Shown here piece by piece: positions 1 through 64,000 of a stretch of DNA of 64,000 bases. The notes below the pieces were generated by a model. It saw only the letters and a list, made by a program, of their open reading frames with translations, ran no database searches and was not told where the DNA came from. Location of the stretch: positions 648-64,647 of the forward strand of contig JBEKDQ010000001.1 in the NCBI GenBank assembly GCA_050014275.1. The letters are read 5' to 3'. The stretch comes from Desulfobaccales bacterium. GTDB lineage: Bacteria; Desulfobacterota; Desulfobaccia; Desulfobaccales; 0-14-0-80-60-11. Numbering within the stretch: the stretch's first letter is position 1; each line of letters starts with the position of its first letter. Both the position numbers and the translations under genes were made by a program.

Positions 1-64
1 TAGGGGATTGGGGTGGGGTTTGGGGTAGGAAAGAGAGGTCGCCAAAATCGTTTTTGAAACGCGT

Positions 65-80
65 TGGCCCCGTTGCTGCA
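65..80 (+). promoter_or_regulatory. Weak candidate sigma-54 (-24/-12) promoter upstream of the ClC gene
   Basis: TTGGCCCCGTTGCTGCA has GG (66-67) and GC (78-79) 12 nt apart. It has two mismatches to TGGCAC-N5-TTGCA and lies 165 nt upstream of the ATG at 245. Confidence 0.25.
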
Positions 81-244
81 TAATTTCGATTAAGACCTTT
101 TCCGCTGGGCAGCTCTCAAAAGCCTGGGAATGGATTAGCGCCTAAATCTATTTTGCAGGCTTAGTTAAAGGAAATCGAGCTCCCAGCTTGTAGGGTCGAA
201 AGCTTTTCAAGGATTTCTTTCTCAGTTGTTATTCTGGCCCGAAG

Positions 245-2023
245 ATGAAACCCATATTTCGCACAATTTTTTCCCTATTCAATAAGCTGCCCGGGCGCTT
301 TCGCCTGCTTCTGCTGAGTGCCTTGGTGGGCGTGGTTTCCGGGCTGGGGGCCATCCTCTTTGATATGCTCCTCAAATTGGCCCTCAGATATTTCATCACC
401 TTACCCACGGGTTATGTTGAACCTGCCACCGGACCTGTCAGCGCCGCCCTGACCGGAGCTTCTCCAGTACATGCCTGGTTGCTTCTGATTATCCCTTGCC
501 TGGGGGGTCTGCTGGCGGGGCTGATGGTTTTTTTCATCGCTCCTGAGGCAGCGGGTGATGGCACCGATGCCATGATCGAGGCTTTCCATTATCGGGGCGG
601 CTATACTCGCAAGAGAGTGCCCTTTATCAAAACTCTGGCATCAGCGATCACCATCGGTAGCGGAGGTTCTGCCGGCAAGGAGGGGCCCATTTCCCAAATC
701 GGCGCCGGTTTCGGGTCGATAATGGCTACCGTTTTGAAGCTCAAGCCCCGCGACCGGCGCATCCTGGTGTTGGCAGGAGCCGCCGGCGGCCTTGGCGCCA
801 TCTTTCACGCCCCCTTGGGTGCGGCCCTCTTTGCCCCGGAAGTGCTTTACCGGGAGATGGAATTTGAATCCAGGGCCATCCTCCCTTGTGTGTTGGCTTC
901 CATCAACGCCTACTGCATTTTTGACCTGCTCTACAAACCCGGAGCCCTGTTTTTTCCCGGTCCGGTGGGTTTCGCCTTTATCGAGATGCCCCCTTATCTT
1001 CTCTTCGGATTAGTGTGCGCCCTGGTGGGTTATTTTTACATCAAGGTATTTTATGGCCTGCGAGATTATTTCTTCCGACGCCTGCCCTTGCCGCGGTGCA
1101 TCATGCCGGCCCTGGGAGGATTGATGCTGGGGGTGATAATCTGTTTTTATCCTCAGGTATCATCCACCGGCTATGGCTGGGTGCAGATGGCGATGGAAGG
1201 GAAACTCTTCTGGAAGACTATGCTGATCTTAGCCTTCTTGAAGATTGCCGCCACCTCTTGCACCATTAGCTCCGGCGGGAGCGGCGGGGTTTTCGGCCCT
1301 TCGGTATTCATCGGAGCCATGTTGGGGGGCGCTTTCGGTTTTCTGGGCCATCAGTTGGCGCCGGGTTGGGTGGTCAACCCTAATTCTTTTGTCCTCGTGG
1401 GGATCGGCGGTTTTTTTGCCGGGGTTGCCAAGGTGCCCCTGGCTTCCATGATTATGGCATGCGAAATGTCTAACAGTTATTCTTTACTAGTGCCTTTAAT
1501 GCTGGTATCATCCGTGTCTTACTTATTATTGGGAAGGACCAGCCTTTATGAAAAACAAGTTCTTGCCCCTATAGCCTCGCCCACACACATCGCAGAGTTT
1601 GCCCGGGACTTAATGAAAGGAATGCATGTCTATGAGGCGGTGAATCAACGTCCGGCGACCGTAATCCCCGAGGAAATGTCTTATAACGAACTGGTTGAAG
1701 TCATCTTAAAATCCGGACACACCTGCTTCCCCGTGGTTAATGAAGATGGTCGGATGACCGGCATCATATCTGCCAATGATGTTCATGATAAAATATTTCA
1801 AGAAACCCCGTCGCATTTGGTCTTCGCCAAAGACCTAGCCAACCCCGATATAGTGCCGATCTTCTGGCACGATACTTTAGAAGGCGCCCTGGACAAGATG
1901 GTGGCTCTGCAAATGGATGCACTTCCAGTGGTGCATGAAGAATCTCCCGATATTGTTGCCACCATGATCTCAAAACACGATATCCTAACTTTTTACCATT
2001 CCGTGAGCGAGTTCAAAGAATAA
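245..2023 (+). CDS. ClC-family chloride channel / Cl-:H+ antiporter with C-terminal CBS pair
   Basis: 592-aa ORF with ClC filter motifs GSGGSAGKEGP and GGVFGPS. Many hydrophobic helices, and a soluble C-terminal ~130 aa with a CBS-like repeat pattern. Confidence 0.9.
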   Translation: MKPIFRTIFSLFNKLPGRFRLLLLSALVGVVSGLGAILFDMLLKLALRYFITLPTGYVEPATGPVSAALTGASPVHAWLLLIIPCLGGLLAGLMVFFIAPEAAGDGTDAMIEAFHYRGGYTRKRVPFIKTLASAITIGSGGSAGKEGPISQIGAGFGSIMATVLKLKPRDRRILVLAGAAGGLGAIFHAPLGAALFAPEVLYREMEFESRAILPCVLASINAYCIFDLLYKPGALFFPGPVGFAFIEMPPYLLFGLVCALVGYFYIKVFYGLRDYFFRRLPLPRCIMPALGGLMLGVIICFYPQVSSTGYGWVQMAMEGKLFWKTMLILAFLKIAATSCTISSGGSGGVFGPSVFIGAMLGGAFGFLGHQLAPGWVVNPNSFVLVGIGGFFAGVAKVPLASMIMACEMSNSYSLLVPLMLVSSVSYLLLGRTSLYEKQVLAPIASPTHIAEFARDLMKGMHVYEAVNQRPATVIPEEMSYNELVEVILKSGHTCFPVVNEDGRMTGIISANDVHDKIFQETPSHLVFAKDLANPDIVPIFWHDTLEGALDKMVALQMDALPVVHEESPDIVATMISKHDILTFYHSVSEFKE

Positions 2024-2529
2024 TTAGAAGCTTCCTTGGAGCTTCCTGGACCGGGAACCACCTCATCATGTATGGTTAAGAATATGTGGGCGTCAAGTCC
2101 ATGTTCTTTGATTTTTTGGTCCAACTGACAAAGTGCGGTTTTAAAGTAAATATTCAGAGAATTGGGAAAAGCACGGGGCGGTTTCGGAGGAGTATACAGG
2201 AGGTAGGATAAGGCAGAAGATAGGGCTTTTCTTGTTGCCTCAAAATTCATTCCCCACACTGGACTGTCAGTTGTTCAGGCATTTTTTGAAAAGTTTCCCC
2301 TGGTATGGTCCCCCCGACTCTGCGCCTTCAAGCGACAGAATCGGAATGAGTCTCAAGTGAAACCTGGAGCAAAGAATTATTAAAGCCGCCTGACTTGATA
2401 AATGTTATCATAAAATTAAGCAAGATTCTTGCTTTCTAGCTGCTTAACTGGCCCGGCGAGCTTGGAAGTCTCAAGGAATGTTCTACCTAAGGCCTGAAGT
2501 GCCCAAACGACCGGGTAAGGAGGGTAAGG

Positions 2530-3447
2530 ATGGAAGAAGCCCAAGTAAGCCGCACCTCCCTGGCGACTGCTTACATTCGTGGCTACCATGCCGGACATGA
2601 TACTCCTAAGATTTTCGATGATTTTCTCGCCCATGGTTTTCTTACAGAGGTGGAACGGGCCTTAGTTGAACAAAGTCTCACAGGTTCTCTAAAGTTAATC
2701 GACCCGGCACTGGCAGCATCATGCCCTGATATGGCGAGCGCTTTGGCGGCTTATATGCGAGTCGGTGCGGGCCCACCCATCACCCTCTCCCGGGGGCGGT
2801 ATGTGGAAGACACCCTTGGGAAAGCTGTCGGACAAGGGTTGAAGCAGTATGTGATTCTGGGAGCGGGGATGGATACGTTTGCATTCCGGCGCCCGGATAT
2901 GTCGGAACGGCTGCAAGTCTTCGAGGTCGACCACCCCGCCACGCAAACTTTCAAGCGGCAACGCCTGGTTGACATTGGCTGGGAATATCCGGCGCAGTTG
3001 CATTTCGTGTCGGTAGATTTCAGGCGAGACCAGCTTGCAGATGCACTGATGCGCTCATCCTATGACCCGCTGGCTCCAGGCTTTTTTAGTTGGCTGGGTG
3101 TCACCTATTACCTTTCCCGTGAAGCTGTTTTCACCACATTGTGCGCCATCGCCGGCATCGCCCCTCCGGGGAGCACGGTCATTTTCGATTACCTGGATAC
3201 CGATGCTTTTGTCCTTCAGAAGGCGGCCAAGAACGTGCGAGTTATGATGGAAACCGTGCAACGGCTGGGTGAACCGATGATGACCGGCTTTGATCCAGAT
3301 ACTCTCGCCGCTGACCTTGCAGCTATCGGCCTGGATCTCCATGAAAATCTGTCCCCAGGCGATATTGAAGAACGCTACTACCAGGGACGAATAGACGGTT
3401 ACCACGCCTGTGAACATGTACATCTTGCCAAGGCAGTAGTCACTTAG
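2530..3447 (+). CDS. Class I SAM-dependent methyltransferase (leucine carboxyl / O-methyltransferase-like family)
   Basis: 305 aa. Contains the VILGAGMDTFAFR ... FEVDHPATQ motifs typical of this family. RBS AAGGAGG lies upstream of the ATG. Confidence 0.75.
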   Translation: MEEAQVSRTSLATAYIRGYHAGHDTPKIFDDFLAHGFLTEVERALVEQSLTGSLKLIDPALAASCPDMASALAAYMRVGAGPPITLSRGRYVEDTLGKAVGQGLKQYVILGAGMDTFAFRRPDMSERLQVFEVDHPATQTFKRQRLVDIGWEYPAQLHFVSVDFRRDQLADALMRSSYDPLAPGFFSWLGVTYYLSREAVFTTLCAIAGIAPPGSTVIFDYLDTDAFVLQKAAKNVRVMMETVQRLGEPMMTGFDPDTLAADLAAIGLDLHENLSPGDIEERYYQGRIDGYHACEHVHLAKAVVT

Positions 3448-3981
3448 CCCAGGATTAAGGCGATGGCGCGCTCCAGTTGGGCTCATTGCACGCCAATATC
3501 TATCGGCTAGGTGTGGGTGGTTTTAAGCTGGATTTCGGCCTGAATCACGTCCGCTCTGGAGACGCCCATTGCCCCCCAACAACCCGGTCCAGGGAAGAGA
3601 TCTGGAAAACCAAAACCGATTAGTCGTGGTCCAAGTTAAATATGTTTTTGCTTCTGGGCAATATGCCGTTGCCCTGGGTCGCTATGTGGCTTGAGGGGCG
3701 GCAAGGCCCACGCAGATAAACTCACCCCGGAGCAAGGTCAGGGAGATTTCCTGCAAGGCTGCCAAGGACAGGTGGGAGAAGAATTTAAAGGCTTAACTGC
3801 TGAGGATGCTTTCCAATTCCTCAAGCATTTTTAGGTGGAGGTCTGTCTGGCGGAGCTATCGAATAATATGGTTTTTTGTCGCTGCACCTGGTCGCCAGAG
3901 TAGCAGATTTTTCCGGTTTCTACCAGGTTCCCCAAAAGTTTTTAAAAAAGGAACGCTCCAAAACCTGCGCGGGGCACATAC

Positions 3982-4308
3982 TTAGTCGGTTTCTTCCCCC
4001 AGGATATCGAAGACCCAGCTCAGGGCCGCGGAGGTGTTGGGGAAGCCGATGGTGCTGGTGAGCAGAATCACGGCATGATAAATCTCTTCGGGTGTGGCCC
4101 CGGCCTTTAATGCCCGTCTAACATGGCTGTGGACCGCCCCTTCGGAACGGATGGCCGCCCCTGCGGCCAACTGCACCAGGTGCGAGGTCTTCTCATCCAG
4201 CGGCCCTTCCTTGCGCAGCACTTCCCCTAATTGCTCCAGAGACTTGATGAAGTTTCCGTGGTGCTCTTTGATGAAAGAATACCAACCGGGATAGGTTTCT
4301 TCAGACAT
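3982..4308 (-). CDS. Carboxymuconolactone decarboxylase (AhpD-like) family protein
   Basis: The ORF extends to 4344, but GGAGGG sits 4-5 nt upstream of the internal ATG at 4308 (MSEETYPGW...). Small all-helical protein with CMD-like sequence (LDEKTSHLVQLAAGAAIRSEGAVHSHVRRALKAGATPEEI). Confidence 0.65.
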   Translation of the reverse strand: MSEETYPGWYSFIKEHHGNFIKSLEQLGEVLRKEGPLDEKTSHLVQLAAGAAIRSEGAVHSHVRRALKAGATPEEIYHAVILLTSTIGFPNTSAALSWVFDILGEETD

Positions 4309-4414
4309 GGGAACCCTCCAAATCGTTAATGCGCCCGACCTCATCGCAGTCCGTCAGCGCCGCGGACGCTTAGTTGATATATGGATATTCCCTCTAATCA
4401 AGTCAAGCAGGGCC

Positions 4415-4654
4415 TCAGCCACCGCCGATGGGGGGAAAGAAGCCGAGGCGCTCGCCGCCCTGGAGCACAAAGTCCGGCTCCTGCCGGCGGCCATCGACCA
4501 TGAGCAGGGCCACCTCACCGGCAGGCACGCCGAGAGTTGCCAGGACCTGGGCCACCGTGGTCCCCGGCTTCACCTCGAGGGCGATGCCCTCGTAAGGGTC
4601 GTAGCCGGGAAGGTATTGGCGCAAGGTGGCGTTAAGAAAGATTTGCAAAGCCAT
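4415..4654 (-). CDS. MoaD/ThiS-type beta-grasp sulfur-carrier protein with C-terminal Gly-Gly
   Basis: ~79 aa from the internal ATG (MALQIFLNATLRQYLP...), ending ...FFPPIGGG followed by the stop. AAGGA RBS is present. Size and diglycine terminus are typical of MoaD/ThiS. Confidence 0.7.
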   Translation of the reverse strand: MALQIFLNATLRQYLPGYDPYEGIALEVKPGTTVAQVLATLGVPAGEVALLMVDGRRQEPDFVLQGGERLGFFPPIGGG

Positions 4655-4776
4655 GGTGCGGTCCTTGGGGCGCTCAAATAAAGGGAAGGCCAGAACCAAA
4701 GGTCCAGCCCGCCCTGGTCAGTTACGGTTCATGCATAGTTATCTAAGCCCAACTCCACCCCAAAGAACGGCAAAAC

Positions 4777-5610
4777 TCACCTGGCATCGGGGATGAAAAG
4801 CTGGTTGCCGTGGGCATCCCGGAAAGCGGCAATGGTTTGCTGGCCTTCCGGGGATATCAGCCAGTTGATGAACGTCATGGCTTCTTTATATTTGACCTGA
4901 GGATGTTTTTCGGGATTCACCGCCATCACCCCGTACTGGTTGAACAGGGACGGATCGCCCTGCAACACTATCTGCATCTCCATCTTGTCCTTATCCTTGG
5001 TGGCCAGCCAGGTGCCCCGGTCGGTGAGCGTATAGGCCCGTTTTTCATTGGCCACCCGCTGGGTCTTTTCCATGCCCTGGCCCACCTCCAGGTACCACGG
5101 CTTCCCCTTGGGGTCCAGGCCGGCGGCCTGCCACAGGGCCAGCTCCTTCACATTGGTTCCCGACTTATCTCCTCGGGAGACGAAGGGGCCGCCGGCGGCG
5201 TAGATCTTCTTGAAGGCCTCCACCGCCGAGGTCAGTCCTTTGATCTGCAAAGGATCGCCCGCGGGGCCGATGATGACAAAATCGTTATACATCAGATCAT
5301 GCCGATTGACGAAATAGCCTTCCTGGACCGCTTGCAATTCCTGTGCTTTGGCGTGCACCAAGACCGTGTCGGCATCGCCCCGCTTGCCGATCTCGATGGC
5401 GGCGCCAGTGCCCACCGCCACCACATCGACGTGGATGCCGGTCTTTTTCTCAAAGATCGGCAGGAGATATTTGTACAACCCGGAGTTCTCGGTGGAGGTG
5501 GTGGAGGCACAGCGGAGGTGAATAGCCTCCGCCGCGGCACTAACCCCCGCCAGCATCATGGTCAGCATCAATCCAGTCATCCATGTCTTTAACCAGAAAT
5601 TGCATCCCAT
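4777..5610 (-). CDS. tupA: Periplasmic tungstate/oxyanion-binding protein of an ABC transporter (TupA-like)
   Basis: 277 aa with a signal peptide (…LAGVSAAAEA). Has the CASTTSTENSGL ... VAVGTGAAIEIGKRGDADTVLVHA pattern of TupA-type PBPs. AGAGGA RBS present. No permease or ATPase gene is adjacent. Confidence 0.65.
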   Translation of the reverse strand: MGCNFWLKTWMTGLMLTMMLAGVSAAAEAIHLRCASTTSTENSGLYKYLLPIFEKKTGIHVDVVAVGTGAAIEIGKRGDADTVLVHAKAQELQAVQEGYFVNRHDLMYNDFVIIGPAGDPLQIKGLTSAVEAFKKIYAAGGPFVSRGDKSGTNVKELALWQAAGLDPKGKPWYLEVGQGMEKTQRVANEKRAYTLTDRGTWLATKDKDKMEMQIVLQGDPSLFNQYGVMAVNPEKHPQVKYKEAMTFINWLISPEGQQTIAAFRDAHGNQLFIPDAR

Positions 5611-5858
5611 TCAGCAGTCCTCTTTTTCCCGAAAATTTCCACTTGGGTCCTTTGCGAACCTCTAAACCGGGATTATGCACCAGCCTTGGCAACCGCATTC
5701 TAAAAAGGGTTTTAGGACATCTTGCCCGGGAAAAATCTCCCAAATTTAGCAATTCTTGCCATATAATCAATGATTAATATAATTACCATATATAAAGGAA
5801 AGTCAAAGAAATTTTTTATGGTGAAATCTTCACCGTTGGCTGCCGGTGGGGGGCATGA

Positions 5859-5874
5859 TGGCTTACCATTTGCA
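5859..5874 (+). promoter_or_regulatory. Candidate sigma-54 promoter of the adh / histidine kinase / NtrC-type regulator operon
   Basis: TGGCTTACCATTTGCA has GG (5860-61) and GC (5872-73) at canonical 12-nt spacing. It lies ~100 nt upstream of the Fe-ADH start. Confidence 0.45.
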
Positions 5875-5975
5875 TGAGGAATGTCCGATATGATATATTT
5901 TAATTAAAGCGCATTCTAAAATAGGCGCCCCCACCCAGGGTAAGGTAATTTTTGTGAGCAAGTGAACGGCGACTC

Positions 5976-7136
5976 ATGGATAATCCGGACGACTCCTTGG
6001 AAAAATTTGATATGCCCGAGGTCATCTTCGGCCTGGGCGCCTTGAGCAAGATCGGCCATTGTGCCAAGCGCCTGGGCGGGGAAAAGGTCTTCCTGGTCAC
6101 CGACCCGGGCATCATTGAAGCCGGTTGGGTGGATGAAAGTATCAAATACCTGGAAAAAGAAGACCTGAGATACGTGGTCTACGACAACGTGGTCACCAAC
6201 CCCAGGGATTTCCAGGTGGAGACTGGCGCCCAGCTCTATCTCCAGGAGCAGTGCGACGTCATCGTGGCGGTAGGCGGCGGTAGTGCAATCGACGCGGGCA
6301 AGGGAGTGGCCATCCTGGCTTCCAACTTCGGGAGCATCCATGATTACGAGGGCTGCAATAAAATCACTCACCCCATTCCGCCCATGGTGTGCGCCCCCAG
6401 CACCGCCGGGACCGGGGCCGACATCACCCAGTTTGCCGTGATCACCGACGTTGCCCGGCGGGTGAAGATGACTATCCTTAGCCGGGCCATCATGCCAGAT
6501 ATCTCCGTGATCGACCCGCGTCTCTTGCAGACCAAGCCCCAGGATCTCATCGCCTCCACCGGAGTGGACACCCTGACCCACGCCATAGAGGCTTATGTCT
6601 CGGCGCTCTCCTGGCACCTGACCGACCCGCACGCCATCCACGCCATTGAGCTGGTGATGCAGCATCTGCCCACGGCCGTGAAGTCCAGAAATATGGACGC
6701 CCTGGCCGGCATGTCCATTGCCTGCCTTGAGGCCGGCATCGCCTTTTCCAATGCGATTCTAGGCGCGGTGCATGCCCTGGCCCACCCCCTGGGGGGCTAT
6801 TACGATATGCACCATGGCGTCGCCAACACGGTGCTCCTGCCGGTGGTGACCCGCCGCAACCTGAAACACTCCCCGGACAAATACGCCCGCATTGCCCAGG
6901 CCATGGGGGTGACGGCCAACGGCCAGAGCACCCGGGAGATGGGGCTACAGATTATTGAAAAGATTGAACAATTACTTACAGAGATCGAACTCCCAACCAG
7001 ACTATCCCAACTGGGGGTGAAGCGGGAGGATATTCCCCTGATGGCTGACCTGGCACAGCAGGATGTCTGCCTGTTAACCAACCCCTGCTCATACTCCAAA
7101 GAAGAGATCGAAGCGATTTATCATGAGGCCTGGTAA
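5976..7136 (+). CDS. Iron-containing (type III) alcohol dehydrogenase
   Basis: 386 aa with GGGSAIDAGK, a PSTAGTGADIT-type loop and metal-ligand His motifs (THAIEAY, HALAHPLGG..HHG). Confidence 0.9.
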   Translation: MDNPDDSLEKFDMPEVIFGLGALSKIGHCAKRLGGEKVFLVTDPGIIEAGWVDESIKYLEKEDLRYVVYDNVVTNPRDFQVETGAQLYLQEQCDVIVAVGGGSAIDAGKGVAILASNFGSIHDYEGCNKITHPIPPMVCAPSTAGTGADITQFAVITDVARRVKMTILSRAIMPDISVIDPRLLQTKPQDLIASTGVDTLTHAIEAYVSALSWHLTDPHAIHAIELVMQHLPTAVKSRNMDALAGMSIACLEAGIAFSNAILGAVHALAHPLGGYYDMHHGVANTVLLPVVTRRNLKHSPDKYARIAQAMGVTANGQSTREMGLQIIEKIEQLLTEIELPTRLSQLGVKREDIPLMADLAQQDVCLLTNPCSYSKEEIEAIYHEAW

Positions 7137-7144
7137 AGGACGCC

Positions 7145-8344
7145 ATGGGACAAGACCCGAAACTGGCAGCTTATGATTTTAAGGGCCTAGGATATTCCAA
7201 GATCGGTCACTTCAAGGAAGTCCGCGCCAAAATCAAGGAACTGGAAGGTCTAAACCTGGAATTGGCCCGGCGACACCACAAGCTGGCCACCATCATCGAC
7301 AGCATGAGTGACGGCTTGACCATCTTGAACCGAGACCTGGATATAATCTTGGCCAACAAGGTCCAGAAGGCCATGTTCCCGGATATTTCCCTGGAAGGGA
7401 AAAAATGCTACCGCACCTTTTTTCGGAAAGACCATGCCTGCCGCAACTGTCCGGCTCTCAAGACCATGGAAAGGCAAGAAGTACTCTCGGGAGAATTCCT
7501 GATCAAGGAGGGCGAATTCGCCGGCCGCTTCTGTGAATGGACTACCTCCCCCTTGCGGGGCGCCTCCGGGCAGGTGGAGCAAGTGTTGCTGCTCATGAGG
7601 GATGTCACGGAGCGTAAAGAATACGAATTCAAGCTGATGCAGACCGATCGGATGGCGGCCATCGGCCTCTTGGCCGATGGCATCGCCCACGAAATCAATA
7701 ATCCCCTGACCTCTATTGCAGGTTTTTCCGAGGCGCTGCTCAAAAGGCTCGGAAATAATTCGCTGCCGGGAGAGAAGAAGCCGAAACTCCTCCTGGAGTA
7801 CTTGGATATTATTAATAAAGAGGCCCATCGCTGTAAGGAAATAGTCCGGCAGTTGCACGACTTTAACCGTAAGCCCACGCATGGACGGGAAGTGCTCGAT
7901 GTCGGCCAGATCATTAATGCCACGGTGTCCCTGATCCGGACCCATGCCAAACATAACAATACCAAGATCAAGGTGAAGAATAGCCTGGCCACCGGGTTCG
8001 ACCGGGTTGAAGGCAATGAGGCCCAGATGAAACACGCCTTCCTCAACCTGATCCATTTTCTGCTCGGCGTCATGCCGGACGGTGGCGAATTGACGATCAC
8101 GGCCAGGAATTCCGGGAACCTGATTGAGGTCATCCTGTCGGCCAGCGGAGGTCGACTCCCGGCTCACTGGCACGAGAATGCCATGCATTCCCCCTATAGC
8201 TGGGACCTGGCTGGCGGAGAGACGCCGGTGAATCTTTCCATCTGTTACAGCATCATTCGGCACCACAGCGGCACCCTGCGGCTGGATATCCGGGAGCAGG
8301 AAGAGCCCTCTCTGGTGGTACGGTTTCCCTCGTTTGTGCCATGA
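7145..8344 (+). CDS. PAS-domain sensor histidine kinase
   Basis: 399 aa, soluble. Has a PAS region carrying Cys residues (CYRTFFRKDHACRNCP), an H-box (IAHEINNPLTSI) and a C-terminal HATPase-like region. Confidence 0.85.
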   Translation: MGQDPKLAAYDFKGLGYSKIGHFKEVRAKIKELEGLNLELARRHHKLATIIDSMSDGLTILNRDLDIILANKVQKAMFPDISLEGKKCYRTFFRKDHACRNCPALKTMERQEVLSGEFLIKEGEFAGRFCEWTTSPLRGASGQVEQVLLLMRDVTERKEYEFKLMQTDRMAAIGLLADGIAHEINNPLTSIAGFSEALLKRLGNNSLPGEKKPKLLLEYLDIINKEAHRCKEIVRQLHDFNRKPTHGREVLDVGQIINATVSLIRTHAKHNNTKIKVKNSLATGFDRVEGNEAQMKHAFLNLIHFLLGVMPDGGELTITARNSGNLIEVILSASGGRLPAHWHENAMHSPYSWDLAGGETPVNLSICYSIIRHHSGTLRLDIREQEEPSLVVRFPSFVP

Positions 8345-8431
8345 AGACATAAAAAGTCGGGCCGTGAAGGCCGGGGGAAGGGCATTGACCGATAGACCGG
8401 AAAGATAATACTCCACGAAGGAGATAACACC

Positions 8432-9763
8432 ATGTCCCAGGGAAGGATTCTGGCCATTGATGATGAACAGAACATCAGGACCCTCATCGCCAATGAATTC
8501 TCCTTGGAAGGCTTCGGCGTCACCACCGCCAAAAGCGGCGAGGAGGGCCTGAAGTTTTGTGATAAAGAGAAGTTTGACGTCGTCCTCCTGGACATCCGGC
8601 TGCCCAAGATGAACGGCATCGAGGTGCTCCGGCGCCTAAAGGAGAAGACGCCGGATGCCAGGGTCATCATGATCACGGCCTACGGCGACATCAAAACCGC
8701 CGTGGAATCCATGAAACTGGGGGCCCAGGATTACGTCACCAAGCCTTTCAAACTCGGCGAACTCCTGGGTCTAGTAAAACAGGCCTTGGGCGGTGGCCAG
8801 AGCGGCGGCGATGCCAAAACCTCCGAGTCTGCCCTGGCGGCCGGCGGGGCCCCGGGCTTTATCCGCTGTCCCAACCGGGCGATGCAAGACCTCTATGACC
8901 TGGTGGCCAAGGTGGCCCCTACGGATAAGACCATCTTAATCCAGGGGGAAACCGGCGTAGGCAAGGATGTGGTGGCTCAACAGATTCACGCCCTGAGCCG
9001 GCGCAAGGACGGCCCTTTCATTATCGTGGATTGCGGCATCCTCAACCAAAACCTGGCGGAAAGTGAGCTTTATGGCCATACCAAAGGCGCCTTCTCCGGG
9101 GCCTGGGAAAAGAGGTCCGGCCTGGTGGAGCAGAGCCATGGCGGTACCCTGTTCCTGGACGAAATCGGCAACATCGAATTGGAATTGCAGAAAAAATTCC
9201 TGCGCTTCCTGGAGACCAAGAAGTTTCGCCGCCTGGGAGAAACCCGGGAGGTCGAAATCGACACCCGGATCATCCTGGCCACCCACCTGGACCTGCAGGA
9301 AGCGGTGGCCCGGGGGACTATGCGCAAGGACTTGTTTTACCGCATTGACGTGATTCTCATTCCTATTCCACCTCTAAGAAAACGGCCGGAAGACGTGCCT
9401 CCACTGGCCCGCCATTTCCTCAGTCTGGAGCAGAGTATCGTTGGCGCCAAGAAGATCTCAGCCGAAGCCATGCGGATCATGACCGAGTATGCCTGGCCGG
9501 GAAACGTTAGGGAACTCCGGAGCGTGATCAACAAGGCGGTGATTTTTGCCCGGACCGATACCATTACGCCCAACGATCTGCCCTCTGAGCTCAGGAGAAA
9601 TGTGCCGGTTTCCCCGCAGAAGACCCTGGAGGACTTGGAGAAGAATTATATCCTCACGGTCCTGGAGAGAACAGGAGGCAATCAGAGCGAGGCCGCCAAG
9701 ATCCTGGGGATTAACCGCAAGACCCTTTATAAAAAGATTCATAAGTTTAAGATACTTAATTGA
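8432..9763 (+). CDS. Sigma-54-dependent response regulator (NtrC family enhancer-binding protein)
   Basis: 443 aa. Receiver domain (DDEQNIR..., DVVLLDIRLPKMNG), AAA+ core (GETGVGKD, GAFSGA (GAFTGA-type motif), LFLDEIG) and a C-terminal Fis-type HTH. Confidence 0.9.
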   Translation: MSQGRILAIDDEQNIRTLIANEFSLEGFGVTTAKSGEEGLKFCDKEKFDVVLLDIRLPKMNGIEVLRRLKEKTPDARVIMITAYGDIKTAVESMKLGAQDYVTKPFKLGELLGLVKQALGGGQSGGDAKTSESALAAGGAPGFIRCPNRAMQDLYDLVAKVAPTDKTILIQGETGVGKDVVAQQIHALSRRKDGPFIIVDCGILNQNLAESELYGHTKGAFSGAWEKRSGLVEQSHGGTLFLDEIGNIELELQKKFLRFLETKKFRRLGETREVEIDTRIILATHLDLQEAVARGTMRKDLFYRIDVILIPIPPLRKRPEDVPPLARHFLSLEQSIVGAKKISAEAMRIMTEYAWPGNVRELRSVINKAVIFARTDTITPNDLPSELRRNVPVSPQKTLEDLEKNYILTVLERTGGNQSEAAKILGINRKTLYKKIHKFKILN

Positions 9764-10024
9764 TTTTCCGCTTGAGCTGCGGTCATTTGTCCCTATAGAC
9801 CCCAGAAGGTCTGGATTATCAACTTTCATATTAGATTCATGATGTTATCTTAACTGCCCGCAGGTCCATCTCATAATTCACACCCCAGCGACCCAGCTTT
9901 TTACCTTCCGGTCCCCCGGCTCTCGATTTCGCCTGATTCGGGGTCCTACCCTTCATCATAAATTACCCTGGTATTTTAGGGACATGTTGACTTAAGAGTT
10001 TGGTGAGAGGCCTTGGAGAAAGGT

Positions 10025-10040
10025 AGGCACGCGGTTTGCT
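10025..10040 (+). promoter_or_regulatory. Candidate sigma-54 promoter ~590 nt upstream of the mycofactocin-type cluster
   Basis: AGGCACGCGGTTTGCT has GG (10026-27) and GC (10038-39) 12 nt apart, a near-consensus GGCACG-N4-TTGC. The long distance to the first CDS lowers confidence. Confidence 0.4.
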
Positions 10041-10617
10041 TATATGTGCTTTGCCCGCCGATCTAGTCATTTGAGATTCGCCATGGAAGCATTAAGGTTC
10101 ACCCAGAGCCAGATCGGAGAAATGCCTCAGAAACGAAATCCCCAAATGAAAGGGGGCGGTCCAAGAACGTCATCCTGGGCACCTTGGCAGAAGATTCCCA
10201 TAGAAAGTAAGGGCTTGTTTTAGGACTAAAGCAAACCAGGCACCAAGGGGGCGAGCCTGGTCTCGCTTCCATTTGTGCATATGAGCCGTACCACTTTCTC
10301 CTTTCGGCCCTCCGGGAGGAGGGCAAAACAAATTATTTCCCCCCTAAACTCCTCCTAGGAAGAGGGCCCCCCCATCCCTCTCCAAGGAGAACCTAGGCGT
10401 CAGTAGGGGGGATAGGTATTCTTCCCAACATCGGGGTGGCCGATACGGGGCGCACCTTACCCTGCAAGCCTGGAGGAAAAGGCCCGGCTGGTTGTCCCGG
10501 AGCAGAGATTAGCGCAATACGGCGCCACAGATATGCGGGAACTCCTGCAGAAAGTTACTAAAGATTAACCTTCGCAACTCTAAGCGATAATTCCGTGAAT
10601 CAGAAAGGAGTGAGGGG

Positions 10618-11427
10618 ATGAAGCTGGAAGGCAAAGTAGCCATCATAACCGGCGGGGCACGCGGCAACGGCTTTGCTGCGGCTAAGCTGATGGCCCAGGA
10701 AGGCGCGGATATCGTCATTGCCGACATCTGCGAAGATATCGCCACGGTTCCCTATCCTCTGTCCACCCCAGAGGGCATGGCGAACTCGGTCAACGAGATC
10801 AAAAAGCTGGGGCGGAAGGCCATGGGCATCAAGTGCGACGTGCGCAAGGCAGCCGATGTCCAGGCCATGGTGCAGCAGGTGCTGGACAGCTTCGGCAAGA
10901 TCGACATCCTGGTGAACAACGCCGGCACGGCCACCCTGGAGGCGGTGGTGGACATGAGCGAGGAATCCTGGGACGACATGATCGACGTCCACCTGAAAGG
11001 CACCTTCCTGTGCAGCAAATACGTGGTGCCTCAGATGATCGACGCCCACAGCGGTAAGGTGGTCAACATCAGCTCGGTGGGCGGCACCCGGGGTTTCGGG
11101 ATGGGCAGCCATTACTGCGCCGCCAAGCACGGCATCATCGGCTTTACCAAATCCCTGGCCATGGAGACCGCCGACCACAACATCAACGTCAACGCGGTGT
11201 GCCCAGGCACGGTCTGGACCGACATGATGCAGGGCCTGGCTAACTATTTCGGCATGGAAACCGCCGACGCCAAGGAGAACTTCTTCTCGGGCCATCTCTT
11301 CAAGGACCGGGAGATCACTCCGGACGATATTGGCCAGGCCGTGCTCTGGTTGGTCACCGAGGACACCAAGTGCATCACCGGCGGGATCATCATGGTGGAC
11401 GCCGGCTGGACTTGCCGGGCACCGTAA
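10618..11427 (+). CDS. Mycofactocin-coupled SDR-family oxidoreductase
   Basis: 269 aa. Has TGGARGNG, and the characteristic insert after the second strand (IADICEDIATVPYPLSTPEGMANSVNEIKKLGRK) seen in the mycofactocin-associated SDR subfamily. YxxxK is present as YCAAK. It lies immediately upstream of mftA. Confidence 0.8.
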   Translation: MKLEGKVAIITGGARGNGFAAAKLMAQEGADIVIADICEDIATVPYPLSTPEGMANSVNEIKKLGRKAMGIKCDVRKAADVQAMVQQVLDSFGKIDILVNNAGTATLEAVVDMSEESWDDMIDVHLKGTFLCSKYVVPQMIDAHSGKVVNISSVGGTRGFGMGSHYCAAKHGIIGFTKSLAMETADHNINVNAVCPGTVWTDMMQGLANYFGMETADAKENFFSGHLFKDREITPDDIGQAVLWLVTEDTKCITGGIIMVDAGWTCRAP

Positions 11428-11512
11428 GCGCCGGTGCAACCCTGGCGGTAAGGATTGAGGCGGGCGCCCGCGCCCCCTTGAGCACTAATCTAAATAACTG
11501 GAGGAATGACAG

Positions 11513-11638
11513 ATGGACGATGTGACCAGACGCGAAGAACAACCCCTGGAAGCCCAAGCCGAGGAGCTGGTCCCCTGCATCCTGGAAGAAGTCTGCATCG
11601 AAGAGATGGCGGTGGACGGAATCTGTGGCATCTACTAA
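11513..11638 (+). CDS. mftA: Mycofactocin precursor peptide MftA (variant C-terminus ...VDGICGIY)
   Basis: Hand-translated 41-aa ORF that falls below the ORF-track cutoff: MDDVTRREEQPLEAQAEELVPCILEEVCIEEMAVDGICGIY then stop. An acidic leader plus a C-terminal xDGxCGxY matches the canonical MftA ending IDGMCGVY. GGAGGA RBS lies upstream. Confidence 0.8.
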   Translation: MDDVTRREEQPLEAQAEELVPCILEEVCIEEMAVDGICGIY

Positions 11639-11708
11639 AAGCCGGCCTGGTTTCCGGTCCGGATGTGGCCGGGAACCAGGCGAAATTCAAGGCAACGGGG
11701 GAAGCGCC

Positions 11709-11990
11709 ATGAGCCCGGGAAAGGTCTATTGTCTCAAGGAGGGGGTCCAGGTGCGCCCGGAGGTCTTTGGGCTGCTCTTTTACGATTACCGGGGTCCCAA
11801 ACTCTACTTCGTGCCTTCCCGTGACCTCATCAACATTTCTTTTTTTGCCGGACGGCAAACCGAGCAGGAACTGATTGAAACCATTGCCACCGCTCATCCC
11901 TGGTCCCGTCGCGATATTCAGGACCGGGTGCGGCAAATTCTGGAGATGCTCGAGACGAAGGGATTGGTCCATGGGCAATCGTTATCTTGA
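11709..11990 (+). CDS. mftB: Mycofactocin biosynthesis chaperone MftB (PqqD/RRE family)
   Basis: ~93 aa from the internal ATG (MSPGKVYCLKEGVQVRPEVFGLLFYDYRGPKLYFV...). Typical MftB N-terminal pattern and position between mftA and mftC. Confidence 0.8.
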   Translation: MSPGKVYCLKEGVQVRPEVFGLLFYDYRGPKLYFVPSRDLINISFFAGRQTEQELIETIATAHPWSRRDIQDRVRQILEMLETKGLVHGQSLS

Positions 11991-13038
11991 CCTGGGGTTA
12001 TCCGCCCCGGTAAACGTCACCTGGGAAGTGACTTACAACTGCAACCTCTCGTGCATCCACTGCCTGTCGGACTCGAGCCGGCAGGGGCACCTGGGGCTGA
12101 GCACCCAGGAGTGCCTGGGGGTGATCGATATCCTGGCGGACCAGAAGGTCTTCCAGTTGAGCATCGGCGGCGGCGAGCCCTTCACCCGTCCGGATTTTTT
12201 GGATATCGTGGACCATGCCCACCAAAAGGGTATCGTCACCTGCATCAGCACCAATGGCACCCTGATCACCGAAGAGATAGCCCGGCGGCTGGATCACCGA
12301 CTGGTCTATGTCCAGGTGAGCCTGGACGGCGCCACCACCGAGTCCAATGACGCCATCCGGGGCCGGGGCAGCTTCCGCAAGGCGGTGCGAGCCCTGGAAC
12401 TCTTAGGCCAGACGAACATCGGTCTGAGCCTCAACACCGTGCTCACCCGTCTCAGTTTCCCGGAGTTGGACCGCCTCTCCGACCTGGCGGCCAGCGTCGG
12501 GGCCCGCCTCAGGGTCTCGCGCTTCCGGCCATCGGGCCGGGGCAAGCGCTCCTGGGACGACCTGAATCTTTCCAAGGAGCAGATGGTCGGCTTCTCGGAG
12601 TGGCTGAACCGGCACCTGGAAGTCTCCACCGGCGACTCCTTCTTCTCGGTGTCCTCGGAAGACCGCCGCTCCCTGGGGCTTAACATGTGTGGGGCGTGTA
12701 AGCTCACCTGCTGTATCTCCCCACTGGGAGAGATTTATCCCTGCGCCTTCTTGCAGGAGCCGGAATTTCTGGCCGGTAAGCTGCTGGAGGATAATTTCGC
12801 TCACATCTGGGAGCACTCGCTGGTCTTTGGCTCTTTTCGCGAATTAGAGATCAAATCCTGCGAGCGCTGCCAGCGCTTTAATCTGTGCCACGGCGGCTGC
12901 CCGGCCGTGGCTTATCATACGCAACGCCGCTTGGGCCTGCCGGACCCCGAGTGCCTGGTCAATTGCATCACCGTTAATTCTTTGACACCCGGGAGGGCCG
13001 ATGACCAACGCGATACCCCGAGGGCGGTTCTCCCTTAG
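11971..13038 (+). CDS. mftC: Mycofactocin radical SAM/SPASM maturase MftC
   Basis: ~355 aa from MGNRYLDLG... Has the CNLSCIHC radical SAM motif, then GGGEPF, VSLDGATTESNDAIRGRGSF, RVSRFRPSGRG, TGDSFF, GLNMCGA and SPASM cysteines (CERCQRFNLCHGGC, PDPEC). Overlaps mftB by 20 nt. Confidence 0.9.
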   Translation: MGNRYLDLGLSAPVNVTWEVTYNCNLSCIHCLSDSSRQGHLGLSTQECLGVIDILADQKVFQLSIGGGEPFTRPDFLDIVDHAHQKGIVTCISTNGTLITEEIARRLDHRLVYVQVSLDGATTESNDAIRGRGSFRKAVRALELLGQTNIGLSLNTVLTRLSFPELDRLSDLAASVGARLRVSRFRPSGRGKRSWDDLNLSKEQMVGFSEWLNRHLEVSTGDSFFSVSSEDRRSLGLNMCGACKLTCCISPLGEIYPCAFLQEPEFLAGKLLEDNFAHIWEHSLVFGSFRELEIKSCERCQRFNLCHGGCPAVAYHTQRRLGLPDPECLVNCITVNSLTPGRADDQRDTPRAVLP

Positions 13039-14530
13039 ACCGGGCCTCAGGCTGATCCCAGGGGAGGCGGGAGGGGTCCTCCTCCAGCCCGCACCGCTAC
13101 GCCTCCTTCGTGTCAACTCCGCAGCATTTGCGCTCCTTCAGAGATGTCAGGCAGGCTTCTTTTTAGAGAATAACGCCAGCCAGCCCGCGGGCCAACCGGA
13201 GAGGTCCATGTTCGCCTTTCTCGATGCCCTCTGGCAATCCGGTTTGCTGGACTGGCAGCCGGCCCTGGATACCTGCGCCCCGGCGGTCAGTATCGTCCTG
13301 CCGGTATATAACCGGGCCGGGGAGATCGGCAGATGCCTCGAGGCGCTGCTGGCCCTCAATTACCCCGGAGCGCGGCGGGAGATCATCGTGGTAGACGATG
13401 GCTCCACAGACGGCACCCCGGACGTGGTGAGAAATTGTCCGGTCAGGCTCCTCGTTCAGCCCCAAAACCTCGGGCAATCCGCAGCCCGCAATGCCGGGGT
13501 GCGGGCCGCCGGGGGCGATATCATTGCCTTTATCGATAGCGACTGCATCGCCGACCGGGACTGGCTTCGGGAGCTGTTGCCCTATTTTCAGGATTCCCGG
13601 GTAGCCCTGGTGGGCGGCTACGTAGATTCCTTCTTCCGGGAGACCAGGCTGGACCGCTTTGAGGAGGTCCAGTCTCCTCTGAACATGGGCCAGGGGTTGG
13701 CCTTCGGCACCACTGCTGAGTCGGACTTTTACGTGCCCACCTGCAATGTCCTGATCCGGAAAGAAGCCTACCTGGAGGTGGGGGGGCTGGATGAGGGGCT
13801 GCGTCTGGGCGAAGATGTGGACCTGTGTTGGCGGCTCAAGGAAAAGGGCCATCGTCTTCTTTACGTGCCCCGGGGCAAGGTGAGACACAAGCATCGCAAC
13901 CGCCTCCGGGAAATCCTGGCCCGGCGTTTCGACTATGGCACCTCCGAGGCCTTTCTCTTCAGCCGGCATGAGCAGGTGAAAAAACGCTTCCCCTGGAAAC
14001 CCACGGCCCTGGGTGTCTTCTTCTTAGGTTGTCTGGCGCTGCTGACGGGGTTCTGGCTGCTTCTCCCCCTGGCGGCGTTGTTGACGGCGACCGAGGCCTG
14101 GCGCCGCCAGCGGCAGGTGCAGATGAAGGCCGGGATGGCCCTGGGCTACCTCGCGGTCCTGAGGGCGATTCTCAGGGATTATTTCGCCACAGGGTTTTAT
14201 CTCACTTACCACTTGCTCCGCTATTATTTACTGCCTATTTTAATAATAGCCCTAATTTTTCCGGCCGCGGCGCCGCTAGCGGCGGTGCTTATCCTCTTTC
14301 CGGCGACGGTAGAGTTCGCCCGAAAGAAGCCGCGGCTGTCCCTGCCGCTGTTTCTCTGCCTCTATCTGGCGGAGCAGGCCTGCTATCAGGCCGGGGTATT
14401 CTGGGGTTGTCTCATTTGGAAAAATTTTCGTCCATATCATCTGTTGTTCTTCCGGTCTCAGAGAAATTCTGGGGCAGAGAGAGGTACACCGAATCTTAAC
14501 TTTGAGGAGACCATATGCCGAAATTCTTAA
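13001..14530 (+). CDS. mftF: Mycofactocin-system glycosyltransferase MftF (GT2 with N-terminal extension and C-terminal TM helices)
   Basis: 509 aa. N-terminal RFSLRPGLRLIPGEAGGVLLQPAPLRLLRVNSAAF segment, a GT2 core (VSIVLPVYNR, VVDDGSTDGT, FIDSDC, GEDVDLCWR), and hydrophobic helices at the C-terminus. Confidence 0.75.
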   Translation: MTNAIPRGRFSLRPGLRLIPGEAGGVLLQPAPLRLLRVNSAAFALLQRCQAGFFLENNASQPAGQPERSMFAFLDALWQSGLLDWQPALDTCAPAVSIVLPVYNRAGEIGRCLEALLALNYPGARREIIVVDDGSTDGTPDVVRNCPVRLLVQPQNLGQSAARNAGVRAAGGDIIAFIDSDCIADRDWLRELLPYFQDSRVALVGGYVDSFFRETRLDRFEEVQSPLNMGQGLAFGTTAESDFYVPTCNVLIRKEAYLEVGGLDEGLRLGEDVDLCWRLKEKGHRLLYVPRGKVRHKHRNRLREILARRFDYGTSEAFLFSRHEQVKKRFPWKPTALGVFFLGCLALLTGFWLLLPLAALLTATEAWRRQRQVQMKAGMALGYLAVLRAILRDYFATGFYLTYHLLRYYLLPILIIALIFPAAAPLAAVLILFPATVEFARKKPRLSLPLFLCLYLAEQACYQAGVFWGCLIWKNFRPYHLLFFRSQRNSGAERGTPNLNFEETICRNS

Positions 14531-14787
14531 TTGAACGAGAGATTCCCAAGGCCGGTCAGCTTTCCCCCGCGGACCTGCAGGCCATCTCCCAGAAATCCTG
14601 CCAGGTTCTTCGGGAACTCGGTCCGCAAATCCAGTGGCTGCAGAGCTACGTGACCCCAGACAAGATTTACTGCGTATATCTGGCGCCCAACGAGGACATA
14701 ATCAGGGAACATGCCAAGCGGGGCGGCTTTCCCGCCAACCGTATTTCTGAAATCAAAAAGGTGATTGATCCTACGACAGCCGAATAG
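14515..14787 (+). CDS. DUF4242-family small protein (family reported to include a Ni-binding ferredoxin-fold protein)
   Basis: 90 aa, MPKFLIEREIPKAGQLSPADL...YCVYLAPNEDIIREHAKRGGFPANRISEIK, which matches the DUF4242 pattern as I remember it. Overlaps the mftF end by 16 nt. Confidence 0.55.
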   Translation: MPKFLIEREIPKAGQLSPADLQAISQKSCQVLRELGPQIQWLQSYVTPDKIYCVYLAPNEDIIREHAKRGGFPANRISEIKKVIDPTTAE

Positions 14788-14813
14788 GACAATCCCGAAA
14801 CAAGCCGGCCCTC

Positions 14814-15647
14814 ATGACGAAAGATTTGACCAACAAATATCATCGTCTGCGTACAATTCTCCAGGACCTGGGGAGCGTGGCAGTGGCCTACTCCGGCGGG
14901 GTGGACAGCACCCTGCTCCTCAAGGTGGCCCAGGAGGTCCTGGGGGAGCGGATACTGGCCATTACCGCCGACTCCGAGACCACCCCCCAGCAGGAGCGGA
15001 AAGATGCGGCCCTCCTGGCCCGAGAACTGGGGGTGGAGCACCTGGTGGTGGCCGGCCGGGAACTGGAGCTGCAGGAGTTTCTCCGGAACCCCACCGACAA
15101 GTGTTATATCTGCAAAAAGGCTCGTTTCAGCGAGCTGGTGAAAATGGCCCGGGAGCGCGGCCTCAATGCGGTGGTGGACGGCGGCAACTTGGACGACCAG
15201 GCAGACTTCCGTCCCGGCATGCGGGCCGTTGAGGAACTGGGGATCAGGAGCCCTCTGGCGGAAGCCGGCCTTACCAAGGCGGAGATCCGCCTCCTCTCCA
15301 AGAGGCTGAAGCTCCCCACCTGGAAAAAGCCGGCCTACGCCTGCCTGGCCTCCCGTATCCCGTACCATCACGAAATCACGGTGGAGAAGCTGCGGCAGAT
15401 CGATGCCGCCGAAGAGCTAATCCGGAAAAGGGGCCTGGCGACCCAGGTGCGGGTCCGGCATTATGGCGACACGGCCCGCATCGAGGTAGAACCCGTAAGC
15501 ATCCACAGGCTGGCCGCCAAGATGGTGCGCTCGGACCTAATCAAAGAGCTTAAGACCCTGGGCTTCAAGTTCGTCACCCTGGACCTGGAGGGGTACCGTA
15601 CCGGGAGTCTGAACCCGGCTGAGGTTAAAACCAAAACAGAAAGTTAA
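14814..15647 (+). CDS. larE: ATP-dependent sacrificial sulfur transferase LarE
   Basis: 277 aa. PP-loop motif AYSGGVDST, a conserved Cys region (DKCYICKK), and overall LarE-like length and order next to larB and larC. Confidence 0.85.
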   Translation: MTKDLTNKYHRLRTILQDLGSVAVAYSGGVDSTLLLKVAQEVLGERILAITADSETTPQQERKDAALLARELGVEHLVVAGRELELQEFLRNPTDKCYICKKARFSELVKMARERGLNAVVDGGNLDDQADFRPGMRAVEELGIRSPLAEAGLTKAEIRLLSKRLKLPTWKKPAYACLASRIPYHHEITVEKLRQIDAAEELIRKRGLATQVRVRHYGDTARIEVEPVSIHRLAAKMVRSDLIKELKTLGFKFVTLDLEGYRTGSLNPAEVKTKTES

Positions 15648-15730
15648 TGGTCCCCTTAGAAAATCCGCTGGCCGCCCCATGGGGCGCCATCAACCCTACG
15701 GCCAAGGGCCTGTTTAAAGGAAGGTAAAGC

Positions 15731-16567
15731 ATGGAAAATGAATTCTTAAGAGACCTGCTGAAGCAGGTCGCCAGCGGCCAGATGAATCTGGACGCCGCCA
15801 TGCACGCATTGCGCAAGCTCCCCTTTGAGGACCTGGGCTACGCCCGGATAGACTTCCATCGTTGCCTGCGGAACGGGGTGCCGGAGGTCATTTATTGTGC
15901 CGGGAAGACCCTGTCGCAGATCCAGGGCATTGCCCAGAAGCTCGCCCATCACCATGTTAACGTCCTGGCTACCAGGGCCAGCCAGGAGGTGTTTGAGGGC
16001 GTCCGGGAAGTGGTCCCCGACTGCGAGTACCACGAAGCGGCCCGCATCATCGTGCTAAAGCCCCGGCCGTTGGAAGGATCGGGGCTCATCGCCGTGGTGA
16101 GCGCCGGCACCTCGGATATTCCCGTGGCCGAAGAGGCCGCCATCACCGCCGAAGTCCTGGGCAATAAAGTTACGCGCCTCTATGACGTGGGGGTGGCGGG
16201 AATCCACCGGCTGCTGAACCACTGTGACGACCTATTCCGGGCCAACGTGGCGGTGGTGGTAGCCGGCATGGAAGGCGCTCTGGCCAGCGTGGTGGGTGGC
16301 CTGGTCTCCTGCCCGGTAATCGGGTTGCCCACCAGCGTGGGTTACGGCGCCAGCTTCGGGGGCATCGCCGCCCTGCTCAGCATGCTGAACAGCTGCGCCT
16401 CGGGGGTCTCCGTGGTCAACATCGATAATGGCTTTGGGGCCGGCTTCCAAGCCAACCTCATCAACAAGATCGCGGCCAAGGCCGCCTCGGACACGGACAT
16501 TGCGAGGCCTGAGATGCAGGAAAAGCCCGCCGACCTACACCTGAAAAGGGCCTCCTGCTGTTCTTGA
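15731..16567 (+). CDS. larB: Nickel-pincer cofactor biosynthesis protein LarB (NaAD carboxylase/hydrolase, PurE-like)
   Basis: 278 aa. N-terminal LarB-specific segment (…LDAAMHALRKLPFEDLGYARIDFHRCLRNGVPEVIYCAGKT) followed by a PurE-like fold (VVSAGTSDIPVAEEA). Confidence 0.85.
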   Translation: MENEFLRDLLKQVASGQMNLDAAMHALRKLPFEDLGYARIDFHRCLRNGVPEVIYCAGKTLSQIQGIAQKLAHHHVNVLATRASQEVFEGVREVVPDCEYHEAARIIVLKPRPLEGSGLIAVVSAGTSDIPVAEEAAITAEVLGNKVTRLYDVGVAGIHRLLNHCDDLFRANVAVVVAGMEGALASVVGGLVSCPVIGLPTSVGYGASFGGIAALLSMLNSCASGVSVVNIDNGFGAGFQANLINKIAAKAASDTDIARPEMQEKPADLHLKRASCCS

Positions 16568-16602
16568 CGTTTTGGATATGGATTGGATATGGAGATGACT
16601 CA

Positions 16603-17925
16603 ATGAAAATCGCTTATTTCGATTGCTTCTCCGGGGCCAGCGGCGACATGATTCTGGGCGCCCTGGTGGACGCCGGCCTAAGTCTGGAGCATCTCACCGG
16701 GGAATTGGCCAAGTTGAACCTCTCCCATTATCATATTGCCGCCAAGAAGGTGGTAAAACAAGGGCTGGGCGGAACCCAGATGCTCATCGATCTAGAAAGG
16801 GACCGGCACTTCGAGGTCGGGCACCACCATGAGGAAGGGTTTCACAACCATCATCACAATCATCATCATGGGCGCCATCAAGATCATCATCACGACCACC
16901 ACTCGCACCGCGGCCACGAATGCCAGCGCCCGCCTCGCCATGAGCACCGGAATTTCCATGACATCAAAAATCTCATTGAGGCCAGCCCCCTCGACGAGGC
17001 GGTGAAGCACCAGAGTCTCCAGATCTTTACCCGTCTGGCCGAAGCTGAGGCGCAGGTGCACCGCACCAGTATCGAACAGATCCACTTCCACGAAGTGGGG
17101 GCGTTGGATTCCATCATCGACGTGGTGGGGGCGGCCATCGGCTTCCAGGCCCTGGGGATTGAGAAGATTTACTGTTCCCCCCTGGAGGTGGGCAGCGGCA
17201 CGGTGGTGTGCGCCCACGGCACCTTGCCGGTGCCGGCCCCGGCCACTCTGGAACTCATCAAAGGCAAGCCCGTCTATTCCAGCGGGGTGCAGGGAGAGCT
17301 GCTGACGCCCACCGGGGCCGCCATTCTCACCACCCTGGCCGCGGCCTTCGGCGCCATGCCGGCCATGACCGTGGAGGCCAGCGGTTACGGCGCCGGCACC
17401 CTGGATACGCCCGGTCCCAATCTCCTGCGGGTCTCCATCGGCGAAGCCGCCGAGACGGCGCAGGGCTTCCAGGTGGAGCGGGCGGCGGTCATTGAAACCA
17501 ATATTGACGACATGAATCCCCAGCTCTATGATTATCTTATCCAGAAGATGCTGGATATGGGCGCCCTGGATGTCTTCCTGGCGCCCATCCAGATGAAGAA
17601 GAATCGCCCCGGCACCCTGGTCTCGGTCATCTGCCAGGTGGAGGCGGTGGAAAAATTTGCCGAGTTTTTGCTCCAGGAGACCACTACCATCGGACTCAGG
17701 TGGCGGGTGGACCACCGCCTCAAGGCCGACAGGTCGATGCGGACGGTGGAGACCAGGTATGGGCCGGTGCGCTTTAAGGTGGCGCACCTGGGCGATCAGA
17801 CCGTCAATATTTCCCCGGAGTACGAGGACTGCAAACGCCTCGCTCTGGAAAAGAGCCTGGCCCTTAGAGACGTCATGGAAGAAGCCGGTTCGATGGCTGT
17901 GAAACTGAAACATGGCAATGGCTGA
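16603..17925 (+). CDS. larC: Nickel insertion protein LarC (DUF111) with internal His-rich tract
   Basis: Begins MKIAYFDCFSGASGDMILGALVDAGL, the LarC signature. The His-rich region HHHEEGFHNHHHNHHHGRHQDHHHDHHSHRGHE is encoded at ~16,820-16,920. Length ~440 aa. Confidence 0.85.
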   Translation: MKIAYFDCFSGASGDMILGALVDAGLSLEHLTGELAKLNLSHYHIAAKKVVKQGLGGTQMLIDLERDRHFEVGHHHEEGFHNHHHNHHHGRHQDHHHDHHSHRGHECQRPPRHEHRNFHDIKNLIEASPLDEAVKHQSLQIFTRLAEAEAQVHRTSIEQIHFHEVGALDSIIDVVGAAIGFQALGIEKIYCSPLEVGSGTVVCAHGTLPVPAPATLELIKGKPVYSSGVQGELLTPTGAAILTTLAAAFGAMPAMTVEASGYGAGTLDTPGPNLLRVSIGEAAETAQGFQVERAAVIETNIDDMNPQLYDYLIQKMLDMGALDVFLAPIQMKKNRPGTLVSVICQVEAVEKFAEFLLQETTTIGLRWRVDHRLKADRSMRTVETRYGPVRFKVAHLGDQTVNISPEYEDCKRLALEKSLALRDVMEEAGSMAVKLKHGNG

Positions 17926-18020
17926 GGGGAAGGATTTCCACCTTAGAACGTAATAAAGCTCAACTAATTTTCGAGCGGTGGGCGCTTCCACCGAAAATTC
18001 CACCAGTGAAGGAGCAGGCT

Positions 18021-19757
18021 ATGGAAAAGATTCTCAGAATTGACATGGGCGCAGAGGGCGGCCCCAAGGTCTCCGAGGTTCCGGTGGGGGAATACGCCGG
18101 TCTGGGCGGCCGGGCCATGACTTCCAGCATCGTGGGCAAAGAGGTGCCCCCCCTCTGCCATCCCCTGGGTGGCGAGAACAAACTGGTGATCGCCCCGGGG
18201 CTATTGAGCGGCACGGCCGCCGTTTCTTCCGGCCGCATCTCGGTGGGCTGCAAGAGCCCTTTGACCGGAACCATCAAGGAGTCCAACGCCGGGGGGCAAG
18301 CGGCGCAGGTCCTGGCTCGTTTGGGCTACGCCGGCATTGTCCTGGAGGGCAAGCCAAAAACGGACGACCTCTACAAGGTGTTCATCAACAAAGATGGAGT
18401 CACGATCACCGTGGACAACAGCTTAAAGCTGCTGCCCAATTATGACCTTATTGACCGGATGAAAAAGGAGCATGGAGAAAAGATCGCCTGTATCTCCATC
18501 GGCCCTTGCGGCGAGATGAAGATGGCGGCATCTTCAGTGGCCTTCACCGACATGGAGCTCAGGCCGTCCCGCCATGCAGGCCGTGGAGGGGTCGGAGCCG
18601 TTATGGGCGCCAAGCAAGTTAAAGTCATTGTGCTTGATGGAACGGGCACGAAGATGCGAACCCCCAAGAATCCGGAAAAATTCAACGATGCCAATAAGCG
18701 GTTTACGGAAGGGCTCAAGGGCCATCCGGTCACCGGGCAGGCGCTGCCCGCCTACGGCACGAATGTATTGACTAACATCCTCAATGAAGCAGGAGGGTAT
18801 CCTACTTACAACTTCGCGGAGGGGCGCTTTCAAGGGGCTCATCAGATCAGCGGTGAGACGCAGACAGAAATAATGGAATCCAGGGGCGGGTTGACCTCCC
18901 ATAGCTGCCACACTGGCTGCGCCATCCGCTGCTCGGGCACCTATCACGATAAAGACGGCCATTACGTGACTAAACAACCCGAATACGAAACTGTCTGGGC
19001 GCACGGGGGCAATTGTGGCATCTGTGATATGGATGCCATTGCCAATCTTGATTTCCTGGATGACAACTTCGGGCTGGACACCATTGAAACGGGGGTTACG
19101 GTGGGCGTGGCCATGGAAGCCGGCCTGCTCAAATTCGGAGATTCCGAAGGGGCCATCAATCTGGTGAAAGAAATAGGCAAAGGCACCTACCTGGGCCGCA
19201 TCCTGGGGGCCGGCGCCGAAGTCACCGGCAAAATCTTTGGCGTGGAGCGGGTTCCGGTGGTCAAAGGCCAGGCCATGCCCGCCTATGATCCTCGAGCAGT
19301 GCAGGGCATCGGCGTCACCTACGCCACCAGCACCATGGGGGCCGACCATACGGCCGGCTACGCCGTGGCCACCAATATCCTCAAAGTGGGGGGCGACGTC
19401 GATCCCCTTTCGCCCAAAGGCCAGGTGGAACTGTCCCGGAATCTGCAAATCGCCACGGCGGCGGTTGATGCCACCGGCATGTGCCTGTTCATCGCCTTCG
19501 CCGTCCTGGACCAGCCGGAGACCTTTCAGGCCTTGATCGATTTGATCAATGCCTTCTATGGCGGCAACCTGGATGCCAATGGCGTGATGGAATTGGGCAA
19601 AACCATCCTGAAGATCGAAAAGGAGTTCAATACCCAGGCCGGCTTCACCAAGGCCCACGACCGGCTGCCGCGGTTCTTCAAGAACGTGCCCCTGCCCCCG
19701 CATAACGTCGTCTTCCAGGTGACGGATGCGGAGCTGGATGAGGTGTACAACTTCTAA
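18021..19757 (+). CDS. Tungsten-containing aldehyde:ferredoxin oxidoreductase family protein (AOR copy 1)
   Basis: ~578 aa from the ATG preceded by AAGGAG (the ORF track starts at GTG 18006). AOR N-terminal domain (ILRIDMG..., GLGGRAMTS), and pterin/FeS region motifs (…GADHTAGY, CLF…). Confidence 0.9.
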   Translation: MEKILRIDMGAEGGPKVSEVPVGEYAGLGGRAMTSSIVGKEVPPLCHPLGGENKLVIAPGLLSGTAAVSSGRISVGCKSPLTGTIKESNAGGQAAQVLARLGYAGIVLEGKPKTDDLYKVFINKDGVTITVDNSLKLLPNYDLIDRMKKEHGEKIACISIGPCGEMKMAASSVAFTDMELRPSRHAGRGGVGAVMGAKQVKVIVLDGTGTKMRTPKNPEKFNDANKRFTEGLKGHPVTGQALPAYGTNVLTNILNEAGGYPTYNFAEGRFQGAHQISGETQTEIMESRGGLTSHSCHTGCAIRCSGTYHDKDGHYVTKQPEYETVWAHGGNCGICDMDAIANLDFLDDNFGLDTIETGVTVGVAMEAGLLKFGDSEGAINLVKEIGKGTYLGRILGAGAEVTGKIFGVERVPVVKGQAMPAYDPRAVQGIGVTYATSTMGADHTAGYAVATNILKVGGDVDPLSPKGQVELSRNLQIATAAVDATGMCLFIAFAVLDQPETFQALIDLINAFYGGNLDANGVMELGKTILKIEKEFNTQAGFTKAHDRLPRFFKNVPLPPHNVVFQVTDAELDEVYNF

Positions 19758-19782
19758 GTAGTTAAACTCACTGCCTGACCCG

Positions 19783-19808
19783 AGGTGGGGCCGGCCCTGG
19801 CCCCACCT
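19783..19808 (+). terminator. Putative intrinsic terminator after AOR copy 1
   Basis: Perfect 10-bp GC-rich stem AGGTGGGGCC / GGCCCCACCT with a 6-nt loop, followed by the T-rich TCTTTCCCCTTT. Confidence 0.5.
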
Positions 19809-19885
19809 TCTTTCCCCTTTACAACCCCTTCATATTCTTTATAATAAAAGATAGGGACGCCCTTGGAACTGCAGGAATTCATTAC

Positions 19886-20524
19886 ATGTCTAACCGAGTG
19901 ACGAGGGATACCCCCAAACCTGACGCTGCCGTTCTCTCCTTTAGCCTATCGCAGGCTCATCTGCCGCGCCTTTTCCCTCTCTTGCAGCAAGGTTTTTTGG
20001 TCAGGGTTCCGGGGGGCTGCAATATCAGAACCATCCTTTGCCAGCATCTCGGCTTTACGCCGGACTATCTGGAAAACCGGATCCAGACCATCTTTCTCAA
20101 CGGCAAAGCGGTGGACGAAGTGGATGCGACCATCGTGGGCGAGGGCGCCACCCTGGCCCTGTCCACCGCCATGCCGGGGCTGGTGGGGGCGACCATGCGG
20201 AAGGGCGGCTATTATGCGGGCTTGCGCGGCGCCATCACTCACCGGGAGGCCAAACGAGCCACACCGGAGGCGAACTGCCTGGTGAGGCTTAAGCTTTTCA
20301 ACCTCTTGACCGGGGAAGTGGGGCCCCTTTTCCTGGAGAAGGGCATCTGTTTCGAGAGCGCCGTTCTTGAAGACTTTTTCAGAACCCGGCCGGAGGATTT
20401 CTGGTCGGGATTTCTGGCTGTGTCCCTGAACGGCAAGGAACTGGACCTCACGGCTTTGGCCGCCGGGCCCTGGCCCGGCGTGCCGGACCTTATCTGTCTG
20501 AAAGTTCTGGTCGGACCTGACTGA
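19886..20524 (+). CDS. Hypothetical protein (no recognisable family)
   Basis: 212-aa ORF with codon usage consistent with its neighbours. I recognise no motifs. Confidence 0.45.
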   Translation: MSNRVTRDTPKPDAAVLSFSLSQAHLPRLFPLLQQGFLVRVPGGCNIRTILCQHLGFTPDYLENRIQTIFLNGKAVDEVDATIVGEGATLALSTAMPGLVGATMRKGGYYAGLRGAITHREAKRATPEANCLVRLKLFNLLTGEVGPLFLEKGICFESAVLEDFFRTRPEDFWSGFLAVSLNGKELDLTALAAGPWPGVPDLICLKVLVGPD

Positions 20525-20557
20525 GAGGGAAAAATTTCACGGCAAGGAAGGCGGCTC

Positions 20558-21718
20558 ATGTTCAAGGCGGCTACCGTCACCCTGAAAAACAGGTTTTCCC
20601 GGGATATGGGACGGCGCCTGGGCAAGGCCCTGGTGGAGAAGCTCGGAGATTTCCCCCAGGCCTGCTGGCTCTTCTGTTCTCCCCAAACCGGCCAGCGGGA
20701 GTTGCTCAAGGGCATCGTCAGCGCCGTTCGCACTCACACCCTGGTGGGTTGCACCACCGACGGCGAGATCTCTTCCGAGGGCTTCAGCACCGGCTCGGCG
20801 GTGCTGGGGGGCATTGCCAGCGATCAGATCGACTTCCAGGTCGCCTGTGCCACCAATCTGGGCCAGGATTCCGAAAAAGCGGGGCAAGAACTGGCCAGGG
20901 CTTTCTCCCCGGGAACCAGTTATTTGCAGCTCTTCTCGGATGGCCTCACCGGCAATGGCTGCGCCCTCTTGCGGGGCATGGCGGGGGTCCTGGGCCGGCA
21001 GACGCCCATCGCCGGCGGCACGGCGGGAGATGGCGGGGAGTTCGTCCGCACCCGGCAGTACATCGGGGATCAGGTGCTGACTGATGCCGCGGTGGCCATC
21101 GGCTTGTCCGGTAACTTCCAGGTGGGCACCGGGGTCCGTAGCGGCTGGTCTCCCCTGGGTATCGCCAAGCGGGTGACCCGGGCCTCGGGCAATGTGCTTT
21201 ATGAATTGGGTGGCCAGCCGGCCCTGGAGGTCTATGAGCGCTTCCTGGGAAAACATGCCGAGAGATTACCGGCGGTGGGCGTGGAGTACCCCATGGGTCT
21301 GGTGGACGACAGCGGCTATTGCGGCGGTGGCGAATATCATCTCTTGCGCGCCACCATGTCGGTCAATCGCGAGGACGGCTCCATCTCCTTCGCCGGTGAG
21401 ATCCCGGAGGGGGCCATGGTCCGGATGACTTGTGGCGATACCGACGCCATCCTGGAGGCCACTGGCCGGGCCGTAGAATTGGCCCAGGAGGACCTGGGGG
21501 GGCGGTCCCCGGTCATGGCCTTTTTTTATTCCTGCATGGCCCGGAGAATTGTCCTGGGTCGGCGCACCAAAGAAGAAATAGAGCACATCCGCCAGAAAGT
21601 GGGCCGAGAAATCCCCATCCTGGGATTTTACACCTATGGGGAGTACTGCCGCGTCAGCCCCGGCGGCCCCAGCTTTCTCCACAACGAAACGGCCACGGTG
21701 TCGCTCATCGGAATTTGA
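20558..21718 (+). CDS. FIST-domain signal-transduction protein
   Basis: 386 aa. Layout and sequence resemble FIST_N/FIST_C proteins (…GCTTDGEIS…, …FYTYGEY…). AGGAAGG RBS present. The stop is separated by 3 nt from the start of the following hybrid kinase. Confidence 0.65.
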   Translation: MFKAATVTLKNRFSRDMGRRLGKALVEKLGDFPQACWLFCSPQTGQRELLKGIVSAVRTHTLVGCTTDGEISSEGFSTGSAVLGGIASDQIDFQVACATNLGQDSEKAGQELARAFSPGTSYLQLFSDGLTGNGCALLRGMAGVLGRQTPIAGGTAGDGGEFVRTRQYIGDQVLTDAAVAIGLSGNFQVGTGVRSGWSPLGIAKRVTRASGNVLYELGGQPALEVYERFLGKHAERLPAVGVEYPMGLVDDSGYCGGGEYHLLRATMSVNREDGSISFAGEIPEGAMVRMTCGDTDAILEATGRAVELAQEDLGGRSPVMAFFYSCMARRIVLGRRTKEEIEHIRQKVGREIPILGFYTYGEYCRVSPGGPSFLHNETATVSLIGI

Positions 21719-21721
21719 GAT

Positions 21722-23704
21722 ATGCAGATCAAAACTTTGCTGGAGAGAGTCAAGGAGTTGGAAGAACTGCTTGATGTCTCGGAGCGCAAAGCCGACATCT
21801 TGACCAACCTGCTGAAAGAGGCCAACGCCGAATTCGAACATACCCTGGAAATGGTCACCATCTCGCAGGCCAATTTCCGGGCCGTGTTTGAGAATGCCCC
21901 CGAAGCCATCTTTATTGTAGATGGGGAAGCATACCGCATCCTGGATTGTAACGACTTTGCCACGAAATGGCTGGGATATAGGCGCGAAGAGCTGCTTTCC
22001 CTCAGCTTTGACGACCTGATCGAAGCCAGCAGCCAACAGAATGTTTTACGCCTGGGCAGTAGCTATAAAGGCATCCAGGAGTGCCGCTTTAGGAAAAAGC
22101 GCGGCGTCGCGGTGGATTCCGAGGTGACGGGGACCATGCTCGAATTCCAGGGCAGAAGATGCATGGTGGTGCTTGTCCGGGATGTCACCGAACGCAAGCA
22201 GCTCGATGAACTGGCGAGGTACAAGGAACTCTTCGAGAACGTCACCGACCCTGTATTCATCAATAATCTCCAGGGGAGGATCCTGGAGGTCAATGATGTG
22301 GCTTGCGAGCGCTTCGGCTACTCCCGGGAAGAATTCTTCCGGATGAGTCTGAAACGACTCGCCGGGCCCGACCAACTGGCCCTCCTCCAGGAAACCAGGG
22401 CCCAGATCGAAGAAGGCCTGACCATCCAGTTTGAAATGGAAACGATTACCAAAACGGGGGAATGGATTCCAGTGGAATTCCACGCCCGGGGCATCACCTA
22501 TCGGGGCCAACCCGCGGTTTTGGGCGTGGCACGGGACTTGAGCTTCAGGAAGAAGCTGCAACAGACCCTGGTGGAAAAGGCCCGGCTGACTGCGGTGGGG
22601 GAAATGGCCAGCGGCATCGCCCATAACTTCAATAACCTGCTGCAGATGATCTTGGGGGCCACCGAGGCCTCCCTGGGGAAACTGGAGGCCGGCAAGATCA
22701 GGGAATGCCGGGAAGCACTCCAGCGGATTCAGGCCACCTCCCAGCGGGGCGGCGAAATCGTCCGGCGCCTCAAGGATTTTACCACCACCGGGTTTGCCGA
22801 CAGCGATGCGGCCGATAGTTTTGCACTGGCCGAACTGATCCGGGAAGCAGTGGAGCTGACCAAACCCCTGTGGAAGAACCTGCCTGATGTGCGGAAGATC
22901 GAGGTATATCAGGACCTGGACCCTGACTGCCTGGTGCAGGGGAGACCTTCGGAAATTTATGAAGTCCTGGTCAATCTCATCCTCAATGCGGTGGAAGCCA
23001 TGCCGAAAGGCGGGTCCTTGTTGATTTCCACCCGGGTCCGGGACGAGAAGGTTTGGCTCCAGGTCAGCGATACCGGGGTCGGCATCACCGCTGAAAACCT
23101 GGAGCGCCTCTTTCAGCCCTTCTTCAGCACCAAGGGGCTAAAGAGCAGCGGCTTGGGCCTCTCTTCCAGTTACGGCATCATCACGCGGCACCAGGGGGAG
23201 ATTCAGGTGGAAAGCACGGTGGGCCAGGGCACGACCTTCACGGTGACCCTACCCCTGGCCCATACCCCCGCCCGGATGAAAGTCGCCGCCCTAGTCGACC
23301 TGGAAAGTCCCAAGATCAAGTTTCTCATCATCGAGGACGAAATTAACATTGTTAAGTCCATGGAATTATTTTTTGAAGAGACCGAGGTGGAACTAGTCGC
23401 CTGCCGCACAGGCACCGAGGGTCTGGAAGTCTACCTCAACCACCAGTTTGATGTGGTGCTGTGCGACCTGGGACTGGATGACCTGAACGGCTGGGAAGTG
23501 GGCAAGCAAATCAAAGACCACTGCCAGGTGAAGGGACTCCGCAAGACCCCCTTCCTCCTTTATACCGGCTGGGATAAGAAATTTGATCCCGAGCAACTGG
23601 CAGAGAGCGGGGTGGACCGTCTGGTGACCAAACCCGTCTCCTGCGCCGATTTACTTCGTTTGCTGCGGGAAGCTGTGGCCCATAATAACAACCACAACCA
23701 CTGA
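21722..23704 (+). CDS. Hybrid sensor histidine kinase (coiled coil, 2 PAS, HisKA, HATPase, receiver)
   Basis: 660 aa. Two PAS-like repeats (VRDVTERK, ARDLSFRK boundaries), an H-box (IAHNFNNLLQ), N/G boxes (LNAVEAM, DTGVGI, GLGLSS), and a C-terminal receiver (FLIIEDE…DVVLCDLGLDDLNGWE). Confidence 0.9.
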   Translation: MQIKTLLERVKELEELLDVSERKADILTNLLKEANAEFEHTLEMVTISQANFRAVFENAPEAIFIVDGEAYRILDCNDFATKWLGYRREELLSLSFDDLIEASSQQNVLRLGSSYKGIQECRFRKKRGVAVDSEVTGTMLEFQGRRCMVVLVRDVTERKQLDELARYKELFENVTDPVFINNLQGRILEVNDVACERFGYSREEFFRMSLKRLAGPDQLALLQETRAQIEEGLTIQFEMETITKTGEWIPVEFHARGITYRGQPAVLGVARDLSFRKKLQQTLVEKARLTAVGEMASGIAHNFNNLLQMILGATEASLGKLEAGKIRECREALQRIQATSQRGGEIVRRLKDFTTTGFADSDAADSFALAELIREAVELTKPLWKNLPDVRKIEVYQDLDPDCLVQGRPSEIYEVLVNLILNAVEAMPKGGSLLISTRVRDEKVWLQVSDTGVGITAENLERLFQPFFSTKGLKSSGLGLSSSYGIITRHQGEIQVESTVGQGTTFTVTLPLAHTPARMKVAALVDLESPKIKFLIIEDEINIVKSMELFFEETEVELVACRTGTEGLEVYLNHQFDVVLCDLGLDDLNGWEVGKQIKDHCQVKGLRKTPFLLYTGWDKKFDPEQLAESGVDRLVTKPVSCADLLRLLREAVAHNNNHNH

Positions 23705-23706
23705 CC

Positions 23707-24717
23707 TCAGCCCCCAATGGCAGACATGGGGCCGCTGAGGCATTTTGGGGAAACGCCGTTGTTCAAGGAGTGTTCCCGGGGCTTATTCCAAATGGCCTGG
23801 CGAATGGCGACCTCGATATCCTTGTCGGCCGCCCCGCGGCGCAGCAGACTCCTGAGATCCACTTCTTCCCGGGTGAAGAGGCAGTTGCGCAGCTTGCCGT
23901 TCGCGGTCACCCGGAGGCGGTTGCAGGTGTGACAGAAGTGCTGGGTAACGGGCGTGATGAGACCAATCTTGCCCAAGGCCCCGGGAAAGCGGTAGTAGCG
24001 CGCCGGGCCGTTGCTGTGCTCGCTGTGGGCCGGCAGGAGCCGGTCCAGCCGCTGCAGGCGCTCTTTGATCTCCTCCCCTGAAAAAAAGTGTCTTTCCTGG
24101 ACTCCGGGCAGGAACTGCATCAGCTCGATGAATCTCACATGGAAGGGAAAGGTGTAGGTCAGGGAGGCCAGGTCGCCGATTTCCTCAGCATTGAGGTCCC
24201 GCATGACCACCACGTTGATCTTGATGGGCTGGAAACCGATGACGCGGGCCTGGTGAATACCTTTCCAAACCTGAAAAAAGGCGTTAATACCGGTGACCCG
24301 GGCATATTTTTCCGGGCTCAGGGTGTCCAGGCTGATGTTGAGCCGGCTGATCCCGGCGTTAAAGAGGTCCTGGGCGAATTGGGGCAAAAGGACCCCGTTG
24401 GTGGTGAGGCTGAGGCTTTCCAGCTCAGGCAGCCGGGCAATCCTTTCACAGAGATGGGGGAGATCGCGCCGCACCAGCGGTTCGCCCCCGGTGAGGCGGA
24501 TCTTGGTAATGCCCAGAGATATAGCTATCCTGGCAATTCTCTCCAGCTCCTCATAGCGCAGGATGTCTTCGTGTGGCAGAAAAGGCACACCCGTCGAAGG
24601 CATGCAATAGAGGCAGCGAAGATTGCAACGGTCGGTTACGGAGAGGCGAAGATAGTCAATGCGGCGCTGATAGGGGTCGATGAGGGGGTTTTCTGAGGTT
24701 CTCCGGTTAGATTGCAC
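23707..24717 (-). CDS. moaA: GTP 3',8-cyclase MoaA (radical SAM, molybdopterin/tungstopterin biosynthesis)
   Basis: IDYLRLSVTDRCNLRCLYCMP, GGEPLVRRD, and a C-terminal CHTCNRLRVTANGKLRNCLF auxiliary-cluster motif. The ORF extends to a TTG at 24765, but that codon sits inside a strong hairpin. The GTG at 24717 gives a typical N-terminus. Confidence 0.9.
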   Translation of the reverse strand: MQSNRRTSENPLIDPYQRRIDYLRLSVTDRCNLRCLYCMPSTGVPFLPHEDILRYEELERIARIAISLGITKIRLTGGEPLVRRDLPHLCERIARLPELESLSLTTNGVLLPQFAQDLFNAGISRLNISLDTLSPEKYARVTGINAFFQVWKGIHQARVIGFQPIKINVVVMRDLNAEEIGDLASLTYTFPFHVRFIELMQFLPGVQERHFFSGEEIKERLQRLDRLLPAHSEHSNGPARYYRFPGALGKIGLITPVTQHFCHTCNRLRVTANGKLRNCLFTREEVDLRSLLRRGAADKDIEVAIRQAIWNKPREHSLNNGVSPKCLSGPMSAIGG

Positions 24718-25015
24718 GTGTTGAGCCGCCTGTGGAAATATTCGAGATTGGCCAGTAAGGCCCAAAGGGGAGCCCCAGCGGCTCCCCTTTGAGTGAAAAT
24801 GGTTACCCTTACTTCGAGGCCATAAGACCTTTTGGGTCGGTAGGCCCAGAGGAAGCTGACGTTCAACCTGGCCCGGGATTACATCCCGGCGCCCCCTGGC
24901 ACCTTTGCCACCCTGATTTATTATAAAAATGTAAGTGCTGACAACTCCTTTGTCAATGGCAAGAGAGTCTCTAGTGATCCCCCCTTCCCGTTACCAGATT
25001 ATTGAGTCCCCGAGG

Positions 25016-25327
25016 CTACTTATCCTCAGGACTGATCATCTCCCACAAGGTGATTTCCACAGGCTGCGCCAGGATCTGGTCCACCTTCCCCAGAAGGGCC
25101 TGCAAGTAAGGCATCTGCAGATGTTCGTCCAGGTCCCTTTTACTCCGCCAATTTTCGTAAAAGACAAAGGCGGACTTATCATCCAGCGCTTGGTGCAGAT
25201 CGTAGTTGACGCAGCCGGGCTCAGACCGAGTCGGCGCCACCAGGGCCAGGAGCTCTTCTTTGACCCTGGCTTCCATCCCGGGTTTGGCCTTGATTTTGGC
25301 TACCACCGTCAGCTTCGCTCCCGCCAT
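25016..25327 (-). CDS. Antibiotic-biosynthesis-monooxygenase (ABM/YgiN-like) domain protein
   Basis: ~103 aa from MAGAKLTVVAKIKAKPG... with the typical ABM pattern (…EPGCVNYDLHQ…FVFYENWRSKRDLDEHLQMPY…). Confidence 0.7.
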   Translation of the reverse strand: MAGAKLTVVAKIKAKPGMEARVKEELLALVAPTRSEPGCVNYDLHQALDDKSAFVFYENWRSKRDLDEHLQMPYLQALLGKVDQILAQPVEITLWEMISPEDK

Positions 25328-26049
25328 CTGTGCCTCCCTTCCGTATTGGCCGATGAGCCGCCCTTCCAAGGTCCCGGAAACCTTTTTTGGGGTTGGTTGT
25401 TTCCCCTCTTTAGGGCAGACCTCTATTCAGATTTGAAGCCGCAAAAGGCGCAGCTTTCCGGGTCTTTCTTAAAGAATTTAAGCAATATTAGTGCCAGGTT
25501 AAGAAACGGCGATAAACGGTCGATTTCCCGTAGGCGTGGGGCAGGATGGGACACCGGCTTGGGGGCGCAAGACCCCAACGGGGCTAGGGATAATCAGGAT
25601 AAGTTGCTGAAAAAAATACTAATAAATAAAAATGGGGCCGATTGGGGCTAAAAAAGGCAAACTATGGCTGACCCCGGTTAGCCGGCCTTGACCCGAAATG
25701 CATAAATCATTTGGAGCAACCGGTCCAGCAATGGCAGGAGGCCCTGCCTTATTTGCCGAGGCGGTAGGAGATTCCCGGGGCCAGCCCTTCCTGCGCCAGG
25801 ATGGCCTCCAGGTTTCGCACCAGCCTCAGCCCCAGGGCCTTGCCGTTGGTTTCAGTTTTCTCAGGAGATTCAGCCACTAACGGGGCTCATGAAGGAAAAA
25901 TTAAAGATCCGGCCCAGGAGGCGCCACCGGGTAGGGCCAGTCATCGGAGGTCGGGTCCATTTTTTGCATAAAAGAATTTTGGTGCTTGAGCTTTTTTCCG
26001 CCTTGGAAAGCTGCTTCCTTCATTATTAATCCATCACCCCAAAAGTGTC

Positions 26050-26598
26050 ATGGCCAGAATACGCGTGGAAAGCTATAAATTTTGCCCACAGTGCTGCGGC
26101 ACCCTGGAAAGGCGCCGGCTCAAGGCCGGGGAGCCTGAACAACTCTGCTGTCCCCAGTGCGGCTTTATCTTCTATCTCGACCCCAAGGTGGTGGTCGTCG
26201 CCGTGGTCCCTAAAGATGGCGGCCTCGTGCTGGTGCGGCAGGATAGGGCCTGCCGTCGTGACTCTTGGGTGCTCCCCGGGGGTTTTGTGGACCTGGGCGA
26301 GCCCCTGGAAGAAGCGATCACCCGGGAAGTCCTGGAGGAGACTCACCTTTCGGTGCGGGTGAGCCGGCTGCTTCAGGCCTATTCTTATCCGGGAGCCCAA
26401 AAGGTGGTGCTCGCCTACCTCACTGAGTATCTGTCCGGCGAACTGGCCCCGGGGGATGAAGCCCTGGAGGCTCGAGTTTTCACCCGCGACGAAATTCCCT
26501 GGGATCACCTGGGCTTCCAAACCACCCGCGAGGCCCTGAAGGATTATCTCAGGACCCTCGGTCCGGTTCGCTCCGCCAAAAAAAAGGCCAGTTTCTGA
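26050..26598 (+). CDS. NUDIX hydrolase with N-terminal zinc ribbon
   Basis: 182 aa. Zinc ribbon CPQCCG…CCPQCG, and a Nudix box GGFVDLGEPLEEAITREVLEETHL. Confidence 0.85.
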   Translation: MARIRVESYKFCPQCCGTLERRRLKAGEPEQLCCPQCGFIFYLDPKVVVVAVVPKDGGLVLVRQDRACRRDSWVLPGGFVDLGEPLEEAITREVLEETHLSVRVSRLLQAYSYPGAQKVVLAYLTEYLSGELAPGDEALEARVFTRDEIPWDHLGFQTTREALKDYLRTLGPVRSAKKKASF

Positions 26599-26603
26599 GC
26601 CCC

Positions 26604-27062
26604 CTCAAGGCGCCTGGGGCCGGCGATAACACCGTTTGCCCGCCTCTTTGAGGCGCTTGAGGATATCCGGCCCCTGTTCGAAGTAGCAGAAGCCGTAGTT
26701 GGTGGACAGGGCGCCGACCGGGGATATTCATTCATCTCGTAGATGTCCTCCAGCCGGTTCAAGCGCTCATAGAGCTGTTTCACCCTGGCGACGGACATCC
26801 GCTGGTCGGAGCGCCACGCCGGCTCCGGAGTGCGCCAGGGATTGCCCTCGAAAATGAGGGAGGTGACCCCGTATTGCGCCGGATCACGGAACATCCGGGA
26901 GCCCGGCATCACCATGAGCAGTCCCATGACGTAATAAGAAATCCGGTCGACGTGGTCCTCCAGGAATCTCACCGTGACCAGGCCGTCCTTCTCGGTCTCT
27001 CCCGGAAAACCGAAGATCCCCGCCCCAGCAGGCGAAGTCCATTGCGTCCCAAGACCTTGCAC
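26604..27062 (-). pseudogene. Truncated and frameshifted remnant of a (B12-binding-type) radical SAM gene
   Basis: The reading frame starts inside the protein at …GIFGFPGETEKD… and has no N-terminal radical SAM core. After …EDIYEMNEY the plausible continuation (PVGALSTNYGFCYFEQGPDILKRLKEAGKRCYRRPQAP, then stop) sits in another frame. The remnant overlaps the 3' end of the amidohydrolase ORF. Confidence 0.6.
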
Positions 27063-28285
27063 TTCTCCCGGTCGGTCAGGTGCTTATTGGACTTCAGGCT
27101 CTTGACGATGGAGGCGATGCTCACGCCGGCTGACAGAGGTCCGGGGTAATCGGTGGCGAACAGGACCCGTCCGAAGCCGATGGTCTTGCGGATCTCTTTT
27201 ACCACGTTCTCCCGGTCTAGCAGCCAATCCACTGCCGCCAGGTCGGCATAGACGTTGTCGAATTTTTTTCCCAGTTGCAACGCTTCATAGAGCCAGATAC
27301 CCGGCACGTGGGTGCTGTAAGCCCCGAAATGGGCCAAGACCAGGGGCACGTCCGGATATCTCTTCAGCAGATTTTCCCAGAGCATCGGGTGGTTGTTGCC
27401 GCTGAGCTCCAGGATTTCAAAGGGGCCGGTCCCGCAGCCGGTATGGGAGAGGATGATGGAGCCGGTACGGCGGCAGGATTCGAAGAGCATCTCCAGATTT
27501 TCGTTTTCCGCCGGATTGAAGAACTGGGAAAAGGGCAGGAGCTTGAAGCCCCGCAGGGAGAGGCGCTCCACCTCTTCGATCCTGGCCTCCACGTAAGCCC
27601 GGTCTTTGCTGGGATTCACCGACCCGAAGCCGGTCAGGAGGTCGGGATAGTCCCTGACCCAGTCGGCCACGTCCTGATTGGTGACGTGGGTCGGGGAGTA
27701 AAGGCTGGCCTTGATCTGCCAGAGGATGGAGGCCAGCGGCAGGCGCTGGGCCAGACTCGAACGGGCATAATCTTTGCTCAACTGCCCTTGAATCTCCGGC
27801 CGGTCCACATCGGCAGGATCGGTATCCGTGGCCAGGATGACGGCGTGGGTGACGCCCGCTTTCTTCAGGTCAGCAAAGAATTTTAGGTCCGCGAACTTGG
27901 GGTGGATATGGAAGTCCGCCACCTGGCAGCGCCCCGGTTCCCGCGGTTCGTCCACCAATTTCTGTAAATCCTTGGCGGCGGCTGGCAATTCGGAGATCCT
28001 GAAGGCTCCTTTGCCCCGCACCACCACGTAGTCCTCTACGGTCAGGGGGTGGTGCAGCGCCTTCAAGGCCATGAAGATGCGGTACCTTATCCGGATATCG
28101 TCCACCCGGTCCAAATAAGGCTGCAGCCTGTCAATCAATTCCCGGCGGTCCTGGGCCTCCTCCAGTCGGAACAGGACCCGCACCATGCGCCAACGAATCT
28201 CCGGGGGATCGTCAACCAGGGCCCCAAATATCTCGTCTTTGTCAGGCAGGGGCGGAAAGCCGATATAGGAAGGACTCTCTTTCAA
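26969..28285 (-). CDS. Metal-dependent amidohydrolase (TIM-barrel, Amidohydro_2-like) with N-terminal helical extension
   Basis: 438 aa. Has …VADFHIHP… (HxH), …LSHTGCG…, …LAHFG… and …ATDYP… motifs. The last ~17 codons after …KVLGRNGLRLLG run into the radical SAM remnant, so the native stop may have been replaced. Confidence 0.7.
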   Translation of the reverse strand: MKESPSYIGFPPLPDKDEIFGALVDDPPEIRWRMVRVLFRLEEAQDRRELIDRLQPYLDRVDDIRIRYRIFMALKALHHPLTVEDYVVVRGKGAFRISELPAAAKDLQKLVDEPREPGRCQVADFHIHPKFADLKFFADLKKAGVTHAVILATDTDPADVDRPEIQGQLSKDYARSSLAQRLPLASILWQIKASLYSPTHVTNQDVADWVRDYPDLLTGFGSVNPSKDRAYVEARIEEVERLSLRGFKLLPFSQFFNPAENENLEMLFESCRRTGSIILSHTGCGTGPFEILELSGNNHPMLWENLLKRYPDVPLVLAHFGAYSTHVPGIWLYEALQLGKKFDNVYADLAAVDWLLDRENVVKEIRKTIGFGRVLFATDYPGPLSAGVSIASIVKSLKSNKHLTDREKCKVLGRNGLRLLGRGSSVFRERPRRTAWSR

Positions 28286-28585
28286 TTTGCCTCGTTATAA
28301 ATTTTGTCCGACGGGCAGAGTATTTTGTGTGAGCAGAAGAAAGAAGGCAACACTAAAACCGAGGAACGAGAAAGTTTCCGCCCGGAAACAGGGCGCTTTC
28401 GGCTGGCCTGCCAACCTGGGGAGCGACAGGCTGCTGGGGCAAGGAGACAGACTTCCCTGGGACCTGCCGATAAGCGCCTGTTTCCGGAGAAAACCGTCTT
28501 GGTTACCGTAAATCAACCGAAAACAGGACCTCAAGCATCAATGGCAAAGCGGCAAGGTGCCGGTCAGGCATGAGATCGAAGCCGT

Positions 28586-29182
28586 TTAACCAATCGGACC
28601 CACCGGGAGGACCGATTTGCCATACATCGACCCCATGATTCCGGCCGCGCAGAGATAGAGGGCCATGAGTCCATCGAGTATTCCTACATACCCGGCCACC
28701 TGGATTAACCCCGGGGCCCCGGCCAGACCCAGATCCAACAGCACGAACACCGCCAGCAAGAGGATGAGGGTCAAAATTACCGCCGTGTTGGTTTTCAAAG
28801 CAGAGAGCAGGATAATCACCGTAAATATGGTGTAGGCGATCAAGAAGACCAGGAGGGCATTGGCATCCAGGGTGTACCATTTGAGGGCCACGCCGAGATT
28901 GATCAGGCTGTAAACCACCCAAAACATTCCATAAATCGCGAATATCAGGGCCGCAAAGAGTTCATTCTTCTTAAACCCTGCCAAGGCCGCAAAAAAGTGT
29001 ATCAGACCAGTGATCATGGCGAGCGGAATGATAATGCTCACGGCATTTGGACCAAGAATGCCGGCATTCATAAAGCTCAGGGTAAAAAGCCCGATGCCGA
29101 AGCTGGCCAAACCTACTGTCGAAGGATCGGCCGTTGCTGTATGTTTGATTTCCAAAATGCCCGCAGGTTCTTGTGAAGCCAT
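28586..29182 (-). CDS. GPR1/FUN34/YaaH-family acetate/succinate channel (SatP-like)
   Basis: 198 aa with six predicted TM helices. N-terminal …TADPSTVGLASFGIGLFTLSFMNAG… corresponds to the family's NPxPLGL region. Confidence 0.8.
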   Translation of the reverse strand: MASQEPAGILEIKHTATADPSTVGLASFGIGLFTLSFMNAGILGPNAVSIIIPLAMITGLIHFFAALAGFKKNELFAALIFAIYGMFWVVYSLINLGVALKWYTLDANALLVFLIAYTIFTVIILLSALKTNTAVILTLILLLAVFVLLDLGLAGAPGLIQVAGYVGILDGLMALYLCAAGIMGSMYGKSVLPVGPIG

Positions 29183-29696
29183 TATTCTTTACCTCCTCAA
29201 TTAAATTGGTTCTTGTCACTCGAAAATCCGGTAAAAAGCCAGAGGCAAACTGAAATTACTGCGCCTATGGTTACCTACCCCCTTCCTCCATGGGAAAATA
29301 AATGGCTAATTTCTCTCAAGCAAAATCTGCGCCAGCATTGCCGGAGCCAGTCGATTTTTGCAAATAGCGGTGGCCTTTGAGTAACTATTTGGGAAGATTA
29401 GAAAAATATTGTCACTCCCAGCGAAGGACTCTCCGCAATCTCCCCTAAAGTTCAGAGCCTGGGCGCGCGGCATGCCGCCGACCACTGTCCCTCCCTTTTT
29501 GGCCCCAGTCAACCCCATATACAGATATCATTACTTATTTCCAGTAGTTAAACTTTAAAAACCCGAGGGCAATAGGGGTCTTCCTCCGCAAGTCACGAAA
29601 TTTTATTCTAGTCAAAATAGTGTCTATATCGCTGAGATATGCGATAATTACTTCAATGTTTTATTAATCCGGCAAATCGCGCTTTTCGGCCTCGAA

Positions 29697-29712
29697 TGGC
29701 ATAAACATTGCC
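29697..29712 (+). promoter_or_regulatory. Sigma-54 (-24/-12) promoter of the MopB-Hdr-Mvh-like-AOR operon
   Basis: TGGCATAAACATTGCC has GG (29698-99) and GC (29710-11) 12 nt apart, a near-consensus TGGCAC-N5-TTGC. It lies 65-80 nt upstream of the first CDS in an AT-rich intergenic region. Confidence 0.55.
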
Positions 29713-29778
29713 AATGTTATCTGGTTGGAAGGGCATAACAGGAATTTTTTGGGGAAGAGTTAATGATAAAGGGTGCCT

Positions 29779-31770
29779 ATGCTTGACCACCATCCAATAA
29801 AGCGGTTCCCGGGGTCTCGCCAAGAGCAGGACTACCAGGTCAGGACCGTCTGTCAGGAATGCGCCGTCGGTTGCGGTCTGGTGGCCCATGTCAAAGACGG
29901 CCGCATCGTGGATATTCAGGGGGAAGAGGAGCACCCCATTAGCCGGGGCAGGCTTTGTGCCCGTGGGACGGCCTTTGTCCAGGGGCTGACCCTCCCCGAG
30001 CGCCTCACCCAGCCCGCCAGCCGCCAGGATCGCCGGCAGGCCTTACAGCCCCTGGATGGCTGGAAGAGCGGCCTGGATCTCCTAGCCGAGCGGCTCCGCC
30101 ACCTAAAGGAGCGGCATGGTCCCAACGCCCTTCTCATCGGTTGCGACCTGGAGGGCGGCTTGGACTTTTACCTGGGGGCCATGCGCTTCGCCCAGCTCTG
30201 GGGGACCTCCCAGGTCTTTTATCCGCTGGGCGAACCCCTGGAGCCCTGGCCCTCCGGCCTGAACAGCCCGGCGGCGTCATGTTCCGACTGGATTCACAGC
30301 CGCTGCCTATTCCTGGTGGAGGCGGACCTGGCCGCCAGCCATCCCGTGGCCTGCAGTTGGGTCCAGGAGGCCCAACGCCGTGGGGCCCGGGTAGTGGCGG
30401 CGGACGCCCGCTTTACCGGCGCCCTGGCCAAGGCTGACGAGACCCTGAGAATCAAGCCCGAACAGGGCAACCTCCTGGGTCTGGCCCTCATGAAGCTTAT
30501 CCTGGCGGAGGGCGGCCAGGACGCCGCGGCCGTTGGGGCCGGCTTCACCGAAACTTCCCAATGGCAGGCCTCCTTTGAACAGTTGTCTTTGGAAGGCGTT
30601 GAGGCGGCCCTCGGGGTCCCCTTGGAAAGACTCCAGCACCTGGCCCGGCTCCTGGCTCAGCGGGGTCCGGTCACCGTGATCACCGGTAGGGAGTTGGCCG
30701 ATTTGCCGCACCATCACATCTGGCTAACCCTGGCCACGGCCATGGGCTGGGTAGGACGACCGGGCGGGGGTTGGTATCCCGTGGATGCCGGCGCCCCGCC
30801 GCTCAAGATCCATACCTATACGGGTGAAGCCAACACCCGGCCCGAAGGCGGTCACCGCGAAATCCCACCCAAACTGGCCGAGGTGAAAAGCCGGGCCGAC
30901 CAGCCCGTACGGGCCATCATCTGTTCAGGTAATTGTTTATATGACTATTTATCGCCCTTTGGGCGGTTGACGGAACAGGTAGACCTTATCGCCCACTTCG
31001 GCTCTTTCCCCAACGCCACCTGGGAACAAGCCTCCATGACCTTCCCCGCCGCCCTCTGGGCCGAACGGGACGGCCTGTCCTTCAGCAATGACCGATCCAT
31101 ACAATGGGGCACCAAGATTGTGGAGCCTCCGGACGGGTGTCGCTCGGGCCTGGACTTCTGGATGGTGTTGGCCCGGCGCTTCGGCTGGGAGGCCCACTTT
31201 CCCTGGGCCGGCGAAGATAGCAGGGCCGATCAGGCCGCCTTCTACTCCTGGCTCATGGCGCAAAGCCCCTTAACCGCCAAGTTGCAGGTGGACCAATTAC
31301 GGAGTCTGGAACCGGGCTCTCAGATCTTCTGGCCTGTGGGCAAAACCGTTCTGCCCAACGCCAGGTCGCCCTACAAGGGCAAGATTGTCCCGCACCCGGC
31401 CCCGGCGGCCCTGGCGCCCGGTGCAGAAACCGCCGAGACGGCAGACTATCCCCTGGCCTTCGAGGCAGTCCAGATAAGCTGCCGCTCCGGGGACGCCAGC
31501 CGTTTCTGGCCCTGGACCCGGGGGCTGTCCCGGGAGGACGCCGTCCAGATCAACCCGGAAACGGCCGATCTTCTCGGCATCGAAAATGGCGACGACGTCC
31601 TGGTGGAGACCCCCCGGGGCCGTTTGGCCGGCCGGGCCTGTCTCAGCCGCGCCGTGTCCCGCTGGCTGGTGGCCTCCCCCCACGGGGTGAGCGGCCTGAA
31701 GGCCCTGGTGCACAAAACGGATCAATCCCTGGATGAAGCTCGCCATCTGCTGAAAAAATTGAGCCTATGA
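29779..31770 (+). CDS. Cytoplasmic molybdopterin (bis-PGD) oxidoreductase catalytic subunit, substrate unknown
   Basis: ~663 aa. N-terminal FeS0 motif CQECAVGCGL…GRLCARG. MopB-like core and a C-terminal beta-barrel domain (…VQINPETADLLGIENGDDVLVETPRGRL…). No twin-arginine signal. The alternative GTG start is at 29773. Confidence 0.85.
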   Translation: MLDHHPIKRFPGSRQEQDYQVRTVCQECAVGCGLVAHVKDGRIVDIQGEEEHPISRGRLCARGTAFVQGLTLPERLTQPASRQDRRQALQPLDGWKSGLDLLAERLRHLKERHGPNALLIGCDLEGGLDFYLGAMRFAQLWGTSQVFYPLGEPLEPWPSGLNSPAASCSDWIHSRCLFLVEADLAASHPVACSWVQEAQRRGARVVAADARFTGALAKADETLRIKPEQGNLLGLALMKLILAEGGQDAAAVGAGFTETSQWQASFEQLSLEGVEAALGVPLERLQHLARLLAQRGPVTVITGRELADLPHHHIWLTLATAMGWVGRPGGGWYPVDAGAPPLKIHTYTGEANTRPEGGHREIPPKLAEVKSRADQPVRAIICSGNCLYDYLSPFGRLTEQVDLIAHFGSFPNATWEQASMTFPAALWAERDGLSFSNDRSIQWGTKIVEPPDGCRSGLDFWMVLARRFGWEAHFPWAGEDSRADQAAFYSWLMAQSPLTAKLQVDQLRSLEPGSQIFWPVGKTVLPNARSPYKGKIVPHPAPAALAPGAETAETADYPLAFEAVQISCRSGDASRFWPWTRGLSREDAVQINPETADLLGIENGDDVLVETPRGRLAGRACLSRAVSRWLVASPHGVSGLKALVHKTDQSLDEARHLLKKLSL

Positions 31771-32297
31771 CCAATATGACCAAGAGAAAGAGGAATATCC
31801 TGCTGGTGGAGGCCTCCCGCTGCATTGGCTGCTTCGGCTGCGAAGCGGCCTGCAAGATGGAACACGACCTCCCCGGAGAACCCAGGCCCATCCGAGTAAT
31901 CCAGGTGGGACCCTTGGGGGAAGGCGAGGAACTGCTCATGTCCTTCCAGCCCACCACCTGTTGCCACTGCGACCGGCCGGCCTGTGTCACCGCATGCCCC
32001 ACGGGGGCCATGCAGAAGCGGGAGGATGGCATCGTCTTTTCGGACCTGGAACTCTGCATCGGCTGCCAGACCTGCGCCGTGGCCTGTCCCTTCGGCGTCC
32101 CCCATCTCAACCCGGCCACCGGCAAGATCGCCAAGTGCGACGGCTGCCGGGAACGGGTGGACCAGGGCCTGTGGCCGGCCTGCGTGCTCAAGTGCCCCAC
32201 CGAGACCTTGATCTTCGGCGGTCCGGCCCGGGTGTTGCAGGAGATCGGGACCCAAGAAGCCCTGAAGGTGGCGAAGACCTTCACCCGGGAAGAATAG
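31767..32297 (+). CDS. Four-cluster 4Fe-4S electron-transfer subunit (DmsB/PsrB/FdhB-like)
   Basis: 176 aa. Has CIGCFGCEAAC, CCHCDRPACVTACP, CIGCQTCAVACP and CDGC…CVLKCP. ATGA overlap with the upstream gene. Confidence 0.85.
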   Translation: MTNMTKRKRNILLVEASRCIGCFGCEAACKMEHDLPGEPRPIRVIQVGPLGEGEELLMSFQPTTCCHCDRPACVTACPTGAMQKREDGIVFSDLELCIGCQTCAVACPFGVPHLNPATGKIAKCDGCRERVDQGLWPACVLKCPTETLIFGGPARVLQEIGTQEALKVAKTFTREE

Positions 32298-32306
32298 GAG
32301 TCCGGT

Positions 32307-32876
32307 ATGACCAGACTGACCGGCGCGGCGGCGGAGAAGGACTTTCTCACCCAGGTCATCGAAGCCAGCGGCCAGAACTTGTTGGAGTGCCTCCAGTGCG
32401 GCAAGTGCAGCGGCGGCTGCCCCATTTCTTCAGCCGAAGTGGGTGGCCCTCGGCGCCTCATCGCCGAGATCCTTTACGGCATGAAGGACAAGGCCCTCAA
32501 GGACCCCACCTGGTGGTACTGCGTCAGCTGCGGCACCTGCATGACCCGCTGCCCCGTGGAAATCAATATGTATCGCGTGGCCACCGTGCTCTGCGAGATT
32601 GCCGAAAATGAAAAGATCAAGCCTTGCGAGCCGGATATTCACCTGTTTGAGGAGCTCTTTTTGAAATCCGTGGAGAAATACGGCCGGGCCAAGGAACTCA
32701 AGGTCGTGATGAAATTCAACCTGCGCACTCTGCGGCCCTTCAAAGACCTGGGCCAGGGGCTGAGCCTGATGCTCAAGGGGGCCATCAATCCCAAAGAGAT
32801 GTTCAAGAAGAGCCCCCCGGACAAGCGCATCGCCCGGATTTTCTCCCGGGTGCAGGAAATAGAAGCGGGAGACTAG
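32307..32876 (+). CDS. hdrC: Heterodisulfide reductase subunit C-like protein
   Basis: 189 aa with two CxxCxxCxxxCP motifs (CLQCGKCSGGCP; CVSCGTCMTRCP). Confidence 0.8.
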   Translation: MTRLTGAAAEKDFLTQVIEASGQNLLECLQCGKCSGGCPISSAEVGGPRRLIAEILYGMKDKALKDPTWWYCVSCGTCMTRCPVEINMYRVATVLCEIAENEKIKPCEPDIHLFEELFLKSVEKYGRAKELKVVMKFNLRTLRPFKDLGQGLSLMLKGAINPKEMFKKSPPDKRIARIFSRVQEIEAGD

Positions 32877-32878
32877 CC

Positions 32879-33754
32879 ATGAAAGTCAGCTACTATCCCG
32901 GGTGTTCCCTGGAAGCCACCGGCAAGCCTTATAACGACTCCACCCAGGAAGTCTGCCGGGCCCTGGGGGTGGAACTGTTAGAGGTCCCCGACTGGGCTTG
33001 CTGCGGCTCCTCCCCGGCCCTGAAGATGAACGAGCTGCTCTCTGCCGCCCTCTCGGGCGTTAACCTGGCCCTGTTGGAGAAGCAGGAACCCGCCGACGTG
33101 GTGGCCCCTTGCCCCTTCTGCTATCGCCGGTTGTTGAGCGCCCAGGACGACATGGCCCGGGACCCGGAATTGAAAAAGCAGGTCCAGGAGGCCATCGAGG
33201 CGGACCTGGCCGGAAGCCTGCAAATCCATAACCTGGTATCCTTCCTGCGGGGAAAGGTGGGCCTGGCGGCCATTACCGCCCGTCTGATCAAGCCCCTGGC
33301 GGGCCTCAAGGTCGTTCCCTTCTACGGCTGCTACATGGTCAAGCCCAAACAGGTGACCCACTGCGAAGACCCGGAAGATCCCACCGCCCTGGACGAGATC
33401 CTGGCGGCCCTGGGGGCCGAGGTCCTGGACTGGGATTTCAAGACGGAGTGTTGCGGCGCCGGCCTGTCTCTCAGCAAAACCGAGAAGGTGGTCGAGCTTT
33501 CCGGGCGCCTGGTCCGGGAAGCGGCCTATCGCGGCGCCGACGCCATCGTGGTGGCCTGCCAACTCTGCCAGGCCAACCTGGATATGCGCCAGGGGCAGAT
33601 CGGCAAGCAAGATAAGAAGGAATATAACCTCCCCATCATTTACTTCACTCAGCTCATGGGATTGGCGCTGGGCCTGGCCCCCACGGCCCTGGGCCTCAAC
33701 CATCACCTGGTCGACCCCATACGCCTGCTGGAAAAAAAGGGATTAATCGGATGA
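32879..33754 (+). CDS. hdrB: Heterodisulfide reductase subunit B-like protein (two CCG domains)
   Basis: 291 aa. Contains YYPGCS…PDWACCGSSPA and FYGCY…TECCGAG, the duplicated CCG motifs that bind noncubane FeS clusters. Confidence 0.85.
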   Translation: MKVSYYPGCSLEATGKPYNDSTQEVCRALGVELLEVPDWACCGSSPALKMNELLSAALSGVNLALLEKQEPADVVAPCPFCYRRLLSAQDDMARDPELKKQVQEAIEADLAGSLQIHNLVSFLRGKVGLAAITARLIKPLAGLKVVPFYGCYMVKPKQVTHCEDPEDPTALDEILAALGAEVLDWDFKTECCGAGLSLSKTEKVVELSGRLVREAAYRGADAIVVACQLCQANLDMRQGQIGKQDKKEYNLPIIYFTQLMGLALGLAPTALGLNHHLVDPIRLLEKKGLIG

Positions 33755-36700
33755 GTAAAAAGGTTGGCGTCTATATCTGTCACTGCGGCACCAACATCGG
33801 CGACGTGGTGGACGTGGACAAGATCGCCGAAGAAATCGGCGCCGAAGACGAAGATGTGGTGGTCTGCCGCCACTACAAATATATGTGCTCCGAGCCGGGC
33901 CAGAAGTTGATCCGGGACGACGTGGCGGAGTTGAAGCTGGACCACGTGGTGGAGGCCTCCTGCTCTCCCAAGATGCACGAGCCCACCTTCCGCAACGCCG
34001 TGTCCCAGGCCGGCATGAACCAGTATATGTTCGAGATGGTCAACATCCGGGAGCACTGCTCCTGGGTCACCGAGAACCCGGAACTGGCCACCCAAAAGGC
34101 CAAGGCCCTGATCAAGGGCGGCATCGCCCGGGTGAAGCATCATCGGCCCCTGGTCGGTTCCTGGAAACCGGTCAATCCCAAGGCCTTGGTGGTGGGCGGT
34201 GGCATCGCCGGCATCACCACGGCCCTGAAGATCGCCAAATCCGGCTACAAGGTCTACCTGGTAGAAAAGGAGGAGATCATCGGCGGCCGCATGGCCCAGT
34301 TCGACAAGACCTTCCCCACCCTGGACTGCGCCGGCTGCACCCTGACCCCCAAGACCAGCGAAGTGGGGCGACATCCCAACATCGAGATTCTGACCAAGGC
34401 GGAAGTCGTCGAGGTCAGCGGCTTCGTGGGCAATTTCAAGGTCAAGATCCGCCAGCAGCCCCGCTATGTGCGGATGGACAAATGCACCGGCTGCGGCGAC
34501 TGCCAGAAGGTCTGCCCCATCGAGGTCGACAGCAAGTTTGAGCTGGACATGGCCAAACGGCACCCCATCAGCCGGCCCTTCCCCCAGGCCATCCCCAATA
34601 CCTATTCCATTATTCGCGCCGGTTCGCCGCCCTGCCAGTCGGCCTGCCCGGCCGGCGTCAATGTGGTGGGCTATATGAACCTGGCGGGCCTGGGGAAATT
34701 CGACGAGGCCCTGGCCCTGGTGCGGGAGCGCATGCCCTTTGCCGCCTCCTGCGGCCGCATCTGCTTCCATCCCTGCGAAAGCTCCTGCAAGCGGGGCCAG
34801 ATGGACAAACCTCTGGCCATCTGCCAGACCAAGCGCTTCCTGGGTGACCAGGAACTGGCCCAGGGCACGTTCGTCCATCCGGAAAAGCAGGAAGAGCGCC
34901 CGGAGCGTATCGCCCTGGTGGGAGGCGGCCCGGCCAGCCTATCCGCCGCCTACTACCTGGCCCTCATGGGCTTCAAGCCGGTGATCTTCGAGGCCGCGCC
35001 CGAAGCCGGCGGCTGGCTGCGCTACGGCATCCCCGAATACCGCCTGCCCAAGGCCATCCTCAAGCAGGAAGTGGACAACCTGGCCTCACTGGGCGTGGAA
35101 ATCCACTACAATACCCCCATCGGGCCGGGCCGCACCATTGACAACCTGATGACCAAAGAAGGGTTCAGCGCCGTCTTCCTCGGCGTGGGGGCCCAGGACG
35201 CCCTGCGCCTGCCGGTACCCGGGGCCGAGTCTGAAGGAGTGCACTGGGGCGTCGAATATCTGCGGGATTCGGCCATGGGCAAGGTTCCCGACCTTACCGG
35301 CAAACGGATGATCATCATCGGCGGCGGTAACGTAGCCGTGGACGCGGCCCGCACCGCCGTCCGGCAGGGCGCTACGCCGGTGGCCATGATCTCCCTGGAG
35401 GCCCGGGATGAGATGCCCGCCTCGGCCTGGGAAGTGGAGGAGGCCGAACATGAAGGTGTGCATTTCGAGCATCGCTGGGGGGTCAAGCAAATCCTCAGCC
35501 AGGACGGGAAGGTGACCGGCATCGAGCTCCGGGCCGTGGAGCGGGTCTTTGACGACCAGGGTCGCTTCGCCCCCAGCTATCTGGACGATCAACTCGCCAC
35601 CCGGGACGCCGACGCAGTAATCATGGCCATCGGCCAGAAGACCAATTTGAAGTTCCTCACCCCGGAGGACGGCGTCGCCCTGACGGAGCGCGGTCTCATC
35701 CAGGTGGACCCGGATACCCTGGCCACCAGTCGGCCCGGCGTCTTCGCCGGCGGCGACTGCACCCTGGGACCGGCCTCCTTCGTTCAGGCGGTGGCCAAGG
35801 GCCGGGAGGCGGCAGAATCGATTTACTCCTACCTGGTGCACGGCGGCTTGCGGGAAGTCACCCCCAAGGAAAGGCAGGTAGCCCCGGAGATCACCGCTGA
35901 TGAGCAGCGGCGGGCCCTGCCCATTCCCCGGCAGGAGATGCCCTGCCTGACGGCCCAGGAGCGCCGGGGCGGCTTCGCCGAAGTGGATCTGGGTTTCACC
36001 GCGGAGATGGCCCAGGCCGAGGGCCAGCGCTGCATCAGTTGCTCGCTTTGCTGCCAATGCGGCGAATGCGTGCGGGCCTGCGGTCCGGGCGCCATCGACC
36101 TGAAGGAACGGGAGCGGAGCCGGGAACTGGAGGTGGGGGCTATCGTCGTCGCCACCGGCGTCGACATCTTCGATGCCCACAAGTACCCGGAATACGGCCA
36201 TGGCAAATACCCCGACGTGCTCACCAACCTGCAGTTTGAGCGCCTGTGCAACGCCGCCGGCCCCACCGGGGGCAAGGTCATCCGGCCCAGCGACGGCAAG
36301 GTGCCCGAAAGCATCGTCTTCATCCAGTGCGTGGGCTCCCGGGACCGGGCCCGGGGGGGGGAGTACTGCTCCAAGGTCTGCTGCATGGTCTCCGCCAAGC
36401 AGCTCAGTATCTTCAAGCACCACAACCGCGAGGGTAAGGCCTACGTCTTTTATATCGATAACCGAACCGGCGGCAAGGGCTATGAAGAGTTCCTGCGCCG
36501 GGCCATCGAAGAGGAAGGCGCCACCTATATCCGGGGCCGGGTGGCCAAAGTCTTCCAGGAAGGCGGCCGCCTGGTGGTCAGGGGTGAAAATTCCCTGGTG
36601 GGCGGCACCGTCGACGTGGAGGCCGACATGGTGGTCCTGGCCACCGGCCTGACGCCCCAGAAGGACTACCTCAACGTGGCCCGGGCCCTGAACCTGGCCT

Positions 36701-37119
36701 CGGACAAAGACGGCTTCTTCATCGAGCTCCACCCCAAGCTGGGCCCGGTGGAGACTCCCCTGTCCGGCATCTTCCTGGCCGGCGGCTGCCAGGGCCCCAA
36801 GGACATCCCCGAGTCGGTGGCGCAGGGCGGAGCCGCGGCTGCCGAGGCCCTGGCCCTGTTCAGTATGGGGGAAGTGGAAGTGGAGCCCACCGTGGCCCAG
36901 GCGGACAGCGCCCTGTGCACCGGCTGCAAGACCTGCCTAAGCCTCTGCGCTTACAGCGCCATCTCCTTCAGCGAAGAAGGCAAGGTGGCGGTGGTCAATG
37001 AGGCCCTCTGCCAGGGCTGCGGCACCTGCGCGGCGGCCTGCCCGGCGGCGGCCCTCAAGGTGCAGCACTTCACCCCGGACCAAATCTTTGCCCAGATCGA
37101 AGGGATGCTGGCATCATGA
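33751..37119 (+). CDS. hdrA: Giant HdrA-like flavoprotein with embedded GltD/NfnB-like NAD(P)H-binding module (HdrL-type)
   Basis: 1122 aa. HdrA-type N-terminus (VYICHCGTNIG) and an FAD GxGxxG (VVGGGIAGIT). Inserted segment CQSACPAGVNV…CGRICFHPCESSC… followed by VGGGPASLSAAYYL…GGWLRYGIPEYRLPK and IIGGGNVAVDAA, which is GltD/NfnB-like. Then the HdrA C-terminal half with ferredoxin motifs (CISCSLCCQCGEC; CTGCKTCLSLC; CQGCGTCAAACP). Confidence 0.85.
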   Translation: MSKKVGVYICHCGTNIGDVVDVDKIAEEIGAEDEDVVVCRHYKYMCSEPGQKLIRDDVAELKLDHVVEASCSPKMHEPTFRNAVSQAGMNQYMFEMVNIREHCSWVTENPELATQKAKALIKGGIARVKHHRPLVGSWKPVNPKALVVGGGIAGITTALKIAKSGYKVYLVEKEEIIGGRMAQFDKTFPTLDCAGCTLTPKTSEVGRHPNIEILTKAEVVEVSGFVGNFKVKIRQQPRYVRMDKCTGCGDCQKVCPIEVDSKFELDMAKRHPISRPFPQAIPNTYSIIRAGSPPCQSACPAGVNVVGYMNLAGLGKFDEALALVRERMPFAASCGRICFHPCESSCKRGQMDKPLAICQTKRFLGDQELAQGTFVHPEKQEERPERIALVGGGPASLSAAYYLALMGFKPVIFEAAPEAGGWLRYGIPEYRLPKAILKQEVDNLASLGVEIHYNTPIGPGRTIDNLMTKEGFSAVFLGVGAQDALRLPVPGAESEGVHWGVEYLRDSAMGKVPDLTGKRMIIIGGGNVAVDAARTAVRQGATPVAMISLEARDEMPASAWEVEEAEHEGVHFEHRWGVKQILSQDGKVTGIELRAVERVFDDQGRFAPSYLDDQLATRDADAVIMAIGQKTNLKFLTPEDGVALTERGLIQVDPDTLATSRPGVFAGGDCTLGPASFVQAVAKGREAAESIYSYLVHGGLREVTPKERQVAPEITADEQRRALPIPRQEMPCLTAQERRGGFAEVDLGFTAEMAQAEGQRCISCSLCCQCGECVRACGPGAIDLKERERSRELEVGAIVVATGVDIFDAHKYPEYGHGKYPDVLTNLQFERLCNAAGPTGGKVIRPSDGKVPESIVFIQCVGSRDRARGGEYCSKVCCMVSAKQLSIFKHHNREGKAYVFYIDNRTGGKGYEEFLRRAIEEEGATYIRGRVAKVFQEGGRLVVRGENSLVGGTVDVEADMVVLATGLTPQKDYLNVARALNLASDKDGFFIELHPKLGPVETPLSGIFLAGGCQGPKDIPESVAQGGAAAAEALALFSMGEVEVEPTVAQADSALCTGCKTCLSLCAYSAISFSEEGKVAVVNEALCQGCGTCAAACPAAALKVQHFTPDQIFAQIEGMLAS

Positions 37120-37535
37120 GCGACTTTGAACCCAAGATCATCGCCTTTCTCTGTAACTGGTGCTCTTACGTGGCCGCGGACGCCGCCGGGGTCTCCCGCT
37201 TCGTCCAGAAGCCCAACGTCCGGGTGATCCGGGTGGCGTGCTCCGGCATGGTGGACCCGAGCTACATCCTCAAGGCCTTCGCCCAGGGGGCGGACGGCGT
37301 CCTGGTGGGCGGCTGCTGGCCGGGGGACTGCCACTACATCGCCGGCAATCACAAGGCCATGCGCCGGGCCCCACTCCTGAAAAAACTGCTTAGCGAAATG
37401 GGCGTGGAGGAAGGGCGCTTCCGCCTGCAATGGATCGCCGCTTCCGAACCCGGCCCCTATGCCAAGACCATCAATGAAATGACTGAAGTGATTCGCAAAC
37501 TAGGTCCGTTTCCCCTGAAAAGGAGCGCTGCGTGA
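37116..37535 (+). CDS. mvhD: MvhD/FlpD-like [2Fe-2S] electron-transfer protein
   Basis: 139 aa. Has IIAFLCNWCSY…RVACSG…GGCWPGDCHY, the MvhD signature. ATGA overlap with hdrA. Confidence 0.85.
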   Translation: MSDFEPKIIAFLCNWCSYVAADAAGVSRFVQKPNVRVIRVACSGMVDPSYILKAFAQGADGVLVGGCWPGDCHYIAGNHKAMRRAPLLKKLLSEMGVEEGRFRLQWIAASEPGPYAKTINEMTEVIRKLGPFPLKRSAA

Positions 37536-38539
37536 GCCGGGCGGAGAAGAAAAAGAAGCTGGCCGTCTATACCGCCACGGGATGCCGCGCCTGTGAGCAG
37601 GCCCTCTTGGACCTGAACTACGAAGTCAATGACCTGAGCCGCTTTGCCGAGATAGTCTTCTGGCCTTATATATTGGGCTCGACGTGGGCCGCCCTGGACG
37701 AGACCGAGGTGGATGTCGCCTTTTTCGCCGGGGCCATCCGCACTGCGGCGGATCGCCAGGCGGCCCTGAAGCTCCGGGAAAAGTCCCGGTTGCTGGTGGC
37801 CGTAGGGGCCTGCGCCGCCTTCGGGGGCCTGCCGGGGTTGGCCAATCTGGCGGCGCCGGCGCCGGAAGTCCCCGGCGCCGCCAGGTCCAACGGGGAACCG
37901 GCCCTTCCCGGGATCGAACCCCGGGTCTCGGCTCTGTCCCTGATCGTGCCGGTCGATTATGTCGTCCCAGGCTGCGTCCCGACCCAGAACCTCCTCTGGG
38001 CCGCCATGCTGGCCCTGGTCTGCCAGGGCGCCTCACCGGCCCGGCTCTCTTATGCCGCCGCCCGGCTGCCGGCGGCGCTGGCCGAGGCCATCGCCGCCGG
38101 CGTCCTGCCGCCCCGGGGCAGCACCTTTGCTGGCGAAAAGTCGGTCTGCGCCAGTTGCTCCCGGATCAAGGAGGAAAAGAAGTTTGGGACCTGCAAGCGC
38201 CCTTACCAGGAATACCAGGAAACCGGCCGCTGCCTGTTGGAGCAGGGTGTGATCTGCCAGGGCGTGGCCACCCAGGAAGGCTGCGGCGGCCTCTGCACCG
38301 GGGTGGGGATTCCCTGCCGGGGCTGCTTCGGCAAGGCCCCGGCCATCTTCGACCCCGGCGCCAAGATGGTGTCGGCCATCAGCTCCACCTTCGACTCCAG
38401 CAACCCCCAGGAGATCGCGGCGTTGGTGGAGAACTTCGTAGACCTGGCGGGCACCTTTTACCGCTACGTGTTGCCGAGCCAATGCGCCCTTTTGGTGACG
38501 CCCAGCAAGGTTGAGAAAGATGCAGACGATAACCTTTGA
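37532..38539 (+). CDS. Group-3 [NiFe]-hydrogenase small-subunit-like FeS protein (MvhG-like)
   Basis: 335 aa. Has the proximal-cluster pattern TGCRAC…GACAAFGG…VPGCVP and a C-terminal Cys-rich region (CASCS…C…C…CQG…CGGLC…CRGC). GTG start overlaps the mvhD stop. Confidence 0.75.
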   Translation: MSRAEKKKKLAVYTATGCRACEQALLDLNYEVNDLSRFAEIVFWPYILGSTWAALDETEVDVAFFAGAIRTAADRQAALKLREKSRLLVAVGACAAFGGLPGLANLAAPAPEVPGAARSNGEPALPGIEPRVSALSLIVPVDYVVPGCVPTQNLLWAAMLALVCQGASPARLSYAAARLPAALAEAIAAGVLPPRGSTFAGEKSVCASCSRIKEEKKFGTCKRPYQEYQETGRCLLEQGVICQGVATQEGCGGLCTGVGIPCRGCFGKAPAIFDPGAKMVSAISSTFDSSNPQEIAALVENFVDLAGTFYRYVLPSQCALLVTPSKVEKDADDNL

Positions 38540-39824
38540 TTCATTGCGCTGGCAGGAACAACCGGCCCGGGTCACCATCACGGTCAACGGTGGGCCGCCC
38601 CAGGTCTACTTTCAAAGAATCGCCCCCCGGGAAGTGGCGGCCCTGTGCCAGGGACGGCCGGTGGAGGAGTTGCCCCGGATCCTGGCCATCCTGTCTCCGG
38701 CCCATCATCTCTGCGCCGCCCGGGCCCTGGACCGGCTCTTTGGGGTGGAGCCGCCGCCGCTGGCCCTGAATATGCGGGAGGCCCTGCGCCAGGCCTTATT
38801 TTACCGGCATCACTTGCAGAAATTCTATTTTCTGCTCACTTCGCTGGAGAATCCCTTTATGGATTTCTGGTCCTCCGAGGCCCGCCGCGGGCTGCACACC
38901 ATCCCGCACCAGCTTTTTGACGACCTCCGGCGCCACGTGTCGCTGGCCCAGGAGGCGGCCGGCATCCTGGGGGGGCGGGCTGACCATCCGGTGACCGCGG
39001 TGGCCGGCGGGGTGAGCCGTTACCTGAAAGAGGACAACTACCCGCGGCTGGCCGAAATCGCTGCGGCCTGCCGGAACTATGGCCTGCGGCTGGCCGAGTT
39101 CCTCCGGGAAGAGGTCTTGGCTGAGGGGAAAATGGCGGATCTCCTGGAGCTGGCAACCGTGCCCCTGGCCACCCTGGCCCTGGGGCCCGAACCCGACAGT
39201 CTGATCTTGAGGGACGTTGCGGGCCAGGAAACGGCCCGTTTCGCCGCCGCTGCCCTCTTCGAAAAAATCGGGCTGCATCATGAGACCTGGACCTATGAAC
39301 CTTTTGCCTTCCTCCGGGATAAGGGCTGGAAAGACTTGGGCGCCGAGCCGATGGACAGCCTCTTCTTCGTCGGCCCCCTGGCCCGCCTGAACAATGGTGC
39401 GCCCCTGGCCGCGCCTTTGGCCGAGGCTGAGCGCCAACGGCTGATTGCGGCCCTGGGGCCCTTCCCTCATTTCAGTGTGGCGGCGGCCTATTGGGCCTTG
39501 CTGGTGGAACTGCTGGAGGCGGCGGAGCACCTGGTCGTCCTGTGCGAGGTGGAAAAGCTGACCGGTCCGGCCCTGCGCACCATTCCCGCCGGCCCGGGCC
39601 GGGCAGGCCATGCCGCCCTGGAGGCGCCCGAGGGCCTCATCTACCACCATTTTCAAGCCGATGAGCACGGCCTGGTCCGGGAGGCCCAAGTCCTGGAGGC
39701 GGCTACGGAAAATAATGGACTTTTCGGACTCCTGACCCGGCAGACGGTGGAGGCTGCCCTGGCCCGGAAACAACCCTGGGAGGAGACCAAAGAGAGGATC
39801 GAATTGAGCCTGCTGCCTTTTTAA
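38520..39824 (+). CDS. [NiFe]-hydrogenase large-subunit homolog lacking all Ni-Fe cysteine ligands (pseudo-hydrogenase subunit)
   Basis: ~434 aa. Retains the large-subunit landmarks EELPRIL…, GGRADHPVTAVAGG and LEAPEGLIYHHF…ATENN. The N-terminal RxCGxCxxxH position reads AILSPAHH. The C-terminus ends …KERIELSLLPF where DPCxxCxxH is expected. Only four isolated Cys, none in a CxxC pair. Confidence 0.7.
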   Translation: MQTITFDSLRWQEQPARVTITVNGGPPQVYFQRIAPREVAALCQGRPVEELPRILAILSPAHHLCAARALDRLFGVEPPPLALNMREALRQALFYRHHLQKFYFLLTSLENPFMDFWSSEARRGLHTIPHQLFDDLRRHVSLAQEAAGILGGRADHPVTAVAGGVSRYLKEDNYPRLAEIAAACRNYGLRLAEFLREEVLAEGKMADLLELATVPLATLALGPEPDSLILRDVAGQETARFAAAALFEKIGLHHETWTYEPFAFLRDKGWKDLGAEPMDSLFFVGPLARLNNGAPLAAPLAEAERQRLIAALGPFPHFSVAAAYWALLVELLEAAEHLVVLCEVEKLTGPALRTIPAGPGRAGHAALEAPEGLIYHHFQADEHGLVREAQVLEAATENNGLFGLLTRQTVEAALARKQPWEETKERIELSLLPF

Positions 39825-39867
39825 TCGAATCGTCTCGGGCCTGCAGGCCTCAGGAGGACTAGCGTTC

Positions 39868-40359
39868 ATGTTGAAGACCTTGATTGTGGATGCCCAGAAA
39901 TGTTCCGGGTGCCGTTCTTGCGAGAACTACTGCGCCCTCAAGCACGGGGGCTTATGCAACCCCGCCAGGGGTAGGATTCACGTGGTCAAGTGGGAACGGG
40001 AAGGGATCTTCGTGCCCATCAACTGCCGGCGCTGCGAGAAGCCGGCCTGCGAGCAGGTCTGTCCCAAGCACGCCACCTACCGCAACTTCGACACCGGCGC
40101 CCTGGAGGTGGATGCGGCCCGCTGCATCGGCTGCCTGAACTGCGTCTCCGCCTGTCCCTTCGGGGCCACCTTCGTGGACCCGGAGAGCGGCGAGGTCCTG
40201 AAGTGCGACCTGTGCGACGGCGACCCCACCTGCGTCAAGGTCTGCCCCACCGGGGCCTTGACTTTTGAAGACCTCTCCAAAGAGGCTTACCTCAAGCTGA
40301 TCGCCTGTGCGGACCAGATTCCCCTGCTGGTCCGGGAGGCTATCGGGAGGCAGGAATAA
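39868..40359 (+). CDS. Multi-cluster 4Fe-4S ferredoxin-like subunit (AorA/BamC-like) paired with AOR copy 2
   Basis: 163 aa. Has CSGCRSCENYC, CRRCEKPACEQVCP, CIGCLNCVSACP and CDLCDG…CVKVCP. Its stop overlaps the start of the next gene (TAATG). Confidence 0.85.
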   Translation: MLKTLIVDAQKCSGCRSCENYCALKHGGLCNPARGRIHVVKWEREGIFVPINCRRCEKPACEQVCPKHATYRNFDTGALEVDAARCIGCLNCVSACPFGATFVDPESGEVLKCDLCDGDPTCVKVCPTGALTFEDLSKEAYLKLIACADQIPLLVREAIGRQE

Positions 40360-42248
40360 TGTACGGCTGGGTTGGCAAGATACTTAAAGTCGATCTTACC
40401 GAAGGCAAGATCAGCACGGAGCCCACCGAGGCTTACGTGGACGAATACATTGGCGGCCGCGGCCTGGGGGTCAAGCTGATCTACGATAACTATAAGCCCG
40501 GCACCGGCGCCCTGGAGCCGGGCAATCCGCTGCTGTTCAATACCGGGCCGCTCTCCGGCACCGCTATGCCCGGTTCGGGCCGGGTGGACGTCACGGCCCT
40601 GTCCCCCATGAGCAACCTCAGGGCCAAGTCCAACTTCGGAGCCTATTGGGGCCCGGAGCTCAAATTCAACGGCTTCGACCATCTGTTCATCACCGGCAAG
40701 GCCGAGAAACCCTGCTACCTCTGGATCCACGACGGCAAGGTGGAGATTCGCCCCGCCGAACACCTCTGGGGTCAGGATACCCACGAGACCCAGAAGCTGA
40801 TCCAGCAAGAGCTGGGCGACCCGGAGATCAAGGTGGTCTGCATCGGCCCGGCGGGGGAAAACCTGGTGCGCTTCGCCTGTCTGATCAGCGAGACTGGCGA
40901 CGCCGCCGGACGCACCGGTATGGGGGCGGTGATGGGCTCCAAGAACCTGAAGGCCGTGGCGGTACGCGGCACCGGCAGCGTGCGGGTGGCCCACCCCGAG
41001 AAGTTCCTGGAACTCTCCATCCAGGTGAACCGAGAAGTCCGGGAAAGCCCCGCCTACCAGGAGCTCTCCTCCTGGGGCGTGGCCCGGGGCGTGCAGATGA
41101 TGTATCAGATGGGCTTCTTCCCGGTGGGCTACTTCGAAGACGTCTGCGTTGACGAAATCTGCCAGAAATATGCGGCCCCCGCCTACGTCGAGCAGCATCA
41201 GCTCAAGAACGTCGGCTGCTTCAACTGCCCGGGACGCTGCATGAACTTCCTGTCGGTGCCAGGCTTGGGCAAAGGCGTGACCTCCTGCGAGCCCTTCAGC
41301 GGCTTCACCGGCGCCGTCTGGAACCTGGACATGGACACCTTCTGGGAGGCGACCCTCCTGGTCAATAAGCTGGGCATCGACTGCACCGAGACCTCGGCCT
41401 CCATCGGCCTGCTGATGGAGCTCTTCCACGAAGGCATCATCACCGAAAAGGAGACGGACGGCATCCCTATGGTCCGGGGCAGCAAGGAGGCCATCCTCAC
41501 CACCATCCGCAAGATCGCCGCCCGGGAGGGCTACGGCGAGTTGCTGGCCCAGGGCCAGAAGGCCTTCACCAGCCAGATCGGCCCGGCGGCGGTGGAGAAG
41601 TTGGACCTGGTCAAGGGCCTGGCGCCCCATGCCTATGAATTCCGCTCCTTCCACGGCACCGCCCTGATGCAGGCCGTGGGCCACCGGGGCGACCCGCTGC
41701 CGCTGCGGGGCAGCCTCCTGGAAGTGGACTGGAACCACGCCCCGGAATGGTTCCAGCAAGTGGCTAAAGAACAGTTCGGCAGTGAAGAGGCGGCCATCCC
41801 CACCTCTTACGAGGGCAAGGCCATGTCCGCGGTGATCTCCGAACACCTGGAGCGGGTGCCAGACAACCTGGGCATCTGCAAGTGGATCTACGGCCTCTTC
41901 GCCTATCAAGATGTCAACATGGCCCTCCGCCTGTTCAACCTGGCCACCGGCAAGGACTGGGATATGGCGCAACTCCTTAAGGTCTCCGAAAAGGTGCGCA
42001 ACCTGGAGCGCATGTTCGACGTGCGCCAGGGCCTGACCCGCAAGGACGACGATCTGCCCAAGAAGTTCTTTGAGGTGCCCCTCTCCAAGGGCAAATTTGC
42101 CGGGGAGGTCCTGGACCGGGCCAAGTTCGAAAAGATGAAGGACGAGTACTATGAGATCCGGGGCTGGAATAAAGAAACCGGCATCCCCACCCGGGAGAAG
42201 CTGGTGGAGCTGGGCCTAGAGGCGGTGGCCGACGAGGTGCTGAACTAG
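40359..42248 (+). CDS. Tungsten aldehyde:ferredoxin oxidoreductase-family protein (AOR copy 2, long form)
   Basis: 629 aa. AOR N-domain (GKILKVDLTEGKIS…GGRGLG), then …GRTGMGAVMGSKNLKA… and pterin-binding domains. Clearly divergent from copy 1 and ~50 aa longer. Confidence 0.9.
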   Translation: MYGWVGKILKVDLTEGKISTEPTEAYVDEYIGGRGLGVKLIYDNYKPGTGALEPGNPLLFNTGPLSGTAMPGSGRVDVTALSPMSNLRAKSNFGAYWGPELKFNGFDHLFITGKAEKPCYLWIHDGKVEIRPAEHLWGQDTHETQKLIQQELGDPEIKVVCIGPAGENLVRFACLISETGDAAGRTGMGAVMGSKNLKAVAVRGTGSVRVAHPEKFLELSIQVNREVRESPAYQELSSWGVARGVQMMYQMGFFPVGYFEDVCVDEICQKYAAPAYVEQHQLKNVGCFNCPGRCMNFLSVPGLGKGVTSCEPFSGFTGAVWNLDMDTFWEATLLVNKLGIDCTETSASIGLLMELFHEGIITEKETDGIPMVRGSKEAILTTIRKIAAREGYGELLAQGQKAFTSQIGPAAVEKLDLVKGLAPHAYEFRSFHGTALMQAVGHRGDPLPLRGSLLEVDWNHAPEWFQQVAKEQFGSEEAAIPTSYEGKAMSAVISEHLERVPDNLGICKWIYGLFAYQDVNMALRLFNLATGKDWDMAQLLKVSEKVRNLERMFDVRQGLTRKDDDLPKKFFEVPLSKGKFAGEVLDRAKFEKMKDEYYEIRGWNKETGIPTREKLVELGLEAVADEVLN

Positions 42249-42416
42249 CGGGCTGTTGAAAAACTCCTTAAAAAGAGGAGTTCTTGTAGGGGCGACTCGC
42301 TGAGCCGCCCGGGCGACCCAAGGTTTGCTGAAACACCCGCTAGGTTTTAACAGCCTGTTAAAGAAGAATTCGCAGGCTGGCTTCAATAATGGAAAGGTTC
42401 TCACGGGGTCATAAAG

Positions 42417-43244
42417 ATGTCCCTTCAGGCGATAGCCAGGCGGGCGATGCGAGGCGGCCGGGAATTCCTGCTGGCGCCGATGGCGAGCCTGCAGGCCTGG
42501 GCAGCGGCACGGAGTCTCAGTCTGAGCCGGGCCCAGGAACTGGCCCTGGAGGCGGGCATCTTCCCCGAAGTCCTGGAGCGCAATTTCCCCACCCTGACCC
42601 CGGCGCAACAGCTCACCTTATGGCGGGGCAGCGCCCTGGTGGTGGGGCTGGGGGGCCTGGGGGGCTGCCAGGCGATGCTGCTGGCCAGGGCCGGGGTGGG
42701 CCGCCTCTACCTGGCGGACGGCGACGCCTTCACTCCCTCCAACCTCAACCGCCAGTTGCTGGCCACCGCCCTCACCCTGGGGCAGAACAAGGCCGTGGTC
42801 ACCGCCCGCCATCTCCGGGAGATCAACGAAGGCCTCCTCGTTGAGGCCCTCCCGGAATTTCTGGATCAGGAGCGGCTGCGGGAGGTTCTGCCCGCGGTGC
42901 GGGTGCTGCTGGACGCCCTGGATACCCTTAGGGCCCGGCGGGACCTGATCGCCGCGGCCCAACAGGCCGGGGTGCCGGTGGTGCACGGCGCGGTGAACGG
43001 CGTCTTTGGCCAGGTGACCACCATCATGCCCCAGGATCGCGCGGAGTTTAACCCTTATCCGCTCTTGGAAGCCCCGGGGCCGGAGACCCCTCCCGGGGTG
43101 CTGGCCCCCACTGTCACCCTGACCGCCAGCCTCCAGACCTTGGAGGCCATCCGCCTGCTGCTGGGAAAAGAGCCCCACTACCGGGGCCGCCTGGCCCACT
43201 TCGACGGCGATACCGGCCGCCTGGAGATCTTGCCGCTGGGTTGA
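42417..43244 (+). CDS. ThiF/MoeB/HesA-family E1-like adenylyltransferase
   Basis: 275 aa. Has VVGLGGLGGCQAMLLARAGVGRLYLADGDAFTPSNLNRQ, i.e. the nucleotide-binding GxGxxG plus the SNLNRQ motif. No rhodanese domain. Confidence 0.8.
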   Translation: MSLQAIARRAMRGGREFLLAPMASLQAWAAARSLSLSRAQELALEAGIFPEVLERNFPTLTPAQQLTLWRGSALVVGLGGLGGCQAMLLARAGVGRLYLADGDAFTPSNLNRQLLATALTLGQNKAVVTARHLREINEGLLVEALPEFLDQERLREVLPAVRVLLDALDTLRARRDLIAAAQQAGVPVVHGAVNGVFGQVTTIMPQDRAEFNPYPLLEAPGPETPPGVLAPTVTLTASLQTLEAIRLLLGKEPHYRGRLAHFDGDTGRLEILPLG

Positions 43245-44198
43245 TGTCTTGGGAAGGGGGCCAGGTCTTCCACAGGCGAGACGCCTGTGCCACTGGCCCT
43301 GTCCCCCTCCCTAACAGGTTGGCCGAAAGTCTAATCGATGAAGGGGCCATCGACCTGGTGGGCCGCATCATGCACTTCGCCAAAGCACCAAAGGCCAAGA
43401 AGGGGCGCCTGGGCTTGCGGAGGAAGACCCCAATTGGCCATGGACTGAGATAGATTATCAATTTGAAATAATTCAAAATATCCTGATATGGGGTTCGTTG
43501 GGGCCAAAACGGGAAGCGCCAGCGCCGGCTGGAGGCAAGGCCCACCTTCGGAAGAAGCATCCTTCGGTGCCGATTAATTATTTATAATTATAATCAATAC
43601 TTAACCAATACCACCTCTGATTTAACAATCTATCGGCGGTGGGAGGTGTTGGCGCAGATTTTGCTTAATAGAAATCAGCCATTCTATCTTTCGACGGAGG
43701 AAGGGGGTAGGTAACCACAAGCGCGGTGATCCTCTGTATTTGGGGATTTTCTTTGATTCATCTGTGTCAAAGAGCCATCGATCCCAAAATGGAGGAAAGA
43801 CATGATCCCCCGGCATGCTCCTGGTCTAGTCGCTCATTTTGTGGGTCGTGGTGGGTCTGTGGATTCCGGCCTTCTCCCTTATGCTGACCGGTGCCCTGCT
43901 GCTTTGCCATTGAGCTTGAGGTTTTTCTGTCTTGGTTTAGAAAGGTTGATTAACCCCCAGCTTCCGGATCGGAAACGGGACCAAGGGCCCAGGGGTCTCC
44001 CGCCTGCTACCACGTCTTACTGCAGGCGCTTTCACAGGTGAACAGGAAACCCCCAGGTTCTACTTCACCAGAGGAAAGGGGGCTGATACGGCTGCACTAT
44101 GGCTGCACAACCCATTAGTCAAGGGGCAGTGTCGCAAGGATTGGATTGACTCGTGAAGGCAAATTTCTTCACCCAAAGCCATGAGGAGGCATAAAGCT

Positions 44199-45707
44199 AT
44201 GGTAGAGTACGTTTATGAACCGACAAAATGGAATGAGATGAAGGCACCGATTCAAGGCGGGAGAGACACCTATCAAGCCAAGAGTTGGAATCCCACCTCC
44301 AAAAAATGGGGGCCCTGGACGAAAGACGGGCCGGCCAAGGTCTGGTTTTCCGAGGCGAATGCCACCAACTGGACCGAGTCCATGATCTGCAAAACCAAAG
44401 ACCTCTTCTATGAAGCCAAACTTAATGAGTGCTTCCAGAAAGGCGATGAGGTGGCGATCAAGATCCATTACGGCGAATGGAACCGGACGGCCATTCTCCG
44501 GCCGGAGTACATTGCCGCCATCATCGAGGAAGTGAAATCCTGCGGCGGCAATCCCTATGTAGTGAATGACACCACCCTGTCCTACCACACCTATAACAGC
44601 ATGGCGATTTCCCAATACCAGATGGAAGGCGCCATCCGCCATGGTTACACCGATGCCACCTTCGGCTGCCCGGTGCTTATCGCCGACGGCTACTCCGGCG
44701 AGGATGATTACCGGGTAGAGCTTCCCGAGGGCCTCATCCTCAAAGAGACCTTCATCGGCCGGGCCATTGCCGAAGCCGATGCCATGATCGTCATCGGACA
44801 TGCCCGGGGCCATTCGATCACGATGTATGGCGGCGTTTTGAAGCAATTGGGCATCGGCTGCCAGTCGAAGCGCGGCAAGTATATCACCCACCTGGCCCAC
44901 TGGGGCGACCCCCACGACGCCATCGGCTGGCCGAAGTTCACGGATAAGTGCCCGGGCAAGGCCTGCAAGTTCCACCAGATGTGCGACGATTCCTGTCCCC
45001 GCAATGCCCACCACGTCTTCGAGCACGGAAAGGTGTGGTATCCGGAGCGCTGCCGGCTCTGCTACTCCTGCCAGGTTACCTGCATCTTCTCCGGCATGAC
45101 CGGCATCACCTTCGAGGAAAACTACTTCCCCAATGCCATGATCGCCCATGCCGACGCTGCCCTGGGGGCCCTCAAATGCTTCGATCGGGGCAAAGTAGGC
45201 TTCATCAACTGCGCCATCGACGTGGTCCCGGAATGTGACTGTTTCCCCTGGGCCGGTCTTGCCATCTGCCCGGATGTGGGCATCCTGGCCAGCCGGGACA
45301 TGGTTGCCCTCGAAAATGCCACCCTGGACCTCATCGACAATGCTCCCATAACCCCCGGTTCGGTGGCCCAGGAAAAGGGATTGAAGCCCGGAGACGACAA
45401 ATTTAAGGTTGTCAACGGTTTCAGCCCCCGCATCACGATGGCGGCGGCGGAAAAGATCGGCTGTGGCACCGGGAAATACGAGATGGTCAATTATGAACCC
45501 ATCTTGAACCCGGAAAATGCCATGAAGTGGCAGATCCGGAAAGGCGGCATCGCCAACCACCGGCCCACCACCGTCCGCCTGCGGGAGGTGTTCAGAAAGC
45601 ATGACCTGGCCACGGAAGTCATGCCTTTCCGGCGGACGGCCTACAACAAGGAGTGGGTCTGGGACAACTGGAAGGAGTATGACCCTCTCAAGGGTGCAAA
45701 GGCTTAA
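44199..45707 (+). CDS. DUF362-domain Fe-S protein (COG2768-like) with inserted ferredoxin-type cysteine motifs
   Basis: ~502 aa from the ATG 9 nt downstream of GAGGAGG. DUF362-like core (…VAIKIHYGEW…, …VIGHARGH…), plus CPGKACKFHQMCDDSCP and CRLCYSCQVTC motifs. Confidence 0.65.
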   Translation: MVEYVYEPTKWNEMKAPIQGGRDTYQAKSWNPTSKKWGPWTKDGPAKVWFSEANATNWTESMICKTKDLFYEAKLNECFQKGDEVAIKIHYGEWNRTAILRPEYIAAIIEEVKSCGGNPYVVNDTTLSYHTYNSMAISQYQMEGAIRHGYTDATFGCPVLIADGYSGEDDYRVELPEGLILKETFIGRAIAEADAMIVIGHARGHSITMYGGVLKQLGIGCQSKRGKYITHLAHWGDPHDAIGWPKFTDKCPGKACKFHQMCDDSCPRNAHHVFEHGKVWYPERCRLCYSCQVTCIFSGMTGITFEENYFPNAMIAHADAALGALKCFDRGKVGFINCAIDVVPECDCFPWAGLAICPDVGILASRDMVALENATLDLIDNAPITPGSVAQEKGLKPGDDKFKVVNGFSPRITMAAAEKIGCGTGKYEMVNYEPILNPENAMKWQIRKGGIANHRPTTVRLREVFRKHDLATEVMPFRRTAYNKEWVWDNWKEYDPLKGAKA

Positions 45708-45795
45708 GGTAAATCATTTCACTGGGGAGGGGGGATCCCCTCCCCAAGCTTGTTAATGAAGATTATATTTATATTTAGAAAAAGGTGCGGGTCAC

Positions 45796-46770
45796 ATGAG
45801 GGAAGTATTGTGGGTCGATATCCGGGGCATGTCAGCGGAAAATAGTGTGCCCCACAAGCTTACCCGCCTTTTGCAAGAGTCCGGCGGTTTAGAAGGGCTG
45901 TCCGAGGGAATGAGAGTCTCCCTGAAGATTAATACCTCGGAGGATGGCTATGAGTATGGCCTGCGACCGGTTTTTTTCCGGACCGTGGCCGAAATAGTCA
46001 ACCGCGTTACCAAGGTGCGTCCCACTATTTGTGATGGCATAAAGTTAGTCGATTATTGGCGCCGGGCTGCCGGGAAAAGATCTTCTGCGGGGAAAACCTT
46101 CCTGGAAGTGGCCCGGAAACAAGGGTACGGCAACGATACCCTGGGAGGCAACTTTGTCATCAACGGCGGCTTCAGCGGAGATGAAGGCAATCTTTATTCC
46201 GCCGACCTGGACGACTCCGTTGTCGGCGGGGTTGAGGTGGGTACCGCCGTCTGCCGCAGCGACACTTTATTTGTGCTGTCTCATGTCACGCTGCACCCGC
46301 TCTTTGGCATGAGCGGAGCTTTGCTCAACGGCGGGTTTGACTGTCTCATCGGCCGGGAAAAGACCCGAATCCTCAAAGGAATCAATCCATATCTGTTCAA
46401 TGGCAGCTCCCCTCCCGGCACAGAGCTGTTAGAGTTTCAACGGCGCGCCCTGGAATGCCTGCTCAGCGTCCGGAAATCCGTGGAAGATCTGGTATTCTAT
46501 GTCAATTATCTCTGGGATGTGACCCCGCAGCCGGAATACTTTCCTTACAGCCAAACCCCGGTGGTCGAAAATTTGGGCTTCCTGGCTTCCCCTGATCCGG
46601 TGGCGCTGGATGCCGCCAGTTTCTCTTTACTGCGGGAAAGATGGGAAGCCAAAGCAAATCAGCAAGATCTCCCTGGATTCACGAGCAACCTGGATTTTTT
46701 AAGAGTGCTGCAGGTTGCCGAGCTTTTAGGAATGGGCCGCGCCAGTTTCAGTGTCAGGGAGCTGTCCTAA
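45796..46770 (+). CDS. DUF362-like protein lacking the ferredoxin insert
   Basis: 324 aa. Similar layout to the previous protein (…VSLKINTSE…, …VLSHVTLHPLFGMSGA…) but without Cys clusters. The assignment is tentative. Confidence 0.45.
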   Translation: MREVLWVDIRGMSAENSVPHKLTRLLQESGGLEGLSEGMRVSLKINTSEDGYEYGLRPVFFRTVAEIVNRVTKVRPTICDGIKLVDYWRRAAGKRSSAGKTFLEVARKQGYGNDTLGGNFVINGGFSGDEGNLYSADLDDSVVGGVEVGTAVCRSDTLFVLSHVTLHPLFGMSGALLNGGFDCLIGREKTRILKGINPYLFNGSSPPGTELLEFQRRALECLLSVRKSVEDLVFYVNYLWDVTPQPEYFPYSQTPVVENLGFLASPDPVALDAASFSLLRERWEAKANQQDLPGFTSNLDFLRVLQVAELLGMGRASFSVRELS

Positions 46771-46792
46771 TCCTACACCCGACCTGGAGGAC

Positions 46793-47785
46793 ATGATGGA
46801 CTGCACCAAAGAAGAGTTTCAAGAACAGCAAAGGCAACAACTGATTCGTGAAGGGGCCGTCGCCGAGGCCCTGAAGTATGTCAAATATAAAATCGCCATT
46901 TTATCGGGCAAGGGGGGCGTGGGGAAAACCGCCACTACCATTAATCTGGCGGCTGCCTTGACCAAGTCCGGCTATCAGGTGGGGGTTTTCGATGCCGACC
47001 TGCACGGCCCCAGTGTTCCCAAGATGCTGGGAATCAAGAAAGAGGCCAAGCTTGATGGCGCCTTCTGGATCAACCCGGTGACGACCCAATCCGGCATCAA
47101 AGTCCTCTCCGTGGCGCTCTTTTGGCCGGGGGACATGACGCCGGTTATGTGGCGCGGCCAGGCGAAGAGCCGCACCATCCGCCAACTTCTATCTGCGGCC
47201 AAGTGGGGCGGCCTCGATTTTTTATTGGTGGACCTACCCCCGGGGACAGGCGATGAGCCCATAGCCGTTCTCAAGTCTATTCCAGATCTGGATGGCGTCG
47301 TCATCGTCACCACTCCCCAGGAGGTCTCCACCATCGTCTGTTCCAAGGCCATCAATGCTTCCCTGGCCTTGGGCGCCAAGGTTCTGGGACTGGTGGAGAA
47401 TATGAGCTGTTATGTTTGCCGGTGTTGCCACGACACCGTGTTTTTATTCGGCAAGGATAAGGGCAAGGAACTGGCCAAAATGATGGAGATCCCTTTCCTG
47501 GGTTCCATTCCTTTGGATCCTCTCTTTTCCGAGGCTGCGGATGCGGGGATACCCATAGTGGATCTCTTTCCCGACAGCATCACGGCCACAGCCTTCAGTG
47601 AGATTGCCCGGACCCTGGCCACCCAACTGCCGCCCAAGGAGGTGGCCGAGGCGCCACCCATGGAAAGCAAGCCCTGTCCCGGGTCCCATGACCATCATAA
47701 TCATCATCACCATCAGAATCATCATCAAGGGGATGAATGCTGTGGTCATTTACATCCGAAGGAGCCTCATAACGAGTCCAAATAG
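46793..47785 (+). CDS. Mrp/NBP35 (ApbC)-family P-loop ATPase, Fe-S/metal cluster carrier, with His-rich C-terminal tail
   Basis: Has a deviant Walker A (ILSGKGGVGKT), LLVDLPPGTGDE, and ENMSCYVCRCCHDTVFLFG at the CxxC carrier position. The tail is …GSHDHHNHHHHQNHHQGDECCGHLHPKEPH. Confidence 0.85.
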   Translation: MMDCTKEEFQEQQRQQLIREGAVAEALKYVKYKIAILSGKGGVGKTATTINLAAALTKSGYQVGVFDADLHGPSVPKMLGIKKEAKLDGAFWINPVTTQSGIKVLSVALFWPGDMTPVMWRGQAKSRTIRQLLSAAKWGGLDFLLVDLPPGTGDEPIAVLKSIPDLDGVVIVTTPQEVSTIVCSKAINASLALGAKVLGLVENMSCYVCRCCHDTVFLFGKDKGKELAKMMEIPFLGSIPLDPLFSEAADAGIPIVDLFPDSITATAFSEIARTLATQLPPKEVAEAPPMESKPCPGSHDHHNHHHHQNHHQGDECCGHLHPKEPHNESK

Positions 47786-47922
47786 AAGGCTTTTTAACTC
47801 GACCCGCAGCCGTAATGAATTAGGGTAATTTTGAAACCTGCACGCGTTGCTGGAGACGGCCCTGAGCCTGCAATCCGTTCTTGGTAAATTGAGAAAGATT
47901 ATCGAAGAAGTTAAAACCTGAG

Positions 47923-48264
47923 ATGGGGAGGATTGGTGTGAACGAACAGAAAATGGGCACTCATTACGTGCGGGAGGTTTGTCAGATCTTCCGTGATATT
48001 GCTGGGACAACTAATTTCCCTCCAATCAAAGAAAAACTGATAACCCTGTGCGAGGAACTGGAACCCCTGGCCCCCAAGCTCTTCTTTAAAACCCAAAAGG
48101 GCACGGAAGACATGCAAGAATTGGCCAGGGAAATCGAGGATCTGAAGGACAAGCTGTTTGTTTGTGAGCAGGTGGAGGCCGCTCAAAGCATGTGTAATCC
48201 TTTCTTCGTCAGGATTGGCAAAATCATTGAGCACGTCAAAACCATGAGGGTCCGGATGACCTGA
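47923..48264 (+). CDS. Hypothetical small helical protein
   Basis: 113-aa ORF (the start could be the internal MGTHYV). No recognisable family. Its stop sits 3 nt before the MITE target-site duplication. Confidence 0.4.
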   Translation: MGRIGVNEQKMGTHYVREVCQIFRDIAGTTNFPPIKEKLITLCEELEPLAPKLFFKTQKGTEDMQELAREIEDLKDKLFVCEQVEAAQSMCNPFFVRIGKIIEHVKTMRVRMT

Positions 48265-48269
48265 GGAGT

Positions 48270-48585
48270 CAGTAGTGTCCGGCAAGGTTTTTGCTACAAG
48301 GCGGGCAGCTGAGAATTGTTTGAACTTTAGGTATGCCCACTAGCTGATCAATTCATGGAATTTACAAAGTATTTCTCTCTCCCCCCTTGGGGGGAGAGGG
48401 TCGGGTGAGGGGGGTATGCAACGGCCGACGAAGCCACCCCTCACCCGGTGTCGTCCCCTCGCAGGGGAGAGGGGATTTAGTTGCATCGGCATAATATATT
48501 GATATCGCTGAAATTACAATGATCTAAAGTTTAACTGCGAGATAGTGTAATCTTCTCCATGCAATTTTGTTGCCGGACACTACTG
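48270..48585 (+). mobile_element. MITE-like non-autonomous element, copy 1 (316 bp)
   Basis: Perfect 16-bp terminal inverted repeats CAGTAGTGTCCGGCAA / TTGCCGGACACTACTG. Flanked by a perfect 9-bp direct duplication CTGAGGAGT (48261-48269 and 48586-48594). No ORF. GC-rich internal palindromes. A second copy lies at 55251-55577. Confidence 0.85.
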
Positions 48586-48599
48586 CTGAGGAGTGTGGT

Positions 48600-48962
48600 A
48601 TGAACCTGAGTCAAGATGACCAGGAGATGATGAGGGACATCATCCGGATGAGCGTACGCGCCGCGATCCTGCTGCGCGGCGTCATGCTCCAGAAGGTGGA
48701 CCGCGAGACGCTGGCCTGGGGGCTCGAGGAGTTGGCAGCCTCCAATCTTATGAATAAATACTTTCCTCGCCTCGTCGACCAGCCGGAACTGGTCCAACTT
48801 TTGAATTTGCTGCACCTGGTGAGCAGCCTGGAAGGCCAATGGGAATTTCAGGTGAGCGAGTATGGGCTGGATTCCCTGAAGGATGACCTGCACGAAATCA
48901 ATTTCAGTCTGAAATTAATCGGTGAGAAATTCGACCTGGAGCAGTTGAAGCAAGCAATTTGA
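48600..48962 (+). CDS. Hypothetical small protein
   Basis: 120 aa from the ATG at 48600 (MNLSQDDQEMMRD…), preceded by the GAGGAG that forms part of the MITE target-site duplication. The ORF-track start at 48567 lies inside the MITE and is unlikely. Confidence 0.45.
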   Translation: MNLSQDDQEMMRDIIRMSVRAAILLRGVMLQKVDRETLAWGLEELAASNLMNKYFPRLVDQPELVQLLNLLHLVSSLEGQWEFQVSEYGLDSLKDDLHEINFSLKLIGEKFDLEQLKQAI

Positions 48963-49195
48963 AATATCCGCATATAGCGCCTTCACCCTATTTGACTTCT
49001 TCAAGGGCTGGGACTTTGAGATCGAGTACCGGCAGGGTGACGATGATTGCAAAACCACGTCGCTGAATGCCTCGAGGCAGGTGAGGCGCAGCTCCCCATG
49101 CGCAAAGCGCTTTAATAGGCGCATGTGGCCATCTCGCGGGCGCTGGACTTTGCTTGGGCCCCGGTCTGTCATCTGCGCCGGTTTAAAAGGCCTCA

Positions 49196-50218
49196 TCAAG
49201 GCCCGGTGGTAAGAACCACGCGAAACCGCGCCTTACCGCTCATCATGCGCTCGTAGGCTTCTGTAGCAGACTCCAGCGGAAAGACCTCGTTCATCGACCT
49301 GACGCCAGTCAGCACGCTGAAGGACATCGCATCCTGCGAATCGATGGACGTCCCACACGGCCAACCTGTGATCGACAGGCGCCGCATAATAAGCGAAACG
49401 GGAGGCACGTCAAGCGGTTCCATAGTGGCGCCGATGATCATCAACTTGCCATTGACGCCCAGACCGCCTACTACAGCACTCATGGCCTTGCTGTTCGTCG
49501 CGGTGGCTATGATGACTTTTGCCCCCCCCAACCTGGCCAGTTCCACCGCGGGGTCCTGCGACAGACTATCAATGTAATATGTGGCTCCAAGCTGCCTGGC
49601 CAGTCCCTCCTTGTCTTTGCCGCGTGCGATCGCCACAGTCTTAAAGCCCATCTTGGCGGCGAACTGGACGCCGAGATGGCCGAGTCCGCCAATCCCAAGT
49701 ACGGCTACGATATCACCCGGCCTGGCGCCACTGTTCCGGAGAGCATTGAAAGTGGTGATTCCAGCACACATAAGCGGTGCTGCCTCCACGGCTGAAAGCT
49801 CTGGGGGGATCATCGCGAGCGCTCCTGCGGGGGCAATCATGTACTCGGCGTATCCGCCATCGTACGTAATGCCGGGTATCTGAGCGGCATTCTGGCAAGC
49901 GAGGAAGTCACCCCGACGGCAAGAATCGCAATAGCCACAATGTCCGCCATGCCAGCCGACCCCGACCCGCTGCCCGGTTTTCCAGCCAACGACCCCTGGG
50001 CCAACCGCGTCAATGATGCCGGCGACTTCGTGTCCCGGGATTCGGGGATATTGGATCCCCGGAAAGGTCCCCTCTTTGGTAAGCGAGTCGCCGTGGCAGA
50101 TACCGCACGCCTGCACCTTGATACGCACCGATCCAGTACCTGCCTCTGGAATGTCCCGTTCAACGAGTTCTAAGGGTCCATTTGGGTGTGGGACCTGCAC
50201 CGCCCGCATTTTCGCCAT
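49196..50218 (-). CDS. Zinc-dependent medium-chain alcohol dehydrogenase
   Basis: 340 aa. Has CGICHGD, GHEVAGIIDAVG, the structural-Zn motif CGYCDSCRRGDFLAC, and a Rossmann GIGGLGH. Confidence 0.9.
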   Translation of the reverse strand: MAKMRAVQVPHPNGPLELVERDIPEAGTGSVRIKVQACGICHGDSLTKEGTFPGIQYPRIPGHEVAGIIDAVGPGVVGWKTGQRVGVGWHGGHCGYCDSCRRGDFLACQNAAQIPGITYDGGYAEYMIAPAGALAMIPPELSAVEAAPLMCAGITTFNALRNSGARPGDIVAVLGIGGLGHLGVQFAAKMGFKTVAIARGKDKEGLARQLGATYYIDSLSQDPAVELARLGGAKVIIATATNSKAMSAVVGGLGVNGKLMIIGATMEPLDVPPVSLIMRRLSITGWPCGTSIDSQDAMSFSVLTGVRSMNEVFPLESATEAYERMMSGKARFRVVLTTGP

Positions 50219-50400
50219 GTTTTCTCCAATCGTTTGGTTTAGTGTTTAGTATGGGGCGCAGAACTTCTTCGGCTGGGAAGGGCTTCTCTTGAATTTGAAG
50301 TTAGCCATTTCCAGGGTAGGGTCAATTCTCCCTTCAAAACTTATTTTTTACGGCGCTGGCTGAATCTGCTGCATAATCTCGGATATAATCAGATTTCGGT

Positions 50401-51378
50401 ATGGTTCGCCATATCTTTGGTCCAGGTCTTTCCCGGAGGGTCATCGTGGTAAAGATATTCTGGGTTATCCTATTCATTTTGGCCATAATAGTCCCTCCTT
50501 ATGCCCAGGCAGAGGAACCGCTGGCGCTAGAACCTCTGATCTCCCCTGGCACACGTCTGATGATCTTCTCGCCACACCCGGACGATGAAAGTCTGGGGGC
50601 AGGAGGGCTGATTCAGCGCGTTCTCCAAAGAGGTGGAAGGGTGAAGGTTGTCTTTATGACCTGCGGAGAGGGCTTTCGTGGAGGGGTGGAACAGGAGGAT
50701 CGCATCTCCCATCCCACTGCCGAAAATTACCGCAAATATGGTGATGAACGCCGGGGAGAGGCCCTGATGGCCGTCACCCGGTTGGGGCTGAAGGAGGACG
50801 AGGTGACCTTCCTTGGCTTTCCGGACGGCGGGCTGTCCTCCCTTCTTTTGCATTTTTGCACCGGACGACAGGCGTACAGGTCTCCTTTTACCCAGGAAAA
50901 CTGTCCCCAAGCATTCGAAATCATTACTCCGCATACCATCTATACCGGCCCCGATCTCACCAAAGAGATCGAACGAGAGATTGCCGATTTTCGACCTGAC
51001 GTGGTGGCGACCACCCCGCGGCAGGACAGGCATTCAGACCATAGCGCAACTTACTTTTTCGTTAAGGAGGCCTTGACACAGTTGAGCAAGAAACATCCCC
51101 ACCTCAAACCCCGGGTGCTCACCTTCCTGATCCATTTTGGCCAGTGGCCGAATGGCCAGGGTGCGGGGACCGGGTCACGCCTCCATCCTCCTGAGGGCTT
51201 TCCTGATAAAGGCATACAATGGGTCTCACTTACCCTCACCCCCGAGGAGGTGGAGACTAAACGCCAGGCCATCCGGGAGTACCATACCCAGATGCTGGTC
51301 ATGGGCCGGTTTCTTTCAAGCTTTGCCAGGTCTAATGAACTATTCATCCTGGAGAAGCAAGTATTGGGGCAGAATTGA
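50401..51378 (+). CDS. PIG-L/LmbE-family N-acetylglucosaminyl deacetylase, secreted or membrane-anchored
   Basis: 325 aa with an N-terminal hydrophobic signal or anchor. Has the SPHPDDESLGAGG and HSDH motifs. Confidence 0.8.
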   Translation: MVRHIFGPGLSRRVIVVKIFWVILFILAIIVPPYAQAEEPLALEPLISPGTRLMIFSPHPDDESLGAGGLIQRVLQRGGRVKVVFMTCGEGFRGGVEQEDRISHPTAENYRKYGDERRGEALMAVTRLGLKEDEVTFLGFPDGGLSSLLLHFCTGRQAYRSPFTQENCPQAFEIITPHTIYTGPDLTKEIEREIADFRPDVVATTPRQDRHSDHSATYFFVKEALTQLSKKHPHLKPRVLTFLIHFGQWPNGQGAGTGSRLHPPEGFPDKGIQWVSLTLTPEEVETKRQAIREYHTQMLVMGRFLSSFARSNELFILEKQVLGQN

Positions 51379-51844
51379 AAAAGATTTTACGCCTCAAAAA
51401 ATATTCTTTTGGATTAGGAGTCGCAGCCGCGCTCCTTTAAAAGACCTACCATCCCCTCGGCTGCCGGAGCATGGGAGAAAGCGGCTTTCCGGCTTCGCCC
51501 CGGCTCCGCTCGACCCCGGAAATCTGAGCGGCCGGACCCGGGAGGGCTTGACTTTCCTCCTGGGAAAATAGAAGGTTAAACCAACCTGAACCGTCATGTT
51601 TTAAACCCTGACTCCGGGGAGCAGCCGTTCATGGGCTTTTGGCCCACCCCAAAATTATGAAAATGTCGCGCCGCCGCCCCCGGCGGCGCGGGAACCGGCT
51701 GCCAGAGGGGAAGTATCCCACATACTGAGCAACTTTTCGAAGCAGAGCAGACCAGAAGGCCCCGGAAGGAAGAGCGCCGACTTTTAAAAGACCCATAGGT
51801 TACCCAGGCTTACCCGGGGAGTTCCCCTGTTCAAACCAAGGAGG

Positions 51845-52507
51845 TTGGCCATGCCGGTGCAGGATTGGATGAGCAAGGATCTGATCACCATAGATGAAGG
51901 CGCTTCCATCATAAAGGCCTCCAATCTCATGAAGCAAAACAGGGTGCGACATCTGCCGGTTTTGCGGAAAGGCCGCCTGCTGGGCATCGTCTCGGACCGG
52001 GACCTGAAGGAGGCCACGCCTTCCAAGGCCACCACCCTGGATATCCACGAGATGTACTATCTCCTGGATCAGATCAAGGTGAAGAGCCTGATGCCCAAAC
52101 AGCTCTCCACCATCACTCCCGGGGAAACGGTGGAAAAAGCGGCGGCGGTCATGTTAAACCGGAACATCTCAGCTCTGCCGGTGGTGGACCCCCAGGGAAC
52201 CCTGCAGGGGATCATTACCAAAGGCGACGTCTTCCGGGCCTTTGTCTCCATTTCGGGCATCAACCAGGCCCCCCTGGCCATGGGCTTTGATCTGGAAGAC
52301 CGGCCCGGCTCGGTTAAGGCGGTCACCGATCTGATTCGGGCCCACGGCGGCCGCATCTTCAGCATCTTGACGGGCTATGAGAATGCCCCCGAGGGCTTTC
52401 TGCGGATCTTCATCCGGGCCCGGGACGTGAAGGATGAAGAAGCCCTTCGGAAGGACCTGGAAGGTAAAAATAGGGTTCTTTATTATATTCATGAAAAGAT
52501 GGATTGA
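51845..52507 (+). CDS. CBS-pair plus ACT-like domain protein (AcuB-like)
   Basis: 220 aa. Two CBS motifs (…HLPVLRKGRLLGIVSDRDL…; …ALPVVDPQGTLQGIITKGDV…) and a C-terminal ACT-like ~70 aa. AAGGAGG RBS present. Confidence 0.8.
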   Translation: MAMPVQDWMSKDLITIDEGASIIKASNLMKQNRVRHLPVLRKGRLLGIVSDRDLKEATPSKATTLDIHEMYYLLDQIKVKSLMPKQLSTITPGETVEKAAAVMLNRNISALPVVDPQGTLQGIITKGDVFRAFVSISGINQAPLAMGFDLEDRPGSVKAVTDLIRAHGGRIFSILTGYENAPEGFLRIFIRARDVKDEEALRKDLEGKNRVLYYIHEKMD

Positions 52508-52620
52508 GGTGGCAGGGAGAAGCCCCAGCGGTGCGGGCCGCGCCTTGGCCAGCTTTAAGGTGGCTAAGGAAAATCACCTTAGGTACGGTTAGAATACCGA
52601 TCTTCAACGAGGTTTCAATT

Positions 52621-55143
52621 ATGGCCGCCGAATCGGATGCCTTGTCCTATCGCCGCCGTTACCGGGGCCTGGTGGGCATCAAGAGCAAGATGCCCATCCG
52701 GGATACTTCGGTTCTGAGCCGCATCTACACCCCCGGGGTGGGGGCCATCTGCCGGGAGATTGAAAGAAATCCCCTGGCTTCCTTCGAGTACACCTGCCGC
52801 GGCAATTCCATCGCCTTGATCACCGACGGCAGTCAGGTCTACGAATTAGGCAATATCGGAGCCCTGGCCGCCTTGCCCAAGTTGGAGTCCAAGTCGGTGC
52901 TCTTTAAGACCTTTGCCAACGTGGATGCGGTGCCCATTGCCCTGTTGACCCAGGATGCCGATGAAATCGTGGAAATCGTCAGGACCCTCACCCCGTCCTT
53001 CGGTGGCATCTGCCTGGAGAGCATCGCCGCGCCCAAGTGCTTCACCATCGAGAACCGCATCCGCAAGGCGGTCCGGGTTGCGGTGCTGCACAATGAAAAC
53101 CACGCGGCAGGCATCATTGTGCTGGCGGCGGTAATTAACGCCCTGAAGGTGGTGGGCAAGAATCTCCAGGAGGCCCGCATCGTCATCAATGGCGCCGGGG
53201 CGGCGGGTATTGGGGTGGCCAAAGGATTGATCGTCGCCGGCAATGATAACATCGTCCTGTGCGATCGCCACGGGGCCCTGAACGTCTACCGGATGGTGGG
53301 AATGAACTGGGCCAAATCGGAGATCGCCCGCCTGGTGTCCACCCATGATGTCAAAGGAGACCTGGCCCAGGTCCTCAAGGACGCCGATGTCTTCATCGGC
53401 CTATCGGCCGGCGGCCTGGTCACCCGGGAGATGATCGCCAGCATGGCCCCGGACCCCATCGTCTTTGCCCTGGCCCTACCCCAGCCGGAGATTGAGGAGG
53501 CGGAGGCCAAGGCGGGCGGCGCCGCGGTGACGGCCACCGGCCTGGCCACCAGCGAGACTCAGATCCGCTCGTCTCTGGTGACCCCGGGATTTTTCCGGGG
53601 GTGCCTGGACGTGGGAGCCCATCGGGTCAACATCGACATGTATCTGGCCGCGGCCCGGGCCCTGGCGGGCATGATCCCGGAGGAGAAATTATCCCCCAAC
53701 AATATCATTCCCCGGCAGATGGACTGGCGCATCTCTCCGGTGGTCGCCAGAGCGGTGGCCCAGGCGGCCCAGGAGACCGGGACCGCCTCCCTGGGGCCGG
53801 AAAAGGTGAGTCCCGAACGGGTCTATGAGCGCACCGAGCGCTATATCTACGAAGGAGAGCTGGCCTGGCTGCCCGCCGAGGGCCAGGATTACGTAAAATT
53901 GAGCGTCAATGAGGAAGCCTTGGAGCTGCACCGCCGTTATCAGGGGTGCGTGGAGATCTATACCAAGGTGCCCATCAAGGACGAAATCATTTACAATCGC
54001 CTGTATGCCCCGGCGGCGGTGGTGGAGGTTTGCCAGAAGATCCTGCACGAACCCATGGCCGCCTATGACTTCACTTGCAAGAACAACCTGGTGGCCATCG
54101 TCACCGACGGCAGCGCCGTGTTGGGCCTGGGAAATATCGGCCCCCGGGCCGCTCTGCCGGTCATGGAAGGCAAGGCGGTTATTTTTAAGACCTTCGGCGG
54201 CGTGGAGGCTTTTCCCATCTGCATCAGCACCCAGGAGAGCGAAGAGGTCATCCGGCTGGTGGAAAATATCTCACCGGCCTTTGGCGGCATTAACCTGGAG
54301 GACATCTCCTCCCCCCGTTGTTTCGAAATCGAGCAAAGGTTGCGGGAAAGGTTGGATATTCCGGTCTTTCACGATGATCAGCACGGCACCGCGGTGGTGG
54401 TCCTGGCAGGGCTGCTCAACGCCTTGAAGCTGGTGGATCGGAAACTTTCCGAGGTCAGGCTGGTCTTTAACGGGGCCGGCGCCTCGGCCATCGCCACCGC
54501 CAAACTCCTGATCAACGTCGGAGCCCAAAATCTGGTGGTCTGCGACACCAGAGGCGCCATTTATCGGGGCCGGGCCCAGGGGATGAATTTAATTAAACAC
54601 GAACTGGCGGAGATTACCAACCCGGATCGGCAAAAAGGCAGCCTGGCTCAGGTTATCAAAGGAGCTGACGTCTTCCTCGGCCTCTCCGCGCCCCGGGTGC
54701 TCACCCGGGAGATGGTGCAGTCCATGGCGCCCAATCCCATCGTTTTTGCCATGGCCAATCCCGAGCCGGAGATTTATCCCCAGGAGGCCAGTGAGGCCGG
54801 GGCCGTGGTGGTGGCCACCGGCAGATCGGACTTCCCTAACCAGGTGAACAATTGCCTGGCCTTTCCCGGCATCTTTCGCGGCGCCCTGGATATCCGGGCC
54901 AACGCCATCAATACGGCCATGAATATTGCCGCGGCCCATGCCATTGCCGCCCTGGTGGGCCCGGAATTGAACCCCGGCTACATCTTGCCGGGAGCCATGG
55001 ATTTCCGGGTGCCGCCGGCGGTGGCGGAAGCCGTGGCCCGGGCCGCCATGGAAACCGGTACGGCTCGCATCGACCTGCCGCCGGAAAGGGTGGCCCGCCA
55101 TACCCGGGAGTTCATTTATGACGAGAGGTTGTCCTTAATCTGA
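52621..55143 (+). CDS. Tandem-duplicated malic enzyme: degenerate N-terminal module fused to a canonical NAD(P)-malic enzyme module
   Basis: 840 aa from MAAESDAL. The C-terminal half has VMEGKAVIFK, INLEDISSP, FHDDQHGTAVV, GAGASAIA, ANPEPEI and NNCLAFPGIFRGALD. The N-terminal half aligns with it but reads KLESKSVLFK, ICLESIAAP, LHNENHAAGI, ALPQPEI and SSLVTPGFFRGCLD. Confidence 0.85.
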   Translation: MAAESDALSYRRRYRGLVGIKSKMPIRDTSVLSRIYTPGVGAICREIERNPLASFEYTCRGNSIALITDGSQVYELGNIGALAALPKLESKSVLFKTFANVDAVPIALLTQDADEIVEIVRTLTPSFGGICLESIAAPKCFTIENRIRKAVRVAVLHNENHAAGIIVLAAVINALKVVGKNLQEARIVINGAGAAGIGVAKGLIVAGNDNIVLCDRHGALNVYRMVGMNWAKSEIARLVSTHDVKGDLAQVLKDADVFIGLSAGGLVTREMIASMAPDPIVFALALPQPEIEEAEAKAGGAAVTATGLATSETQIRSSLVTPGFFRGCLDVGAHRVNIDMYLAAARALAGMIPEEKLSPNNIIPRQMDWRISPVVARAVAQAAQETGTASLGPEKVSPERVYERTERYIYEGELAWLPAEGQDYVKLSVNEEALELHRRYQGCVEIYTKVPIKDEIIYNRLYAPAAVVEVCQKILHEPMAAYDFTCKNNLVAIVTDGSAVLGLGNIGPRAALPVMEGKAVIFKTFGGVEAFPICISTQESEEVIRLVENISPAFGGINLEDISSPRCFEIEQRLRERLDIPVFHDDQHGTAVVVLAGLLNALKLVDRKLSEVRLVFNGAGASAIATAKLLINVGAQNLVVCDTRGAIYRGRAQGMNLIKHELAEITNPDRQKGSLAQVIKGADVFLGLSAPRVLTREMVQSMAPNPIVFAMANPEPEIYPQEASEAGAVVVATGRSDFPNQVNNCLAFPGIFRGALDIRANAINTAMNIAAAHAIAALVGPELNPGYILPGAMDFRVPPAVAEAVARAAMETGTARIDLPPERVARHTREFIYDERLSLI

Positions 55144-55185
55144 TTTGCTGCCCGCCAGAGATTTCTGCAAAAGCCAGCTCAGAAG

Positions 55186-55208
55186 GGCGCGTCTTACGCG
55201 CCTTTTTT
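55186..55208 (+). terminator. Intrinsic terminator after the malic-enzyme gene
   Basis: GGCGCG-TCTTA-CGCGCC hairpin immediately followed by TTTTTT. Confidence 0.7.
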
Positions 55209-55250
55209 GGTGCTCGGAGCCGCACCCTGCCGGTAATCTGGGGTCTTGTT

Positions 55251-55577
55251 CAGTGGTGTCCGGCAACAAAATTGCAAGGAGAAGATTACACTCTATCTTG
55301 CAGTTAAACTCTAGAACATTGTAATTTCAGTGATATCAACATATTATACCGACGCTCACTAAATTCCCTCTCCCCTGCGAGGGGACGACACCGGGGGAGG
55401 GGTGGCTTCATCGGCCGTTCCATACCCCCCTCACCCTGCCCTCTCCCCCCAAGGGGGAGAGGGAAATAACTTGTAAATTCCATGAATTGATTACCTAACG
55501 GGCGTGCCTAAGTTCAGTCAATTCTCTACTGCCTATCTCATAGCAAAAACTAGCAAAAACCTTGCCGAACACCACGG
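55251..55577 (-). mobile_element. MITE-like element, copy 2 (327 bp, inverted relative to copy 1)
   Basis: Alignable end to end with the reverse complement of 48270-48585, with scattered mismatches and a ~12-nt internal duplication (AGCAAAAAC x2). TIRs are CAGTGGTGTCCGGCAA / TTGCCGAACACCACGG. The flanking 9-bp duplication is GGTCTTGTT / GGTCTTGTC. Confidence 0.8.
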
Positions 55578-55619
55578 GGTCTTGTCAGGTCGCCGGGCCC
55601 AAACTGCGGCCGCGGTCGC

Positions 55620-55795
55620 TTAATTGACCAGCAGGTTGGGGGGCAGTTGGTTGAATTGGCTGCGGTACCGCAGTTGACTGCTGGCGAACAGGATGGAAAA
55701 AATATTGTGGTCATCGCTCACCGGCCTGGGGTTTTTCAGCATTTCCCGGGTCACCAGCCGCACCGCCTTCAAGGTCCGGTAATCTTTGGGCGGTG
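55620..55795 (-). pseudogene. 3'-terminal fragment of an unidentified gene
   Basis: Hand translation gives …PKDYRTLKAVRLVTREMLKNPRPVSDDHNIFSILFASSQLRYRSQFNQLPPNLLVN then stop. The frame is closed upstream, where REP-like repeat A begins. No start codon or N-terminal part. Confidence 0.3.
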
Positions 55796-55796
55796 A

Positions 55797-55925
55797 CTGT
55801 AGAACTTGGGTATGAGATTAATAGTTACATCCTTCTTCTCTGCGCTCTCTGCGCCTCTAGGGTGAAAAATAGAGTCGGGATTCACCCCAGAGACGCAGAG
55901 GACGCGGAAGGCTACTCCTGGGGGG
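55797..55925 (+). repeat. REP-like hairpin repeat, copy A
   Basis: Shares ~125 bp with copy B and a ~72-bp core with copy C: ATCCTTCTTCTCTGCGCTCTCTGCGCCTCT.GGGTGAAAAATAGAGTCGGGATTCACC.CAGAGACGCAGAG. Confidence 0.8.
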
Positions 55926-56037
55926 TGGCCAGGAAGCCTTCGTCGGCCCTAATGCAAATGCGGGATATGCTTCGCTTTCCCGCCCTACGGGCTCAAACAT
56001 GGAATCAAAAGGATTGTCCTAGGCTTAAAAGAATGAA

Positions 56038-56163
56038 CTATAGAAGTATACGAGATTAATGATTCCATCCTTCTTCTCTGCTCTCTGCGCCTCTGCGATG
56101 AAAAATAAAGTCGGGATTCACCGCAGAGACGCAGAGGACGCGGAAGGCTACTCCTGGGGCGGT
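56038..56163 (+). repeat. REP-like hairpin repeat, copy B
   Basis: Direct repeat of copy A, ~240 bp downstream and in the same orientation. The core forms a ~20-bp stem (CTCTGCGCCTCTGCG.TGAA / TTCACCGCAGAGACGCAGAG). Confidence 0.8.
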
Positions 56164-56334
56164 TCTGGCCGGGCAGGATTTGCAAAGCGGGTTCGGGTTT
56201 AGTAATCTACCGATAATTGATTAGCCCGGAAACGAGTTCAGTGACAGGAGGGGACTGAGGCCTGTTGCTCCTGGCCGCTCCCTCCAGCAAGTCTTCCCGA
56301 GCTGAGGCAAAGTATCATCCTGGTGGCATCATCC

Positions 56335-57864
56335 ATGAAGAAAACGATTTTTAAACTAATCCTCAGCTCTCTCCTCATATGCCTGGCAGCCTGGCATTTC
56401 TTGGCTATCGCGGGGGGAGGCGCAGCCGATCCTGCTCCCGGCGTCCTGGCTCCTTCCCAGTCGGGCAACCCCTATGCCTTTCTATTCGAGGTGCTGGCCA
56501 TCGTCCTCATCATCGCCTCCGTGGGCCAGTATGCCGCAGCCAGGCTGAAGCAGTCTCCGATGCTGGGGGAAATTACGATAGGGATCATCGTCGGCACCCT
56601 GCTATACCAGCTCGGAATGCCTACCATGACCATTATTCGCCACTATGAACAGGTGCATCAGGTTTCGAGTGCAGCTATGAAAGCAAATGTCTGTTTTAGT
56701 GATGCTACCCATAAAGTTTTGAAAGAGGCCGGGCTACCCGAGAAGGATACCCAAAAATTAGAGCAGGTGCTCCTCAGGGAGGATGTAGCCCAATCCTACC
56801 TTACGGTCAATGCCCTGCAACTTTTCTCGAACCTGGGGGTGGTGCTCCTCCTCTTCCTGGTGGGGCTGGAATGCAATGTGAAGGACATGCGGGCCGTAGG
56901 GTGGTGGGCCCTGGGGGTGGCGCTTATCGGCATGGTGGGAATTTTCCTTTTAAGTTATCTGGCCCTGAGCATTTTATTCCTTAAAGGCGGCAATCCCCTT
57001 ATCCCGGTATTTCTGGCCGCGGCCCTTACCGCTACCAGTATCAGCATCACCGCCCGGGTCTTTCAGGACCTGAAATGGATGCGTAAAAGGGAAGCCAAGG
57101 TGGTCCTGGGGGCCGCGGTCATAGATGATGTGCTGGGGCTCATCCTCCTGGCGGTGGTGACTGGGGTGGCCATCAGTGGCGCGGTGGACCTCTCCACCGT
57201 GGCCGGGATCTTCTTAAAAGCCGCAATATTTTTAGTGGGCGTGCTCCTTTTGGGCGCCATTCTTGTTCCTCGTTTGGTAACACTTTTCGCCACCCTTTCC
57301 CGGAGAAATGTCAGGGTCATCTTTCCCTTTGCCCTGGTCATGCTTCTGGCCTGGCTGGCCGACCGGTTTGGCCTGGCCACCATCATCGGCGCATTCGCTG
57401 CCGGGTTAATCATCGAAGAGGATTATTTCCCCGGGGGGGGTCAAGGCCGGACGGTGGAATCAATTATTGCTCCCATCCAGTCGCTCTTCGCTCCCATCTT
57501 TTTTGTTCTGATCGGCCTCCGGGTGGACATAACCGTTTTGGCCAATGCGCAGGTCCTCCTCATGAGCCTGGTGTCGGTGGGAATCATTGTCATCTGCAAG
57601 CTGATCTCGGCCCTGCCGGTGAAACCAGGGGACAACCGTCTGGTAGTGGCCGCGGGTATGCTCCCCCGAGGAGAGGTGTCCCTCATCTTCGCCAGCCTGG
57701 GCAAGTCACTGGGCTTGCTCAATGACAACCTGTTTGCCGCCATCATCATTGTCATGTTGGTCACCACCTTCATCACCCCGCCGCTCTTGAAATGGGCCAT
57801 TGAGCGGCAGGAATTGTTAGCGTCTGTCCAGGCTAACCCACAAACCAGTGGGCAAAAAATTTGA
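56335..57864 (+). CDS. Cation:proton antiporter (CPA2 / Kef-NapA-type)
   Basis: ~509 aa from MKKTIFKL (the ORF track begins at GTG 56323). About 12 TM helices, the …LLLFLVGLE… motif, and no soluble KTN domain. Confidence 0.85.
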   Translation: MKKTIFKLILSSLLICLAAWHFLAIAGGGAADPAPGVLAPSQSGNPYAFLFEVLAIVLIIASVGQYAAARLKQSPMLGEITIGIIVGTLLYQLGMPTMTIIRHYEQVHQVSSAAMKANVCFSDATHKVLKEAGLPEKDTQKLEQVLLREDVAQSYLTVNALQLFSNLGVVLLLFLVGLECNVKDMRAVGWWALGVALIGMVGIFLLSYLALSILFLKGGNPLIPVFLAAALTATSISITARVFQDLKWMRKREAKVVLGAAVIDDVLGLILLAVVTGVAISGAVDLSTVAGIFLKAAIFLVGVLLLGAILVPRLVTLFATLSRRNVRVIFPFALVMLLAWLADRFGLATIIGAFAAGLIIEEDYFPGGGQGRTVESIIAPIQSLFAPIFFVLIGLRVDITVLANAQVLLMSLVSVGIIVICKLISALPVKPGDNRLVVAAGMLPRGEVSLIFASLGKSLGLLNDNLFAAIIIVMLVTTFITPPLLKWAIERQELLASVQANPQTSGQKI

Positions 57865-57895
57865 GGAAAGACCATCGCTTCTGAATACTTCGTAA

Positions 57896-58012
57896 ACTGA
57901 GTTGGGACTCGCTCTAGCCAGGGAGATCGTGGAGGCTCACGGCGGCCACCTCGAAGTAGCCAGCCAGCCGGGAAAGGGGACCAAATTCACTTTCACCGTC
58001 AGGGCGGCCTAA
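57896..58012 (+). pseudogene. C-terminal remnant of a sensor histidine kinase (HATPase G2-box to stop)
   Basis: Hand translation gives TELGLALAREIVEAHGGHLEVASQPGKGTKFTFTVRAA then stop. There is an in-frame stop immediately upstream (57893-95) and no remaining kinase body. Confidence 0.6.
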
Positions 58013-58073
58013 GCCGGTCCACCCCGCTGGCTTCGTCTGCTATAACTTATTAATCTTGAAAGGGGATTAATCC

Positions 58074-58172
58074 ATGGACCTTGTTTGGATAACTATCACC
58101 CTGCTTTTCTTTGTGATTTGCCTGCTTTATGTCGGCTTCCTGGCCAGGGAGGGCAAGACATGGAAAACCTGA
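58074..58172 (+). CDS. Candidate 32-aa hydrophobic micropeptide overlapping the kdpF start
   Basis: MDLVWITITLLFFVICLLYVGFLAREGKTWKT then stop. One predicted TM helix. The stop overlaps the kdpF start region (ACATGGAAAACCTGA). No homology is claimed. Confidence 0.3.
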   Translation: MDLVWITITLLFFVICLLYVGFLAREGKTWKT

Positions 58173-58243
58173 TCGTGGGCCTGGTGGCCTTCGCCCTGTT
58201 TATCTATCTTTTTGTGGTGCTGCTGCGCCCGCAAAAGTTCTAA
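58160..58243 (+). CDS. kdpF: K+-transporting ATPase subunit F
   Basis: 27 aa, MENLIVGLVAFALFIYLFVVLLRPQKF. The single TM helix and the …YL…LLRP.KF ending are typical of KdpF. It lies 16 nt upstream of kdpA. Confidence 0.7.
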   Translation: MENLIVGLVAFALFIYLFVVLLRPQKF

Positions 58244-58258
58244 CTCGGGGATGCCGCA

Positions 58259-60061
58259 ATGAATGCAAGCGGTTGGACCCAATTAATTCTCTTCAGCGTC
58301 ATCCTGCTGGCCCTCACCAAGCCCATGGGGTTGTACCTGGTGCAGGTGCTGGATGCCAATGGCCGGACCTTCCTCGATCCCCTCTTAAAGCCGGTGGAGC
58401 GCCTGACCTATCGCCTGGCCGGGATCGATCCCACCAAGGAGCAGGACTGGAAAGGCTACGCCGTCTCCGTCCTGATCTTCAGCCTGGTCACCATGTTGTT
58501 GACCTATTTCATCCTGCGGCTGCAATACTTTCTGCCCCTTAACCCCCAGGGTTTTGCCGGAGTGGCCGGGGATCTCTCCTTTGAGACCGCGGCCAGTTTC
58601 CTCGCTAACGCCAGCTACCAGAACTATGCCGGTGAAAACACCATGTCCTATCTCTCCCAGATGTTGGCCCTGGCCTCACACTGTTTTTTCTCAACGGCCA
58701 CGGCCATCGCCGTAGCCGCCGCCCTGGTGCGGGGCCTCGCCCGGGATAAGGCTGCGACCCTGGGGAATTTCTGGACCGATCAGACCCGCACCTGCCTTTA
58801 CCTGCTGCTGCCGATCTCTCTGGTATTTGCCGTGTTCTTGGTCTCCCAGGGGATGATCCAGAACTTCAGCGCCTACACCACTGCCCAGGTGGTGGAACCC
58901 TTTACTGCCCAGGTCGCCAAGAAGGACGCCGGCGGCCAGGAGGTCAAGGACGCCCAGGGCAACACGGTGATGGAGGATGTTAAGGTGGAAACCCAGACCA
59001 TCCCCCAGGGTCCCATGGCCTCCCAGGTATCCATCAAGATGCTGGGCAGCAATGGCGGCGGCTTCACCAACGCCAACGCCGCCCATCCCTTCGAGAATCC
59101 CACGCCGCTGTCGAATTTCATCCAGATGCTGTCCATCTTCCTGATACCCAGCGGCCTGACCTATTACCTGGGCCGCCAGTTAAGGAACCAGAAGCACGGC
59201 TGGTCGGTGTGGGCCGCCATGTTTTTGCTCTTCCTGGTAGGCGTGCTCATCTGCTGGGGGGCGGAAACCTATGGCAACCCGCGTCTGACGGCCCTGGGCC
59301 TCGACCCCGCCACCAGCGCCATGGAAGGCAAGGAAGTCCGCTTCGGCATCTTTAATTCCGCTCTGTCTACCACGATAACCACGGACGCCTCCTGCGGCGC
59401 GGTCAACGCCATGCTTGACTCCTGCACGCCCCTGGGCGGCCTGGTGCCGATGTTCAACATCCATCTGGGCGAGGTCATCTTCGGCGGCGCAGGGGCCGGC
59501 CTCTTCGGCATACTGGTCTTCGCGGTCCTGGCCATCTTCCTGGCGGGCCTGATGGTGGGCCGCACCCCGGAATACCTGGGAAAAAAGATCGAGTCCTTCG
59601 ACGTCCAGGTGGCGGGCCTGTCTATTCTGGTGCCCAGCATCTTCCTGCTGGGCTTCACCGCGTTGGCCGCCTCCAGCCAGTGGGGCGTCAAGCCCTTAGG
59701 CAATAGCGGACCCCACGGCTTCAGCGAGATACTCTACGCCTTCACTTCCTGTATCGGCAACAACGGCAGCGCCTTTGCGGGCCTGTCGGCCAACACCCTC
59801 TGGTATAACCTGACCCTGGGGCTGGCCACCCTGATCGGGCGCTTCTTATCCATCGTGCCGGTATTGGCGCTAGCCGGCAGCCTGGCGGCCAAAAAGACCA
59901 TCCCGATGAGTTCCGGCAGTTTTCCGGTTTCCGGCGTCACTTTTACACTTCTCCTCGTGGGCACCGTCACCATCGTGGGGGCCCTGACCTTCTTCCCGGT
60001 GATCAGCCTGGGCCCCATCGTTGAGCACTTCATCATGATTAATTCTAACAAGTTATTCTAA
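58259..60061 (+). CDS. kdpA: K+-transporting ATPase subunit A
   Basis: 600 aa polytopic protein with a KdpA-typical N-terminus (…WTQLILF…LTKPMGLYL…) and position in the kdpFABC order. Confidence 0.95.
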
Positions 60062-60072
60062 GGACTCCGACG

Positions 60073-62103
60073 ATGGCTGCCAAAGTAAAAGCACGCTCAT
60101 TATTTGATAAGACTATCCTGATCCCGGCGATCGGGGATTCCTTTCGGAAGCTTGACCCCCGCGTGATGGTTCGTAATCCGGTGATGTTTGTGGCCTTGGC
60201 GGGAGCTGTGGTGACGACGGCCAAACTCTTTTATACCCCTTTACATGGCGGGTCTTGGGGTTTCTTTCTGCAAATCGCTCTGTGGCTCTGGTTCACGGTG
60301 CTGTTCGCCAACTTTGCCGAGGCCATGGCGGAAGGGCGGGGCAAGGCCCAGGCGGCCACCCTGCGCAAGGCTCGGACCCAGGCCATTGCCAATAGCCGGC
60401 TGCCTAGCGGGGTCATCGAGCCAATCCCGGCAGAGGCCCTGCGCAAAGGCGATATCTTCGTGGTTAAGGCCAATGAGGTGATTCCGGCGGATGGCGAAGT
60501 TATCGAAGGCGCGGCCACGGTGAATGAATCGGCCATCACCGGTGAGTCGGCCCCGGTGATTCGCGAGGCTGGCGGCGATCGCAGCGCGGTCACCGGCGGC
60601 ACCCAGGTGCTCTCCGATGAGATCTTGGTGCAGGTCACCGCCAACCCGGGGGAGAGCTTCATGGACCGGATGATCGCCCTGATCGAAGGCGCCAGCCGGC
60701 AGAAGACCCCCAACGAAATCGCCCTGACCATCCTGCTGGCAGCCATGACTATCATCTTTCTGGCAGTGATCGTCACCCTGAAGCTCTTTGGGACTTATGC
60801 GCAGGTGGATTTCTCCGTCCCAGTGCTGGCCGCCCTGCTGGTCTGCCTGATCCCCACCACCATCGGCGGCTTGCTGAGCGCCATCGGCATCGCCGGCATC
60901 GACCGGCTGGTGCAGCAAAACGTCCTGGCCATGAGCGGCCGCGCCGCCGAGGCTGCCGGTGACGTGGACGTGCTCCTGTTGGACAAGACCGGCACCATCA
61001 CCTTGGGCAACCGCCAGGCGGTGGAGTTCCTCCCGGCCCCGGGAGTCGATGTGAAAGAACTGGCCAGCATGGCGCAACTCGCCTCCCTGGTCGATGAAAC
61101 GCCCGAAGGGCGCAGCATCGTGGTGCTGGCCAAGCAATACGGCCTTAGGGGGCGGGATCTGCGTGAGTTCCCCAACGCCGAGTTTGTCCCCTTTAGCGCC
61201 AGGACCCGCATGAGCGGCGTCAATCTCCAGGGCGAGCAATACCGCAAGGGCGCCGCGGATGCGGTGCAAGAGTTCGTCGGCAAGCCGCTGCCTCCGGAGG
61301 TAGATGCTGAGATCCAGCGCATCGGCTTCCTGGGCGGCACCCCCCTGGTGGTCGCCAGCGCCGAAAAGATCTATGGAGTGGTCTATCTCAAGGACATCGT
61401 CAAAGGCGGCCTGGCGGACCGTTTCCTACGCTACCGGGCCATGGGCATCACCACCATCATGATTACCGGTGACAATCCCCTCACTGCCGCGGCCATCGCC
61501 AAGGAGGCCGGGGTCGACGATTTCCTGGCCCAGGCCAAACCGGAGGACAAGCTGGCCATGATTCACCGGGCACAGGCGGCCGGACACCTGGTGGCCATGA
61601 CCGGCGACGGCACCAACGACGCCCCGGCCCTGGCGCAGGCCGACGTGGGCGTGGCCATGAACACCGGCACCCAGGCGGCCAAAGAGGCCGGTAACATGGT
61701 GGATCTGGACTCTAACCCCACCAAACTCATCGAGATCGTAGAGATCGGCAAACAGCTTCTCATGACCCGGGGCGCCCTCACCACCTTCAGCATCGCCAAC
61801 GACGTAGCCAAATACTTTGCCATCATCCCGGCCATGCTAATGGCGACTTTCCCCCAAATCGCCCCCTTCAACGTCATGAAACTGGCCTCGTCGGAAAGCG
61901 CCATCCTCAGTGCGGTGATCTTCAATGCCCTGATCATTATTGCCCTGATTCCCCTGGCGCTGAAGGGCATCAAGTTCCGCCCCTTGGGGGCCGCCGCGGT
62001 GCTGCGGCGCAATCTGCTGATCTATGGCCTGGGCGGCGTCATCGTGCCCTTTATCAGCATCAAGCTCATCGACTTGATCGTCTCCGCCCTGCACCTGGCC
62101 TGA
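60073..62103 (+). CDS. kdpB: K+-transporting P-type ATPase subunit B
   Basis: 676 aa with [15 protein letters not shown] and [16 protein letters not shown]. Confidence 0.95.
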
Positions 62104-62116
62104 GAGAGAACGAGAT

Positions 62117-62713
62117 ATGAATATCCAAGGACTGCTTCAAGAAATCAAGGTTTCGGCCCTGGTCACCCTGGTCCTGTTGATCATCTTGTGCGGCCTCTAC
62201 CCCCTGGTGGTCTGGGGCATCGCCCAGGTGGTTTTTCCCAGCCAGGCCAACGGCTCCCTGCTGGAAGTTAAGGGGAAGGTGGTCGGCAGCGGCTTAATGG
62301 CCCAAAACTTCAGCGGGGCCCAGTATTTCCACCCGCGGCCCTCGGCCGCCGGCGACACTGGTTATGACGGTACCAGCTCCGGCGGCAGCAACCTGGGGCC
62401 ACTGTCCCGGAAGCTCAGCGACTATGTCAAGGAGCGGGTGGAGAAGTATCGCGCCGAAAATAACCTGCCGGCCGGAACTCCGGTTCCCGCCGACGCCGTG
62501 ACCGCCTCCGGCAGCGGCCTGGACCCCCATATCGGTCTGCGCAATGCCGCTTTTCAGGCCACTCGGGTTGCCCAGGCCAGAAAGTTGAGTAAAGATCAGG
62601 TCATGGGCCTCCTGCACAAATATACCGAAGGGCCTGACCTGGGCTTCTTGGGAGAGCCCGGGGTCAATGTGCTGCGGCTCAATCTGGCCCTGGACGCACT
62701 TTCGGTAAAGTAA
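62117..62713 (+). CDS. kdpC: K+-transporting ATPase subunit C
   Basis: 198 aa with a single N-terminal TM helix and the conserved ASGSGLDPHI motif. Confidence 0.9.
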   Translation: MNIQGLLQEIKVSALVTLVLLIILCGLYPLVVWGIAQVVFPSQANGSLLEVKGKVVGSGLMAQNFSGAQYFHPRPSAAGDTGYDGTSSGGSNLGPLSRKLSDYVKERVEKYRAENNLPAGTPVPADAVTASGSGLDPHIGLRNAAFQATRVAQARKLSKDQVMGLLHKYTEGPDLGFLGEPGVNVLRLNLALDALSVK

Positions 62714-62725
62714 GACAGTTTTTCT

Positions 62726-62800
62726 ATCCTTCTTCTCTGCGCTCTCTGCGCCTCTGCGGTGAAAAATAGAGTCGGGATTCACCGCAGAGACGCAGAGAGC
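62726..62800 (+). repeat. REP-like hairpin repeat, copy C (likely kdp operon terminator/insulator)
   Basis: Same 72-bp core as copies A and B. It starts 13 nt after the kdpC stop. ~20-bp stem CTCTGCGCCTCTGCGGTGAA / TTCACCGCAGAGACGCAGAG with a 14-nt loop. Confidence 0.8.
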
Positions 62801-62835
62801 TCCCCCTGGTAATCCCCAGGCCCCATCAGCTTGAC

Positions 62836-63675
62836 TCACCAAAGATTATGAGCGCTGGGATGTCCCTTCCTCGGCGCCAGGGATATGGCATCCATTTCAC
62901 AGGCCGAGCGGCAAATTCCGCATCCATAGCAGCGGAGGGGATCGACGAAGGTCTTCTGGTCCACCACTGAGAAGCCAATAGCCCCAAACTGGCACAAAGA
63001 ATGACATTCCCGGCAGCCTATGCAGGCATCGTTGCTCACCTCGGCCACATACTCACCGCGGAAGAAGGCGTGAAAATTATACTGATAACTGAGCATGGCC
63101 AGACAGTCGGCTCGATCGCAGTTGCAGAGGCCGCCGATGAAGGGGGTCTTGAAGGTCCAGATGGTGTGAATCAGCCCCTGTTTTTCAAAGCCGCGATGCA
63201 AATCGAGGGCCTCCGCCTTGGAGAGGCGGTCAACATGGGCATCTTCAGGACCATTCCTGAAGGTTTCCAGGAAGGCCTCCTGGAAGCCCAACATCTTCTC
63301 GGCGTCGAGCCCCAGGCCAAAGCAATACCCGGCGTCCGTCTTGCCTTTATTGATCTTGCGGCAGATGCAGGGAATGCGGACGATGGAACTGGCCAGGTCC
63401 ATCACCTGGGCGAGATCCTCCAGGGGAACCACCTGCCCGAAGTGATCCCGGCGCTGGCGCTTCTCCTGAAAATAGTAGATAAGCTTGCGCAGCCAGGCCG
63501 GAGCTCGCATGGCCTTTTGGAACCCGGCTTCCATCTTCTCGGCGCCCTGCAAATGCTTCGAAAAATCCTCCAGATAACGGCGGCGTTCCAGGTTATCAAG
63601 AAGTTCCTCGGAATAGTGCTCCGCCTTCAGATACCATTTCTTGCCGTCTCCGTGCTGATGGCAAAATTCGCACAT
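62836..63675 (-). CDS. Uncharacterised Cys-rich protein with C-terminal 2x[4Fe-4S] ferredoxin domain
   Basis: 279 aa. N-terminal MCEFCHQHGDGKKWY, a central CICRK…C…CNCDRADC, and C-terminal CIGCRECHSLC and CYGCGICRSAC motifs. Confidence 0.7.
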   Translation of the reverse strand: MCEFCHQHGDGKKWYLKAEHYSEELLDNLERRRYLEDFSKHLQGAEKMEAGFQKAMRAPAWLRKLIYYFQEKRQRRDHFGQVVPLEDLAQVMDLASSIVRIPCICRKINKGKTDAGYCFGLGLDAEKMLGFQEAFLETFRNGPEDAHVDRLSKAEALDLHRGFEKQGLIHTIWTFKTPFIGGLCNCDRADCLAMLSYQYNFHAFFRGEYVAEVSNDACIGCRECHSLCQFGAIGFSVVDQKTFVDPLRCYGCGICRSACEMDAISLAPRKGHPSAHNLW

Positions 63676-63742
63676 ATTAATTTCCCTCCTTTTTTGGGCT
63701 GGGGCGATGATGCTTCTTCATGGGCCAGAATCTGGACCCTGG

Positions 63743-64000
63743 TCATTTTGCCTCATCTCCATCGAGGCTCTCTCGGGACATCACCCGGAGCTGAAACATA
63801 CGGTCAATGATATAAGGCCGCAGGGCCCGGGCCCCCCGGGTAAGCTGCAGGGTCAAGGTGGCATTGTCTTCCAGGGAGAGCCCCTTTACGAGCCGGTCTC
63901 GGATGGCCATTTCGTGGTCCACGATGTCCCGGGCCAGGCGGGGGTAGAAGGAGGTCTCCTCCGGGGTGAGGCCTAATTCCCGGCAATCCTTGAGGATGCG
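63743..64000 (-). CDS. Partial CDS (C-terminal 85 aa; continues beyond the window), unknown function
   Basis: Hand translation of the minus strand is open from the window edge: RILKDCRELGLTPEETSFYPRLARDIVDHEMAIRD…RESLDGDEAK then stop (stop at 63743-45). It lies 67 nt upstream of the Cys-rich protein on the same strand. Confidence 0.4.
   Translation of the reverse strand, partial: RILKDCRELGLTPEETSFYPRLARDIVDHEMAIRDRLVKGLSLEDNATLTLQLTRGARALRPYIIDRMFQLRVMSRESLDGDEAK

Follow-up and report, generated by a model that had tools for sequence, protein, structure and literature searches.

A putative sigma-54-dependent operon combining an HdrABC-MvhD core with a hydrogenase remnant and two pterin-family subunits in sulfate-reducing and syntrophic bacteria

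In the Mvh-Hdr-Fmd complex of methanogens, Hdr is wired to a pterin enzyme by polyferredoxins, and in the Hdr systems known so far electrons enter on the MvhD side and leave at low potential through the ferredoxin domain inserted in HdrA. The structure paper on class II benzoyl-CoA reductase (BCRII) describes HdrA-type bifurcation that feeds an AOR-family tungsten (W) subunit via a polyferredoxin, the complex also having an adaptor that resembles MvhD and a high-potential exit that resembles HdrBC; in BamBCDEFGHI of Geobacter metallireducens, bifurcation drives the W-site reaction. The name HdrL has been given to HdrA fusions with an NAD(P)H domain of the glutamate-synthase type; HdrL is always followed by MvhD, and the role proposed for such systems is bifurcation or confurcation that links NAD(P)H to a DsrC-type disulfide. 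One hdr locus of D. autotrophicum HRM2 was drawn in 2009 with mvhD, mvhG, mvhA, an Fe/S protein and “Aor5,” a gene list that resembles part of the present operon, and the HdrL and HRM2 papers analyse such a cluster neither functionally nor at the sequence level. WorLS is likewise plugged into a bifurcation module, and among the five WOR classes proposed in 2026 none has an Hdr/Mvh partner apart from BCRII. The system described here appears, on our best reading, to be uncharacterised, with Mvh-Hdr-Fmd and BCRII as its closest analogues: a literature search found no paper describing the gene cluster, and none of its ten proteins reaches an NCBIfam cut-off, in line with the earlier suggestion of a previously uncharacterised supercomplex.

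The ten closely packed genes lie at positions 29773–42248, + strand, of the window (the whole stretch of DNA analysed, 64,000 nt), downstream of a -24/-12 promoter match. In order, they encode MopB, a four-cluster FeS protein (FeS4), HdrC, HdrB, HdrA, MvhD, MvhG-like and MvhA-like proteins, a four-cluster ferredoxin and an AOR-family protein. An initial reading of the letters (the sequence-only reading) had listed eleven same-strand genes, a ThiF-like gene being the last; all eleven open reading frames were located on the + strand where it had placed them, and every family assignment was confirmed by Pfam. The sigma-54-type element found by sequence match, TGGCATaaacaTTGC (29697..29711, +), sits 62 nt ahead of the earliest possible start codon. 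In the window, TGGCAY-N5-TTGC is matched three times against 0.37 expected, and of 20 related loci 17 have an equivalent element upstream of their MopB orthologue, which upholds the strong promoter match first noticed. The genes overlap by 4 nt at the MopB/FeS4, HdrB/HdrA, HdrA/MvhD and MvhD/MvhG junctions, by 1 nt at ferredoxin/AOR and by 20–29 nt at MvhG/MvhA-like, depending on whether the latter starts at ATG 38520, which is probable, or TTG 38511; gaps of 9, 2, and 43 nt separate FeS4/HdrC, HdrC/HdrB and MvhA-like/ferredoxin, respectively, and 168 nt lie between AOR and ThiF. Translational coupling extends across most junctions of the ten genes. Neither internal terminators nor internal sigma-70 promoters that are convincing were found in the operon, where terminator-like sites number 9 against 14.9 expected. 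Since the genes overlap or nearly abut and internal signals do not exceed chance, a single transcription unit is predicted; one sigma-54-dependent operon of ten genes is part of the best reading, to which, as a whole, a probability of about 45% is assigned. No Tat signals or membrane helices were detected in the operon products, so the complex would be cytoplasmic.

The central genes, all on the + strand, encode an HdrABC-MvhD core. HdrC (32307..32876; Pfam and NCBIfam) has eight invariant Cys and is assigned two [4Fe-4S] clusters, and HdrB (32879..33754) contains both CCG domains (Pfam CCG x2, E 8e-27), with ten invariant Cys arranged in two CCG patterns for two non-cubane clusters. As judged from sequence, HdrB and HdrC retain all cluster cysteines. 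HdrA (33751..37119; 1122 aa) is complete and, as in Mvh-Hdr, aligns end to end with 5odc_A (residues 5–289 and 292–650, E 2e-203), while its middle aligns to NfnB, GltD and StnA, making it an HdrA with a nested NAD(P)H module (“HdrL” type) and bearing out the earlier notice of such a module inside it. The GltD/NfnB-like insert (34615..36045; Fer4_20 with 2x[4Fe-4S], FAD and NAD(P)H) comprises HdrA residues ~289–765 (477 residues), carries conserved Cys at 295–358, and is placed between the two Cys motifs of the inserted ferredoxin domain of HdrA. The [2Fe-2S] adaptor MvhD (37116..37535; Pfam FlpD, E 2e-50; five invariant Cys) comes next, as it does after HdrL. Near relatives in this respect are the HdrL-containing loci and FlxABCD-HdrABC of sulfate reducers (D. 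autotrophicum HRM2, S. fumaroxidans, D. vulgaris). Unlike FlxABCD-HdrABC, the present locus has no Flx subunits; conversely, the S. fumaroxidans HdrABC/HdrL cluster includes no MvhAG, MopB or AOR-family gene.

The next pair (+ strand) resembles a hydrogenase. The MvhG-like small subunit (37532..38539; Pfam Oxidored_q6; NCBIfam VhuG, E 7e-45) has 13 invariant Cys and retains the cysteines for three clusters. The MvhA-like large subunit (38511..39824; aligned to MvhA 5odc_F, E 8e-37) is devoid of a NiFe site: RILAILSPAHH replaces RICGICxxxH, and the C-terminal CxxC is missing. It had been called cysteine-less, which is correct for the NiFe-ligand Cys, but four Cys are present, all non-conserved and none at NiFe-ligand positions. 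The NiFe cysteines are absent from all family members, and this NiFe-less clade occurs only in the present operon context, in keeping with the sequence-only reading that the pair cannot bind NiFe and that the gene set differs from HdrABC-MvhADG. An AlphaFold model (pLDDT 86.6, TM 0.81 to 5odc_F) suggests that the protein keeps the hydrogenase fold, and its dN/dS of 0.24 indicates purifying selection. A NiFe-less large-subunit fold beside a small subunit with a proximal cluster is also seen in NuoD/NuoB of complex I, a case of catalytic subunits turned into scaffolds.

The last two genes of the operon (+ strand) encode an AorA/WorS-type ferredoxin (39868..40359) and a W(Mo)-pterin subunit that belongs to a Cys-bearing clade of the AOR/WOR family (40359..42248; Pfam AFOR_N, AFOR_C; 629 aa as first reported). 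The best PDB matches of the ferredoxin are 8c0z_C (E 3e-35) and 9mqx_E (6e-29), compared with 1.5e-17 for BamC, and its 16 invariant cluster Cys imply four clusters, unlike the three-cluster BamC. In the W subunit, the invariant Cys310 aligns gap-free to the tungsten-ligating Cys322 of BamB, with the same spacing from the FeS motif. The initial label “BamBC-like” therefore suits the W subunit with its BamB-type Cys and fails for the small subunit. A Cys ligand is otherwise confined to the BamB and YdhV clades, which perform non-aldehyde chemistry (review, PMC12096430). Where BamB has Phe323, the W subunit keeps Glu; it also has equivalents of Glu313 and Tyr427, with Thr243 changed to Val/Ala and His448 to Pro. 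By contrast, the WorABCSL and AorABC enzymes, in which no protein residue coordinates W, retain all four of Thr243, Glu313, Tyr427 and His448. Overall, the W subunit scores higher against AOR sensu stricto (347 bits) than against BamB (241 bits), and its best matches are aldehyde-oxidising enzymes; together with the ferredoxin, it is most similar to WorL/WorS (9mqx) and AorB/AorA (8c0z), although the plug in WorABCSL is Bfu/HydABC-type and here Hdr-type. It is the most conserved subunit of the operon (mean pairwise identity 0.77), and its active-site residues argue that it is not a canonical aldehyde oxidoreductase.

The operon opens (+ strand) with an atypical MopB (Mo/W-bisPGD family) subunit (29773..31770; Pfam Molybdop_Fe4S4, Molybdopterin, Molydop_binding), which probably starts at ATG 29779, and a DmsB/PsrB-type beta subunit with four [4Fe-4S] clusters (31767..32297; Pfam Fer4_11). 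MopB retains the FS0 [4Fe-4S] cysteines (conserved C27, C30, C34, and C62) and, in alignments to PDB sequences and profiles, has neither the Cys/Sec-His nor the Arg of formate dehydrogenases; no conserved residue occupies the metal-ligand position, the RGQNNVQG loop is also missing, and in three orthologues Met replaces the Lys that connects FS0 with the pterin. Its NCBIfam matches to QrcB (“molybdopterin-binding-like”) and NuoG are weak, and it shares with NuoG, QrcB and StnA a MopB fold without the usual active-site residues. Many pterin-family motifs are retained, however, so cofactor loss is only a possibility; in this respect, as in the predicted solubility of the complex and the three clusters kept by the MvhG-like subunit, the system differs from complex I and QrcB. 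MopB is the least conserved subunit (mean identity 0.47) and is under purifying selection (dN/dS 0.22); it could be either a relic or an enzyme of a non-canonical type. The beta subunit has 16 invariant Cys, as expected for four clusters, and in the PDB it best matches the B subunit of polysulfide reductase (2vpw_B, E 1e-31). Both genes are found in every locus extending that far.

Taken as a parts list, the operon is near-identical to Mvh-Hdr, (Mvh-Hdr)2-Fmd4 and Fdh-Hdr-Fmd of methanogens, with which it shares HdrA, HdrB, HdrC, MvhD, MvhG, the MvhA fold, a polyferredoxin-type connector and a MopB-family protein. It departs from Mvh-Hdr-Fmd in having no NiFe ligands, the 477-residue NAD(P)H module in HdrA, an extra AOR-family W subunit, and a MopB that is without the Cys/Sec ligand and not FwdB-like; furthermore, its hosts are bacterial, and CoM-S-S-CoB is not expected in bacteria. 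With BamBCDEFGHI it shares an AOR-family subunit with a metal-position Cys, an FeS partner, and HdrA-, HdrBC- and MvhD-like modules. Here, however, no HydABC-like BamGHI input is encoded and NAD(P)H would enter through the GltD insert, HdrA is single, intact HdrB and HdrC are encoded separately, the ferredoxin is four-cluster, the Glu313/Tyr427 equivalents are kept, and the hydrogenase remnant and MopB pair are additional, all of which sustains the earlier distinction from the Bam system.

Identical gene order was found in 13 complete loci and many contig-truncated ones from several Thermodesulfobacteriota orders, a co-occurrence that argues against a fortuitous order in this genome. The hosts are Desulfobaccales, Desulfatiglandales, Desulfomonilaceae, Syntrophobacteraceae, Syntrophaceae, Desulfobacterales and one Anaeromyxobacter MAG; the operon is conserved in many uncultured sulfate-reducing and syntrophic bacteria. 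The W subunit is missing in five loci and truncated in one, the ferredoxin being retained in loci without it, and one locus (L025) has a different HdrA-like protein in place of HdrCBA.

We infer, at the probability given above, a soluble multi-subunit complex for flavin-based bifurcation or confurcation on the HdrABC-MvhD core, with ~455 kDa per protomer. The HdrA flavin would be the branching point, NAD(P)H electrons would be exchanged via the nested GltD module, and HdrBC would form the high-potential exit to a thiol/disulfide acceptor, e.g., DsrC or a low-molecular-weight heterodisulfide. The hydrogenase remnant would neither make nor use H2 and may act as an FeS wire and scaffold that leads from MvhD over the MvhG clusters and then the four-cluster ferredoxin into the Cys-ligated W subunit. 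On the model of BamB in BCRII, this subunit would be the low-potential catalytic terminal, performing a difficult reduction or the reverse oxidation, with a carboxylate/aldehyde-type couple as the first candidate; the MopB pair may provide another pterin site, of a non-canonical kind, or be a structural relic that bears FeS clusters. This proposal is favoured by conserved synteny, the recurring promoter together with an NtrC-type activator encoded in the window, invariant cofactor cysteines, the HdrA architecture, the BamB-type Cys, the structural precedents of BCRII and Mvh-Hdr-Fmd, and the clade-wide loss of NiFe, limited to this operon, in a protein that keeps its fold under purifying selection. 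Its topology is unusual, however: the NAD(P)H module is placed in the output domain of HdrA, so that electrons would pass MvhD in the direction opposite to that of precedent. Furthermore, because five loci dispense with the W subunit and keep the ferredoxin, this subunit cannot be the sole catalytic terminal, and the model does not account for the two siroheme sulfite-reductase-like genes present in most relatives. The Glu313/Tyr427 equivalents of the W subunit and its greater overall closeness to AOR sensu stricto than to BamB also count against the proposal.

The same complex might instead run in reverse, with the W subunit oxidising an aldehyde-type low-potential donor, ADH-derived NAD(P)H entering the GltD module, and electrons converging on HdrA to leave via HdrBC to a DsrC-like disulfide and possibly the MopB arm, as a functional analogue of FlxABCD-HdrABC plus AOR in sulfate-reducer alcohol oxidation. 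Flx-Hdr has been described as an NADH dehydrogenase/heterodisulfide reductase of ethanol metabolism. Recurrent neighbours of the operon are Fe-ADH with a PAS kinase, a canonical AOR (AOR2), a SatP/YaaH carboxylate channel adjoining the promoter, and an NtrC-type activator gene beside the ADH; these neighbours suit an oxidative alcohol/aldehyde role equally well. The Glu313/Tyr427 equivalents, the closeness to AOR sensu stricto and the aldehyde-oxidising best matches of the W subunit point the same way, as does MvhD as an input. The acid/aldehyde couple lies near -580 mV, and a donor of this potential reduces NAD(P)+ or a disulfide without bifurcation, so an Hdr architecture would be energetically wasteful; the metal-position Cys with the lost Thr243 and His448 speaks against standard aldehyde oxidation, a canonical AOR is already encoded close by, and five loci have no W subunit. 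The reverse direction is considered unlikely. A Bam system in disguise, i.e., a dearomatising class II benzoyl-CoA reductase, is extremely improbable: the BamB-type Cys with identical FeS-motif spacing and the Hdr- and MvhD-like partners would fit, and several host lineages, among them Syntrophaceae, Desulfatiglandales and Desulfosarcinaceae, have members that degrade aromatic compounds, but BamGHI is missing, HdrA is not a fused double HdrA, HdrB retains both complete non-cubane sites unlike BamD, the ferredoxin is not three-cluster, and the W subunit scores far lower against BamB than against AORs and has Glu for Phe323.

The MopB pair could also be the true low-potential catalytic output, likened to the BamBC pair heading the bam operon, with the Mvh remnant, ferredoxin and W subunit as electron-input module. 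Gene order parallels bamBCDEFGHI (pterin pair, HdrBC-like, HdrA-like, MvhD-like, input module), but order is weak evidence for wiring; the presence of the pair in every locus reaching that far, beside a dispensable W subunit, and the motifs and purifying selection of MopB, have to be set against its absent metal ligand and loop, the Lys-to-Met change and its lowest conservation. Cofactor-free MopB relics exist, including QrcB, NuoG and StnA, and we regard this arrangement as improbable. Still more doubtful are three separate co-transcribed and co-regulated enzymes, namely the MopB-beta pair, an NAD(P)H-linked HdrABC-MvhD and a WorLS-type pterin enzyme, as the varying presence of the W subunit and sulfite-reductase-like genes and the replacement in L025 might suggest. 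A NiFe-less MvhG-like/MvhA-like pair has no conceivable stand-alone function and is restricted to this operon, most junctions are translationally coupled, and gene order is constant across bacterial orders.

Around the operon, the ThiF/MoeB-like gene (42417..43244, +; Pfam ThiF) is specific to this genome, with no match in any related locus, including the same place in L001 (91–97% identical); it lies outside the conserved system and cannot count as its eleventh gene. In most relatives its place is taken by two small genes of the siroheme sulfite-reductase-like kind; 18 related loci have them behind the W subunit (intact copies: Pfam NIR_SIR), and a remnant of one such gene (43307..43414, +; tblastn 46% identity, E 2e-4) is common to this genome and L001. 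An ABM-domain gene (25016..25369, -) is a recurrent operon neighbour, detached here, with its own -24/-12 match at 25482–25496. This genome has lost the sulfite-reductase-like genes and relocated the ABM gene, whereas most relatives carry both beside the operon. A gene for a FIST sensor and PAS hybrid histidine kinase/receiver (20558..23704, +; Pfam and flanking-ORF clustering) is a recurrent neighbour in nine loci.

The products of ten plus-strand genes at 29773-42248 appear to form an undescribed member of the Hdr-type bifurcating supercomplexes, a proposal whose functional side is drawn entirely from sequence. The genes encode, in order, MopB (Pfam Molybdop_Fe4S4, Molybdopterin, and Molydop_binding), a four-cluster FeS protein referred to as the beta subunit (Fer4_11-type), HdrC (Fer4_8/17), HdrB (CCG, twice), HdrA (Pyr_redox_2 and Fer4_20 within an HdrA frame), MvhD (FlpD), an MvhG-like protein (Oxidored_q6), an MvhA-like protein (NiFeSe_Hases, below threshold), a four-cluster ferredoxin (39868-40359; Fer4_11-type), and an AOR-family protein referred to as the W subunit (40359-42248; AFOR_N, E 1e-85, and AFOR_C, 7e-79). 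Tat motifs and membrane helices are found in none of the ten proteins, one copy of each of which totals ~455 kDa. The genes are tightly packed: MopB and the beta subunit overlap by 4 nt, gaps of 9 and 2 nt separate the beta subunit from HdrC and HdrC from HdrB, the HdrB/HdrA, HdrA/MvhD, and MvhD/MvhG junctions each overlap by 4 nt, the MvhG-like and MvhA-like genes overlap by 20-29 nt, and a 43-nt gap before the ferredoxin gene is followed by a 1-nt overlap with the W subunit gene. An eleventh ORF with a ThiF domain (42417-43244) lies 168 nt further on; the eleven plus-strand ORFs that the sequence-only reading had placed at 29773-43244, and their sizes, were borne out by an ORF check.

The gene order is conserved well beyond this genome. 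The MvhA-like query retrieved a family of ~435-aa proteins, almost all from uncultured Thermodesulfobacteriota; an alignment of this family, run against one genome per species, yielded 80 loci, and tblastn with the window proteins recovered the complete order from MopB to the AOR-family gene in 13 loci. Approximately 12 contig-truncated loci, one of them in an Anaeromyxobacter MAG, retain the identical order over the part present. The hosts include Desulfobaccales, Desulfatiglandales, Desulfomonilaceae, Syntrophobacter sp. SbD1, Syntrophaceae, Desulfobacterales, and the Olavius Delta-3 symbiont. The W subunit is 100% identical to a protein of a Desulfobaccales MAG, and no cultured organism occurs among the 120 best relatives, all of which share at least 70% identity. 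A sigma-54 promoter had been proposed upstream of the operon, and the element TGGCATaaacaTTGC at 29697-29711 agrees with the GG-N10-GC and TGGCAC-N5-TTGCW-like consensus at a suitable distance; the pattern occurs three times in the whole window against 0.37 expected, and a -24/-12 element precedes the MopB orthologue in 17 of the 20 loci having upstream sequence. The conserved order and upstream element together refute a fortuitous adjacency of the modules in this genome. Scans of the operon for terminators and sigma-70 promoters returned fewer sites than in shuffled sequence, and signals that could split it into separate transcription units are thus no commoner than chance.

Comparison of the loci also defines the limits of the system. 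ThiF, which the sequence-only reading had counted as part of an eleven-gene set, occurs in no related locus, including the closest relative, L001 (89-98% identical at the protein level); the other ten genes recur in order, and ThiF is ruled out as an operon member because it is present in this genome only. In 18 related loci (e.g., L003, 6465-7829), the W subunit gene is followed by two tandem ~225-aa genes with NIR_SIR_ferr and NIR_SIR domains, encoding small siroheme sulfite/nitrite-reductase-like proteins whose siroheme-[4Fe-4S] cysteine motifs are intact; the pair often has an SCO4226-like gene before it and an ABM-domain gene after it. A 36-codon C-terminal remnant of these genes persists at 43307-43414 of the window and likewise in L001, and the ThiF/MoeB-like gene fills the site of the lost pair. 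The W subunit is missing from five loci (L012, L021, L026, L027, and L030) and truncated in L002, while the ferredoxin is kept in every locus, with or without it. Furthermore, a different 1013-aa HdrA-like protein (4642-7683) replaces HdrC-HdrB-HdrA in L025, from Desulfobacterales, which retains MopB, the beta subunit, MvhD, MvhG, the MvhA-like protein, the ferredoxin, and the W subunit. These gains and losses delineate an invariant core of MopB, the beta subunit, HdrCBA, MvhD, the MvhG-like and MvhA-like proteins, and the ferredoxin, with exchangeable terminal modules. Mean pairwise identity is lowest for MopB (0.47) and the MvhA-like protein (0.48), versus 0.76 for the ferredoxin and 0.77 for the W subunit. 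In L017, L021, and L027, from Syntrophobacteraceae, a biotin/lipoyl-attachment-like gene (~130 aa) is inserted 3′ of the ferredoxin gene.

The Hdr core is intact. Residues 4-288 and 766-1120 of HdrA align with residues 5-289 and 292-650 of HdrA in the solved Mvh-Hdr complex (5odc_A; E 2e-203), and this two-block alignment indicates that HdrA is complete; its thioredoxin-reductase fold with FAD is recognizable, and its cysteines are invariant in 13 orthologues. Between the blocks, a 477-residue module is nested between the two CxxCxxCxxxCP motifs of a single ferredoxin fold, which we take to be the inserted ferredoxin domain of HdrA known from the 2017 structure. The module matches NfnB, GltD, dihydropyrimidine dehydrogenase, and the NfnB-like part of StnA, and comprises a two-cluster Fer4_20 domain together with sites for FAD and NAD(P)H. 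HdrL has been defined in studies of D. autotrophicum and S. fumaroxidans as an HdrA-glutamate synthase fusion with a GltD-type NAD(P)H region and mvhD as the next gene; the operon HdrA likewise combines the HdrA domains and a GltD-type region in one polypeptide and is followed by mvhD. Across the same 13 orthologues, invariant cysteines account for both non-cubane sites of HdrB (C9, 41, 42, 78, 81, 151, 191, 192, 227, and 230), number eight in HdrC, and number five in MvhD, consistent with a [2Fe-2S] cluster.

By contrast with MvhA, the MvhA-like protein lacks the NiFe ligands of a group 3c [NiFe] hydrogenase large subunit. Its residues 25-417 align with MvhA (5odc_F; E 8e-37), with PRILAILSPAHHL at the position of MvhA PRICGICQVAHHL; RILAILSPAHH stands in place of RxCGxCxxxH, and the chain ends in ...SLLPF before DPCxxCxxH. 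Loss of the ligands extends to 22 of 22 aligned family members, which have no conserved cysteine, in agreement with the earlier proposal that the hydrogenase-like pair is unable to bind Ni-Fe. The ~30%-identical relatives from the same locus scan are ordinary MvhA proteins retaining RICGVC and C..CATH, which leaves this operon as the sole home of the NiFe-less clade. The best match of an AlphaFold model (pLDDT 86.6, pTM 0.90) is MvhA of the Mvh-Hdr complex (TM 0.81), and dN/dS against the closest locus is 0.24, equal to that of HdrB, which rules out a decaying pseudogene; the MvhA-like protein is a maintained, folded, non-hydrogenase protein. Its MvhG-like partner matches the Pfam and NCBIfam small-subunit models and has 13 invariant cysteines in 13 orthologues, sufficient for the proximal, medial, and distal clusters.

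The top matches of the W subunit are WorL, P. furiosus AOR, and AorB (347-286 bits); BamB trails at 241 bits. It has the fold of AOR sensu stricto and its [4Fe-4S] cysteines (C287, C290, C294, and C507, all invariant), and departs from it in the second shell and in carrying a Cys at the ligand position, where AOR sensu stricto has no protein ligand to tungsten. A review (PMC12096430) gives the second-shell residues conserved in aldehyde oxidoreductases as Thr243, Glu313, Tyr427, and His448 and restricts a cysteine ligand to the metal to the BamB and YdhV clades. The W subunit retains equivalents of Glu313 and Tyr427, but not of Thr243 and His448, a mixed pattern with regard to the absence of these residues from the class II benzoyl-CoA reductase BamBCDEFGHI (BCRII): position 243 is Val or Ala, and position 448 is Pro, inside an invariant RGDPLPLR. 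In place of Tyr312 stands an invariant Cys, part of GVTSCEP(F/W)SGFTG. In an ungapped alignment anchored on CxxCxxxC, this residue, Cys310 of the W subunit, occupies the position of BamB Cys322, both lying 16 residues past the third FeS cysteine, and it may be a BamB-type metal ligand. The corresponding E. coli YdhV Cys336 lies 22 residues after the FeS motif, and the BLASTP alignment to YdhV is confined to the N-terminal third, at 35% identity, and the C-terminus; membership of the YdhV clade is thus ruled out. The invariant Cys310 and altered second shell together point to a distinct Cys-bearing clade. The ferredoxin, with 16 cluster cysteines for four clusters, is closest to AorA (E 3e-35) and WorS (6e-29), with BamC more distant (1.5e-17); the description of the pair as BamBC-like therefore fits the ligand cysteine of the large subunit and not the small subunit.

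MopB is similarly altered at its active site. Its FS0 [4Fe-4S] motif (C27, C30, C34, and C62) is invariant, and the family motifs ..HP, D.R.T, KAD, FPA..WAERDG..F.NDR, and GIENGD are kept; the beta subunit is of the standard four-cluster DmsB/PsrB type with 16 invariant cysteines. Formate dehydrogenases have a Sec/Cys140-His141 metal-ligand pair and Arg333 (FdhH numbering). The Cys-His of FdhF (7qv7_S) and Fdh (7bkb_D) falls on a poorly conserved Pro/Leu stretch of MopB in alignments of single sequences and of profiles alike, and the RGQNNVQG loop bearing the substrate Arg is deleted, which rules out a formate dehydrogenase. The residue linking FS0 and pterin is Lys/Arg in ten orthologues and Met in three. 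MopB scores 164 against the formate dehydrogenase model TIGR01591 (cut-off 666) and reaches no model in NCBIfam, where weak matches include QrcB ("molybdopterin-binding-like") and NuoG. Despite its low conservation, its dN/dS of 0.22 excludes a decaying pseudogene.

As the sequence-only reading had maintained, the gene set matches neither HdrABC-MvhADG nor BCRII: its parts list is close to that of Mvh-Hdr-Fmd and its logic to that of BCRII, and it lacks defining features of both. It also lies outside all five WOR classes proposed in 2026. In the literature that could be searched, the combination surfaces only in a figure legend of 2009 for one D. autotrophicum locus, which names hdrL, mvhD, mvhG, mvhA, an Fe/S protein, and "Aor5" and itself offers no analysis; the likeness to the operon is one of the legend's gene names. 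Literature searches for the gene combination otherwise returned nothing or general papers, and the D. multivorans proteogenomics and ORM2a benzene papers were ruled out because they describe other clusters. What appears to be new is an Mvh remnant that lacks NiFe throughout its clade, an NAD(P)H module inside the ferredoxin domain of HdrA with a proposed wiring to two pterin modules, and a putative third Cys-bearing AOR/WOR clade with a BamB-type cysteine.

From the conserved cofactor inventory, we infer how the complex may be assembled and how electrons may flow. In solved Hdr-type systems, an MvhD-like adaptor is the input, HdrBC-like subunits the high-potential exit, and the inserted ferredoxin domain the low-potential exit; in BCRII, the latter runs via a polyferredoxin to a Cys-ligated tungsten site, and in methanogen supercomplexes polyferredoxins connect Hdr to a pterin enzyme. 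In the preferred model, to which we assign a probability of roughly 0.45, electrons of NAD(P)H would be exchanged via the GltD module nested in HdrA, HdrBC would reduce a disulfide, and the FeS clusters of the Mvh remnant would conduct electrons to the four-cluster ferredoxin and on to the W subunit, where a low-potential reaction would occur. The potentials of the acid/aldehyde, heterodisulfide, and NAD(P)H couples are ~-580, ~-140, and ~-320 mV, respectively; the mean of both acceptor couples, ~-360 mV, is near NAD(P)H, which would put a reversible NAD(P)H : (disulfide + carboxylate) reaction in energetic balance. HdrABC heterodisulfide reductase is defined by reduction of CoM-S-S-CoB or another defined disulfide; synthesis of CoM and CoB is not expected of bacteria such as these hosts. 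The model has weak points: the MvhD arm would run counter to precedent, some loci do without the W subunit, and the sulfite-reductase-like partners are not accounted for.

The same parts could run oxidatively, as a counterpart of Flx-Hdr plus AOR for alcohol/aldehyde oxidation, which we regard as possible yet doubtful; HdrABC and an MvhD-like protein are the only parts shared with FlxABCD-HdrABC, and Flx-type genes are absent from the operon. By analogy with the bam gene order, MopB might instead be the true output, an unlikely arrangement considering an enzyme with the active-site changes described for MopB. That the genes encode separate, co-regulated enzymes is quite unlikely; the loci without a W subunit would suit it. 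A true benzoyl-CoA reductase is highly improbable: the operon shares a Cys at the BamB ligand position, but has no counterpart of the HydABC-like BamGHI input module or the fused double-HdrA BamE, carrying a single HdrA with a GltD insert; whereas BCRII has a BamD with an altered distal cluster and a three-cluster BamC, HdrB is intact and the ferredoxin has cysteines for one cluster more. Lastly, both seemingly dead subunits might be new active sites, with MopB and the W subunit terminating a serial NAD(P)H-flavin/HdrA-flavin machine for ATP-free reduction beyond ~-600 mV, an improbable but consequential reading. The MvhA-like pocket, which adjoins a proximal cluster kept in full, like that of NuoD/NuoB in complex I, could then bind an organic redox substrate or cofactor; the ligand-free MopB and Cys-ligated W subunit could be the two ends; and the target would be an unactivated substrate, e.g., a free carboxylate, an aromatic, or an otherwise inert compound. 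If true, this would be the second natural hierarchically coupled bifurcation after BCRII, with other chemistry.

Hdr-type bifurcating complexes are the route of strict anaerobes to very low redox potentials without ATP, and we know of just a handful of characterized module combinations. The operon joins known modules in an undescribed way, with a hydrogenase apparently turned into wiring, and is widespread in uncultured sulfate reducers and syntrophs of sediments, peat, and groundwater and in a worm symbiont. If assembled as in the preferred model, the complex would provide a concrete enzymology target with a new tungsten-dependent low-potential reaction and a natural case of catalytic subunits recycled as scaffolds, a substantial and directly testable matter for the bifurcation and tungsten-enzyme fields. 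The labels "F420-non-reducing hydrogenase," "formate dehydrogenase-like," and "aldehyde ferredoxin oxidoreductase" carried by operon proteins in Desulfobacterota are functionally misleading.

Regarding regulation, no riboswitch (e.g., Moco) or other RNA family was found with Rfam in the whole window or in a permissive scan of the 590-nt leader, and inverted repeats 5′ of the promoter included no convincing activator site. An NtrC-type sigma-54 activator (8432-9763), ~20 kb from the operon promoter, is a candidate regulator; it shares a row at 5976-9763 with an Fe-alcohol dehydrogenase and a PAS-HisKA kinase, and in L011 and L024 the dehydrogenase-kinase pair adjoins the operon. A second -24/-12 match, TGGCACTAATATTGC (25482-25496, minus strand), is located 113 nt 5′ of the ABM-domain gene (25016-25369, minus strand), which is followed by MoaA (23707-24765, minus strand). 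Elsewhere the ABM gene lies 3′ of the operon on the operon strand, and none of 13 loci shows a separate promoter match for it; the detached gene with its own match thus fits a common sigma-54 regulon with the operon. G+C content is 62-66% in the operon (30001-42000) versus 52-56% in the adjoining 2-kb bins, reaching 60-62% elsewhere in the window.

The recurrent neighbours in the window all lie 5′ of the operon, partly inverted, and include a canonical AOR (AOR2), LarB, LarC, the Fe-alcohol dehydrogenase with PAS kinase, an Amidohydro_2 protein, and Radical-SAM/SPASM proteins. A FIST sensor and a PAS hybrid histidine kinase with receiver (20558-23704) occur beside the operon in nine loci, frequently accompanied by a conserved 200-aa protein without a Pfam match (19886-20524). 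AOR2 (18006-19757, 583 aa) has Thr243-, Glu-Tyr-Glu, Tyr427-, and His448-type residues and no ligand Cys, and orthologues of 71-73% identity lie near the operon in L008, L029, and L031. Directly 5′ of it are LarE-, LarB-, and LarC-like genes (14814-17925) for nickel-pincer nucleotide cofactor synthesis, for which no LarA-type user enzyme was identified; LarB and LarC are also near the operon in L011, L017, L023, and L024. On the minus strand at 26969-29182, the Amidohydro_2 protein is encoded with a GPR1/FUN34/YaaH (SatP-type) carboxylate channel divergent from the operon promoter, and Amidohydro_2 homologues lie 2-5 kb 3′ of the operon in L004, L018, L025, and L030. On the 3′ side of the operon, 44181-47785 encodes two DUF362 proteins and an Mrp/NUBPL-type P-loop ATPase, a trio that comes after the operon in L001 as well, with a DUF362 gene in L030.

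Follow-up and report, generated by a model that had tools for sequence, protein, structure and literature searches.

A 64-kb stretch of Desulfobaccales DNA, analysed here at its full length and referred to as the window, encodes a pair of proteins resembling MvhG and MvhA, the small and large subunits of a group-3c [NiFe] hydrogenase. The question raised by this locus is whether its large subunit can still be a hydrogenase and, if not, in which capacity the pair has been retained.

The MvhA-like subunit and its lost Ni-Fe site

The features of the locus, all on the plus strand of the window, are as follows.

29697..29712, +, sigma-54-type promoter-like element TGGCATAAACATTGCC, 77 nt upstream of the operon's first gene
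29773..31770, +, FdhA-like molybdopterin-oxidoreductase-fold subunit, 665 aa, without formate dehydrogenase catalytic residues
31767..32297, +, FdhB/DmsB-like four-cluster ferredoxin subunit, 176 aa (Pfam Fer4_11; NCBIfam DmsB, NrfC, FDH-beta-like)
32307..32876, +, HdrC (Pfam Fer4_8, Fer4_17; NCBIfam CoB-CoM heterodisulfide reductase subunit C)
32879..33754, +, HdrB with two CCG domains, the presumed disulfide-reducing site (Pfam CCG x2; NCBIfam HdrB)
33751..37119, +, HdrL, an HdrA with an inserted GltD/NfnB-like NAD(P)H-FAD-2x[4Fe-4S] module, 1122 aa
37116..37535, +, MvhD adaptor (Pfam FlpD, E = 2e-50)
37532..38539, +, MvhG-like small subunit with intact proximal, medial and distal [4Fe-4S] ligands (5odc_E match)
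38520..39824, +, MvhA-like large subunit without any Ni-Fe ligand, 434 aa (MvhA fold, ligand loss)
39868..40359, +, WorS/AorA-like polyferredoxin, 4x[4Fe-4S] (PDB 8c0z_C, 9mqx_E)
40359..42248, +, WorL/AOR tungsten aldehyde:ferredoxin oxidoreductase, 629 aa (Pfam AFOR_N, AFOR_C)

Both subunits of the pair lie where an earlier note on this DNA had placed them (37532-38539 and 38520-39824), the large one starting with the ATG at 38520 (a TTG stands at 38511), and the strings which the note had listed as landmarks of the large subunit (EELPRIL, LPRILAILSPAHHL, GGRADHPVTAVAGG, LEAPEGLIYHHF and ATENN, with the ending KERIELSLLPF) are all present in the ORF. Its translation also bears out the count of four isolated Cys without any CxxC (C43, C65, C184 and C342), only C43 being conserved among orthologs. 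The Ni-Fe ligands of a large subunit are the Cys pairs of two motifs, L1 (RxCGxCxxxH) and L2 (DPCxxCxxH), and the note had reported both as missing. In the HMMER alignment to MvhA (5odc_F, E = 8e-37) RILAILSPAHH stands opposite the canonical RICGICQVAHH, both L1 Cys being Leu, and PRILAILSPAHH pairs with PRICGICQVAHH of MvhA; across the clade, Leu is found at position 55 in 83% and at position 58 in 88% of the sequences, where canonical sequences have Cys in 100%. A check for shifted CxxC motifs, against MvhA and canonical sequences, confirmed that the ligand positions are lost. The C-terminus, ...IELSLLPF, matches the canonical ...VETAIRSF directly ahead of DPCxxCxxH, so the chain ends one residue short of where L2 would start, and the cleaved extension is absent as well. 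A frameshift near 39,800 that could hide L2, which the note had named as a possible objection, was also checked: no L2 motif occurs in another frame in the 44 nt downstream of the ORF, and neither L1 nor L2 in all six frames of the window. Among about 54 ORFs of the window that were scanned with Pfam, none was a Hyp maturation or endopeptidase gene, in agreement with the earlier reading.

The loss extends beyond the four Cys, as the PRG arginine and about ten other canonical-invariant residues are gone from the clade. The canonical EAPRG has become E[AS]P[EQ]G, with Glu or Gln in place of the catalytic arginine. At the positions corresponding to R11, G14, GFE38-40, PD108-109, R140, E252, R327, T395 and R432 the canonical residues have been lost too, mostly in favour of hydrophobic ones. 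The protein scores below threshold against both Pfam PF00374 (22.5 bits, cut-off 25.8) and NCBIfam VhuA (111 bits, cut-off 800). Judged by its sequence, the MvhA-like subunit cannot bind Ni-Fe, and H2 cannot be an electron donor there.

Could the subunit nevertheless be a hydrogenase, with a motif hidden by error, a separately encoded C-terminus as with VhuU of Methanococcus, or unconventional ligands? Split large subunits do exist; both the VhuA model and chain 9sfi_g have a length of 418 aa, the C-terminal peptide being presumably encoded separately in these cases. A split C-terminus would not restore the Ni-Fe site, however, because the N-terminal Cys pair is absent too, and the catalytic Arg and second-sphere residues have been lost with it. 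Nor is the missing site an artefact, since the identical 434-aa protein occurs on 21 contigs (four different metagenome samples are represented among the loci shown) and L1 and L2 are both absent from 56 of 56 family loci, whereas DPCxxCxxH is present in all 32 of the nearest canonical relatives. Some other site of the complex might still react with H2, and one paper announces in its title a tungsten AOR with H2 as electron donor (PMC9295118), but the hydrogenase reading is already largely refuted by the sequence and we regard it as barely credible.

Conservation and ancestry of the pair

The MvhA-like gene is under clear purifying selection (dN/dS = 0.19-0.38). More than 100 homolog clusters (90% identity) contain full-length, in-frame genes for proteins of about 430-460 aa, and the gene is equally complete in a sister Cys-less clade which shares 33-39% identity. 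An alignment of 40 sequences has 44 invariant positions and a C-terminus conserved to the last residue; LL[PAS]x ends the chain in 120 of the 120 closest homologs, the final residue being nearly always F, Y or W. The AF2 model is confident and compact (pLDDT 88.8). These observations argue against a relic, that is a pseudogene-like passenger without a role, kept by its operon position only. In its favour, MvhA-like and FdhA-like rank among the operon's least conserved genes (45-52% and 40-50% identity across loci, versus 74-80% for WorL), and the two evolve fastest, with the highest dN/dS, in most pairs compared, WorL, HdrL and MvhD being the slowest. With purifying selection on an intact gene, we nevertheless consider a mere passenger very improbable.

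The descent of the pair is indicated by several comparisons. The best PDB sequence matches of the MvhA-like protein are 5odc_F, with the E-value given above, and 9sfi_g (E = 1e-32), its best NCBIfam match is VhuA, and the best Foldseek match of its model is again MvhA 5odc_F (TM 0.86). All of the best 50 Foldseek matches are [NiFe]/[NiFeSe] hydrogenase large subunits, group 3 leading, with no NuoD/Nqo4 chain among them. The nearest Cys-bearing relatives sit in mvhD-mvhG-mvhA(+hdr) loci, and the Cys-less gene always follows hdrL-mvhD-mvhG, which answers in the affirmative the question posed by the earlier note whether the clade always neighbours hdrA (here in its HdrL form) and mvhD. The operon contains no gene for a membrane subunit. 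The proposal of a soluble, group-3c-derived pseudo-hydrogenase in an Hdr complex is thus supported, the group-3c label being based on best hits and gene order.

The small subunit has kept its clusters, as the note had claimed. It matches MvhG (5odc_E) with E = 1e-48, and all 12 of the proximal, medial and distal cluster Cys are paired in the alignment; these residues (C18, C21, C94, C148, C206, C209, C234, C242, C251, C255, C262 and C265) are conserved to 100% in 45 orthologs, as is an extra Cys, C318.

The operon and a proposed role

The operon spans 29773-42248, with starts and stops overlapping along the genes. Of 40 loci, a set in which the window is counted and one contig recurs in several duplicates, 34 have the promoter-like pattern TGGCAY-N5-TTGCW at a distance of 40-231 nt ahead of the FdhA-like start; the background of this pattern is 0.01 hits per 330 nt. 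A nine-gene core (FdhA-like, FdhB-like, HdrC, HdrB, HdrL, MvhD, MvhG-like, MvhA-like and the WorS/AorA-like polyferredoxin) is present in essentially all of about 45 distinct loci and also in the sister Cys-less clade. The carriers are MAGs, amounting to about 50 species-level genomes, nearly all of Desulfobacterota. Elsewhere in the window, LarE, LarB and LarC, for synthesis of the nickel-pincer cofactor, are encoded at 14814-17925.

An HdrABC-MvhD core (HdrA flavoprotein, two-CCG HdrB, HdrC and the FlpD-domain MvhD) is co-encoded, as seen from Pfam and NCBIfam matches, Cys conservation and synteny in essentially all loci, and it is predicted to be of the flavin-based bifurcating type. In HdrL, named after PMC2702500, two NCBIfam HdrA2 stretches surround an NAD(P)-binding GltD-like match at residues 290-795 (Pfam Pyr_redox_2 and Fer4_20). 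Eight Cys of HdrC and those of both CCG domains of HdrB are conserved to 100%; MvhD, with about 75% identity across the clade, has five conserved Cys, the presumed [2Fe-2S] ligands and one extra.

The FdhA-like subunit has Pfam matches to Molybdop_Fe4S4, Molybdopterin and Molydop_binding, and FdhF of HDCR (7qv7_S) as its best PDB match. The Sec/Cys-His site of 7qv7_S is Pro-Leu here, within a PLGEPLEP-type loop which varies among 36 orthologs, and the region expected to hold the catalytic Arg carries a conserved GGGWYP[LV][DE][AS]G-type stretch, which we take to align with the Arg-bearing PxRGQNNVQG motif of FdhH. By these alignments this subunit has also lost its catalytic residues, both the Sec/Cys-His pair and the Arg. 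Its N-terminal [4Fe-4S] Cys (C27, C30, C34 and C62) are conserved to 97-100%, and 16 Cys of the FdhB-like partner to 100% in 48 sequences.

The WorS-like protein, found in nearly all loci with 70-78% identity and 16 conserved Cys, is closest in the PDB to 8c0z_C, the Fe-S subunit AorA from the aldehyde oxidoreductase in Aromatoleum, and to 9mqx_E, taken to be WorS. WorL matches, by score, 9mqx_D, 1aor and 8c0z_A, with BamB (4z3w) lower. In about two thirds of the loci its gene comes after that of the polyferredoxin, with 65-80% identity (mostly 74-80%), and its dN/dS of 0.06-0.14 is among the lowest in the operon. Members of WOR clade 87 have been assigned to the context types BF (BfuABC), N (FAD/NAD subunit AorC), M (none) and U (membrane quinone module) (PMC12318220); the partner genes found here, Hdr, Mvh-like and Fdh-like, correspond to none of these.

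The earlier note had ventured that the pair is an FeS entry or exit module of an Hdr complex, or that its pocket has acquired a new function; it had passed over the degenerate state of the neighbouring FdhA-like subunit, the presence of a WorS/WorL tungsten aldehyde oxidoreductase in the operon and the NAD(P)H-binding HdrL form of HdrA. Our data lean towards a relay or scaffold over other roles, and on balance we think it probable, with a fair measure of doubt, that the MvhG-like and MvhA-like proteins are a former group-3c [NiFe] hydrogenase kept as a non-catalytic FeS relay or scaffold of a soluble Hdr-type complex. That complex, whose physical assembly, electron path and substrates we infer, would be an Hdr-type, NAD(P)H-linked, electron-bifurcating aldehyde/carboxylate oxidoreductase. 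HdrL, with its own NAD(P)H/FAD insert, and the disulfide-reducing HdrBC arm would form the bifurcation core, with MvhD as the adaptor, and the WorS polyferredoxin would wire the tungsten site of WorL to this core. The MvhGA-like and FdhBA-like pairs would be two "fossil" input modules in which the FeS clusters have been kept and the catalytic metal sites are gone. NAD(P)H and a disulfide would thereby probably be linked, in either direction, to the very low-potential aldehyde/carboxylate couple at tungsten. The nearly complete conservation of Cys in MvhG-like (all 12), MvhD, HdrB, HdrC, FdhB-like and WorS supports a relay, as does the faster evolution of the two fossil subunits, in most pairs compared, beside the slow WorL, HdrL and MvhD. 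There is precedent in WorABCSL, where WorSL is wired to a bifurcating module (PMC12318220), and in the Bam benzoyl-CoA reductase, where an AOR-family enzyme is tied to an Hdr-like core via an MvhD adaptor. Three points speak against this explanation: a single MvhD would have to serve both the Mvh-like and the Fdh-like module, WorL is absent from the operon in about one third of the loci, and a purely structural role leaves the fully conserved proximal-cluster ligands unexplained, as the proximal cluster is a dead end without a neighbouring site.

The conserved proximal-cluster Cys, retained despite the lost Ni-Fe site, would be accounted for if the former Ni-Fe pocket bound another cofactor or a small redox substrate, exchanging electrons with the proximal [4Fe-4S] cluster as at the NuoD/NuoB quinone site. 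The end at LLPF, which removes the nine-residue DPCxxCxxH segment, should free space for it, and about 30 positions, including R46, E49, E145, R153, R167, R176 and E255, are conserved in the Cys-less clade only. The replacements, though, are mainly Leu, Trp and Ala, resembling hydrophobic filling, without a new His, Lys or Cys motif, and a dN/dS among the highest of the operon is unusual for a catalytic subunit; we therefore hold a new pocket function to be unlikely. The most striking candidate for the occupant of an emptied pocket fed by the proximal cluster is the nickel-pincer nucleotide (NPN) made by larBCE, which also serves enzymes other than LarA, discovered via LarC neighbourhoods (PMC13524815). 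In six distinct loci (L008, L053, L019, L037, L027 and L033) LarB/LarC are encoded within 10 kb, LarE being present or absent, and in another orientation than in the window, where the Lar genes are 12-21 kb upstream; none of about 32 canonical Mvh loci has LarB/LarC, and LarA was not seen in the window or in L008. Against this, the Lar genes stand outside the operon, beside Fe-ADH, PAS-kinase, FIST and a second AOR, most loci are without Lar genes within 10 kb, and in L019 and L037 an Fe-ADH homolog directly adjoins LarC and would be the more conventional choice as a candidate user of NPN. An emptied pocket reused in this manner has, in our estimation, a slimmer chance still; if real, a hydrogenase scaffold would here carry a novel type of hydride or redox site.

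Relation to known systems and significance

MvhAGD-HdrABC (5ODC) provides the best sequence and fold match for both subunits. Its mvhD-mvhG-mvhA order beside the hdrA, hdrB and hdrC genes is kept here, as are the ligands for all three [4Fe-4S] clusters of the small subunit and the conserved MvhD and HdrB/C Cys. The present system differs in having no Ni-Fe ligands, catalytic Arg or C-terminal extension, in the 1122-aa HdrL form of HdrA, and in the added FdhAB-like and WorSL genes. A [NiFe] pair without its metal site, retained in a redox complex, is also known from NuoD/NuoB and Ehr/Mbx, and complex I likewise combines two fossil modules, its NuoG being FDH-like and devoid of the molybdenum cofactor. 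Those proteins, however, derive from membrane-bound group 4 and work with membrane subunits, in contrast to the soluble group 3c here, and NuoB keeps the proximal cluster only, whereas the MvhG-like subunit keeps all three.

For the last two genes, the nearest relatives of solved structure are WorL/WorS (AorB/AorA) of WorABCSL from Acetomicrobium mobile (9MQX) and AorABC from Aromatoleum aromaticum (8C0Z). In both, a polyferredoxin wires the tungsten sites to a flavin module, but the partner here is HdrL-HdrBC-MvhD and not BfuABC or AorC. In BamBCDEFGHI a tungsten enzyme with its ferredoxin (BamBC) sits on an HdrA/HdrBC-like core (BamED), which the MvhD-like BamF joins to a separate input module. 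That module is NuoEFG/HydABC-like, in contrast to the degenerate Mvh and Fdh pairs and the NAD(P)H site within HdrL found here, and WorL resembles BamB less than it does true aldehyde oxidoreductases. The HdrL clusters of Desulfobacterium autotrophicum and Syntrophobacter fumaroxidans (Sfum_0819-0824), also Desulfobacterota, share HdrL, MvhD, HdrBC and an FdhB-like FeS protein; the S. fumaroxidans cluster is described as being without MvhA, and the descriptions of the two mention no Cys-less MvhA/MvhG pair, degenerate FdhA or linked WorSL. We found no published description of the Cys-less MvhA-like clade, and the homologs excluded by HydDB are Nuo, Ehr, NARF and HmdII only. The clade is an addition to the hydrogenase-derived non-hydrogenases such as NuoD and Ehr.

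These proteins are annotated at JGI as "F420-non-reducing hydrogenase large subunit", so that metabolic reconstructions of Desulfobacterota from peat, groundwater and sediment may attribute cytoplasmic H2 metabolism to them in error; a simple motif test for RxCGxC and DPCxxC removes this mis-annotation. The pair is a soluble, group-3-derived counterpart to the path toward complex I, and the retention of both a hydrogenase pair and an FDH-like subunit without their metal sites offers a second, independent case of fossil retention. The apparently undescribed Hdr-type partner for WorSL would extend the flavin-based bifurcating systems and would offer a route, open to testing, by which uncultured sulfate reducers and syntrophs could metabolise alcohols, aldehydes and acids.

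The large subunit and the loss of its Ni-Fe site

Two overlapping plus-strand genes at 37532-39824 encode a hydrogenase small-subunit homolog of 335 residues (MvhG-like, 37532-38539) and a large-subunit homolog of 434 residues (MvhA-like), the reading frame of the latter running from an ATG at 38520, or alternatively a TTG at 38511, to a stop at 39824. Every sequence string quoted in the earlier note was located, and its claim that the Ni-Fe cysteine ligands have been lost is borne out. The closest solved structure to the MvhA-like protein is MvhA of Methanothermococcus thermolithotrophicus (5odc_F, E = 8e-37), followed by VhuA-type and Methanothermobacter MvhA chains and then by HoxH. In the alignment with 5odc_F, PRILAILSPAHH faces PRICGICQVAHH, so both ligand positions of the N-terminal RxCGxCxxxH motif are leucine, and in a MAFFT alignment with relatives carrying the Ni-Fe ligand motifs (canonical relatives) the terminus ...IELSLLPF faces ...VETAIRSF, one residue short of the start of the C-terminal DPCxxCxxH. 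The protein has four cysteines and no CxxC pair, and C43 is the sole cysteine conserved among orthologs. The earlier note had considered that the CxxC motifs might be shifted, or a DPCxxCxxH terminus hidden by a frameshift, and neither was found by alignment or motif scan. The 44 nt between this gene and the next contain no hidden C-terminal motif, and R.CG.C...H and DPC..C..H strings are absent from all six frames of the whole 64-kb window. A frameshift or hidden terminus is ruled out by these scans and by the identical 434-residue product called on 21 contigs (the loci displayed come from four different metagenome samples). A separate VhuU-like peptide is likewise ruled out, since DP[C/U]xxCxxH is absent from all frames and the N-terminal cysteines are missing too.

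A confident AlphaFold2 model made with 40 family members as input (pLDDT 88.8, pTM 0.91) matched MvhA best (TM 0.86), then HoxH and HydL, and no complex-I NuoD chain was among its top 50 structural matches. The protein scores under the Pfam and NCBIfam thresholds and, judged from its sequence, is an MvhA homolog that falls outside the catalytic members on every criterion.

The 120 closest clusters at 90% identity (the most distant 48% identical) differ little in length and lack the N-terminal cysteines, and all 120 end in LL[PAS], nearly always followed by F, Y or W. An all-against-all search of representatives gave 52 clusters (50% identity) at E <= 1e-30, with Cys-less sequences ranked top and canonical-motif sequences appearing only from about E-40 and at 35% identity or less. 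Both ligand motifs are missing in all 56 family genes of the loci examined, and among the nearest relatives outside the family (identity at most 31%) 32 of 32 have both DPCxxCxxH and a C-terminal extension. Pairwise dN/dS values of 0.19-0.38 indicate clear purifying selection, and we take the gene to be neither an artefact nor a pseudogene. With one genome per GTDB species, 383 relatives were found and the Cys-less form was seen in about 50 species-level genomes, nearly all Desulfobacterota MAGs and none an isolate. The carriers include Desulfobaccales (one 91% identical to the protein of the window), Desulfomonilaceae, Desulfatiglandales, Desulfobacterales, Syntrophobacteraceae, Syntrophaceae, Desulfarculaceae, an Olavius symbiont and also two MAGs labelled 'Anaeromyxobacter'. 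Some or all Ni-Fe cysteines are missing as well in more distant group-3-like large-subunit homologs (P0152, P0176, P0177, P0178 and P0192), which suggests repeated loss of the site, probably several times.

The residues around the former site were compared between 59 clade members and 31 canonical sequences, lost residues being those at least 85% conserved in the canonical set. In addition to C55L and C58L at the ligand positions, the following are gone from the clade: the Arg of RxEGH (R11W), G14, the GFE (38-40) and PD (108-109) motifs, R140, E252, R327 (replaced by L), the PRG catalytic Arg (R371, now Q/E), T395 and the Arg just ahead of DPC (R432, replaced by L). The substitutions are for the most part hydrophobic. 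What the clade shares with true hydrogenases (P52, R53, H62, H63, GGR..HP, GPLAR, E368/P370/G372 and N398) looks like fold determinants, while about 30 positions conserved in the clade only, including R46, E49, E145, R153, R167, R176, E255 and W257, could be interface residues. No new cluster of Cys, His or Lys was evident in this comparison.

The operon and its FdhA-like subunit

The MvhG-like and MvhA-like genes are the seventh and eighth of a tightly packed operon, with start/stop overlaps at FdhA/B, HdrB/L, HdrL/MvhD, MvhD/MvhG, MvhG/MvhA and WorS/WorL; domains were assigned by Pfam and NCBIfam profile matches.

Genes of the operon (window coordinates, strand, product)
29773-31770, +, FdhA-like
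31767-32297, +, FdhB-like
32307-32876, +, HdrC
32879-33754, +, HdrB
33751-37119, +, HdrL (HdrA carrying, at about residues 290-795, an inserted GltD/NfnB-like NAD(P)H module)
37116-37535, +, MvhD
37532-38539, +, MvhG-like
38520-39824, +, MvhA-like
39868-40359, +, four-cluster polyferredoxin
40359-42248, +, AOR-family tungsten enzyme

For the polyferredoxin and the AOR, the nearest relatives are WorS/WorL from the bifurcating WorABCSL (9mqx) and AorA/AorB (8c0z), with BamC/BamB scoring lower; true AORs far outscore 4z3w, which rules out a BamB-type benzoyl-CoA reductase. By a tblastn matrix, virtually all loci with sufficient flanking sequence have the core of nine genes (FdhA-like through polyferredoxin), and about two thirds of the loci have the AOR next to it. 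The earlier note had asked whether the Cys-less gene always neighbours hdrA and mvhD, and hdr genes and mvhD do accompany it in essentially every such locus. A sister Cys-less clade (P0151, P0271, P0149; 33-39% identity, 460-468 residues; L089 10001-11386, L090 10001-11407), whose chain also stops before DPC, has an operon identical in make-up, AOR included, and flanked by radical-SAM/SPASM, FdhD, MoCF_biosynth-domain and GT2-methyltransferase genes.

A conserved promoter element of sigma-54 type (TGGCAY-N5-TTGCW) precedes the first operon gene by 40-231 nt in 34 of 40 loci; the background rate is 0.01 per 330 nt. The copy in the window is at 29697-29712, with matching positions in L005-L053. 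A scan of the operon for sigma-70 promoters and terminators gave fewer matches than shuffled sequence, and an Rfam scan for the Moco/tungstopterin riboswitch and other RNA gave none at gathering thresholds. The Fe-S ligands are intact in MvhG-like, MvhD, HdrB/C, HdrL, FdhB-like and WorS. WorL, HdrL and MvhD evolve slowest (dN/dS 0-0.18), and FdhA-like (40-50% identity, dN/dS 0.20-0.31) is, with MvhA-like, among the fastest.

In FdhA-like (29773-31770) the four cysteines of the N-terminal [4Fe-4S] cluster are 97-100% conserved. Where formate dehydrogenases have Sec/Cys-His, its orthologs have a freely varying loop, and at the presumed position of the catalytic-Arg motif a conserved GGGWYP[LV][DE][AS]G-type stretch, where FdhH has PxRGQNNVQG, containing the catalytic Arg. 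From these alignments FdhA-like is best regarded as a second 'fossil' catalytic subunit, recalling NuoG or QrcB, in which the [4Fe-4S] cysteines are kept and the catalytic residues of formate dehydrogenases are gone. A genuine formate dehydrogenase as electron donor is ruled out, since neither the Sec/Cys-His pair nor the catalytic Arg is present.

The small subunit, the emptied pocket and the Lar genes

The small subunit had been noted to keep its proximal, medial and distal cluster cysteines, and this holds: all are matched in the alignment with MvhG (5odc_E, E = 1e-48), and the 12 cluster cysteines and an extra C318 are conserved in 100% of 45 orthologs. The proximal cluster would be a dead end if the large subunit were inert, yet its ligands are perfectly conserved, which keeps alive the idea that the emptied Ni-Fe pocket now holds something else, a new site, although we consider this improbable; the conservation may also stem from folding needs. 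The window contains the full gene set for synthesis of the nickel-pincer nucleotide (NPN) at 14814-17925:

14814-15647, LarE
15731-16567, LarB
16564-17925, LarC

In six other lineages (L008, L019, L027, L033, L037 and L053) LarB and LarC (with or without LarE, and a GT2 gene) also lie no more than 10 kb from the operon, in the orientation opposite to that in the window, and about 32 Mvh loci of canonical type all lack them. LarA was sought in the window and in L008, L019, L027 and L037 and was not found; NPN also serves non-LarA enzymes, identified via LarC neighbourhoods (PMC13524815). Four observations speak against a link of the Lar genes to the MvhA-like protein: these genes are located outside the operon, most family loci have none within reach, the direct neighbour of LarC in L019 and L037 is an Fe-ADH homolog, and the pocket substitutions are hydrophobic.

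The window also holds a module of Fe-type alcohol dehydrogenase, PAS histidine kinase and sigma-54 NtrC-type activator (5976-9763), and in the Desulfomonilaceae loci L019 (16312-18727) and L037 (16313-18740) the Fe-ADH and kinase directly adjoin LarC/LarB; the module is a candidate operon regulator and the dehydrogenase a candidate NPN-dependent enzyme. Another AOR-family gene (18006-19757), which shares only about 25% identity with the operon AOR, precedes genes for a FIST-domain protein and a PAS hybrid kinase/response regulator (18006-23704 in all), and FIST and kinase genes adjoin the operon in many loci. At 44181-47785 two DUF362 proteins precede a Mrp/NUBPL-type P-loop ATPase whose His-rich C-terminal tail, ...HDHHNHHHHQNHHQGDECCGHLH..., resembles metal-binding tails of nickel chaperones, a set found only in the closest relatives (L001-L003, L009). 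The kdpABC potassium-transport operon at 58259-62713 is ordinary and has no relation to the MvhA-like finding.

Proposed role and relation to known systems

The data show that the MvhA-like protein has lost the Ni-Fe site with its surrounding shell, that its gene evolves under selection, that the Fe-S ligands are intact and that the gene set is fixed. We consider it fairly probable that the MvhGA-like pair functions as a relay or scaffold within an Hdr-type complex. The operon products would form a soluble flavin-based complex of this type, bifurcating or confurcating. HdrL would provide the site for NAD(P)H as well as the bifurcating flavin, and HdrBC would act on a disulfide, perhaps DsrC-like. 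WorS would wire the tungsten aldehyde/carboxylate site (E0' of the couple about -580 mV) to the Hdr core, and the Mvh-like and Fdh-like pairs would be Fe-S relays or scaffolds docking via MvhD. Precedents among characterised systems are WorABCSL, where WorSL nanowires supply a bifurcating module (PMC12318220), and the Bam benzoyl-CoA reductase, in which an Hdr-like core bears an AOR-family enzyme and a separate input module is joined through an MvhD-like adaptor. Genes for alcohol dehydrogenases, for pterin synthesis (MoaA, ThiF/MoeB) and for a sigma-54 two-component system also lie at the locus, which fits a metabolism of alcohol, aldehyde and acid.

In many loci, though not in the window, two small (about 225 residues) sulfite/nitrite-reductase-like proteins are encoded downstream of the operon; the downstream stretches concerned are:

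L005, 14857-16746
L007, 14202-16274
L008, 11994-13678
L019, 14002-15368
L027, 14193-15855

An SCO4226-like protein (L005, L007, L008) and a rubredoxin (L005, L007) are also found downstream, neither of them in the window. These genes may hint at a sulfur-related acceptor for the HdrBC arm.

The class proposed earlier, a soluble group-3c-derived pseudo-hydrogenase within an Hdr complex, is supported at the sequence level by the best matches to MvhA and by the hdr/mvhD operon. As in NuoD/NuoB, Ehr and Mbx, the metal site of a hydrogenase ancestor was lost and the subunit retained; unlike in these, the ancestry is soluble group 3, membrane partners are absent and all three small-subunit clusters are kept, and the MvhA-like protein is no member of these families. 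The homologs excluded by HydDB are Nuo, Ehr, NARF and HmdII only, and in the bifurcation survey of Poudel et al. Cys-less homologs were filtered out and not described. Published HdrL clusters are described without MvhA, whereas the present operon has an MvhA-like gene, and the WorSL partner here is Hdr-type, while the published WOR context types are BF, N, M and U (PMC12318220). In the full-text literature, subscription-only papers aside, we found no account of a Cys-less MvhA clade, nor of an AOR that is linked to Hdr and has Mvh-like and Fdh-like subunits. The operon as a whole, which combines two fossil catalytic modules with a tungsten AOR linked to Hdr, appears to be undescribed, and JGI annotation at present labels the Cys-less MvhA-like genes as hydrogenases. 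It is from these two circumstances that the finding gains its added value.
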